From Klebsormidium nitens (taxonomy: Eukaryota > Plantae > Klebsormidiophyceae), in contig DF236962.1 of NCBI GenBank assembly GCA_000708835.1, forward strand, positions 376,712 to 440,711: a stretch of 64,000 nucleotides of DNA. The letters run 5' to 3'. Below are positions 1 to 64,000 of this stretch, piece by piece. Made by a program: the position numbers and the translations under genes. Position 1 is the first letter of the stretch. Each line of letters opens with the position of its first letter. The notes below the pieces were generated by a model, which had not been told where the DNA came from, made no database searches, and saw nothing but the letters and a program-made list of their open reading frames with translations.

Positions 1-11600: not shown

Positions 11601-14600
11601 AGCCGAGAATAGACCTCTCCTCGCGGGAGCCTGTCCTTGCCCCCGTTCGTTAACCTTTCTCTTTCGTTACTTCAGGTATGGCTGCCGACAACCTCGCGAT
11701 GGCCGCGTACTTTGGAGTGCTCATGAGCTGGCCCACAGGAACAGATGGACAGCAAGACGACGATAAAAACGCAAGAAGGGCACAGTTCGAAAAGTCTGTA
11801 CAATCCGAAAGAGCGTTCGGCGGAGAGTTGTTTGCCGCAGTGAACCAAACAGCTGTGTCGCTGAAAGAAAGACAATTGAACACATCAACGGACCAGAATG
11901 ACGGTGACGTGGCATCTTCTGGACGGGACGGTGAGAACGGGCTCGTAGATGATAGTGGGCGCAGTTTGGGCAGGCTGCAGAGAGCGTATTCACAGCGGGT
12001 TTCGATCAGCGACGAAGCAGAAACACGCAGCCGGGCCGAACCGAGCGGACGGTTTTTGAGAAGCAGCGAAAGCGGAGTCGCTACCGAAGAGGTTCGAAGG
12101 TTTGGGGATGGGGGCTCAGTAAGTGGCACGGAACTAGCGGAGCGAAGCATTTCAGGCCGGAACGCAGGATCTAGCGGAAACGGAGCCGGAAACGGAACAA
12201 CATACGAAACGGGATACGAAACGAGAAGCGAAAGAACGAACGGTGTGGGGTACGAAGAGGGAAAGGCTTATGGACACGGAAACGACGGCGGAAACGGAAA
12301 CGGAAACGGAAATGGAAACGGAGCGGAACGGCTTCGGGAGAACGTCCAGTTGTCTGGGACCGGCGAAATTGGTGGCGAGATGGGCGATAGCGATGAACAG
12401 CACGCGCGCCCAAGTACTGAGGAAGAGCGCGCGCGCCCGAGCGCGGAAAGTGTGTCGTTGTCGTTGGCGGCGGCTGCGGGGTCGTGTTGCCTGGGCCAGG
12501 CGCTAGCGAGCGCCTTGCCACCGGCGTTTGCGGGTGAGAAAACGAAGACTGCTCCAAAGTTCGTGAATCGTTTCTGCGTTTGACTTGAGCATCGTTGTCG
12601 AGGCTGTCCAAGAAGGCCGGAGGTATGCTTTGGATTGCAGGACCCGCTAGTTGGACACGCCAGAGAGCGGAACTTGTGGTTGATCTGCAACTTGAGTGCG
12701 AGTACTAGCTTGAAACCCGGAATGGTAAAAGCTGGCTGGTTGAACTGAGTGAGTTTGGGAGGCTTGGGTTGCGTGTACGAGGTATTGGAGTGTTATAAGG
12801 CAGACTTTTTATGATTGGGCCCAAATAGCAACATGAGAATAATAAGAGCTCATGTGTCATAGTGCGTTACATGGAGCGTCGATGGCCGGACTCAAACGCT
12901 GGGCGTTTATGTCCGACAGGGAATGGTTTAATCAGGACTATAGTCAATTGTCAAAGAGAAAGGCAAGTAGACAAGAGAGGGAGGGCTGTCAACTCCCTCC
13001 TTTGTCAATGCACCACCCTCTCTCTTAACTGATTGCTTTGCTATCACATGTGCATGCTGAATTGCTTTGGGGACAGGACGGCAGAGCGGATAATCTCGTG
13101 CCGTATAAAACGAGAAGATGCATATGCTAGCACAAGATTGGAATGCTTGTATCATGTATCTAGCTTGTGCTACTTTATAGTCTACACCGACATTAGCCAG
13201 GCTCTCGTCACTAATTCCAATGGCAGTTGTACGGCTTTGGAAGGTAACGTCACCCTGTGAAAAGGACTCGCCGTGACATTACTCCTTCCAATCAGCAGGT
13301 TACGTCACCTGACTGTCTGCTTACAACTGGGTGACGTTACCCTTTGAGCTCACATTTGGTACATTTGATTTTCAGGAAGCACACTAGACGTCGGTGTAGC
13401 AATACCAAACCGTCAAGCGTAATGACTTCTATGCGGGGTTTGCACAGTTCAAACCCGGCCACCGACACCTGTCCTCCTTTTCTCCACGAAGGCTAAACTT
13501 TTTGCAGGGCTTTTGGCCCTTCAAACGGCGGCCTCGTTACCGTTGGTTTCAAGACTCGATGCCCGCCTGACAAAGAGCGACTGATGATTCTTGACTCCTG
13601 GTTCCGGAGACGTTACTTGCCTCCTCCATCAACCGCCGGCAGTCCACATGCCTTCGGCCAGTCAGCTTTTGAAGACTGCACGATTTTATCTTTCCGCTTG
13701 ACAGACTACGCTCTTCAATAAGGTACCGCCTCGTATGCAGGTACGGAGCTGGCGCTTATGGCCGTCATCGCGTCGCTTATATCTGTCACTGTGGGTCAAT
13801 TGACGTCAGGGGGAAGGGACTCGGGGCCGCACATTGCGGCGTTTGCGGGCGCGGAGATGATCGGCGGCGCGCTGATGCAGGTCTTCTTTGCCGTGGTACG
13901 TCTTTTTCTTCTTTCGACAATCACAAAGGGGTAAACTTGGGACGCAAGATTGTTCGGTAAAGGTTCCAGACAAGGATCCACTTTGGAGAAATACCTGATC
14001 TGTACGTAGTCAAAATCCGAGCACAGGTCGCTGCATTACAACCCAGAAGTTACCGATTGAACACTCAGAATGGGACTCTTCTCACGTTGTTCTTTTCAGG
14101 TAAAAACAGCAGGCAATTGTCGCATATGTGAAGTAATAAGCCGCTCTGATGACAACGACCCCGGATCGTTGTTGGTTATTTGCCCTTCTACCAAGGAGAT
14201 GGGGTTCATCCCAGGATCAATGCCCTTCAACCAGTTGTGGTTAAGAGCAAAAGCTTTCTATGCACTGTGAGGGCGCTACCGCTACAAAAGAGATGAGTTT
14301 CTGAAAGAATGTGATCTGGAAGTACATTATCGCCCTCGGCACCATCCTCTCAAGAACTTTTGGCTCTACATTTGCCTCAACCATAACGCAGGTTGGAGCA
14401 ACGGCAAGCCTTCAGGAGGCCATCAACGGCGGCTGGCCGCTGCTCATCTTCATCCTCGTGCTGCTGGCCGTCCACGTGGCATTCATCGCCGTCCTCGGCT
14501 CTAAGGTCTTCAAGTTGCCGATCCGTTCCGTGTTGATTGCGTCGAACGCAAACGTGGGCGGTCCGGCGACCGCGGCCGCCATGGCGTCGGCCAAAGGGTG

Positions 14601-15505
14601 GCCAGACCTGGTGAGAATCGGCACACCCGCTTGTGGACAATCGAAAACTCACTTTCTGCTCGTTGTACTCGTGGCTTGGGTTACCTTTCATTGCGCGGTA
14701 ATACCGTCGCGGCCAAAAGGTGGTCGAATTGGTGAGGTTGAAGAACAGGAATGAGGATGCTGATGTAGCGCAATAGTCAGTTGCCCTCACCTGCATTCTC
14801 AATTTTGAATCTGCTTCTGATCGCATATGGACGAGGATGGTCAAAGGCGGGCAATGACGCAATCAGTTTCCGGACGGATAGCCGAGAGGGTGGGAAACTC
14901 GGCTTCGTTCGTTGTTGACATTATTAACTGGCAACTTTGGCCAGCCGGTCAACTAAAAGCTTCTTTTAGTTCAGGAGAACAGAAGAAACATAGCCCGAAT
15001 TGTCGGAGCCTGTCGTTTACCAACTGACTCAGGCACTGTCCGGCGAGAAGTATTTCCGAAGGTCACGCATAGATTCGTCTGCACTCTCAACGAATCTGAC
15101 CATTTACGTCTGATTCTGACTTCTAATTCCAAGTACTGGCGTGACTTTCGGCTGTTGGAAGTTGCCTCGATACGGTCACGTCTGACCGGAACTCCTCGTC
15201 TAGCATCCGTGAGTAAGGTATCGGCGAGCCAAAGTCCACAGTCTCGCAGCAGTATGTGGACGGTGTAACCCATCCAAGCTTAGTACATTTCAATCGCAAT
15301 CGGACTGTCGCAAAGTGTTTGACCATGGCGCCACCCAAGACACAGGGGTGGTCAGTCTTCGGTCTGACCATTCCGGTCTGCTGTCTGACCATTCCGGTCT
15401 GCTGGTCGCTTCCAGGTGCGAGGAGCTTTGCTGACCGGAACGCTCGGCTACACCGTTGGCACTGCTATCGGCTGCCTGGTCGGGACTCTCCTCCGGGTCA
15501 TGTGA
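8684..15505 (+). CDS. DUF819 family multi-pass membrane protein with probable plastid transit peptide
   Basis: Phase-compatible GT-AG exons 8684-9136, 9613-9803, 10426-10637, 11676-12533, 13741-13895, 14392-14610, 15416-15505. Family-like motifs SYVGGSINY, AADNL, ASNANVGGPATAAAMASAKGWPDL, GTLGY. Ser/Arg-rich N-terminus. Confidence 0.88.
10142..10200. repeat. Perfect 19-bp inverted repeat (9-nt loop) preceded by a 15-nt direct repeat, DUF819 intron 2
   Basis: gtgtaagctcctgtggtgt (10154-10172) is the reverse complement of acaccacaggagcttacac (10182-10200); taagctcctgtggtg occurs twice in tandem. Confidence 0.9.
10579..11291 (+). repeat. Degenerate tandem array (~156-168 nt unit, 5 copies) of the DUF819 exon-3 3' end plus donor site
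   Basis: Core gcaggcgctgggagtcgcttc.gg.gcctctttagcagctg|gtaag recurs with donor positions 10638 (real), 10806, ~10969, 11133, ~11289. Confidence 0.85.
12170..12330 (+). repeat. GGAAAC-type coding microsatellite (Gly-Asn repeats) in DUF819 exon 4
   Basis: Repeated ggaaac units encoding GNGAGNG...GGNGNGNGNGNG. Confidence 0.85.
13243..13341. repeat. 13-bp perfect inverted repeat with two internal degenerate copies, DUF819 intron 4
   Basis: ggtaacgtcaccc (13243-13255) and gggtgacgttacc (13329-13341); internal gtgacattac and gttacgtcacc in alternating orientation. Confidence 0.75.
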
Positions 15506-16408
15506 TAGTGAAGGCCTTCACGGGTCAGCCCAGAAGGGAGCACTCAGGGAACCCCCGGCAAATGTTCCCAGAGCTTTACTTAGTTTATCAATAATGCGTA
15601 CGAGATCTGATTTATAGCACTTCCTATATGGCCCTCTATCTATAGGACAATTACTTTTTGCACGCTTTGTTATCGCAGACTTACGCGATAGGTTGAATTG
15701 GAAACGTATTGATGTGGGTTGACGTTGCTTTCGTGCGCGCCGGCTGCTGTGTGCTCAATGCAAGGAGGTCGAAGGCAGCTCTCATCAGAGGGTCGCAGCT
15801 TTGGTCGCGTATATGAAGCCTACTGAGGCCCTTGATGTGTGCTTGAAGCCCGAGTTAGCGTGCGATCTATGTCTTCTTGCAGCATACGAAAAGCTCGTCA
15901 AGAATGACTCGGTGGCAACTTAAGTCCAAGAAATCAAGCATGCTGATGATGTTTAGGCGTCTTGGGTGCTTATGGTGCTAGGACCATGCGTTGGGTAGCA
16001 AGCGACCATTATGCACGCATTTCATGTTTTGAAACTTGTCAGGACAGGATATCTCACGGCCTCCACTCAAATTTGATCAATCAGAATTTAGCGGGATTGC
16101 TTGATCTCATGGAGCTCCTCCGCATGGGGCCAGCGTCGTTCAAGGGCTCCCTGTTCAAGGCCGATTCATCTGAAAAGACGTACGTCCAATTGAATGGAGA
16201 AATGTTTTTTCTAGGCCCCATTGCGGCTATAATTGAATAAAGTGAAATACATACGAATCTTCAAATCCTGACAATGGTCATGCCGGCTCCGGCCCCATCA
16301 TCATGCCATGCACATTGCACCATCTTGGGACAAGCTAGCCATATGTTGGCATGCTATGCAGACTGAACTGCGGGCGAGACTGTCACTCAACACTGCGAGT
16401 CGTGACAG

Positions 16409-16618
16409 TGGGCCATGCACCTTGGTCAGTAGCCGCCTGGCTCTGACTTAATTGTAGCCTGTGAGCCCCCGGCGCCGGTCTGGCTGCGCGTGCCGCGGCG
16501 ATTACTACGCCGCGGACTTCGCGCGGCCGCGCCGCCAAGGTGACGTTATTGCGGCAGGCGTTGGCCTGAATCACGCGCGCACGCTCGCGTTAAACTTGTT
16601 ATATGGAGCAAACCCTAA
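16409..16618 (+). promoter_or_regulatory. Putative promoter: site II motif (TGGGCC) and telo-box (AAACCCTAA) around a CGCG-rich island
   Basis: TGGGCC at 16409, AAACCCTAA at 16610, ~400-600 bp upstream of the ATG at 17008; this motif pair is known from land-plant promoters. Short motifs, so chance occurrence is possible. Confidence 0.4.
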
Positions 16619-17007
16619 TTTCGTCCCTTGGCTCCAGCTTGGCTTGTTAAGGTACTCTGAGCAAAGCTTTCATCTGCTGTGGAATGGTTCTGACGGCCCA
16701 GAAGTTTCCGATTCCCCCAAGTTCATGTGACACAGAGAAGCAATCTGTGCAAGCAATTGGGGGCCAAAATGCTGTTCACACGTTTTGGTTTCTTTGGTTG
16801 GAGGGATCCTTGTGTCAGAGGAAGAGGGCAAGTCCCTACGAAGCGAAGGCAATGATACGAACATAGCGAAGTGATGCTTTGAATGTATATCAGTAGCCTG
16901 CCCAAAGGTCACGCTGAATTCAAGACAGTACTCAATGAAAAGGAAAAACAACCAAGCGGAATGTGGTGTGAGGGTCGTTGTATGGAGCAATAGAGAAGCC
17001 TAACACC

Positions 17008-20000
17008 ATGGTTGAGGAAGCAGAGGGCAAACGGGAGGACCATTCTGAAGACATCTTTGATGGCATTCAGGTGAGAGTTGATGGGCTGGAAGTGCTGGGG
17101 TCGGTTTGAAGTAAAAGGGGCATGGCACGATCCACAGAGGACATGTAACCTTGAGCAGTCAAGGGCTTAGAATGACTTGATGATGTACCCTGACTCCTCG
17201 ACTTCGAGGAGATGTCGTACTTTGTACTGAAAACTTTGTTTCACATCTGTTTCATATCATCAATTGCAGTCGAGTTCAACAGCTGTAGGCTTATGGCTAC
17301 TCTTCATAAGCCTCTGTGCAACTCATGTTGCTCATTGTTGCTAGAAATGTGTAGCTTGCCAAATGTCATGTTAGGCTTACCAGATTTTAAGATGTTCTTA
17401 GAGGTGACAAGGGGCAGCAAAGATGCGAAGCTGTATTCCCAGTCCAGCGTAGTCTGGCAGGGACTTGATGTCAGAAGCGGATGAGCTTCAGCAATTTACC
17501 AGCCCCAGGCATGCTTCCAGTCATGGCCCCATTGCAATCAAGCCCCATGCTGGCCGAGCCATCAATTGTGTGCGTCCTGCTCCTCTAGTTGGTATGTAGA
17601 CTTGCATTTGAAAAGGCTAGTACTGAGAAGTGGGTTAGATCTCAATCAGCAAATGGTTCAACTGCTTTAACGGCCAGATTGGGCCACTAGTTGACATTTT
17701 ACCTATTCATCAAGATGTGAAAGGATTCCTTGCTCACAGAGCCAAGAAGACAGCCAGTCAGCTTTCGAGCCTGACATCTGGTGTGGCCCTATGAGCTGGG
17801 TTCTTTGATCAGGTTTGTCTTACATGTGGTGTCTAGCTCCATCAGACACCTGCAAAGAGGACACACATTCCCAATCAAAACTATGAGCTTTTCTGGACAA
17901 TGAAGATGCAGAATATGCATCCGCTTCTTATCTTCTGTCAGGAGGATGATGGCGCAAGCGATGATGAGACAGACAGCTTCAAAGCAGCCTCGGAACAAGC
18001 ATACAAGCAGCACCTAGAGGAACAAAGCCGGCGACAGGTAAGAAGAGCTCCCAAAAGGGTTCGACTGATAAGTTCAAGGTGGGAATAGTCAAGAGAAAGG
18101 TTACCATTTGGCTTTTCCAAGATTTCCTGGAGAACAAGAAATAAAACAGCACTGGGTGATACTGTTTTCCAGGTTGTGGGGACTTCCATGATTGAAAATG
18201 GCTCTTAAGGATGAGTAGCAGACAGTCGACCATCCTAGCTTAAGCAGAGCTTGATCATGATTGTTGAACTGGCTCGAGAGAACAGGTAAGAGAGTGTTCT
18301 TGCAGGCAGCTCTCGTGAGAAGTACTGAATCCTAGCCCGACCCGATCAGGTTGCGAGGGAGTTGAGATTGCCGGGTGCATGTCAAGTCCCAAAGTGGAGA
18401 TAAAGCTGCCCAAAGTGGTACAGGCACGGATCAGGCTTATTCTCGAGTGATAGGCCCTGTATTCCCTGACTCCGGATCTCTTTCCTGTTTCTTTTTCCAG
18501 AGTCTACGACCTCGAACAGCTCCAACAAGGCCTCAAACCCCGAGCAGTGCAGACAGAAAGCGGAGAGCTGTTGAGCAACAGGACGAACGTTTCAGGGTAA
18601 GTCCCAAACGCTCTTGTCGGGAGGACAACAAGTGAAGGCAAGTCAAGAACGACAGCGAAAGCGTGCTGTCACGAGTAGATTGCCGACAGTAGAGTTATGT
18701 TAGCTGTCTCCAACCGAATCAAAGAGGAAGGGAAGGTGAGACCTCGATGTGAAGTCGATGGGAGCGAACACCTCCTTGAGTGCGGTTCGAAGCTGGATAT
18801 CTTGACTGACCGGTGTGGTTCAAGCAAGGGAGCTGAAGTCGCGCTTGGTAAGCGAGGGACTTCGATTACATTTGGGCTCATTGCAATCCCTGGTCAATCG
18901 TGTTACTGAAATATGGGAAGATTCGGAGAGACGTTGTCAGACAAGGCTGCCGATATTTCGCCTATTGACAATGCTTGATATGCGACCTTTGACGAACTTC
19001 ACCAGAACATACTTCGTACAATGGAGAGTCAATACCCTTCCTCCATCAGCAGCCAACAAGGAAGTTTCTTCCGACGGGAAATGTCCTCCAGACGGGCTGA
19101 GGGACTCTTCAGAAAAGCTGGAAACAAGTCAGGAAGCTCGAGCAAGTTTTTCCAATTCACTGCAGTTCCGTCCTGAGACACCCCGTGTCGATTACGTCCC
19201 CCCCCGGCGGCCAATCACCGGGCCGGAGATCGACCACGCCGCCTGGGGCTTCTGGCTGAGCCCCGGGTGCTCGTACACTCAGCTTATGGGGCCCATAAGC
19301 AACCGGCCGGCGACCGCTTATGCCCCTCGAAAAGTCACGGAGTCTCTGGATTGGCGGGATGTTGTGGGGAGGCAAGACAAGGGACGGCAGCCGTGGCAGG
19401 ACGTGAAGCCGTGCGATGTAAACGGAGCGTCAAAGGTACGACACTTGTTTTGCTCATGTTCTGTCACTAAGGTGTAAGTTCGCTCCTTAACCTTCGCAAT
19501 GAATAACGAAGTCGGTTGCCGATCTGGGCACGGTGCTCGTGAAAGGCTCCGAATCGCCCCTTTTCTTCTGGTCGTGCGACGAAGGTGCAGCAGGGTTTGT
19601 CAACAGCTTAACCGTGTATGAAGCTTGGTAGTCGTGTTTGTCTTTGATCAGCAGGTTTTGCAATGTCCCGGAGAAGATGGTCGCAACTGTTGACAATCTG
19701 TGCAGGATGTCAAGTATTTGTGTAGTCAGCTGATTGTGTTCGATGCGGGACGTCTTTCAGAGTGCTTATACGGTACGTGCTTCATTCTCGGGAGCGTGTG
19801 TTCGGCTGCCGAAGGGCTTTCATGGAGCAGCGCTGGTGTGTGGAATTGGATGAAACAGAAAAAGAGCGCGTTTTATTACATGCCACCGCCAGCCGTGAAT
19901 GCCAAACGCGTCTGCAAAAGCCGGCATAAGTGGGTGTTCGGAGATTGGCGCAAAGAAGGCCGCTGACGTCGGGACACGGAGGCGTCATGACGTCATCACT

Positions 20001-23000
20001 TTCCTCCCTCATTCAGGATGCGAATCATCGGCAGCCGTACGGAGAGGAGCCGCAGTTTGCAGCAGCGGCAACCCCCCGTCAGACGACGTCCCCTTACCTG
20101 TCTGGTCCCAAGTATCTGCGACGGCCTTTCTCCGCGTCCGTTGCGGATAAACGGTACGATCACGCTTCCCTCATCTTAATTTTACGCCCGATGCATTTCA
20201 AGTTGTTTCTTGTCGGAGGCTGGCACTTCTGTTGCGCATCAACCTCACCTTCTCGAAGCGGAACCCTTGGAAAGTCGTGGCTTCGCGGCTCTAGATTCTC
20301 CGCGTTGACTCCAAGTATTTCGTGTTCGGCTAAGGGGAGCTTACATGGGAAGGAGCTGAAAGGATGCTCGAAGAGCTTTGCAAAGTCTAGAACGCATTGG
20401 ATCATTGGACAGCACCGTTGGAAGAGTCGGTTGGATTGCGGGAGCTGGCGTTGCAAAAGATGTTTCTTATTTGACCGAGCAAAAACGTCAGGGCTCGCCC
20501 TTATAGTTATGAACCGGAATCAGATTGCTCATCTGGAAGCACTTTGAGTTAGTCAGCATAACTTTTTACGAATCAGCAGACGAGAGGTCAGAAGGGCAAA
20601 GCCCCTACAGGAAGTTTCGTCAAGACTGACTTTCTTCACGATTCAATTGCAGACGGAAAATGCAGAATAAAGGGTCCCCCTCGGCAGCCGTCCGGGAGAG
20701 CCCACTGCGGCGGCGGAAAGAGTCCGCCGGAATGCGGATAGACAACCCAACCGAACGGAGCGGAGCGGAACGGAACCCCGAGGTCCAGAACCCTACTGAC
20801 CGTGCGGCTCAGCCGCCTGGAGGCGCGGAGCCAAACCGTCTGTCCGGCAATCCGGCATGCGACTCGGACGCTCGAGCGGACTGCAACCCACCAGCGGAAT
20901 CCGCTGCTCCGGACTCCGGTCCTGCGAGCGGATCCCCTCATCGAGCCGCGCGCCACATCCCGTTCATGGCTTCTATCGAAGAGCGGCTGCAGAGTATGAG
21001 CATTGCTGCCTCAAGCCCGGGCGCTCAAACCTCCAAACCTGTTTCTCCGGACACGCAAAGCGCCAGACCTTTGGTTCCGGACGTCCAAACCCCCTCCAGA
21101 CCGGTTGAGTCTCAGTCCCCGGCCGAGTTGACCAATAGTCAGGCGCCACGTGTCGATGGGCCAGCTCATGGAAACGCAAACGAGGGCGTCGAGATGGACG
21201 GTCAAAACCTGGACGTACGGATTCCGCCCACCGCAGATATCGTTCCGCCCACCGCAAATTCCGTCCGTTCCGACAATTCAAGCCCAGACTCGAATCCACG
21301 CCTGGAAACGGAGGCAGAGACCTGCGCTCTCCCGGCCTCCTTTCCGGCGCGGCCTTTCACTGCGGGCGTCGCGCGCCGCGGCTCGAGCGACCTAAACCCT
21401 CCAAACCACTCGCGGCCCGCGACGGCGCCCGTCAAGCCCTGCGTTCCGTCCCTGTCCGAGTCGTTCAGCAGAATGGGTCTCGGGAACGCGGCCCCGGAAA
21501 GCGGCGCCGTCAGCGGCCGGTCGGACCTGTACCGGAATCCGCTGTCGAGCCGGAGTTCTGCCGGAAAGGCGCCCTCGGCGTACACGCGGCGGGTCATGGC
21601 GCCCCCGCAGTTCGTGCAGCTGACGCCGTGGGACGCCAATATCGTCGAGGACGTGCTCGAAAAGGTACGTACCGGGCTGAGTTTCGTTATCCTCTCAGCT
21701 TGCCTTCTCTTATACTCTCAGCTTGACTTGTGTAATCCTCTCAGCTTGATTCTGTCATCCTCTCAGCTTGATGTATTACAAGAAATCAGGCTCCCCTTTA
21801 TCTGTGAAATCTTTCGGAAGGGTCAGATCCTGGAAGGGACTCGACCCTCATTTTCAACCAGAGTATTGCTCTTGTCTTGTCTTCGCGTCCTCAGTCTCTG
21901 TCCGTCTACATGCCATCTATACCCGGTCAAAAACTCAGCGCTCCCACAATCTCATGAAAGACTGGAGTCATACAGCCCGGTACGAGAACAACTTGCTGGC
22001 CTATTCGCCCGGTAACCTTTGCATGCAGGACGACCACGAGAAAGGTCGGTCGGCGTAGTCTGAGCAGGCCTTGCTCTGAGGCACTCCCCTTAGAACACTA
22101 CGAAGCCTGGTCAAGCGGCAGGCGCTTTGATCCTGATCTGGATCCCGCTGTCTTTTGAAGCATCGTAGTTATGCCTGCGCTTAAGAGCAGCAGCCATCAC
22201 CAAGTTTGGCAAAGAAGCGGCTCGTCTCTGGAAGAAAACCCTCACTATCTGACAGCGCAGGCCTCGTTAAATGACAGGTTCGACATTACGGACAACTTCC
22301 TCACAGCTGACGGGAACCCATACGCAAGGGACAGTCCATACCAACTTCCAGTAAACTGTAGATCAGCCTCAAGTACCTTGAATTGACTCTGCCCCCTCTA
22401 CATGATTCTAACTTCTTCTGGGCGAGCAGGGACCGGGGCAAGTGGGGCACGTACCCGAGGAGCGGGGCATCGTCGAGGGGGTAGCCGGGGCGGGTATGCC
22501 GGCACAGTTCCGTTTTGGGGACGGTCGGTTGTGGATGTTGGGCAGCATGTTGTGGGCGACGCCTTGCGGCACGGAACCTGGGCCCAACCGGTGGAAGAAC
22601 CACTAAAAGTTGGCTTCCCCTCCCCGCAGGTGACGGAGGCCAACAAGCTGTCCCGCGCCATAGGCCTATCGGTGCGCTACAACATGTTCCAGAACGGCAA
22701 GAAGGACGTGTGGGTCGAAGTGTACGAAGCGCGTACGCTCGTGAAGCACAAAGGATCGGACACGTCATCGCTCGAGCGGCGAGAGTGGCGCGAGACGATT
22801 GAGGACCCCGCGGAGGCGGCCGCGCAGTCGGCCACGCGAAACCCCGACGCCGGGGACCCCGGTGAGCGCCCGCGCGCGCGCGCCTCTCCGCCCCTCCGTA
22901 ACCGTATTTTCATGTCATGATTGAAGTTTCTAAACCCTGAAGTTTCTAAACTCCCAGTTGTGTTTCCTTGCTTCGCCGCGCGCCTCTTTTGAAGCTTTGT

Positions 23001-23713
23001 CTTTCCCAGCTTTCCAACAGATCCTCTTCTCTTCCTGAGTTTCCTTCAAAGGATGCAATAACACCTGTTCGCAGACACAAGCTGGCCCATGCGCTTTTCA
23101 TGCACAAAGATCTTCTCTTATCTGACACCTACCACCGAATGAAGCATGAGACCTCCAGTCAAGAAAGGGTAAAGTGATTGAACCCGCTGACTAGTCACTT
23201 AACCACCGTATTCTTACGACAGCGGACGAGTTCCGCGGCTCGAAACTGCGCGACGTTTCTGTGGACGTATTCCTCCGGACGCACCGGCGGCTGCAGAAGG
23301 CTGCGACGGACGCCCGGTTCCGGGGGTTCCTCTCCCTGGCGGAACCGGAACCGGAAGGCAAGCCGTGGGAGCGGCACGAGAAGGACGGGGAAGGGAAGAA
23401 AGAGCTCTGGGAAGAGCTTGGGGTCAACGAAGGCTTTGCGAAAATCTTGACAAAAGCGCGCGAGCAAGTGATCCAGAATAAGCACAGCATAGCGAGTTCT
23501 GGACGGGACACCGCGGTTCGCGGGCGGCTGATTGGGTCTACGGCGGGGCTTATAGAGATCACAAATCCATTACTGAAGGGCCCGCGCGCGCTTTACGATC
23601 AGTCTAAGACGAGCACGAATGTTGCAAAAGCCATGGGCACGTTCTCAGCGTTTGGGCTCGCAATGGCACAGCGCGACGACATGGGGCGAACAACAGCGGC
23701 AACGAACAAGTAA
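17008..23713 (+). CDS. Uncharacterised protein, Pro/Ser/Arg-rich disordered with a folded C-terminal region
   Basis: Exons 17008-17070, 17942-18037, 18501-18596, 19166-19435, 20017-20153, 20653-21664, 22630-22861, 23223-23713 all have GT/AG ends and chain in compatible phases (0,0,0,0,2,0,1) to a stop at 23713. The first three exons are less certain. Confidence 0.65.
21688..21771 (+). repeat. Intronic minisatellite, 4 x ctctcagcttg core (~23-nt unit)
   Basis: Cores at about 21692, 21715, 21738 and 21760, just downstream of the donor at 21665. Confidence 0.85.
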
Positions 23714-25019
23714 CTTATGTCCAAGCTGGCTGTGACATATTGTCTTTAAGACTCGGCTTGACTGCGTTTGCTCTGCACTCTCAAGAGTACAATTCCGTAA
23801 GCCATCCTTAGTAGCCACTATAACGGCTCTCTCCCACGGTCACAGAGTTCTCGCTGCAGTCCGGATAACTTCATACTCGGTCGATGGTGCATTGATCCTT
23901 AGCCGTGGCTAGAGTTCGCTTGCGAATTTGTGCACCGGCCGGGCGGCCAGCAAGCCCTATGTTTGTTAAATGCTGACATAAACGGACGGAGGTTCGACAC
24001 TTCTATAGTCCATTAATCAGCTTTGCGCGTCCTCATGCAGGTCAGATCCAGCATGAATACGTGCAGGTCGACTGTGTTCGCCCTCTTTTCCTTCTCGCAA
24101 GTGAGCGCTGAAATGTTTTGCGGGTTCACCTTGTGTCGCACTCGACCATGTACGTAAGAGCCAAAGTCTGGATTGTATAGGTTAGAGATCGTCAAGCTCT
24201 CGTGCGATGTTTAACCATATCGTCCCGGCCGTACTTTCTCTATCAAAGACGTACATGGACCATGTCGAACACTAAAGGATTTAGTAGACTCTTTCAGCAG
24301 TCCGACAGAAAGCATGCTGCTTCGGAGCCGGCGGGCCGGAACCCTTCGCTACCGTCGATTGATAGAGGGAGCCCCCAACTTCAAACCCTCTGAATCGTCC
24401 GATTGCTATCGCATCAATGGCTCCCCGGCAACCGCAGATGCCGACCCTAAACTTCGTTGGCGACGTGTTCGGGCATTTCGCCTGAGTGCGTCGCCCATCA
24501 AAGCAACTTTCTCATTGACCACTGTAGAGCTTTTCGGTCCACAAACTTCTTTTTGTGTCCAAAACTTGATCCACTCCAAGTCGTGAGTTGGCATCAGTCA
24601 AAGATTTTCAGCCGCTTTTGACTCGTGATCAGCTGAAAAGGTCACATTGAATGAGGGCCGTGCATAATGCATGGTGGCGGAAAGTGGATTTTCAGCTAGT
24701 TCGTAGTCAAGGTTGAGAATATCGTATAAGTTATGTAGCTATACAACTTTAATTCAGCAAAAGTCGCCCAGGCCCAGGGCCACAACTTACTAATACAACC
24801 CAGGGCCAGGGCCATTGAGTAGCAAGGATCAGTCTTCCAGCTAATGTACTGCTTGCAGCCACAAAGTAGATACCCTTCTATGAGCAAAAATTCACAAGAT
24901 CCACAAGGTGGTGTGATTGCTTGAAAAGACCTCTTCCACGCCAATCATCACCCTTCTTCCCCTAAAACACGTTCCAAGCAGGCATCAGTCGATACCTGCT
25001 ACCACCTCTTGCACAAGCT

Positions 25020-28000
25020 ATGGCTCCCAGAGCTGCTGAGCTGTTCTCACTCAAGGGCAAGACTGCCTTTGTGACGGGCGCCTCTCAGGGGCTTGGCCGC
25101 AGGTTTGCAATCTGGCTGGCAGCCGAGGGGGCCAACGTTGTGCTGGCGGCGCGCAATGTGGCCAACCTTGAACAAGTCGCTGCGGAGATTGAGACCGAGG
25201 GGGGCTCCGCCAAAGTGGTGAGAAAGGGGTTCCCTTGCGATCCAGATGCTGTCCCTTCCAGCATTCTTCAAATGGATACAGATCTGAGGAAACGTGTCAC
25301 AGTGGTGCAAATCCACTTTTTTGAAGTCCTACACATTGATACCATTGGTTTGTTTGGTCATGCTCATTGCATTGTTTGACTCATTCTGATCCCATTGCTC
25401 GCGAATACGATTTTGCATGATCTATCATTTAGCCCATGCAATGGTGAATCAGTTCCTCTGCATTGTACGCTAGCTTTCCGCATGTTGGCGGACCCATTTG
25501 CCACCAGGCTTCTTTGAACTGAGCGAAGGAGAGCTCCCTTCATTCTGCTTGAACCAGGAGGTTTCAATACTTAGCTCATTGCCGCTCAACTGTATGACAG
25601 CCCTTCAGCACAACTAAGAGATGCTTTCAAGGAACTTTGAGCTGGCAAGCCTATCATAGAGGGGCCAGATTTGTCAAGAAGGTGCTTCTTGCAGAGCATC
25701 AATGTATCCTCTTCACGATGCATGCGATATGAGTCTCAGAACCATTTGAACCCTGACAGAACCAGTGGAAGGAGAACGTGGGCTCCAGTTTCTATCCTCG
25801 ACCCCCACACTGGTTGGTATCCCTATGCGCGAGCAGCTGGAGGCTAGGCCGCCGCGGCACTTGCCATGAGTCGTGACTCACACGTAGCCGATGGTAACGT
25901 CGTAACCTTGTTTACCTGCTCTCGACCGGCCGATTGAATCCAAACCGAGGGCTCAAATAGAAGGTACATGGACATAGTTCCGCGTCCCCGGGCATGCGAC
26001 CAAGAGACCGGGTGAGGATGATTGTAACCAGTCATCTCATACCAAGCAGTGTGGGGGTCCAGAACGAAAACTGGAGTCCACGTTCTCCTTCCATGGGTTC
26101 TGACAGCAAAAGGGAGAGGCCTGGTCTATTGTAGCTCATCAGCGCGTAAATCACGGGTACTTATCAGGGCTCTCATTGCTTCAATGACTGGGAATCTTAC
26201 TCTGTTGAGCCTGCCATTTGACAGAACATTACTGCCGCTAAACGGAAAGACAATAATCAGGGATTCTGTCAACTGATATCAGTTTTCTGCAGGTTAGATT
26301 CATTATTTTAAATGAAAAAAGTTGAGAGCCCATCTGCAGTCTTTCCAACCACTGAGATTGCTGTATAGATCTTGCAATGAAGGGAAGGGATCACAAACTT
26401 GATGCAAATTCTAGCAAGAGCTATCAAACTGTCTTTTTCTGTACTACTACGACCAGGAATGAGATGCTAGGGACCTGACCATTTCTGAACGGTTGAAGCG
26501 CTTGCCACCAGTCTGGACAGATGTCCGGTTGCAACGCCTTCATCAAGCGTCGCGAAATCCAGTTTTGCCGCCCTCAGATATCTCTTAAAGTAATCTTGCT
26601 GTCAAAAGAGTACCTCGAGGGGTATTCCGATATCGCGATCAATCAAAAAGGTCTAGATTGGACGTTTGCTCCGCAGCAACATCTGCCATTTATGATCGAA
26701 GAAACCCCACCTGCTCAGATGGGCATCCACTTTGAGACTCTCAATTCTCTTAGTTTTCCTGAATGCAACACCCGTCTCCTTGATCCGATCATCGACGAGG
26801 AGCTCTCACTCGCTACTTGAAATTGCTTCAAAGTAGATGTTGTACAAGACTTCCATCGGGTCTCTTGTTTTCATTTGCCCGCTGATCCTTCCAAGCTGAC
26901 GGTCAGACGTTCAGGTGCGTCACGCGCAGAGATTGTGTCTATTCATCAGTTAATCGCCTCACATTCTAACTCCCTTATCAAAACATCTTACGTACGGTAG
27001 TTCTTCTCTTGCCGCTGGACCTCTATAACCCTCTAGCTAATGGAGGGTAAAGCTCCTCCTTGCTTACAACAATCTCACCATCTTATACTCGAATCAAGCT
27101 CGTCAGCTTACAACATGCTTGAAGAATGGAAGAAGAGAAGAGAAAACGAAAGAAATGGCTTGAGAAATAGATTTAACGCAGACCTGAAGAAGACGAATTG
27201 TTTGAAAAGTGGGCTTGCCTTTTGTGCGCAGGTTCTCCTCAATCTCGTCGAAGACGAGCAGAGTCTTTCGCCGTTCAAACATTCCCTTCTGACCTTTGAT
27301 ACTATCCACAGATGAGCACCCGACTCGGTTACCTTAACCCGCTTTTTGCTCCCCGCAGGTTCCACTCGACCAAAGACGACAGCACGCTCTCTGCGGTTGA
27401 GACAGCCTGGAACGCCTTTGAGGGCGGGGTCGATATCGTGGTTAACAACTCGGGCATCGGCAATCTCGGGCCGTGTCTCGACTTGACCACTGAGGCGTTT
27501 GACGAGGTTATGAACATTAATCTGCGCGGCGCGTTTGTGGTTAGCCGCGAATTCGCGAAGCGGATGGTCGCGGCCGGCAAGCGCGGCTCGATCATTAACG
27601 TGTCGTCCGCAGCCGGGGACGGGGCGCTGATGTGGGGAGTGCCGTACTGCGCCTCGAAGGTACTTTCAGAACTTCACAACGTTTGTGTTTTGAGGTTCTG
27701 AGATATGGTTATTCCGAGGTGTTAAGATTTTGGTTGTTCCTCGAATATAGTGTTTGGGTCGATCACTAATGTGTTGTCGGCAGCCGGGGACGGGTCGCTG
27801 ATGTGGGGAGTGCCGTTTTGCGCCTCGAAGGTACCTTCAGGATTTTCAATCGAATGCTTGAGAGTCGGGGTCTTGGAAGATAGTCAGTAGGTGTCAAGAC
27901 TCAAGTCTAAGCATCTGAACGGTCACTGGATAGGTTGTTCCTGAGTGGCCGAGCAGCGGGATGGGCCGCTGATGTGGGGAGTGCCGTACTAGCTGCGCCC

Positions 28001-30537
28001 TGGTTGCGCCTCCAAGGTACTCCCATATTCTCAAATGGTTGAATTCCGGGGTTCTGAGGTATTCCAAAGTCTCTGACGTCGAACCTCCGGGACTCGAGGA
28101 GGAGATATGGTTGTTGAATCCCTTGAACTCCTTGACCTCCTTGAACTCCTTGACCAAGAATTTTTGGCGTCAATCGCCAGAGTCTGGTCCAGACCGGAAA
28201 GCAGCCCTGATGTGGAGTGTCCTGCTCTTCCTCGTTTAATCTTCATTCAAAGCTTCCCCAAGTTCCAGGGCGTCCAATGCAATTGATGGGCTCGGTGCAT
28301 AGATGATCGGCATTAAGGAGGATACATAAAACATAAAGGTCAGCGCTTGCTCGTGGACCGATTGTTACGTGCAGGAACAAGAGCGCTAATGTTGTAAGTC
28401 CCCTACGGTGCTTCTTGCTTCAATGACTCACGGCCAAATGCAAGGTTCTGCTTCTTCCATGTAAAACATCGGTTCTGCGGTTCAGGCAGAAAACTTGCTT
28501 TCAACCACTAAAATCAACTCAACGTTCTGACACTCAAAGCTTTAGACGTTGACTTTCTACCTCGAACGATGAAGTCACGTTGTCTCCCAGCTGAAGACAA
28601 GCTCGACGAACGATCAGGGAAGCTTGAACCGTTCTTGAGCCCCAGCAGCCGTCTATTCCAAGTTGGCTGCAGCGCTGATGTTCTTGAAGCGTACCTCAGC
28701 TTCTTCGTTACTCCGTTCCTGGGCTGCCAAGACTTCGATGATATCAATTGGCCCTAGCATAGAAGTTCTCTTACTACGTCTGACGGACTCAAGTCGCTCA
28801 ATCTGGGCCGTCCGTACGCAATCGTGCGGTGGGGCTTCCTCTCTAAGGGTTGACAGTACCGGCGGAGGTCGCCTACTTTCTCTGTAATGACCAGAGAAAG
28901 AAACTTGGCGTCGGAGAGCCTTCTCCTTTTAGGGGGAAGTGCGACGTTCTTCCCGACTTGATGACGGGGCTAAGCCACCAGGCAAACGGCTCCCCCCGCT
29001 TGTTCTACAACGACCCGCCTCTTGGTCATCAACTTCAATCCGTTTCTCTTTACCTTCAATGTCTTCTTAATTTTCTGCAACTTTTCTGTGGTACATTATC
29101 TTGAAAAAGTCATTCACTGTTTGGCAGGCTGCCATGAACCACATGACCCGGACGATGGCCCGGGAGCTCGGCCCGAAGGGCATCCGCGTGAATGCGCTGG
29201 CGCCCGGTTACATCATCACGGACATCAACGCCACGCTGCTCAACTCTCCGATGGGCGAACACATGGCGTCGACTATCCCCCTACGGAAGTAGGGAGCTTC
29301 AGGCCTTTTCTTTTCTTCCGTGGATGAAAACAGCGCTTTTTGAGCACCTGCCGGTTGTAGATAAAGGGGAAGCTTGAAGTTACGTCAAGTTAGTTCTTGG
29401 AAGAAGCGGTGCAGGCTTGACTAGCTTTATCGTCTAACTTCTGGGCAACCGAGAGTTTTTGGGATCCGGCAGCTTGCTTGAAAAGCGCTGTGCTACGAGT
29501 TAGAGCTTGTCGTGATAGGCTATTTATCTCTGAGAAGGAGGTTTGAAAAGCGTGCGCTCATTGCTTGAAAGTCGACATCGTTCCTTGTCTTTTTTGGGAG
29601 CTACTGTCCACGCAACAAGCGTTTATTCCGAAACCCCTTCTGCTCTGGAACAAGACCTTCGAGACAGCGCTGCAAGAGCTCCAAAGCGCGCCAGCGAACC
29701 TGATCTGGAAACCGGATCGTGATGGATGGAATTCCTTTCCTTCATTTCAGTCCTTATACAGCAACTTGGCACACGCGCGAGACACCGAAAGCAGTTTCCA
29801 CACATCAGGACTTTGCATAGCATGATCCGCTTTCGTATGAGACCTCAACAACCAAGGAGAAAAATAATACTGGGAAAAGCATTTTCCTTGTCAGCGCAAG
29901 TGATTTCGACTAGTTTTGAGATGAGTAATACTCTCTTGAATGCTGTCGACAAAGCCCCAAATCGATTTGGCGTTGGCTGATGTATGCGCTTCAGAGGTAA
30001 CGGCTGACGTATGTGCATCACAAGAATCGGTTGACGTGTGCGCTTCACGAGTTTCTTCGGATTTGGCGACCTTATAGAAGGACCTGCAGGACGCGCTCCT
30101 CTTCTAACTTCTGCTGGAAAAAGCCCCAGGTGAAGATGGCTGACGTAAGCGCTCCTCCGCTGAGTTCTGCTCCAAAAAGCCCCGGGTAAAGATGGCTGTC
30201 GTAAGCGCTTACCTCATCTTTCAGGTTTGGCGACATCGAGAAGGACGTGCACGGCGCGCTCCTCTGCCGATGTCTGCCGCAAAAGCCCCTGTGAAATTGA
30301 TCAACGTAAGCGCCCCTCTGCCGAGATCTGCCGGAAAACTCCTAAATAAAGATGGCCGACGTAAGCGCTTACCTCATCTTTAGGTTTGGCGACATCGAGA
30401 AGGACCTGCACGGCGCGCTCCTGCTGCTCGCGAGCGACGCGGGCGCGTACATGACGGGCTCCGTCGTGGTCGTGGATGGGGGCGTCGTCAGCGGAACGGT
30501 GACGTCAATCGACCCCGACTGGAAGGACCCCATTTGA
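25020..30537 (+). CDS. Classical short-chain dehydrogenase/reductase (SDR); apparent frame problem at the start of exon 2
   Basis: Exons 25020-25217, 27359 (or 27312)-27659, 29128-29288, 30384-30537. TGASQGLG cofactor motif, VVNNSG, NVSS, catalytic YCASK, GIRVNALAPG, YMTGSVVVVDGG. Confidence 0.85.
27590..28230 (+). repeat. Degenerate tandem copies of the SDR exon-2 3' end plus donor
   Basis: gccggggacggg.cgctgatgtggggagtgccgt..tgcgcctcgaag|gtac recurs with donors at 27660 (real), 27831 and 28017, plus a remnant near 28195-28225. Confidence 0.9.
30040..30425 (+). repeat. Degenerate tandem copies (~160 nt) of the SDR exon-4 acceptor plus exon start
   Basis: gtaagcgcttacctcatcttt(c)ag|gtttggcgacatcgagaaggac.tgcacggcgcgctcct at 30384 (real), 30225 and ~30061, with ~55-nt internal subrepeats. 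Confidence 0.9.
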
Positions 30538-31692
30538 ACAGGCAGCCAAATCGTGGCTTCCACTGGATTGAGCACGTTGCTGCAGGTTCAATTGTCCTCA
30601 TTAGTGACGACAGAAAGTTGTCGTAACTTATCGGGGAAGGATAGTCGATCATTGAGCCCATTTAGTGGTCATTGTATCATCGTCGTGCATTACGTCCATT
30701 CCTTGACAAAAGCCGGCACTCGCTGCTTACGCCAAGAGTAGCACGCTCATGCAGCTGATACAGCTAGCGGTAGATGCAAGCGAGGCTCGCGCGGGCAATA
30801 AAGGTCAAACATAGGCACACTTACCCGTTGAAAGCTGTACGAAAAGGGGAATTGAGAGTACCGTCCCGCGACAGTTCCCGATTGTTTGTTTCAGCCTCAC
30901 ACATGCGAAGTAGCCAACGTAGAGCACCACCGTATCTGGGTTTTCTTTGTTTTTGGCTTTCAGATGCGGAAAAGTTGCGATGTATAGGCCCGCGGGGACC
31001 GCAATCATGCGTGAGCTGTCACGGTTCAACCAGCTTAAGATAGAGCACTTACCTATAGCGGCCATGCAATATTGTTATTGTTAATGATCAGCAGCTGCAT
31101 ACTAGCTGTTATGGATTTGAAGCATATAGGCATATTGAGTTGCGCCCTTTCAATGTTAGTACATGGTCGAATGGACAATGATATGCCATCCCCTATACAT
31201 TCAATGAATTTTAGTGAGCCCGCATATATGCGTCGCTTAACACAATCGGGTGCTAGCATCATACATATCAAGGCAAGCTTATGGAACACCGGCGCGCGGC
31301 CCTGGTCGATCTTAAACTTAGATTGATATCAATAGAATTTGCCACGGACTCCGGGAATCATTATGCCACTGTAGAGTGGTGCATGGCCGCCTCAGCTAGC
31401 ATACGTCATGAACGGAGCAACCGACTAATTACGCACCATTTATCACGAAGGGCACGAATCACCGAACGTGTCGGTTTCACGGGCGGCCAGCCAACGCCGT
31501 GACGTTAAATCAGCGCCGCGGCCATGGAGATTTGAGGTAAAACAATTAAGGCACGTGCAGATGAAAACGATATTGCATGGTGAACGAAGTCGCAGCGCCG
31601 GCAATATGTAGATGAGTAATTTCAGAGCTGAATCGGAAGTCCAGTCGTTGAAGAAGCTTCAACGTATCGACATTCTACGAAAAAGCGGCTTC

Positions 31693-34600
31693 TCAGCGTC
31701 TTCGGCCAGTCACGCATGCCCAACCATCTTCTGTCGTGACCTGTATATCCTCCAAGTACTCTTCATAAGTCCTCACAACCCGGGGGACTTGTTCCTCCAG
31801 CACTCCTGATAAACCAACCACCGCTCCTGGTTTAGCGTAGCCTGTAATCGTTTTCGCCAACGCAACCAACGGGTTTAGCAGGATGTTCGCAACGACAATG
31901 TCGAAGGCTCCCACGCCCCCCTTCGCTTCGTCCGAGTCTCTGACGACTGAGATGTTTTCCGGGAGCGGGTTGCCGGCGCTTTCTCGATCTGCTAGGTAGA
32001 CGCGGAGGGTTTCCGGCTTCAGGCCGTTCCGCTCGGCGTTGTGGCGCGACGCGGTGATGGACAGCGGATCGATGTCGACACCGACGGCCTGCGCTGCTCC
32101 CAACTGCGTGACGGGATCGCCGGTCCTTACAGCCCTTTGTTGACGGCTTTGTCAAATTTCTTTCGAAATGTAGGTGACGCACCCGCAAAACGAGAGCGTA
32201 ATCCGAGGCTTGCGTATACATCGGTGTTGGGAAGCAACGCTCAGCCATCGCCGGTGGAAAGGATAATCGTTTTGTGCTAAGTTCTACAATTGGTACAACT
32301 TAGGAAGGCCCGAACGGTCAAGGCTTTAACTTGGAGCTGGAAAACCTCTCGAAACGGCTTGAACCAGATTAATGTCGACCAAAAGAACGGCACAATCCGA
32401 CGCGAACACGTTTGCTATAAAGAAAGAAAAGCACAAAGAAAGCACAAAGAAAAGCGGATGAAGCGACGACTTAACGAATGTCCTTTACGTATCCGAAGCT
32501 TAGCATTTGCGATATGCGATATTCGAGATTTCGTTTGCCTTGAAAGAGGTTGCTGGCAAACAAAAGATTCAAGGTAAAAAGTCCTGCTCAACTGCAAAAG
32601 TTCGTCCCAAGTGACACGCTCTTTGGAAATGCTCACTTTTCCGGTTTCCGAAAGATCTCAGCAGACCAAACAAAGTTTGGATCACCGACCTCGCTCTTCT
32701 GACCGTCAGAATGACAAGGAATCGGCGACAAACTACTGAATTCTGCTCACAAGAATACCAGCCACGCTCAACTAAACGGAAAACTACTCAAGATGACGTC
32801 ACTCTGCTGCGCTTTCGACGCCGACGTACCTTGACCGCCGCGATCGCCAAGATGCCCGACCCGATCCCGTAGTCCATAACGCGCTCCCCGCCCTTAACCA
32901 CGCTCCTAATCCACGCCAGGCACAGCCGCGTCGTTGGGTGATCCCCCGTTCCGAAGGCCACCCCGGGCTCGAGAAAGACGTTGATGGCGCCCGGGTCGAT
33001 AGGCTCACACCAGGACGGTATGACCCACAGCCCCCGGGAGATCTCTACCGGTTGGTAGGAGGCCTGGGGTAAAATTTGGTCTTTTTAGGGATATTGAAGG
33101 TTTTAGCATTCTCCAGAAACTAGGGGACTCCAGACTCATAGGGTCTTTCAGGTCTCATACCGGTTGGAATGACCCACAGCCCCCGGGAGACCTTTACCGG
33201 TTGATATCGACGCCTGGAGAAGAATTTAAGGGTTTCAGCTGTTTTACGAAGGTTGTAGGATACTTCTAAGCTTCATACGAGGCCCGGAGTAGGGGTTTTC
33301 GAGGTTCTAAGGTTGCATAAAAGGGTATTAGGAGTGTTTTCGAGCCTTACATCGGTTGATATGAGACCCTGAAGTAGGGGTTTTACATTTTAGGGGTTTC
33401 TCGAAAAAGGGTTTTCGGGTTCTCTCAGGGCTCACACCGGTTGGTATGAGGCCTGGGGTGAAGTCGATGAACTGGTCAGTCGGTTGGCGAGCATCGAAGC
33501 TCTAGGGCAAGCAGCCTGGGCAAGTTGGTCTATAGATCGAGCAACTTGTCAACCTGGAGTTGGTTGGTCGGACTTCCAAAGTTGGCGGCGCTGATCATTT
33601 TGAATCTCTCAGAAGCTTCTAACCGCGATGTAGTTTCACGTTTTCAGAATGATCACGTCCACAGTAAAGCCCTGACCTGGTTGCAGATGTATGTCTACTA
33701 CAAGACGTCTGACTTTTTGGCCAGGAACAACCGGCCGGGTTGCAGTAGAAGGGTCTTTAAAAGATCGCAGTACGGTTTACTACTTTCAAATACAATTAGG
33801 CGTGCATGACGTCACGCTGACAAGTTCATAGGATTTGGAAGCGGTCCGTCCGCCACCACGGTGGCGTTGACCGTCGAGCTCCCATGTGCAAATCTGAACC
33901 GTTCAATCGACCAGTGCCAACAATCATACGGGTCAGATTACGGCGGGATCAAAGATTTGAGGCCAAATCACAAAGACGATTACATACGACTTGGATGTCA
34001 TTGGAGCACCCCCCTCTTACCTTGATTGTTTCCACCCAGTCCTGGTCTTTCGTCATGCTGACGTCATACTGCGGCGGGCCTGGGAGCCCGAGTATCTCTG
34101 CGGCTTCTTCAAGGGCCTCCTTGATGCTGACGTCGGCAGGAAAGAGGGCGGTCACGGCGCTCTGCTCGGGAAAAAAAGCTATTGATTGGGAACAATCAGT
34201 GAATTGCATACAGGTCAAAGGCAAGTTTAAGCAGAACCCAGTCTCTGCAACGAGATGGAAACGTAGGGGAGTTTGAGACGAGGGGCAATGGAGGCAAGGA
34301 AAAGAACGGAAAGAACAACTAGGAGGATGTTCGCAGTCGTATCCGAAGGTCCACCCAAAACGGAAGAAAAGGACAGAGATTGTTGCCGGCGAAGGTCTCC
34401 GATGTTGTCTTTTATACTTGGTATCGAGGATAGAAAGAACTTCCGAGCTCGACTTACTCCCACAATCTAATATCAGAGACTGGGGACCCAAGTAAAGCGT
34501 GGACAATAAAACACGAAACCAAGAGGAGCAAAGATCGACGGAAGAGATGACATATCCACCAGATTATCGCAGTGTTGGTCAAGTGGATATGTGCAACCGT

Positions 34601-36752
34601 AATAGATGCAATTTTGAGGTGAGTCCAAGTGAAGCAACGTTCTCAGAACAGACATTCCTCGAGGACAAGTGATGCCACAAACCACGATTGGATAGAAGAA
34701 GCAAAAAGGCTAAAACAGAAAAGCATCGAGTCCGATGTAGAGATTTGACCTAGCGACCGATTGGAAAAGCATGACAAAGAGGCTTACCTTTTCCCATAGC
34801 CTCATGTCTGCAGGGGATCCCCAAGGCTCCGGCCCCGAGTAGATCTGCATGAATAGGGGCCGCCGGTCAGCATTTGACAGGTGGCGCTTAACAGCTCACC
34901 GCAACCAGAAACTAGTCAAACGAGTTCTTGCACCGTGCTTTGATCAGCCAACCGACCTGTTGTGCTTCGCAAGAAGACGAGGTAGACCAAAATCTGTTTG
35001 TTTGATGAGCCAAGGGCTCGGGTGGCGGCTCAACTGTGGTTCACAGCACCTCTGATTGAGGCCGCTGAGTACACAGGTTCCTTGGCAATTCAAAAACGAT
35101 AAAACGGCAATCGGGGGGCAAGCGCCCCCTGCTTGAGGAACAAAGTCCATGCACGCGGAGAGAATTTCACCGAAGGAGACGGCCACCACGCTTATCCTGA
35201 ATATTTTTTGAATATTTTTGAATATTGTTTGAAACAAGCTGCGCTTGTCAATTTGAGTGCAAAGGGTACGTGTAGCAAGGTCCGGAGGTGGACATTAAGC
35301 TGGTTACTGGTGGCCAACCATAAGAGCCAGTTTCTTCGCAGGAGTCTGCGGCTTTCAAGCTGGTGCACATCTCGAATCTATGTCATCTCTCGGCACCAAT
35401 TCCTAACAGGCTAAAGGGATGAAGGAAACGGTTTCCGAAGCTGACCATGACAGATGAAAAGTGCATTACTTGCCTAGACACGGTTGTCAGCCTGGCTCGC
35501 AAACATAGCATACCAAAAAAAATGGTCACTCTGAACAGGAACCACACCTCGTCACTTTACTTTCACCTCACTACTTGATGACGGCTAATGTGCCTCTGCC
35601 TGATGTCAACCAAATAGCTTTAAAGCAATCATTATTACAACTAGGTGCGGCTGACTCACCTCCTCCTCCCCTTCCTGGTCCAGGTTGGCATCTTCAATGC
35701 TGCAGGAAGCAGCCCCGCAGCCAAGCAGGGCATCGCAGAGCGCGTCCTGGATGGACATACAAAAAGGAGGATGTCAAATTGCACGGTGAGATGGATGAAA
35801 GACCATAGCTTCAATCAAGCTATCTATCAATCACATGTGATGAAACAAAGGGCCAGAAAAGGAAAAGTGGGGGGCTTGAGGCAACGGCAGCCCCCCCGTT
35901 TTAAAGGTTCAAAGGGGGCTGGAAGTATGTACTGGGCACAATTCATGCAGATTAGAGTAATCTGAGGCGAGTATAATAGCCACCGCTAACCAAGCCTTGC
36001 CATCCTGCACAGCATCTGTTTCCTTTCTAAAGCTTACGTTGAGGGCAGAAGACCTTTAAATGGAGACTTTGAATTTATCCACTTTGACAAACTGTGCAGA
36101 TGAGCAAGCGAATTGGACTCAAGCTGACTGGCATTAAGATGGTGTCAGAGTCTGGGTAGAGGTGAACCTGAAACTGCAACCTGCATCTTGCCCCCCCCAG
36201 CGACGGCAATGCAGCGTAACCTGGTCGTTCATTGAAAAGAGGATCAAAGCTGTTCAAAGGAGAGACCTAAAGAGGCTACCTACATTGGAAGTTTTAGTTT
36301 TGATAAGAGGGTGGTGCAGGTTCAGCAAGAATGTTGGTGATAGCGCAACTTACAGCATTGTCTCCTTCGACGTAGATCTTTGCAGCTTGCATTGATCCTC
36401 CCAGCGCCTCTGCATCATACTGACTGTCATGACTTTTGCTGCTCGCATCATACAACGGAGCTTCTCTCTTGCTTGACCCGTTTCCAGAAGCTGTGCAGGG
36501 TGTGTCTGTCTGTATAGAGGCAAGGCGAAAAACATGACCCGTCTGAAATTGACGATTGTGAAGGAGTGTTCCGGAAAAGCCGATTGCTGTCCAGCTCGGA
36601 AAGAAGCTCTTCCAAGTGTGCAGTGGTGGAATATTTACTGCCAACTTCTTCAGCATATTTCTGGGTGGGGAAATGCAGGCTGCATTCCACCTGCATAACT
36701 TCTTCACAACACTGACAGTATCCATTGCTCTGAAAAGACTGTTCACCAGCAT
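31693..36752 (-). CDS. prmA: Ribosomal protein L11 methyltransferase-like (PrmA), probably organelle-targeted
   Basis: Minus-strand exons 36354-36656/36752, 35660-35746, 34788-34844, 34021-34161, 32830-33063, 31693-32103, all phase 0. Motifs DQDWVETIK, LEPGVAFGTGDHPTTRLCL, VMDYGIGSGILAIAA, GVDIDPLS, DIVVANIL, GLSGVL. Start codon uncertain (36752, 36725 or 36656). Confidence 0.92.
33064..33470 (-). repeat. Degenerate tandem copies of the PrmA exon-5 acceptor plus exon start
   Basis: On the minus strand, cag|GCCTC.TACCAACCGGT recurs starting at 33063 (real), 33213, ~33283, 33368 and 33452. Confidence 0.8.
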
Positions 36753-37395
36753 GTCAAGCGCAATGCCCGGTACCTTAGTACACTCAAAGTTACAGCATTC
36801 CGCATGGACCGGAGTGGCTGCTTCAAGCAGTCACGTGTGCTAATGACACTTTTAAAGACACCACTTGAACGGCCTTGGAAGTCATAGACTTAGTCTAGTG
36901 CCTACCTGCCCGTGCTATAGCTGCAATGGACCTGCAAACCGCCATTTGCATTGCCATGGCCTTGAGGAAAGTCTTCACAAAGCTTCAAGTTCAGGCTTGA
37001 AGGCGAGCTAGGTGTGTGGTTCCGTTTCAATGAAGTTTCTGCGCTAGGCCGTCGGAATGCAGCGCGGCCGCACACTGCATTAACCGGCCGGCCGCGCGGC
37101 CGCGCTACAACTTTATAATCACAGCCAGGGTTTGACGGTTCACGCTCGCGCACGAACAGTTGTACAGTTCAGGTCCTGAATAATGACACCGTGGAGTTGT
37201 TCAGGGGGGGCAAATTGTGATTCTGCCGCTAACAGGGGGCCACCTGCAAAAACGGATCGAGGGAGGAAGAAAAAGCAGATGCTGCCCTCATCCCCATCCA
37301 GTTGAACAAAGTAGCCGGGTCCAATCAGATTTTGCCACCTGAGCATGCAAAACCGACGACGCAACAGACTTTCTAACCGTTTTGCATGTCCAATT

Positions 37396-37777
37396 GTACT
37401 TGCGATAGGGTAGGTACTCGCGAGCCTGTGCGCAACCGTCGTTGACTCCAATCTTCATTCCGGTACCTGCGTTGCAGTGTACAAGACAAGAGGTAGGTAC
37501 CGGCTCTCTGACAAAAGTTCGTTGTAGGTACCTGGTCCGTACGTGGGAACTTTCAAGGTACGGTACCTCGGATACCCTACTAAAAGTAAAAGTCTCATGT
37601 AACTAGGTAGGTAACTACCGGCCGGCGGTACCTAGAAGGGTGCATACCGCCAAAACTCAAGGCAGGGAGGTACAGACCAGGATGGAGAATAAGGTACGTA
37701 CCCAATACTAGCTTAAGTATATAGGTACCAATTTCGCGATGGGACTCATGTACCGTAATGTACAAGGTACTAGGTAC
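37396..37777. promoter_or_regulatory. Dense GTAC/GGTACC cluster in the divergent intergenic region between prmA and the ARM gene
   Basis: Manual count: 18 GTAC (7 as GGTACC) in ~380 bp versus ~1.5 expected. Regulatory function is an inference. Confidence 0.5.
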
Positions 37778-38423
37778 CTACTACTAGCCTTAGGTATCTA
37801 GATCAACACTCGATCAGCTCCTCAGGACCTCAAGTGCAAACGTACTGGAGCACCATTCCTAGGGTTCCCGCCTTCTTGTTGGATGATCAGCACATTCCTA
37901 CTTGCCCAGGCTGAAGCTGCATCACATCGCCTAGCCTGCCCTTGGCATGGGTATGGAAAGAAGTATCTGTGTGCAGCAAAAGCGCTCGCGTGGAACTGCT
38001 CCTTCCGCTGCACGATGAGGTGGTGGGTCGTCCATGAGAAATCCATGCTGCAAGTGGCAAAAGCATGAGCTCCTCACGCTCTTTGCCACCTTCTCTTCGA
38101 GGAAAGAAGGGCAATTCTTATGGCACATAGCTCTGCAGCTGTTGCAAGGGCCTAGATGCAGGGAGTAAATGCACTACTATCCTGATTGACAAGCGAAGAG
38201 CTTCAGGCCAAGCAATAATGTAGCATTCGTGGGAATTGGACTGACCGCTCCTACCGAGTTCAACAATTGGACCAAACACCGGACTTTCTTCCCAGTTGTA
38301 CAGCTGAGGGCAGCTGGTAAACTGCCACTGCTTAACTTAAGTCTTAAGGGCAGCTTAGGCAGGATGGGAGTAGGAGCTGGAGGGCGTGGCTGCTGAGCAC
38401 TGGGGCAGGGCGCAGGTGCCAGC

Positions 38424-41400
38424 ATGGACCCACGCTACCAGATGATGAGGGGTCAGGGTGCGGGGCACCCGCTTCTGGAGTTTCCTAGTGACGATGAGCT
38501 CAGGGCAGGGACGTCCTCAGAAGGGATGATGCCAGAGGTGGCACACAACCTTGTTGACCCTTCGCTTTACATGGTGAGCCTGGTGGCACATTCTAAAGTT
38601 GTCATGTTTTTCTCCTCTGAGTATTTTGTTGATCAAGTGGTCAAAGGCTTCGCTTTTCGCCTTTCCCTTTTGTGCGCTGCATGTTGACTAGTGCTACCAG
38701 GCTCCATCAGGCAGCTTAAGCATGTGCATAGAAGGCTTCGAGGAAATGAAAGCGTCAAAATGGTAAGCTGCGGTAAAGTTGGTGGATTAAGTTTTTGCTA
38801 GTTTGCTAGAGGTTGCTTTTTAATCTTCGACGCACTCCTAGTTGTGGCAAGGGCCTTGTAATCTCCCATGCAATCTGTCAGCATGCCTCTCTAGCATAGT
38901 AATCCGACCTTACAATGTATTTCGCTGTGTACCACAACGAGTCCGAAGCATACCACCTCAAAATTTTGGAGGGGTATGCCAAATAAGCATGCACAGGCAG
39001 ACTTCAATAAGGGTTTAAAAGGCTCCTTGGCCAAATGGCACTTGCAGACTATGACAGATACTACAAAAACCCTCCGTCTTTGCAACGTATCAGAATGACA
39101 CGGCCAGACTCAAGGTCTTGGAAACTTGAGAGGTTTTGCACCTGGCCTTGACGAAAATGATGTATTCAGGACCTTGCAGAGGCTAGAAGTCACACGTAAC
39201 CAGCTGCTTCACTGAGGTGCAAGGGCAGAATTGCAGTGGAAGCTTCTTACTTTTGCTTCCTCTTCACTAATTCGCCCGCACATCATATAGTCTTTCGCGC
39301 TCTAGAAGCCTGCTTAGACAGAAGCTTCGTCATGCACGGGGTGAGCCATGGAGTAGGATGAGAAGGAAAGAAACAGCTGCGCTTCCGCCAGACCATTCGA
39401 AGCGGCGCTAGTCAAGCCATGCTAATATCAAACATCGCCTGTTGCAGCCCTAACAAAGCCCTGGTTTAAGAGAGCCTACTTGCCCGTGACCCCAGGGATC
39501 CCCAACTAGGATGCAAAATCTACATTCACTGGGGCCCTGCTAAAAAGCAAAGCTTCTTGACATACAGGAGGCGGCTCAGCTGCACGACCCCACATTCCAC
39601 CCGCAAGCCATGTTCAACCCCGAGAGCCCCTTCCACCAACTTCTCCCTAACAGTCCCGCTCCTGGAAATGGCGCCCTCCTCCCTGCCGAGTACTTTGACT
39701 CTCTGCTGAACGCCTATGGCGTTGGGTTGGACCCCCGCCAAATGGCCGAGGCACGCTTGCAGTCCCAAGGGGGGCGGCAGTCAAACCCAGCCGCATTTCT
39801 TCATGACGGGGGACTTGACGTGCTGGCTGCGGAGACCCCCCGGGACGGAAACACCTTCCCAGGGGGTTTCGGCCACCCGGGTAGCAACTCCCCAGTTGAC
39901 ATGTACGGCGCACTCCAGCGCTTTGCTGCCAGCTTTGCCACCTCCCAGGGGGGTTTGGGGGCCCCTGTGGCAACCCCCCGTCAACTGGCCGCGGAGGAGC
40001 CGTCCCCATACCCCCCCCCAAGGGGGATGGAAATGAACTACACTACTCTCGGCCACTTTCCCGAGGCCGACGGGGCATCACACGGCAGGACAAGCCAGCC
40101 CCCGGAGCAGGGGTTCAATTCGCGGGTGCTGACGTCAGCGGCGTGCATCACTGCGATGATCCAGAAGCTGCGGAGTCCTGAGGACGGTGTGAGAAGGGAG
40201 GCGATGCAAGCAATTAGAATGTGGGCCGGGTCTAGTCTGCTGCACCAGAGAGCCGTGGCGGCAGCGGGGGCTATCCCCCCTTTGGTGGACGTGCTGAGGA
40301 CTCCGAGCAGCACAGTTGTAAGTGTCTCACTGTGCAGCAAACGCACTGCTTCGGCTTGCGCTTTGAGTTTTTCAGGTTTTTTGGTGGAAAGGACTTGATG
40401 AGAACGTATTTCAACAATTGAACGTTTTGTTGTTTGACTGAGGCTTAGAGTAACTTTCTTTCTTCTTCCCTGAGCTTATGAATAGCGTTTCTGGAGACCT
40501 TCAGGGACTCCACTGTTTATCAAGTGTCAAAGGGTGGGGATTAGAATGCTTGCAGAAATGGAAAGCATATTCTAGCAATGCGGACTAGTCCTCTATACCT
40601 CACCGCACGCACACATTGACTCGAGTCACAAGCCTTGTCATGGGTGTCGTGCTGCCAGGGTTTTGTCTTTCTCACCGCATAGGCAGTCAGAAGCTGGTCT
40701 AGGCTGATACCAGGGCACAGACCTCAATCAGCCTCCCCTGCTTTCAATGGCATACGTATACCCAGTCCCGATGAAGTTCCATACGTTTGGAGGCCGTTTT
40801 TCAGTCCTCACTTTATTTCGCTAACCCCATTCCCTCCACTCCATTCCCTCCACAGGTCTGGGTGGAAGCCGCTCAGACTCTAGCCAGCTTAGCAATCAAC
40901 AACGAGGAAAATAAAGCGTCGATTGGGTTAGCGGGCGCAATCCCCCCCTTGGTTAATCTGCTGGGGCTTCCAAGCCGGGAAGCAAGGGAGGCGGCGGTCG
41001 GAGGTCTCAGCTGCTTGGCTCGAAATGAGCATAACAAGCAGGCAATCATGGACGCAGGTGAGTGGCCAGCTTTAAACGTGTGGACTTTGACGGATGCTGA
41101 GCAGGCGCCAGATCTTGCTCTCCAGAGAAGGACTGGAAGCTGATTGAGGGTATACATGTGAAGGGGAGTCCGCTTACTCAGGGATGGTGCTGGCATTGCA
41201 AGGATTGAAGAATGGCCTGGAGTGGGCTCAAAGAGCGCTTTGTCGTGTGATGCCGAGATATACAGCTTTTCCCAGGGGCTAAATGAAATAGCACGCGCAG
41301 ATTGCGGTGTTGTGGATTCCAGTTGTGCTAATGGGGGAATTATGGGAGAATGTTTTAGAACACCGTACTTAGCCGTATCTGAAAGAGAGTCATATGCTTA

Positions 41401-44400
41401 TGTTTGAAGAAAGAGAGCCAAGAAAAAGGCAGAGAATGAGGAAGGATTGTCCTTCAGGAGGATTTCAAGCAAGATGGAGGGAACTGGCACAGTCATGGCG
41501 TCAGAAAAGCGCCATTCGAGAGATATGTCGAGCTTTTCATGGGTCAGGGCTTATCAAGATACGGAGATTCATGCTGATGGAGCGCTCTTTATTAACGCGT
41601 CTTGTAGGTGCTGTCACGGGGCTGGTACGCATGCTGACCGACGGGGACAACAACAGCGAGTTTGGGCGCGAGGCAGCGGCAAACGTGCTCGCCAAGCTTG
41701 CGGTAAGGGGGCCAGAGACCGTCGCCTAGTTTATCCCGGAATTCTGTGTCCTAGTGACTAGCAATAGGCTTCCTTCAGGTTTGACTTCTCATCTCATGTT
41801 ATGCATCGTTGCACGTGACCCGCAGAGCAATTATATAGCCCAATTTAAAAACATTCAAGCAATCTTTGTGACATTGGATTGACCAGCCACTTCGATCAAA
41901 GCAGCTAGACTTTTGGCTGCCCATTGCTATTCGTTTGATGTGGGCGCATGTTCTGGGCAGTTGCTGCCAATCTGAGGCCAGATTTGTAAGCAACAGAACG
42001 AATTTGCGTGTGTGGATTGCGTATGAAGGTAGAGGCGATGTTGGTGGCAGAAGAAGTAAGAGTTATTTGAAGTTTGATTGGTACTTATGAGTGGGCTTGA
42101 GCGGTCCTGATCTGCGGAAACGCGTGAAAAGAAGCCGCTGATCCAGACCAATCTTGAGGCGCCTTTCTTTTCTTCTCTTTTCTCATCGGAAAGTGCTCGA
42201 ATCCAAAATGAAGCTTGATATTAAGCCTGCTGGTCGTAACCCCGCAGGTGGAGAACGACGCAAATAAAAAGGCGATTGGGCAGTACGGTGCAATTCCGTT
42301 CCTGATCCGGATGGTGGAGCACGGGTCCGCCAAAGAACAGGAAGTGGCGGCCGGGGCGCTTGCTAATCTTATTCAGGTGAGACCCAAATCAAGCAATCCA
42401 GACTGGGATGTTCGGCACTAATCCAATGTGTGCCGCAAACTTAGGAATGACACTGCCATACTATCTGGCTATTTCACTCTCTGGAAGAGCGGGCTTTTCT
42501 TCATTACAGTCAGTTCTTCTGGCACTTTCAATTGATAGGGAGAGCGGCTACTTTACGGGTCCACGACAGACACACAACATTTCCGAAGCGCCCGACCGAA
42601 AGCTACTCTCGAACTTAAACCTCAAGGTTTCACATGCTGATCTCGAAATAACTTCTGGTTTGCAGGACCCGCAAAACGCGCTGGAGCTCGTCGGCGCGGG
42701 GGGCGTGGAGGCGCTGTCCGAACTTTTGGACTGTCCGTGGGAGGGGGCGCGCCAGGCGGCGTCGGCTGCGCTGACGCAAGTCAGCGTGCACGAGGCCAAG
42801 TGGAACGAGGAGTTCAACCTGCTGCAAGCACAGGGGCTCGAGGTGGGAGCTGGAGCTGCCACGTTGACGTGTGGGCTTGAGGGTTCAGGCTTGTTTCGCT
42901 GTCGATTTGGTTGGAAGGGGGGCTCGAAGAATGTTCACCGGAACGAGAATGTGGGTCTGCTGCAAACAGTGGGGCTGGGAGATGATCTCCGCATCACAGT
43001 AGGCTGAAATCTAAGTTACCTGTTTGAGAGGTAATTCCTGTCAAGGGGTCTGACGCTTTCTCGTGTTATATTCTCGTCAATATTAATTTCGAACTTGCAT
43101 GCCGTTCCCTCCGACTTCCTCATGGGAAGCCCCACAGCCCGCCTTGATCACATAGCGAAAGCGTTTGTCGAGTTCTTTGATGGATTGCGGGACAAGAAAT
43201 TCCGGTCTGGTCATTCTGAACCCCGCCCTTGACCCGGAATTGTCAATTCTGCAGGACGGCCTGCAACCAGTCGACGACGAGGACGAGCTCACTATGGACG
43301 AGGTGCGTGCCGCTGAGGAAATCCTCCGCAACGCCATCAACGATAACGGGGGGGAGGAAGACGAGGACGATGTGCCCCCCGAAGCGGAACCCCCGGCAAC
43401 CGATGAGGTAGGAGGGGAGCGGGGAGAAGAGGAGGACCAGCCGGATGACGTCAGCATCAGCGAGGCGGAGAGCTCGGACGAGGACGTGCCGCTGGTGAAG
43501 AGACGGGGCGCGGTGACGTCACAGGCGGCGTCGGCGAGAGCGGCTGACGTCGTCGAGGGCGTCGCTGACATCACCAAGGAGGGGAGAGAGCCCCCGGAGG
43601 ACGTTCCGCTGGCGATGCGGTTCCGGGTTCCGTTGGAGGAGGCGGGGGCGGCGCGGCGGCGGAAGGGGGCCAAGAAGCAGGGGCGGAAACAGGGGAGGAA
43701 GAAGCGAGTGGTGAAAATTCCGGAAAAGGGGGGGGCAGACTTGGTTGCGGAGGAGGGACAGGAAAAGATTGCCGCGGAGGGGGGGGGAGAAGCGAAGCTT
43801 GCAGAGGGGGGGGCGGAAGCGAGCGTTGCAGAGGCGAGCGAGCAGTCGTCAGAGGAGGACGTTCCGCTGGGCATGCGGAAACGAGTGATGTCGGAGGAAG
43901 ATCTGCCGATCTTGGCAAAGGGGCTGAAGCCTCTAGTTCTGGACGAGAGCATTCCGCTGGGGGTGGGGGTGGCGCGCGCGCCGAAGCGGCGGAAGCTGGA
44001 GCTGCGGCGCGCGGGGTCGGGTGACGTCAGCAGCCGGGACGGGTCCGAGAGCGAGCGCCCGAAGCGGAAGCGCCGCCGGGCTTCAGTGGCAGAGAGGTGG
44101 GGCTCGGGCTTTTGTTCTTCTCTCCTTTTTAAAGAATGCTTTTGATCTGTAGCATCTTCTCAAAAAGAGCTGACTGGCGCGTGCCGAACCAATCGAGATT
44201 GAGGCGTTGAAAGAGGAAGCAAACGGACGGCCTGTTCGTGGTGAGGGCGATAGGCAAGCCCTTGGACCGCATGCCGCTTAGACTTGCTCCGTCTGGAACA
44301 AGACCTTGCAGATCAACAAAGCCCGTAAGCTATTTCTGGATAGCCCAGCCGTTAAAGCGCCTACGTTTTGTGCCAGGCAATATAACTGCTTCGTGCCAGT

Positions 44401-47400
44401 ACTTCGGTCGCGAAGCCTCACAAACTCTACGTGATTGCTGACGAATGTTCTCGATATCTTACTCTAGGTGGGACTCGGAGGAGCGCGCTTCGGCGGACCC
44501 GTTGGACGAGGAACCGGCGATCCGGGCGGCTTTACACTCCCCTGTGCAAGCGACGATGACGGAACTCCTCGGAATGGAGGACCCCCCAGAGGGAGCGTTT
44601 GAGGATGCGCTAGCCGGGGAAGGCCACGTGACCGAGAAGGGCAGCTTAGACGAGGCGCTGTTACCCCCCGGAAAGGAAGAAGAGGGATCAGATCCGGCAG
44701 GGTGGGATGTCGTTCGGTCGCCGGACGACGAGACGGAGAGCCCCGAAAAGGAGAAGAAGCGGCGACGGGGGTCCAAGAAACGCGCGAAGCCGATGCAGCC
44801 GCCGCTCAAAGTGTCGGCGGACGTCCTCCGGAAGCCGGAACTCCAGCTTTCCGTTCCGGAGTTCTCGGCGGAAAAGGCGGACGCGGAGACGGCGCAGTGC
44901 GACTGCATCGGCGCGACGGCGGGGGTACACAACGGGGACTGCCAGTTCAGGAGCCCGGTCGGCAAGCCCCCCCAGAGCAGCGCGGCGCACATCCTCGCGT
45001 CCGGGGGGAGTGCGGCGAAACCAGAACCGGCAAAACCGAAGGCCCCCTTGGCGGCAGGACTCAGCCGCTTGATCGTCGCCTTCGCAGCCGGGTTGAACTC
45101 GACCCCGCCCCCCCTCCCCCCAATGCAGCCGCTCCGAGAGCCCGGTCGAAAGCCCCGGGGGCGGACCGGAAAGCTCCGGCCGGCGGCCGCTGTCCCCGAC
45201 CCCCCCCCTGCGGTGCCCGGGCTCCAGCAAGGCCTCCCCGCGCTCATGGGAATGCTCCGGAGCACCAGCTTGGAGTCCCAAGAGTTTGGCTGCCTGACGG
45301 TCGCACTGTTAGCGGTTCAGGGGGGGGACGCCGCCAAGCGGAACATGGTCGAGGGGGGTATCGTGCCCGCCCTGATTTCGATCGTGCGCAGCGCGGAAGC
45401 CGGCCGCGTCTCGCAGCTTCTACGAGGGGGGGGCTTCTTCCCGCTTGCTGGGAAGGGGGGCCAGGTTCCGGGCCAGTCCGCTCTGGGCGGGGGGACGACC
45501 GTCAACGGAAGGCCGCGGAAGCGGCGGAACGCCTTCACGAACGTTGGCGCGGACGGCTTCTCTCGCCCCCCACCGGAAGGCACCTCCCCCGCCCCCGCCC
45601 GGTTACTCGGCCCTGATCTACTCCCCCCGTCCACAAATTACCAGGGCGGGGGAGGCTTCCAACCTGCTACGGGGGGGTTCTCAGGCCCGGACCTCCTTCC
45701 CCCCGGGACGCACACCTTGCAGCAGAGCCTTGGACCGCCCAGCGCGGCAGCCGCGGCGGCGCGCCACATCGGCCTGGATCTGCTTCCCCCCGGAACGAGT
45801 GTGACGCAGTTTGGGCCGTCGGGAGTGCGCTACCGCCTGCCGGTGAACGCCATGCTGAACCGAAACGGGGGGGTGAAAAAGGCGGAGCATCACCCCGGGG
45901 GCCCGAACGTGCCCGGTAGAATGCTTCCGGGGGGTAAGCTTTTGAAGCCGAAAGCGGAGCCGACGGTTCGGGAGGCGGGGGTGGGAACCGGGGCGTTCTT
46001 TCCGGTGGCCGGGGATGCGAAGAGACGGGTCGGGCCTATTCACCTAGTAAGCAAGCAACCGGTACAAAGCCCCGGCTGGACTTCCAGCCAACCGCAGTCT
46101 ATCGAGGGCACAGCGCAAGCAAGGGGAAGTGCCCCGAGCGAGAACGGCGTTGGGCCTAACGGAACGCAAAGTGAGCGTTCGCGCTCCCCCGAGCAGTCGC
46201 AGATTGTTCAAAGCAACCCGGGTTCTTTGACAGGGGCAGATCCGGCGCCTCTGACAGAGAGTGCGGAAGTAAAGGTGCCAAACGCGGCCGAAGTTGTAGA
46301 TTTGACGAAGGAAGCGGCGGCTACAGATGAAAACTCGGAAAAGAAGACAGGATCTGATCAAATCGTTGCGGCGGCAACGATCGAGGCGTCGCCCGGAGTG
46401 GAAAACGGGGAAGTGTCTGAACAGCCCACAGCAGCTTTAAGAGACGGTGCAGGGGTCGGTGAACAGCCGACAGAAGGTACTAACGTTAGATCGACGGTAG
46501 CACAGAGCACTGCTTCGGACAGCGGAGTCTCTCAGCCTGCAAATGCCCCCGTTGCACGGCCCGAGGTCGCAAGTGAGCTTCTACCTGAAGCGTCGACTGC
46601 CGGAGAAAAAGCGGAACTAGAACGGAGCGCGGTGAAGACGGACATAGAGACAGATGGTTCGGAGAGCTCACAACAGCAGACAGCAGAGAAGCCGACAAAC
46701 GGAATAAGCGCACAAGGAAGTGCGCAAACAACGGGGACTGTGGCTGATGCGGAAGGACTGACAGCACAGCAAGCGACGGTCGAAGGGACAGTCCCCGAAA
46801 CGGAAGTCGAGACGGTACCGGAATCTGCAAAGGAGAGCGCAATTCCCGAGCGAGAAGGTGATGTTGAGGAAAACATAGCGGCCTCCAATGAAGCCTCGAC
46901 GGGCCCCGATGACGTCACAGCCCCTCAGAATGACGTCGAGTTGAGAGAACCTTCAAACCCTTCCGAAGAGATCACAGCGGCCGTTGATCCCGCCCCGGCC
47001 GCAACAGATCAAATCACGGCAGCCGTCGATCAGGCTGCGGCGCCAGACCCTGCAGGGGAGTCCCCGTCAGCCCCCCCGTCAAACCTTCCGTCGAATACCG
47101 CCGTCTCGAGCGGCTCCGATGCCGTCCCGGCATGGGACGGCTCTCAGTCTTTGATCCCCCGGGCGCTTTCCACCAACGCCTTTTCTCAGGCTCTTGCCAG
47201 CGCGTCAGAGTCCCCTCCGGAGTCCCCTGACAAAGCAAACCCGAGACACCTGGCGGCGCTCGCACGCATCGCGGCCGCCAATGCGCTCTCGACCCTGTGC
47301 GTCGGCAACCCCGCGGGAAAGGACGCCGCGGTCCGCGCCGGGGGGGTCCAGGCGCTCGCAATCATGGCCGCGCTCGCGCAGGGCGAGGCGTCGTCCAATA

Positions 47401-50400
47401 CGCCGTCCGAAAAGCCGCGCGAGTCGTCCGAAACGCGCGCGGAAGCGTCCGAATTGCTCGCGGAGGCGTCCGATCTCAGCGAGAAGGCGTCCGAACGCGC
47501 GATAGAGGCGTCCGAAAGGCGACCGAACGCGTCCGGAAGACGGCCTGAGTCGAAGCGCGCGCGAGGCGCGCGAAACGCGGAGCGCGCGGCCGCCCTTAGT
47601 GCGCTCACGAGCTTAGCGCTGTCGGACGGCCCGCAGAAGCAAAGGATGTCGTCTGCGACGGCGGTGCCGTGGGTGGCAAAAATGATGGAGGGAGCGGACG
47701 CTCTAGAGGTTGCCGCGGGGGCAGGAGGACTGCAGGTAAGCCTTCCGAGTTTCTCGGCGATGCTCCTTTCTGCAAATTGTCGTCTCTATCCACAGGCGTC
47801 TGGGCATTGTCCAGATTGTTGCTGACAAGAAAAAGACCCGTTGGGTCAGGGCCTCAACAAAATGTCCTTCTGTGTTGGCATGTCTTGTCACTTGTCTTGC
47901 AAATTAGAATCTTATATGCAAGTACTAGCTAGTGCCTTGACGTCAAGAGCAAACTTCGAATATGTAGCTTCTTCAACGAGATTCATCGCAGAGCCTTTAT
48001 TCTCTGAACGCGTGAGGTGTTGTTAGCATCTTTGTCGTCTCGTTAAAGCTCTTCTGCTCTGCTTCTTTGACTTCACTTGCTGTTCATTTCCCAGCACTTC
48101 TTTACCTCCACTGAAATCCATCCTTCGTTTATACTTCTTGACGGCTGAACTTGCAAAGGAGCAAAGAAGACATGTAGAACCGCTGTTCGGCTTTGCCTTT
48201 AAATTAATGCTCCCCATCTTGCAGTCGATTGCGGCGAGCCTAGACTTGGAAAAGATGGACGAACCCGCCGTTTCCCAAGACGCCAAAGTTTCCGCTGCCA
48301 AGCACATGCCTCTCGAGCTCGCCTTCACTCTGATGGAGCTCATCGCGGGGGGGGCTCCCGAGACCAGAAGCGCCGCGATCCAAGCGCTCGCGTCGTTCCT
48401 GATCGTGCGCCAAGATTTGGCCTCCAAGCTGGGAGGGTTTGGGGGTTTGGGCGGCGCGTACTTCGGCCTCCACGAGCAGCTGCGCCAGGCGGGGCGCGCG
48501 GGCGCGCGCGCGCTCCTGTCGCTCCTGGGCACGCGCTCGGACGCCGCGGTGCGCGAGTCGGCGGTGGCGGCGGTCGCGGCCGCGGCCGCGGGCTCGCGGC
48601 GACTGTTGGGCTGGTTGGAGGAGGAAGGGGTCGCCCCTGCACTGATGGGCATTTTCCGAAGCGGGGGCGATGAGTTGATGCGCGCGCTGGTTCTTGCGGC
48701 GGCGTTCAATGTGGGCGCGCTTAAGGGGAAGCTTACCGGGATGGGCGGGGAGGACGTCCGGTCTCTGGTGGAGTACTTGAAGACGGAACCGGAAACTCCG
48801 GAAGGGGTTCCTGAGGACGTTGTGGCTAAAGTGGAGGTTGGGGCGGGGACGATTGGAGGGGAGTCCAAGGAGAAAGAGCAGGAGCGAAAGGAAGGAGCTG
48901 GGGTGAAACTAGAGATGGTGGAAAGTGGCTTGGGGCAAGAGGCGGAAAAGCTGGTTGCTTCAACCGAGTCAAGGAATGACGCAAAAGCGGATGGGGTCGA
49001 TTCAGCAGAAGCGGTTGGTGTTTCGGATGGTGAGCGGACTCGGGGGGTGAGAAACGCAGACGGGGCGGGCGTAGAAGAAGGGGAGAAGGGGAATACTTTG
49101 AACGGGCCGGAACCGACGGAGAAAAGTGGGGACGCAAGCGTCGAAGCTACGGTCTCAAGCGTGGAGCAAAGAAGCGAGGTTATGGACAAGGGGAAAAACG
49201 CGCCTCCAGAAACGGTCGCAGCAGAATCGATAGAGTGCGCTGCAACGGATCCGGGGGCGGCTTCTCCCGCCAGTCCCGAAGTTTCAGAAGCGAAAGGCGA
49301 GGAGGCGTCAGTCGTGGAGCCGCCACGTGTCGCCTCTCCAGAATCGAAGGGCGAGGAGGCGTCAGTGGTGGAGCCGACACATGTCGCCCCTACACTGAAG
49401 ACATGTAAAGTCGAACCAGAAGATGGAGCGCTCAACCCGCCGGAGAGTGCGACGCCTTCTGATCCGACTTCACCACAAGCGGAGAAGCATTCTGATCTTG
49501 TTGCGGAAAGCGGCCACGTGGCAAGCCCTTCGTCCGACGCCGCGGGACCTTCCGATGAAACACCTAGGGAACCGCCAGTAGCCGCAGAAATGACGTCAGC
49601 AACGGGAGCAACGAGTGCCTCTGCCGAACAGCCAGCCGCATTGGAACTGGATGAAGCGAAGGAGGTCGTTCCTGCAACGAATGACGTCACCGCCGTGGTG
49701 GCTCGTCCGGAAGCACACGTGGCAGCCGTCGAGGAGGCCCACGTGGCTCCGAGCCCCAAACCCCCAAACCCCGCGACGCCCTACGACCACGCGGCCGGCG
49801 TACTCGTTTACGCGGCGCTCGGGTGCGACGCCAACGGGCACCTTGCGCTGGTCGGCGCCGGGGGGATCCCCCTCATCATGAAAGTCCTAACCAAAAAGGG
49901 TTGGGGTTTGGATGGGCCCGCTAGAGAGGCGGCCGCCGCGGCGCTAATGATGCTGGCGGCGTCGAGCGAACAGACTTCCCGGGAAATCCGGGCGGCCGGG
50001 GGAGTGGCGCCGTTGGTGAAGATTTTGGGAGCGCAGGCGGGGGGGAGCGTAACCGGGGGAAAGGTGTGGGGGGAGAAAGAGGCGGCTGCGGCGGCGTTGG
50101 TTGTGCTCGCTGGTGAGAACTGTTCCACTGCAGCTGCACTAGTTTACTACTGGATTTTACTCTGGCAACCCTTGTTTGATCTTAGACGCGTGTGACTAAG
50201 ATAGGCGCCCGGGAGACGGGTGGGGTAGGTAGGGTAGATTGGGGTGCGGAGCATGTGATGATCTTGGTTGGGGTTTTGAGTCTGTGTGCCTGGGTAGCTT
50301 GAATGTTAATCCACTTAGGTATCACGAGAGTTGCCAGTATCTGTTTTTCATTGTTCTACTGCGCGTTCAGCTTCTGTACTGTTGTGTACTGCTGTAGCCA

Positions 50401-53400
50401 GTGGTGTGCCAGGCGTTCCAGGCCATTGTTGCTGGTGCTGCTAACTTGATGAAGTCCAAGAAAGCAGAGCATAGTACACTGAACTCTTTCCGCCACGGGC
50501 GCAAAACACGCTTCTCTTTGTTGGCTTGCTTGCTTGTCTACTTTCCCCATGGCGCTCCGATCGTACCTGTCACGTCGTTAGCATGGAGCAATCTTGAAGC
50601 GAACACGCAGACCCTCTCTTGTTTTGGCGGTGTTCGTGAAACCAATCAACTTTTTCTATGGATTGCTTTCTTGGCCGAAGCATTACACCTTACTCTGCTT
50701 TTGAAACCTTCCTTCCATTGGCAGGTGGACGATTTGCTGTGGGTTGTGCTATCGAGGAAACTTCTCAAAACGACGTTTCTCGAGATCCTCGTACACTGCC
50801 AAAATCAAAATATTCGGTCAATCTTACAAAGTTAGAGTCTCAAATTCTAGCTCCTTGAATTGACATTTTGTCGCAACAGGTCGCTGTGAAGAGGGACGCA
50901 ACGCCTTGATACGCGCCGGGGGCGTCCGCGCCCTTGTCGCCGCCCTTCAGTGCTCGGAACCCGGGCCAATTCCCCCGGGCACCCCGACGCCTTCCGTTCC
51001 GCCCGGGGGGCTCTCCCCGACCGGAACCGCGGCCATCGCCCAGCTTTTGAGCACCCTGGCAGTGCACCACCCCGAGGCCCGATCGCAGATGGCGTCACTG
51101 GGCGTCCTCCGACCGCTCGTCGACGTTCTGATGGGCGGGAGACGATCCCCCGGAGGGAAAGAAGAGGAGCCCGGAACGATCGCCCAGGAGGCCGCTGCGG
51201 CCGCGCTCGCGAACATCGTCCAGGGGGATCCCGCGAGCGCGCGCGAGGTCGTGGGCGCCGGCGCGATCGCGCCGCTCGTGCGCGCGCTCGAGGGCGGCGG
51301 CGAAGCCGCCGCGCGAGCGCGCGGTGCGGCTGCGGCCGCGCCAAACCCGGGCGGGCAGCTCGCGGCGATGACGGCGCTCGCGAGCCTGGTTCGCACGNNN
51401 NNNNNNNNNNNNNNNNNNNNNNNNNNNNNNNNNNNNNNNNNNNNNNNNNNNNNNNNNNNNNNNNNNNNNNNNNNNNNNNNNNNNNNNNNNNNNNNNNNNN
51501 NNNNNNNNNNNNNNNNNNNNNNNNNNNNNNNNNNNNNNNNNNNNNNNNNNNNNNNNNNNNNNNNNNNNNNNNNNNNNNNNNNNNNNNNNNNNNNNNNNNN
51601 NNNNNNNNNNNNNNNNNNNNNNNNNNNNNNNNNNNNNNNNNNNNNNNNNNNNNNNNNNNNNNNNNNNNNNNNNNNNNNNNNNNNNNNNNNNNNNNNNNNN
51701 NNNNNNNNNNNNNNNNNNNNNNNNNNNNNNNNNNNNNNNNNNNNNNNNNNNNNNNNNNNNNNNNNNNNNNNNNNNNNNNNNNNNNNNNNNNNNNNNNNNN
51801 NNNNNNNNNNNNNNNNNNNNNNNNNNNNNNNNNNNNNNCCGGTTGATGGCCCTGGTAGCCCCCCCGGGGCAGATGCGGCAGATGAAAGAGACGGCGGCGC
51901 TGGTGCTTACGGAGCTCGCAACGGAGGACGGGGAACTGCAGGAGACGGTCGGGGGGTCGGGCACGATCGCGGTGCTCGTGGGGATGCTGAACGGGCCGGG
52001 GAAGGGGAAGCTCGCGGCAGCAAGTGAGTGGATATGGAACATGGTTACGATGTGCACTTAGAAACTAACAGGGATTGAAGGCATGGTTGCTTGAACTAAA
52101 GAGATAAGAGCACGCATTGATTCTTGACCAATTGGTTGCTTGACCGTGCTAGTCCCGTCCGTGTCTCTCTGATGCTCTGGGGCTTCTCTGAACTTGTGCA
52201 TCGCCGAAAGTCATCAAATCCTCAAGATATTACAGGAGCAGAGAGTCCAGTAGACGCGAAGAGTGTCTCTTTAAGCCTCCGGATCGTGGTTCGTGTCGAT
52301 CATGTTGCACCTTAACCAAGCGGGAGAAGACTTGCAAAGTACGAGCCGCCAAGTATGGGCACGGATCCACTTAAAGGGGCCTCGCGGCTTGATAAGAAAT
52401 GCTCGCCAGAGCACCCAAGAAAAACACGTCAACTCGACCAATTTATTTTGCATGAGCGCCACGTTCTAAGGAGCTCAACGTCCCAACCCTTTTTGCAGGG
52501 GCGCTGTCTATCCTGACCTCTCGGAGCGAAGCCAACAAGCACCGCGCGCGCAACGCCGGCGCTGACGTCAGCGTCCTTAGCACCCTCAAGTTCCCCGGGC
52601 AGACGGAGCCGCCAGGGGCATCCCCCGAGAAGCTCGCCAAGACGGGGCCACAGCCCCCGGGGGGCCGGCCGACTTATCAGGGGGCGCGTCAGCCGCTCAC
52701 GCAAGTGCCTGGGGGAGCCCCCCGGGCAGTCAACGGCCCGGGCAAATTTTCGGGGGGGAGGATGATCAGCGGTTTTGGGGGGTGGGGCAGAACCAGGCGC
52801 CGAGGGGCCCGCAGAGCGTGCGCCAGGTGGGGGTCGGGGGGGGTAACTTTGGCCCGGGACATTACCCCGGGCAGATGGCCGGGGGAAGGGGCCCCATTGT
52901 GCATCATATCCGGGTGCCCCAACCACGCGCCCCTCAGTACTACCGACCGGCTTATACGGTAGCACCGGCGACGAAGGCCGTCCCTCAGCGGCCTCCGAGC
53001 GCATTCCCACCATCGGTCATTTACACCCGGGCGCCCGTCCAGCGCCCGGTAGGAGTTGCCGGGCAGTCCTACGCGGCTCCCGCGCAACAAAACGTGGTGC
53101 GAACGCTTTGCGCCGGGGGTGAAATCGGCAAACGGGCCAGGGCGCCCGCCTGGTGTGGAGATGAGTACGCAGGCGCAGTCGGTTCCGGTGCCAGAGGGCC
53201 GGAATCCGGCCGGAATGGGAAGCCAAACGCAACCGGCAACCGCCCAGGTCAAGGTTCCGGTGGCAGAGGTCGGGCTTCAGGTGTCCGCGCAGATTCCGCC
53301 TGGGGGGCCGACACAACCAACGGAAACCGGAGCTCAAGGTCATACCGTCCTGAATAGGGGTACTGTCAAAGGCCCTGCGGATCAAGCAGCGGTTACTGAG

Positions 53401-54255
53401 CGCCGTCCGATGGAGAGTGGTCCGAAAGCGACGGCTGAGATGGGCTGCCAGGGCCAGCCGTTGCCGGTGCAACCTAGACCGGTCGCCACTGAACTGTCTG
53501 AGTGGTCGAAGGTACAGATGAAGGTAGTTGCTGACGTACAACCTAAGCCCTTAGTGGCGATCGAAACGGTACCCAAAGCCACACCGGCTGTGACCGAACC
53601 CCCGAAACCGGCGGTTAACCAGTCCCCAGCAACTAACCCGGCCCCTGACCCAGTTACTCATGAGATCAGTCGCCCTTCACCGATGCCTAACATGGAAGAG
53701 AATCTTGCTAATCGGCAGGAGCCGACAAAAGCTTTCCCAGACGAAGCCGCCCGCGCGCCTGCCACGTCAGCGGACGTGGACGGGGCGCCCAGGATGACGT
53801 CAGCGGCCCGCGCGGGTTCGGATCTGAGCCTCCAGATGCTGGCGGAAGTCACTGCGGCAGCGGAAGCGGAACGAGAACTAGAACGGACTCAATCAGAGGT
53901 AAAGCTCGGTTCCACAATTTCGGGGGGGACAAAACGGGCGCGTGGGGAGGCGGGCGCAAGGCCGCCGCTTGCCGAGGGAACGAGTTCCGGCGGTGCGCAG
54001 CAGCGGACTCCGGTGGAGTCGGACGGGCTCCCGCGGCCACCCAAGAAGCCGCGGACGGGCATGCACCGGACGCCGTCCAAGCTGGTGGCGGAACGCTTTC
54101 CGAGTTTTGCGGAAGACGCAAAAGAGCAGCAAGGCCAACTGAGGGGGGGGAGTCCCGGCTCGGATGAAGCGGAGCGGAAAGACAGGGGCAACGAAACGGC
54201 GTCGGAACGAGGTCGCCGCACGAGACTCCGTGGGCCTCCTCAGAGGCTCGGTTAG
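38424..54255 (+). CDS. Very large Armadillo-repeat protein (~3,400 aa) with long disordered insertions and NLS-like basic clusters
   Basis: Phase-compatible exons 38424-38573, 39568-40317, 40856-41057, 41608-41702, 42248-42376, 42666-42842, 43255-44096, 44468-47735, 48225-50112, 50880-(gap)-52023, 52499-54255. ARM motifs AGAIPPLVDVL, AGAIPPLVNLL, YGAIPFLIRMV, AGGVAPLVKIL, AGAIAPLVRAL. The last exon has frame inconsistencies. Confidence 0.8.
49292..49392 (+). repeat. Coding tandem duplication (~54 nt; KGEEASVVEP twice) in the ARM gene
   Basis: aaaggcgaggaggcgtcagtcgtggagccg and aagggcgaggaggcgtcagtggtggagccg. Confidence 0.8.
51398..51838. other. Assembly gap (441 N) inside ARM coding sequence
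   Basis: Run of N. The ARM-like frames on either side differ, so the gap length is approximate or the gap contains an intron. Confidence 0.99.
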
Positions 54256-55647
54256 TGGGCCAAACGGCTGCTTGTTTCGTATTCAAAGAGAAACTGCGAC
54301 AGTCTGGGAGTCAGCCTTCATAATGACCGTTCTGAGCATTTCCGACTACATGAGCGGGTTTCAAAACCACTGTATACTAGCAATATAAGTTAAAGCGACT
54401 TGATTAAATCAGCGCCGGGCCAAAGCTTGCAAAAGCGTTCATTTTTCGGGCCGCCATGCTGCAGTCTTTATGCATTTCGACAAACCTTCCTGCCACCACT
54501 ATATACTGCTCCAAAGTATAACGATCGATGCAAATGGATTAGTACTACAGCGTGTAAGTGGCGACATGTTTTTATACAACGCCGCGGCGTCTTGCAAGAC
54601 ACCTAGGGCATCATTCTCCATGCAGCTTGATTGTCTGCACTACTCTTCAGAGCGCCTAGCTTGCACCGCATATCGGATGTAAATTGCGCTGCATTGACGC
54701 GATGGCAAGCGGCGCATCTGAGGAATCTATATCGTCGCTTGTGCTGGCATACAGTGCGCACTGATAGCCATGAACAATCTACAACTCATGCCGCCGATCA
54801 TGATGGCACACGGGTGCCTGCCTTTTCGTGTAGGAAAGAAGAGTTACACCGGACTCGGGAGACCGCGCGCCGCGCACGCTGGCAGATCGGACTCGGACCA
54901 TGACAGCGTGACACATCCTAAATCAAATCAAACATGGTCGGAAGTCTACGTTCAGGATAAAGGGGCCGAAGTCCTGTTACCGGTGAATTCAATGAAATGA
55001 TTCAAAGGAGCTTCAACCTTAAGGACCTAAGCGCAGTCAGGCGATGCGAACGGGTAGATTACAGCCAAAACCCCTCTCGGTGACAGGTCTCTGACACGGC
55101 GCTCGAACTAGTCATATGTTTGTGTAAAAGGCTTTTTTTATCCAGCCCCGATACTACAAATTGTAGCATACCGTCGCCTGACATACAGTACACTACGCGG
55201 ATTGCCTGTCCCACACTTCCTGATCCTGCCCTTACGGCATATAAGCTACTGCAAAATGCCTCTGTGGATCTGAGATACGCTCCCTGTGATCTTGTCGCGC
55301 ATCCGTACGTGTCGCGCTTAGGCAAGAACAGCTCCCACTACTGCAAGAAGTTGCCTTTTGATCTCTAGCTAAAAGTGCTGCCAAACGCAGCTAGCACAAC
55401 CAAACTGCCAAAAGAGCTGCCGTCATTAAGTTAGCGACCCCAGTCGCAAAGCTGTCTACAGTCAACCCAGCTTAGTCTACAGTTGGAATGCTGATCGTCT
55501 CCCACACTTTTCCGAGGCGGACCGCAGTGGTAGTCTGGGTATGTGCCCTATCCTTGCACGTCCCAAACTCGGCAGCCTCAGGTTACGGCACCGAATTCCC
55601 ACTGGCAACACGAGACCCTTCCGCATCAATCCAACCCACGCAAGCCC

Positions 55648-58600
55648 TCAACTGGCGCTGGCCCCCTCCTCCGGAGCAAACAGCTCCGCGTACGACGTCA
55701 GCAGCATGCCCATGTACTCCAGGATGACGTCATCCTTCGTCAGCTGCTCGACCAGCGCGAGGGACCGGACGGCCATGTCCCGGAGCTCCTCCTGGCGACC
55801 CTCCGCGCCTTGGAGCACGGTCAGAAGGTCGCCCAGATCTTCCGCGTAACGCACGTAATGCGTACCCGCCTCGAAGAAGAAGTCGGAGAACTCGCGGTAG
55901 TGGGTCGACTGTATGGAAAAGGGCAGCCGATTAGTTGGGGGGTTTATTCAACGGCCAACAACTGGAGACGGGAAATACGACCCGGAATCGACAACGATGG
56001 ACGAATCTGGGGAAGGATTTCGGATCATGCTCCGGAGATGCTATGAGGTTATGGATCCGGCACAAGACCGGCGACTGATCCCGAGGATTTTGAGTTTCTG
56101 GACATAAACAGTGACTTTGACTGCCCGCAAGTGAAGTACTCAATTCGGAAAGAACCGCCATGGGAAGAGCCACTTGTTTTCTTTTAGGGATTTCCATCTT
56201 CTGGGACGAGCAAGGGTGTCGCAACGGAATCCAAAACGAAGTTGACCGCTTGCAATCGGGAAAGAATCAGGAGGGTATAATGCACGCGCGCACCTGCTTG
56301 AAGATTGTGGCCCCCGACGCGAGCAGCTGAAAGAAGCGCGAGCTCCACGACTCGCCGTCGATGTCCACCAGATACTTGCGCTCCATGTAGTCCGTGAAGT
56401 TAGCCAGCCGGTCAGCGTAACCCAGCTCCTGGTTAAGAAGTACAAGGAGGTTGAGAAAACTCAGTAACGGGACGCGGTTGGGGAACTGGTTTGCTTTGCC
56501 GGTCAGCGTAACCCAGCTCCTATTTGAGCAAAACCCGCGGGAGACGGTTGTGAGTAGTCTGGCGAAGTCGGCTGGCAAGGTACCGCTCGCAACGTTCATT
56601 GGTTAAACCCTCCTCATTTGGTGAGCTTTTTTTCGTTTTGTTGGATTTCTTTCCCGTATGCAGCCGGTGAGAGGGCGAGGGTTGGTCTGCGTAAGACAAG
56701 TCCTGGTTTTGCTCCGGAAGCAAGAGCGGATCATAACCCGGCCTTGTTCGTTCTAGCGCGGAAACTTTCGTAAGGCTTTGACTGTCATCCACAACGGGCT
56801 TTTGAAGGACAGATGGTGAGAGTCGTGACTGAAAGAATTTGCCGCTCTCGCATCGTGCTTTGCCTTCAGCGGTCCAAGAGAAAGGACAAAACGACGGCGT
56901 CAACGCTTCGCTTCGACTTGAGGATCTCAGAAAAGTTGAAGGGTAGGATTCGAACTGCGAAGGTTATTCAAAGACGAAGTGGACAGATCGCAGATTATAT
57001 CAGGACAGACAGCACAGAAAGGCTAAGGCTTCGGCAGCTGTCCTGTTTGCGGGGCACCGAACAAAGGCGGACATTCCGCAGATTTGAGATGAATCGGCTG
57101 GGGGGACAAGCCTCTATGCTGTTCGTTACCGTCGATAATATCATTGTATAACATGCTCCAGGTTGCTCCTAAAGAGTTCCTTAGCGGTGGTCCAACTCGC
57201 GGGCCTGGTCTCAAAAGCTGATAGCTGAAGCTCGAGATTGTACTCTTCGACTGGCTTCACCGGTAAGATTCGGACGGCTGTAGCAGAAGTTTGCCCGTTG
57301 CCGGTGGCCGGTGGTTCTGAGTCGCAATGCATATTTTAGATAGAAAATCAAGCGATCAACCCCACATTTACCCCAGCCGATTGCTACTGGATTCCGGACA
57401 TGCTACACCCAATACTAACTCCTCCTTCTAGAGACTTCCAACGTGGTAAACAATCTAGTTCCAAGGAGCAGATTTGGCCACCGTTCGAGCAAGAACAGAA
57501 AGCGCCTTGCTTGTTGCATTGCGAGATCAGGGAGCGCTTCACTTGTCTTTAAGGCGCAATTTTGACCACCCAATAAGCAAGAAAAGGGAGAGCTCACCTT
57601 GCCGATCGCTTCTCTCGCGGCCTGGGTACACTGCCCGTCGGCGCACTTTGTGAACATGGCGTCGAGAAGTTCGGGGTTGGCCTTGGACAGCATCACCAGC
57701 TGGCTGCGCGCCTTCTCCTTCCAATCTTCAACCCGGTACAGACCGCCTGCGGAACAGAGAGAGCGGTTCGTACCGGCTTTTTGACAATGCGGCCTCTCTG
57801 AAAGTAAAGTGAATCGAGGGGCGATTGTAAGCTATTTGTCGGGGATAGAACTGGCACGAAGCAGAGATAGTTGTTCTAAGGTTAGGGATTGTAAAGAGCA
57901 AAGCGTGGGCAATCTTGATAAGAACTCTCCAGCGGGTTACATTTGGTGAGCGTTTCGTTGAACGATCAAGGACAGCTCCCATGAATCGACCGCAGTTGGT
58001 GCCGCCAGAACGTCAAGGGAGTGTATCTACTAGATTGGAGGAGGTAGTAACGATGTCGCGTCTGCCTGGAGATGGTCATAAGAAGTAGTAGTTCGTTCGT
58101 CAACAAGCAGACAGAGAAAGACAGGATATTATGTTTGGAAGAAAGGTTTGGGGTCCTGCAAACATCTCGTGCAATGTTGAGAATTGTCAAAGAGGAAGCA
58201 GAGAGAACCTTCCAATCGGCGGCGAGACAGATTAAGTGCGCTTCGCTCGCCCAAGTACAGGGAAGCAGACGCGGGCCTGACTCTGCAACGAACACGACCC
58301 GTTGCACGACGTAGAAACGGGGGAACCAGACTGTAACCGGAGCGAGCACGGATTCCGAACCAAAAGCGTAACGACCTGCCAGTAACAAGTTAGAAACACG
58401 GTACGACCATGCAATGACGACGCAGTACAAGCTTTCCGTATCCTGAAGCGGATGCCCCGACAGCCTTGGAGGGATCCTACGATTACCGGCAATCAAGCTT
58501 TCGAGGCATGTCAGTTCGATACTCATGAGCGCCTAATTAAACGTAGACCTCGACGAAGCAAGGGACGAGCGTAACCCTTGAAGCAGATATGACGAACGTA

Positions 58601-61600
58601 CAGCTGAACTGGTCTAAGTTTTCGGCCAGAAACATCCCGGCTTCACAAGCCGTTGCTCAGTTTGAAGTCTAATCGGAAACAATGTGCGGGCGCAAATCCC
58701 CTCCAGTTGGTCACCCCTGCCACAGTGCCGATGGATTTCACTTACTCCCACTTTGTAAAGCAAAACCTTCTTCTTTCTTCTGCTCTTTTCGGAAGTCTCT
58801 CATGAGTTCTTTCTAGTGTCCTAAGACGACAGCATTTGTCAAGAGAGTCTCTTTGGGAATACCCACCGGTCGGCGACCCCCGCCACAGCGCCGATCCTCT
58901 CCTCCCCTCCCACGGGTGGTCCCGCCGTATCTTTTCCGGGTCCCACGAAAGCTTGCACTGATCGCTTTTGTACTCGTCCCGCATGAGGCACCGGTGGTAC
59001 TGAAACCCGACCCCAATCAGGTCGTAGTGCTCCGCAGTCGAGCAGTAACTGAGCACGGGGGGCAGGTCGGGGGATCGCTCCGAGCGAAGCAACCGGGGGG
59101 AGGCCTCGATGTTGACCGCTATCTCCACGTGGTCGGGAATGCGCCCCTGCTTGATCAGCAGCTTGAACATCTGGTTCACTTGGTCGGCCCTGAGGAGGGA
59201 TAGAGGTCGCAGTTTCTGTGTCAATCCTACATCTTTCTTGCATCAATAATCTTGGAAGGTTTGTGCACGTTGCGGGGGTGTCTCCTACAGTGGAAGCGTC
59301 TGCAGCCAGCAGTCGCACCTTCCTGAGTGAAGAGGGGTGGGGATCGAAATTGACCTTCAGATTCGAATGTTTTGCCACATCGCTCCTTTGATCATACATG
59401 GCCGCTTAACAACTAATATCGCCGAGAGGCAAAAATTGGGCCATTCATTGTACCAAAAAAGCCATCGGATGGCTGCTGTGCAATCAACATGGCCAGGTTT
59501 GACGGAAAGCGGATAGAGAGGTTCATAGCTTTGCTGGACCACCGCGTCCCTTGTGAGGACGTGTTTGCAGCTCAGAAAGAAGTGACTGTATTCGGCAGAC
59601 GTATAGGGAGGGTACTGGAATGAAAGTTGCACGCTTGGTTGACGACGTTCTTCATCCACATTTAACAAGCATAGCAAGCTGAGACTGCAATCACTCGTCC
59701 CCTGCAATTCTTGTATCTTTGAGTGAAGCCTTTATTGGACAGACATAAGATCTACGGAGCTGAAAAAAGCTTCAGCTCCCTATTTGAAGCAGGTAACTTG
59801 TTTCAACATCGTCGACATTATGCAGACAATTGCTCATGAAGACCCCAAATTCCTCGAGGTTAATTCAAGCTCAATTTGAAATCTTTGAGCTGGTCATGAC
59901 AAGACTTCATAGCTTTTCATTTCAAGCACTTAAAGTGATACCAAACCATTCTTCAACCAGACAGTCCACCTCTCGTTGGTCATCTTGTCTTCTCCTGTCA
60001 GAAACTTTACTTGTCAGCTTTTCTCCGTGCGTCAGGAAGCTTCTTAGACACAAACAGAGATTTTCTCAACCAATAAGTAGTCACCTCACCGGTACCAGTA
60101 GCTCCACTTTTCGCTGACCTTCTCGGGGTCCTTCACCATCGTTACTGTTCCATTCCGGATTTTGAAGTGCACGCACATCCCAGTCTTATTCCTCTGGGCC
60201 GCCACGTCAGCGTACGTGAACCCCCCCTTTTTGTACGGCGCCAGCTGCTCGTCGATCTTCTGCTGCAGCAACGCTCGCCGCCGCTCGGGGTCTGAGGCGT
60301 CCTCCCACGAGGGGGGGTCTTCGCCTTCCGAGACCCCAGCGCGTCTTTCGGCTGCTTTGTCGGCTTCGAAAATTTCATACTCAAGCGCCCCTTCGATCCG
60401 CTCTAGTTGTTGGTTGTCTTCCTGTGTGAGCACCCCCCCCAGCGGATCCTTGGTTCCTTCTGCCGGGGGGTCCGTCGGCCTGCCTTCTTCACCCCACTTT
60501 AGAATCCCCACCTCTTCTGCGCTCGTTTCCTGGAGCGCCTCATCCTTGAAATCAGGCAGCAAACCCGCTTTATTGACGCGGTGAATTTGGAGTCGCTGGC
60601 CGTCCGTTGTTTGGACCAATGTGTCATCCCATATGCCTGCTTCGCTAGCTTCCGTCCCGTTTCCCCTGGTGCTGATGTCACCTTTCTCACCCCCCGTGAA
60701 AAGTCCCACAATGGAACCGAAGAGTGACCGCCTGTTGGACCCCTCAGGCACGCCGTCGAAGTCCCCCGCTCCTTTTCTTGACAGGACCGATCCCACAAAG
60801 CGACTCTCAAAGCTCGGTGAGTCATTGACGCCATCGGCGATGAAGCTTTCTTTGTCTGCGGGGAAAGCAGAGCTGAAGTTAACAGTAGGGAACTTTTGGG
60901 CCATATCGATCGAGGAACGAAAAGAAGCCTCCATGTCGTCACATCATGCCGTCTGTATAATGCAACTTTCTGGAAGAGAACTCTGCATTTCAATGAATTG
61001 CGATGCTTAGATATTCCGTAGACCACCATAGGCATGCTTGATGTCATGTAACTTGGCACCAGTCTCAGTCCATCCGAGTCTTTCAGCAATGAGCCTTCCA
61101 CCGAGAAAACAAAGTGGATTGCAATTTTTGTGGCGGTTCTGCCTCTCTCGGACAGCAAAAAAAGTAGTCTTGTCACACATGCTTAGTCTCACATGCGAGT
61201 TAATAAGAGATCAACTCCCAGGTCACAAGCAATGAGAAAGTTTTGTGATGCAAGCAGCCTTAAGTCAATGAGAGGTTTGGTCATGTCCAAGACAATAGAC
61301 TATAAGACCCTGACAGGGCATCAGAGCGTCAGAGCACCCCTGTCTTCAGATCTTCAACAGCGGCTAAGCAGCAGATGCCAAACACAGCTCTCAACCAAGG
61401 GGAACCAAGAATGAAGTAGATGACTCTTTCCTGATATGAAATAAAGATTTCCTCTGCATTGCAATCAGAGCTGTCCGAGACGCACGCCTAAGCTGCCAAC
61501 ATCACCACCAATCTCAGCTGTTAGAAGCAATTACAAATAAGAAATTGTTGAAGTGACAGTAAATTCTCTTACCCTCGCTACCTCCAACATCTGTTGATTG

Positions 61601-61729
61601 CAAGAACTGCGAATGCCGCAGGTGAACCACCAGGATGTGGAAAAGCAGGATCACGGTTACATTTCGGTACGAGAAGAAGGAACGCACAGACGGGACCGAT
61701 GGGAAACTCTTTTTCCCTAGAAACTTCAT
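55648..61729 (-). CDS. Glycosyltransferase family 90 (CAP10/POGLUT-like), type II membrane protein, 640 aa
   Basis: Minus-strand exons 61573-61729, 60119-60855, 59454-59614, 58867-59189, 57598-57746, 56294-56428, 55648-55908 total 1923 nt in frame. N-terminal hydrophobic segment VTVILLFHILVVHL; motifs PVLSYC, WEGRRGSALWRGSPTG, KYLVDIDGESWSSRF..LLASGATIFKQ, HYVRY..DLGDL. Confidence 0.9.
56497..56522 (-). repeat. Echo of the GT90 exon-6 acceptor plus first 22 nt, 91 nt upstream of the real site
   Basis: ag|GAGCTGGGTTACGCTGACCGGC occurs at both 56519 and 56428. Confidence 0.9.
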
Positions 61730-63913
61730 TGTGGAGAGAACCGCAGGAAACTCATTCCAGCTTTTACCACTTGGTCCTTGATGAGCTCACAACTGCCGGT
61801 CTAGCAGCTGAAAGCGTCCTAGAAGCTTCCAATCGTCGCAGCCTTTCTCTTCTCAGTGCATTCCCATATATATTCGCAAATCCGCAGCTCTGATGTGGCC
61901 GCTTGAATTCATGCCTGATCTTCTCAAGAGGCGAAGACTTTTCTTTGATGTGACAGAAACTCGAAGCTGCCAGCATTGCCAATGGTTCACCCCTTTGCTT
62001 AAGTTCCTATCAAAGCTGCTGCTGGCCCCATGAGTAAATGCAGAACGAAGATTACGGTGAAACCGCCTCCCCATGATTCAATGATTCATCTTTCTCCAAG
62101 TGGCACCCTGCCAGCTCCTAGTACTATGTGAACGCCCATCTGGTTTTAAGTTTCACAGGTAGTCACTTCAAAGGCGTTCAAGAAACTGCATGGCTCCACC
62201 CTCGAGCTCTAGCCTCTAGGATAGATCAAACAGGAAGACGAAGATCTCTACAAGTTCAGCATCTCGATGTGCTGCATTCACCACACAACTGTTGATCAAG
62301 GACTGCAGTAAACTAGGTAGTATTACGAAATGCTCAAATTGGCACCAGGTTTGAGGCAGACTTCTGCTATGCTGGGGCCATTGCCAGAATTCACGGTGAA
62401 GTTACAGTTTAAGTAGATAGTGCCTGCCTGAGCCTGCCACGTGAATATACAAGGCTATAATATAGGAACATGCTCATTGGTAGTCCTGAGCTTGCTGCAA
62501 TGATTGAAACTGCGTTGCGCAGCTTTTGGTATCCAGGGCGGACTGAACGGCGGCAGACCCGGTCATGGTACGGGTTATGTTACATGTCCACGATTAAAAA
62601 TGTTGTGTTTAGTGAAGTATTTTAGGAGCCCCGGTCGCCTCAACAAACATCTCATGACCCAAAACACCTTTACGCTTCCACCCATTTGCAACCTACGGTC
62701 TACTTAGCTATAATATCTAGGCCCTATTAAATAGCCCATCCTAAGTACTATAGTCCATAATCCAACCCCATACGCCCCCGGGTGCCAGTGGTCACTCTGA
62801 TTTAAAATTTTGCAGTTGAACCGTTGAAAACCTCGTTCCCTCATTAATTTTAATTGAATAAAGGAATCCTAGCCTTCTAACTACCGTTCTACGTTGCCAA
62901 TGCACCGTAACGTACGGAAATTCCGGGCCGCCGCGGCCCGCCCGGCCCGGGGCCGCCAAACATCATGCATGCCACAGCAACTTATTTAGCGTTAAATTAA
63001 ATTGATCAAAAGGAATCTCCTTCGTTAACATCAAAATACTTAACCTTCAAAATTGTCTCCTCCATATTAGTTTACCTTCTAAATTCCCAAGCTAACCCCA
63101 TCCGTTTGAGGCTGGCTAGATATTAAAGGGTGAACTTGTACCTAAATTGGCCATGCAAACTACGCGTTCCAATGTCAGATGCGAATAATGCGCGGCGCAG
63201 CAAGTGACATCATTCGGGTGTCGTACAACGGAGACTTGCCGAAATATAATCAGCTGGAAGTACGTCCCGACTCCCCACTACCCGGGGGATGAGACCCGGG
63301 TTCTGGAGTCCCGACTCGTGCTGAGTCGTGACCCTTGGACTGTTCCGTCTCAACCGGTCGGTAGAACATACCTATCGCAGTCGGATTTGAAATGTTACTG
63401 GATGTACCCTTTATACACGGGAAATTATTGGTAGATTTCCAGGAATCACGTGACCAGCCCTCTTAGCTAGTGGCCGGAATTGTGGGATCCCCCTTGCGCC
63501 GAGCAACAGAAACGGCAACAACCTCGTGAGTAGCTCCCTGATTCACTGAACTGAAGATAGGATAGGTAGGCAAGTAGGTACCACGGCCGGTCAGCTTTCG
63601 AACGGGAGCACTGAACCGGCTGGAAACAGAATATTGCTGTCTGGTCGATCAGCAAAGTGCGCACTGCCCAGGCGGCATTTATTATCGAGATCGACGGTCG
63701 CTATGTACCTAGTCCTACCGTCACATTGCAGCCCAGAATGAACAATCTGAGGACACCACGCTCATCAGCTGGAGACGTGGGACTCCTATACCTGGCGATG
63801 GTCGCTGGAGCACGGGTGCCAAGGGCCGCACGGCGGCCCCTGGGAGGCGGCGACGACCTCGACTTACGAGGAATTATACACCCTTTTTACCCCGCACGCG
63901 GCATGACCCGTAG

Positions 63914-63945
63914 TGCGTTTGCGAGGGATCGAACCCAGGTCCCTC
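63914..63945 (-). other. tRNA 3'-half-like fragment (B-box/T-arm), possible tRNA pseudogene or SINE head
   Basis: Minus strand GACCTGGGTTCGATCCCTCGCAAACGCA resembles tRNA-Gly-type 3' ends; no A-box, D-arm or complete acceptor stem is recognisable within the window. Confidence 0.3.
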
Positions 63946-64000
63946 GCAGGCATTGACGTCATCATTTCATCACCCAGTGAAGGGGAAATCCCTACGCCTT

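Follow-up and report, generated by a model that had tools for sequence, protein, structure and literature searches.

Why does the 8-letter palindrome TGACGTCA, the classic binding site of bZIP transcription factors, recur so often in one stretch of the streptophyte alga Klebsormidium nitens, and what keeps it in place? The stretch analysed here (the window) is 64,000 nucleotides long (GCA_000708835.1, contig DF236962.1, positions 376,712 to 440,711 of the forward strand) and is the end of a scaffold. An earlier note, made from the sequence alone, reported 18 copies against about one expected, and proposed that a genome-wide process (methylation-directed repair or conversion, a recombination hotspot, or a chromatin-binding code) writes this motif into the DNA and shapes protein sequence. 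The observation itself was confirmed by our analyses, whereas the proposed interpretation was only partly supported.

Abundance of the palindrome in the window

All 18 coordinates given in the note were exact. Dinucleotide shuffles gave a mean of 0.82 copies with a largest value of 4, and Markov models gave expectations of 0.85 (order 1), 2.05 (order 3) and 2.42 (order 4). The excess was 9–22-fold when calculated against 0.82–2.06 expected copies, and TGACGTCA was the most over-represented 8-mer in the window by z-score. Models of order 5 and 6 gave 6.9 and 11.8 expected copies, which could be taken to indicate an artefact of composition in a GC-rich region encoding low-complexity protein; however, these high orders contain the motif's own sub-words and thus absorb the signal itself, and local composition predicted only 0.1–0.4 copies per 8 kb. 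All 18 flanks were unique and a self-comparison of the window found no repeat family at the sites, which excludes a dispersed repeat or transposon remnant. Independent transcript contigs reproduced the sites without differences, so that they are not an assembly artefact. Together with the codon shuffles and the data from relatives described below, these tests refute an origin from base, hexamer, codon or amino-acid composition, from local chance, from assembly or from a dispersed repeat.

Of the 37 GACGTC hexamers in the window, 18 were flanked by T and A to form the full palindrome. Once the palindrome was masked, TGACG, TGACGT and GACGTC all occurred at expectation, indicating that only the full palindrome is enriched.

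Distribution among genes

The note placed thirteen sites in exons of four unrelated genes, which was not confirmed. The 11 sites from 40130 to 55725 appear to lie in a single giant ARM-repeat gene on the + strand, where 10 are exonic and one is intronic; the 7 other sites of the window are not included in this classification. The two reading frames described in the note were confirmed, with six exonic sites of the giant gene reading xDVx and four reading [L/M/V]TS. The xDVx sites are at 43446..43453 (DDVS), 44022..44029 (GDVS), 46910..46917 (DDVT), 49682..49689 (NDVT), 52563..52570 (ADVS, in conserved ARM-gene sequence) and 55725..55732 (DDVI), whereas the [L/M/V]TS sites are at 40130..40137 (LTS, in the first ARM exon), 43514..43521 (VTS, 68 bp after the site at 43446), 49591..49598 (MTS) and 53795..53802 (MTS). 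Transcript joints defined two introns with GT..AG ends in this gene, at 44097..44467 (+, 371 nt) and 47736..48224 (+, 489 nt), and the second contains the intronic site at 47938..47945, which was not alignable to the relatives.

Among the sites not assigned to exon or intron, that at 13801..13808 is inside the span of the DUF819 gene, that at 19988..19995 is inside an ORF (19930-20544, frame MTS), and those at 30500..30507, 32794..32801, 33807..33814 and 34059..34066 include three (the last three) within 1.3 kb. The density was very uneven, with 0.67 sites per kb in the giant gene and 0.15 per kb elsewhere in the window. The note also pointed out that no site lies in 1-13.8 kb. This is true but weak evidence, because about 2–4 sites would be expected there at the window's own rates and one site lies 1.2 kb upstream of the window.

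Independence from codon and amino-acid usage

A transcript-confirmed coding sequence of 6.1 kb contained six sites, against 0.23 under synonymous shuffling (0 of 5000 shuffles reached six) and 0.06 under codon-order shuffling, and TGACGTCA was the top 8-mer over the synonymous shuffles. Six of the seven peptide contexts that permit the motif carried it, and the corresponding values in four species were 6/7, 6/9, 2/5 and 3/7, against 0.12–0.26 expected in each. The DV dipeptide occurred 15 times against 7.1 expected. These results support the view of the note that a DNA-level force, not protein or codon composition, places the exact palindrome in exons and shapes the protein.

Occurrence and conservation in related algae

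The earlier note had named confinement of the enrichment to this window as an outcome that would count against its proposal, but the effect extended beyond it. The orthologous loci of four related algae, referred to here as L005, L006, L007 and L011, held 8 sites (0.14–0.58 expected), 6 sites (0.27–0.70 expected), 3 sites (0.17–0.25 expected) and 3 sites, respectively. All loci retrieved from relatives L002–L007 (102 kb; the three orthologous loci L005–L007 plus three unrelated ones) together held 21 sites against 1.4–2.8 expected. Non-orthologous loci alone held 6 against 1.2–2.0, a lower, 3–5-fold enrichment.

Sites were conserved above background, including at synonymous positions. Between the window and L006, which share 77% nucleotide identity, 5 of 6 sites were intact against 16% of all aligned 8-mers (Fisher p = 6e-4); third-position identity in same-amino-acid codons was only 0.545. 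This test rests on few sites, all in one gene, and the corresponding count against L005 (5 of 7) was not significant alone. The site at 43446 and its 21-nt context were identical in L005, L006 and L007, and the 8-mer itself was also kept in L011. The site at 43514 was kept in L006, L007 and L011 but lost in L005 (TAACGTCA). The sites at 44022, 49591 and 49682 were kept in L005, in the second case although the preceding base differs and in the third while neighbouring synonymous positions differ. The sites at 52563, 53795 and 55725 were kept in L006. At 44022, transcript contigs of an organism coded C read A (AGACGTCA), a synonymous GGT/GGA difference.

Turnover was also observed, partly by CpG transitions. 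The site at 40130 was kept in L005, whereas L006 and L007 have TGACATCA. At 43566..43573 the window has TGACATCA where L005 has TGACGTCA, likewise a CpG-transition variant, and at 43545..43552 it has TGACGTCG, a one-letter variant of a site, where L005 has TGACGTCA. At 51090..51097 the window has TGGCGTCA, whereas L005 and L006 both have TGACGTCA at the aligned place, so that this is a loss in K. nitens. Conversely, the site at 46910 was found in K. nitens only, L005 having GGACGTCA (Glu instead of Asp).

These data bear on a neutral writing process, in which sequence-specific biased repair, methylation-directed correction of the very-short-patch type or biased gene conversion would keep creating TGACGTCA wherever near-cognate sequence exists, with no function for the sites themselves. 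In favour of such a process, the motif is exact, occurs in exons, in an intron and in unclassified DNA, is present in two reading frames, overrides codon choice and is shared by a whole clade; furthermore, K. nitens has CG gene-body methylation (PMC5890265), and a continual drive could mimic conservation. However, one-mismatch neighbours were not depleted (33 observed against 24.8 expected in the window, 37 against 34.4 in relatives). The CpG-transition products TGATGTCA/TGACATCA, which correspond to T:G mismatches, were about 4-fold in excess (8 against 2.1 in the window, 10 against 2.7 in relatives), so the site decays rather than being repaired, and a polarised C>T loss was seen in L006. 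Very-short-patch repair in enterobacteria (Dcm/Vsr) is likewise a DNA-level explanation for the over-abundance of a methylation-site-related word, but predicts a deficit of these neighbours. The conservation of sites above background at synonymous positions, the several-fold difference in density between genes and the co-enrichment of a second, different palindrome (see below) also fit this process poorly, and for cyanobacterial HIP1 itself, conservation was taken as evidence against neutral replenishment (PMC5861425). A mutational writing process is thus not supported and seems unlikely.

Co-enrichment of the G-box

A second canonical bZIP palindrome, the G-box (GCCACGTG/CACGTGGC), occurred 9 times against 1.4–1.6 expected in the window and 25 times against 2.7–3.2 in relatives (6–9-fold enrichment), and also exceeded synonymous shuffles in the coding sequence. 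Six ACGT-core sites clustered within 420 bp inside a coding exon (49322..49749), comprising four CACGTG (49324, 49515, 49716 and 49740) and the two TGACGTCA sites at 49591 and 49682; 49513-49522 is the 10-bp palindrome GCCACGTGGC.

An RNA-level signal, in which UGACGUCA in mature mRNA is read by an RNA-binding protein for splicing enhancement, stability or localisation, could explain the exon bias and the constraint on synonymous positions. By a rough count, 13 of about 14 distinct orthologous sites in the giant gene are exonic, with about 69% of the region being exon. This bias is only marginal, however, and can result from faster decay in non-coding DNA. In addition, only 256 of 65,536 octamers are palindromes and this one is exactly the canonical bZIP DNA site, the co-enriched motif is also a DNA palindrome, one site is intronic and several lie outside recognisable exons. 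We therefore regard this possibility as improbable.

Interpretation as a putative bZIP-type element

The explanation that we favour, with a probability of roughly one half, is that TGACGTCA in Klebsormidium is a real DNA element shared by several related species and maintained by selection. Our analyses establish the excess, its independence from codon usage, the requirement for the full palindrome, the conservation and turnover, the co-enrichment with the G-box and the uneven density. That the exact dyad-symmetric C-box/CRE octamer is bound on double-stranded DNA by a dimeric bZIP-class protein, and that its role is intragenic regulation or chromatin organisation, possibly gated by methylation of the central CpG, is inferred from sequence alone. 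In this view, the sites are embedded in gene bodies, mostly in exons encoding weakly constrained protein, and are accommodated by forcing synonymous and near-neutral codon choices; they persist far longer than the surrounding sequence, yet are also lost, partly by C>T transition at the central CpG, and replaced by new ones, as binding sites under stabilising selection are. TGACGTCA and CCACGTGG are the high-affinity palindromic sites of bZIP dimers, and the sequence at all 18 sites matches the former consensus exactly. Of the three options in the earlier note, a chromatin-binding code fits best.

Some features are unusual for such elements. Classical CRE/C-box and G-box elements are promoter-proximal, are tolerated as half-sites or variants and are not 10–20-fold over-represented across gene bodies. 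Here, at least 10 of 18 sites are in coding exons deep inside a giant gene, not in promoters, and the half-sites and degenerate variants that bZIPs normally tolerate are not enriched. An alternative is a selected site with an architectural role in chromosome or chromatin domain organisation, as proposed for HIP1, read by a dimeric protein that need not be a bZIP. The motif shares HIP1's signature of an octamer palindrome, a more than 10-fold excess, sites in and between ORFs, and conservation, and the exonic location argues against classical promoter function, but the strong local clustering and gene-to-gene heterogeneity argue against it, and the co-enrichment with the G-box suggests the bZIP family. 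This alternative remains possible but doubtful.

HIP1 (GCGATCGC), the highly iterated palindrome of cyanobacteria (Xu, Lawrence and Durand 2018, PMC5861425), is likewise an exact 8-bp palindrome with a central CG, is more than 10-fold over-represented, lies inside ORFs in more than one frame as well as outside them, and is conserved between genomes above background. The present motif differs in sequence and in its host, a eukaryote with introns and nucleosomes. Its excess is 9–22-fold in the window and only 3–5-fold in unrelated loci of relatives, against 15–300-fold for HIP1, its density is strongly gene-dependent, and it coincides with a known eukaryotic transcription-factor site. Our literature search found no paper describing the effect seen here. 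A more far-reaching possibility, which we consider unlikely although it is not excluded, is that klebsormidiophyte algae carry a eukaryotic counterpart of HIP1. Extrapolation from 0.15–0.3 sites per kb over about 104 Mb would give on the order of ten to twenty thousand exact palindromes. These would be kept mostly inside exons by selection strong enough to dictate synonymous codons and some amino acids, and read by a bZIP-type dimer as a gene-body chromatin or architectural code, possibly switched by methylation of the central CpG, rather than as classical promoter elements.

If the pattern holds genome-wide, it would be the first eukaryotic case that we could find of a hyper-iterated exact palindrome conserved inside coding sequence, and would show that a DNA-binding code can constrain synonymous sites and protein sequence on a large scale in a close algal relative of land plants. 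It would also provide a tractable eukaryotic system for the question of what HIP-type motifs are for, given that K. nitens has a published methylome, culturable strains and a small bZIP family. Moreover, the motif is the ancestral plant bZIP site, which bears on how ACGT-element regulation was organised before land plants.

Assembly gap and the terminal site

The assembly gap at 51398..51838 did not affect any site, and none lies near it. Both flanks belong to one exon, and only 15 codons (about 45 nt) lie between them in L006. As written, the right flank is +1 out of frame, so the length of 441 N is arbitrary. The last site of the window, at 63954..63961, is inside a stretch of about 135 nt that recurs, inverted, at another place in L007, where it reads TGACGTAC.

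Abundance of the palindrome and composition controls

The palindrome TGACGTCA occurred 18 times in the window, and the observation made in the earlier note held, with every coordinate reproduced exactly. One hundred dinucleotide-preserving shuffles gave a mean of 0.82 copies and never more than 4. Markov expectations computed from the window were 0.85 (order 1), 1.13 (order 2), 2.05 (order 3) and 2.42 (order 4), whereas orders 5 and 6 gave 6.9 and 11.8, although these two models are built from the motif's own 6- and 7-letter sub-words. By z-score against an order-3 model, TGACGTCA was the most over-represented of all 8-mers. Local composition in 8-kb blocks predicted 0.1–0.4 sites per block, while the observed counts were 1, 0, 1, 1, 1, 3, 6, 5 and 1, counting one block upstream of the window. 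The absence of the motif from the F-box cluster, also pointed out in the earlier note, was true but not significant. Of 37 GACGTC hexamers, 18 carried T..A flanks, and the next commonest flank pair occurred 5 times. All 18 flanks were unique, indicating that the sites do not represent a repeat family or transposon remnants, and the motif TGTCCAAG was not associated with any site.

Only the whole palindrome was enriched. After the 18 sites were masked, TGACG (141 observed against 132–155 expected), TGACGT (31 against 27–35) and GACGTC (19 against 16–22) sat at expectation, and the same was true in relatives. One-mismatch neighbours as a group were not depleted (33 against 24.8 in the window, 37 against 34.4 in relatives). 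Two neighbour classes were in excess, namely the CpG-transition products TGATGTCA/TGACATCA (8 against 2.1 in the window, 10 against 2.7 in relatives) and TGACGTCG/CGACGTCA (6 against 1.9 and 8 against 2.6, respectively).

Gene structure around the dense region

The window is the last 64 kb of scaffold DF236962.1, and ORF 1982–3130 is identical to the NCBI protein KFL_000130570 of Klebsormidium nitens, a charophyte alga with CG methylation of active gene bodies (de Mendoza et al. 2018, PMC5890265). The CpG observed/expected ratio in the window was 0.93. Contigs of two runs from two studies, which carry spliced joints and are thus transcript-derived, matched the window without differences and skipped two GT..AG introns of 371 nt (44097–44467) and 489 nt (47736–48224), across both of which the reading frames join correctly. 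Contigs of a further run, X17 (coded organism C), compared over 43000–48999, carried the same spliced joints, so that this run is RNA-derived although it is listed as “DNA?”; it differed from the window by 4%–9% and so comes from a related species or strain. One contig linked 43253–43724 to sequence upstream of the compared stretch, and we estimate that its length fits the ARM-repeat exons lying upstream. A GTGAGA donor near 50112 and a CAACAG acceptor near 50878 continued the frame into further ARM repeats, marking a probable third intron at about 50113–50878, and conserved blocks ran on to about 55.9 kb. The 11 sites from 40130 to 55725 therefore appear to lie in one giant + strand gene (39500–56000), composed of ARM repeats, a long low-complexity acidic/Ser-rich centre and ARM repeats again, with ten of these sites exonic and one (47938) intronic. 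The claim in the earlier note that the exonic sites belong to four unrelated genes was not borne out for these 11 sites. A regulatory module for a downstream gene at 49.3–49.75 kb was also considered but rejected, because splice signals and ARM repeats show that the same gene continues past 50.1 kb.

The 441-N assembly gap at 51398–51838 was examined for its effect on this structure. The left flank ends in ...GGQLAAMTALASLVRT and the right flank reads RLMALVAPPGQMRQMKETAALVLTEL... from 51840, and in the orthologous locus L006 these two stretches are separated by 15 codons within one open frame. The two sides are therefore continuous and collinear, and the true gap is probably about 45 nt. As written, the right side is +1 out of frame, so the 373-aa ORF running through the Ns (ORF 50906–52027) is partly an artefact. 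No site is near the gap.

A protein search with the DUF819 exon, an exact look-up of the 1126-aa ORF and Pfam searches of most ORFs returned nothing.

Independence from codon and amino acid usage

The spliced, transcript-confirmed coding sequence (6078 nt) held 6 sites. Shuffling synonymous codons while keeping the protein gave a mean of 0.23, with 0 of 5000 shuffles reaching 6, and shuffling codon order gave 0.06. Seven peptide contexts in this protein permit the motif (x-D-V followed by a residue whose codon starts with A, or [L/M/V]-T-S), and six of them carried it, against 0.24 expected from the gene's own codon usage; in the orthologues, the figures were 6/9, 2/5 and 3/7, against 0.12–0.26 expected. 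Among all 8-mers in this coding sequence, TGACGTCA exceeded synonymous shuffles the most. The DV dipeptide occurred 15 times against 7.1 expected, so the motif also leaves a mark on the protein. None of the composition nulls (Markov orders 1–6, local 8-kb blocks, synonymous and codon-order shuffles, half-site masking) explained the excess. In contrast, the NotI palindrome GCGGCCGC, which occurred 14 times between 9116 and 51332 against 2.6 expected and was over-represented against Markov models in all loci, including all relatives, was not in excess of synonymous shuffles in the coding sequence, so Ala-rich coding explains it and it was rejected as a second iterated palindrome.

Occurrence in related algae

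The 8 kb upstream of the window added one site. A search with the 1126-aa exon found orthologues of 80, 65 and 51% BLASTP identity (79 and 56% in the full alignment), whose contigs are collinear with window 37.8–56 kb. Locus L005 (a Logan assembly) held 8 sites against 0.14–0.58 expected, and loci L006 and L007 (two JGI metagenomes) held 6 against 0.27–0.70 and 3 against 0.17–0.25, respectively. In each of these loci, TGACGTCA was the first or second 8-mer by z-score. A further locus, L011, which is 96% identical to L006, had 3 sites. That these contigs belong to Klebsormidium relatives is inferred from synteny and identity.

Six non-orthologous loci of relatives were reached through a lineage-specific F-box-like family and held 6 sites in 77 kb against 1.2–2.0 expected (P = 0.0015–0.017). 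This family has three members on this scaffold (1982–3133 and 5207–6474 in the window, and 7362–9105 in locus L001), where its only K. nitens members lie, and 38 representatives in 1.84 billion proteins. The ten representatives looked up came from this scaffold, from Logan assemblies or from metagenomes, and of the six whose contigs were retrieved, five came from one Logan run and one from an ENA metagenome. The family has no Pfam domain. The excess is therefore a property of the clade and not of this window, but it is much stronger in the giant gene (0.67 per kb) than elsewhere, with 0.15 per kb in the rest of the window and a 3–5-fold excess over expectation in unrelated loci of relatives.

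Conservation and turnover of sites

Codon and nucleotide alignments revealed both retention and turnover. At 43446, the motif and its 21-nt context were identical in L005–L007, and the 8-mer was also kept in L011. The site at 43514 was kept in L006, L007 and L011 but lost in L005 (TAACGTCA), and that at 40130 was shared with L005, whereas L006 and L007 have TGACATCA. The sites at 44022, 49591 and 49682 were shared with L005, and those at 52563, 53795 and 55725 with L006. The site at 46910 was found in K. nitens only, with GGACGTCA in L005. Conversely, at 51090 the window has TGGCGTCA where L005 and L006 have the motif, so K. nitens lost it, and at 43566 the window has TGACATCA where L005 has the motif. 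L006 has TGATGTCA where its close relative L011, and L007, keep the motif, representing a polarised C>T loss at the CpG. Contigs of coded organism C read AGACGTCA at 44022, a synonymous GGT/GGA difference.

Between the window and L006 (77% nucleotide identity in alignable blocks), 5 of 6 sites were intact against 16% of all aligned 8-mers and 13% of 8-mers with a central CG (Fisher p = 6e-4). Third-position identity in codons with the same amino acid was only 0.545; keeping all three synonymous positions of a site therefore has a chance of about 0.16, and by our arithmetic the probability of five of six sites doing so is about 5e-4. These conservation statistics rest on about a dozen sites in one gene, and the excess against the closer L005 (5 of 7 against 29%) was suggestive only.

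Co-enrichment of the G-box

The G-box/ABRE palindrome was also over-represented. CCACGTGG occurred 4 times against 0.6–0.9 in the window and 11 times against 1.3–1.6 in relatives, and GCCACGTG/CACGTGGC occurred 9 times against 1.4–1.6 and 25 times against 2.7–3.2, respectively. In the coding sequence, the counts against synonymous shuffles were 6 against 1.34, and 8 against 1.29 in L005. The window copies of the G-box palindrome (GCCACGTG or CCACGTGG) lie at 14472, 21145, 44623, 49322, 49513–49522, 49716, 49739, 59125 and 62436, largely inside exons, corresponding to a 6–9-fold over-representation. Four CACGTG and two TGACGTCA lie within 420 bp of exon at 49324–49745, including the 10-bp palindrome GCCACGTGGC at 49513. 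TGACGTCA (C-box/CRE) and CCACGTGG (G-box) are the two classical high-affinity palindromes of bZIP dimers.

Interpretation

The force acts on the nucleotide sequence and requires the complete dyad-symmetric octamer. It is stronger in some genes than in others, and it preserves sites at synonymous positions over a divergence where half of such positions have changed, while still allowing loss and gain. A second bZIP palindrome behaves in the same way. This is the signature of selection on a binding site for a dimeric double-strand DNA-binding protein, most plausibly a bZIP, and we assign this reading a probability of about 0.5. The excess, its independence of codon usage, the dependence on the full palindrome, the conservation with turnover and the G-box excess were all demonstrated on the sequences, whereas binding by a bZIP, as well as any intragenic regulation or any chromatin or architectural role gated by CpG methylation inside exons, is inferred from sequence alone.

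The interpretation offered in the earlier note, a genome-wide process writing the motif into the DNA and shaping protein sequence, was supported only in part. A writing process fits worse and seems unlikely, because one-mismatch neighbours are not depleted, the deamination products accumulate, density is heterogeneous and a single-motif repair system does not predict the G-box excess. An RNA-level signal would explain the exon bias but not the palindromy, and is regarded as doubtful. An architectural role similar to that of cyanobacterial HIP1, with an unknown reader, cannot be ruled out but is likewise considered improbable. Composition, chance, assembly artefact and repeat origin are excluded. 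The element behaves like HIP1 in its abundance, placement and conservation (PMC5861425), but it is not a member of that family, as both the sequence and the host differ. It matches the CRE/C-box consensus but, at the 11 sites in the giant gene, fails the usual promoter location. Literature searches, in a library that is not complete, found no paper mentioning TGACGTCA together with Klebsormidium and none describing a genome-wide iteration of it in a eukaryote; background papers on the K. nitens methylome and its bZIPs were retrieved, but they contained nothing on this motif.

Other features of the window

A stretch of about 135 nt at 63859–63992, containing a tRNA-like T-arm (GGTTCGATCCC), recurs, inverted, at a non-syntenic place in a relative (L007, 2135–2266). 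ARAGORN called no tRNA in it, and it is possibly a tRNA-derived SINE. The window copy carries the TGACGTCA at 63954, whereas the relative's copy reads TGACGTAC. A GTAC-rich array at 37396–37777 was reflected in over-represented GGTACCTA/GTACCTAC words both in the window (7 against 0.63) and in the upstream region of orthologue L005 (5 against 0.15), and the array seems conserved. Self-comparison of the window also revealed a short tandem duplication at 30056–30427 (about 210 nt, 80% identity) and a 255-nt inverted pair at 5–257 and 6098–6351 (74.5% identity).
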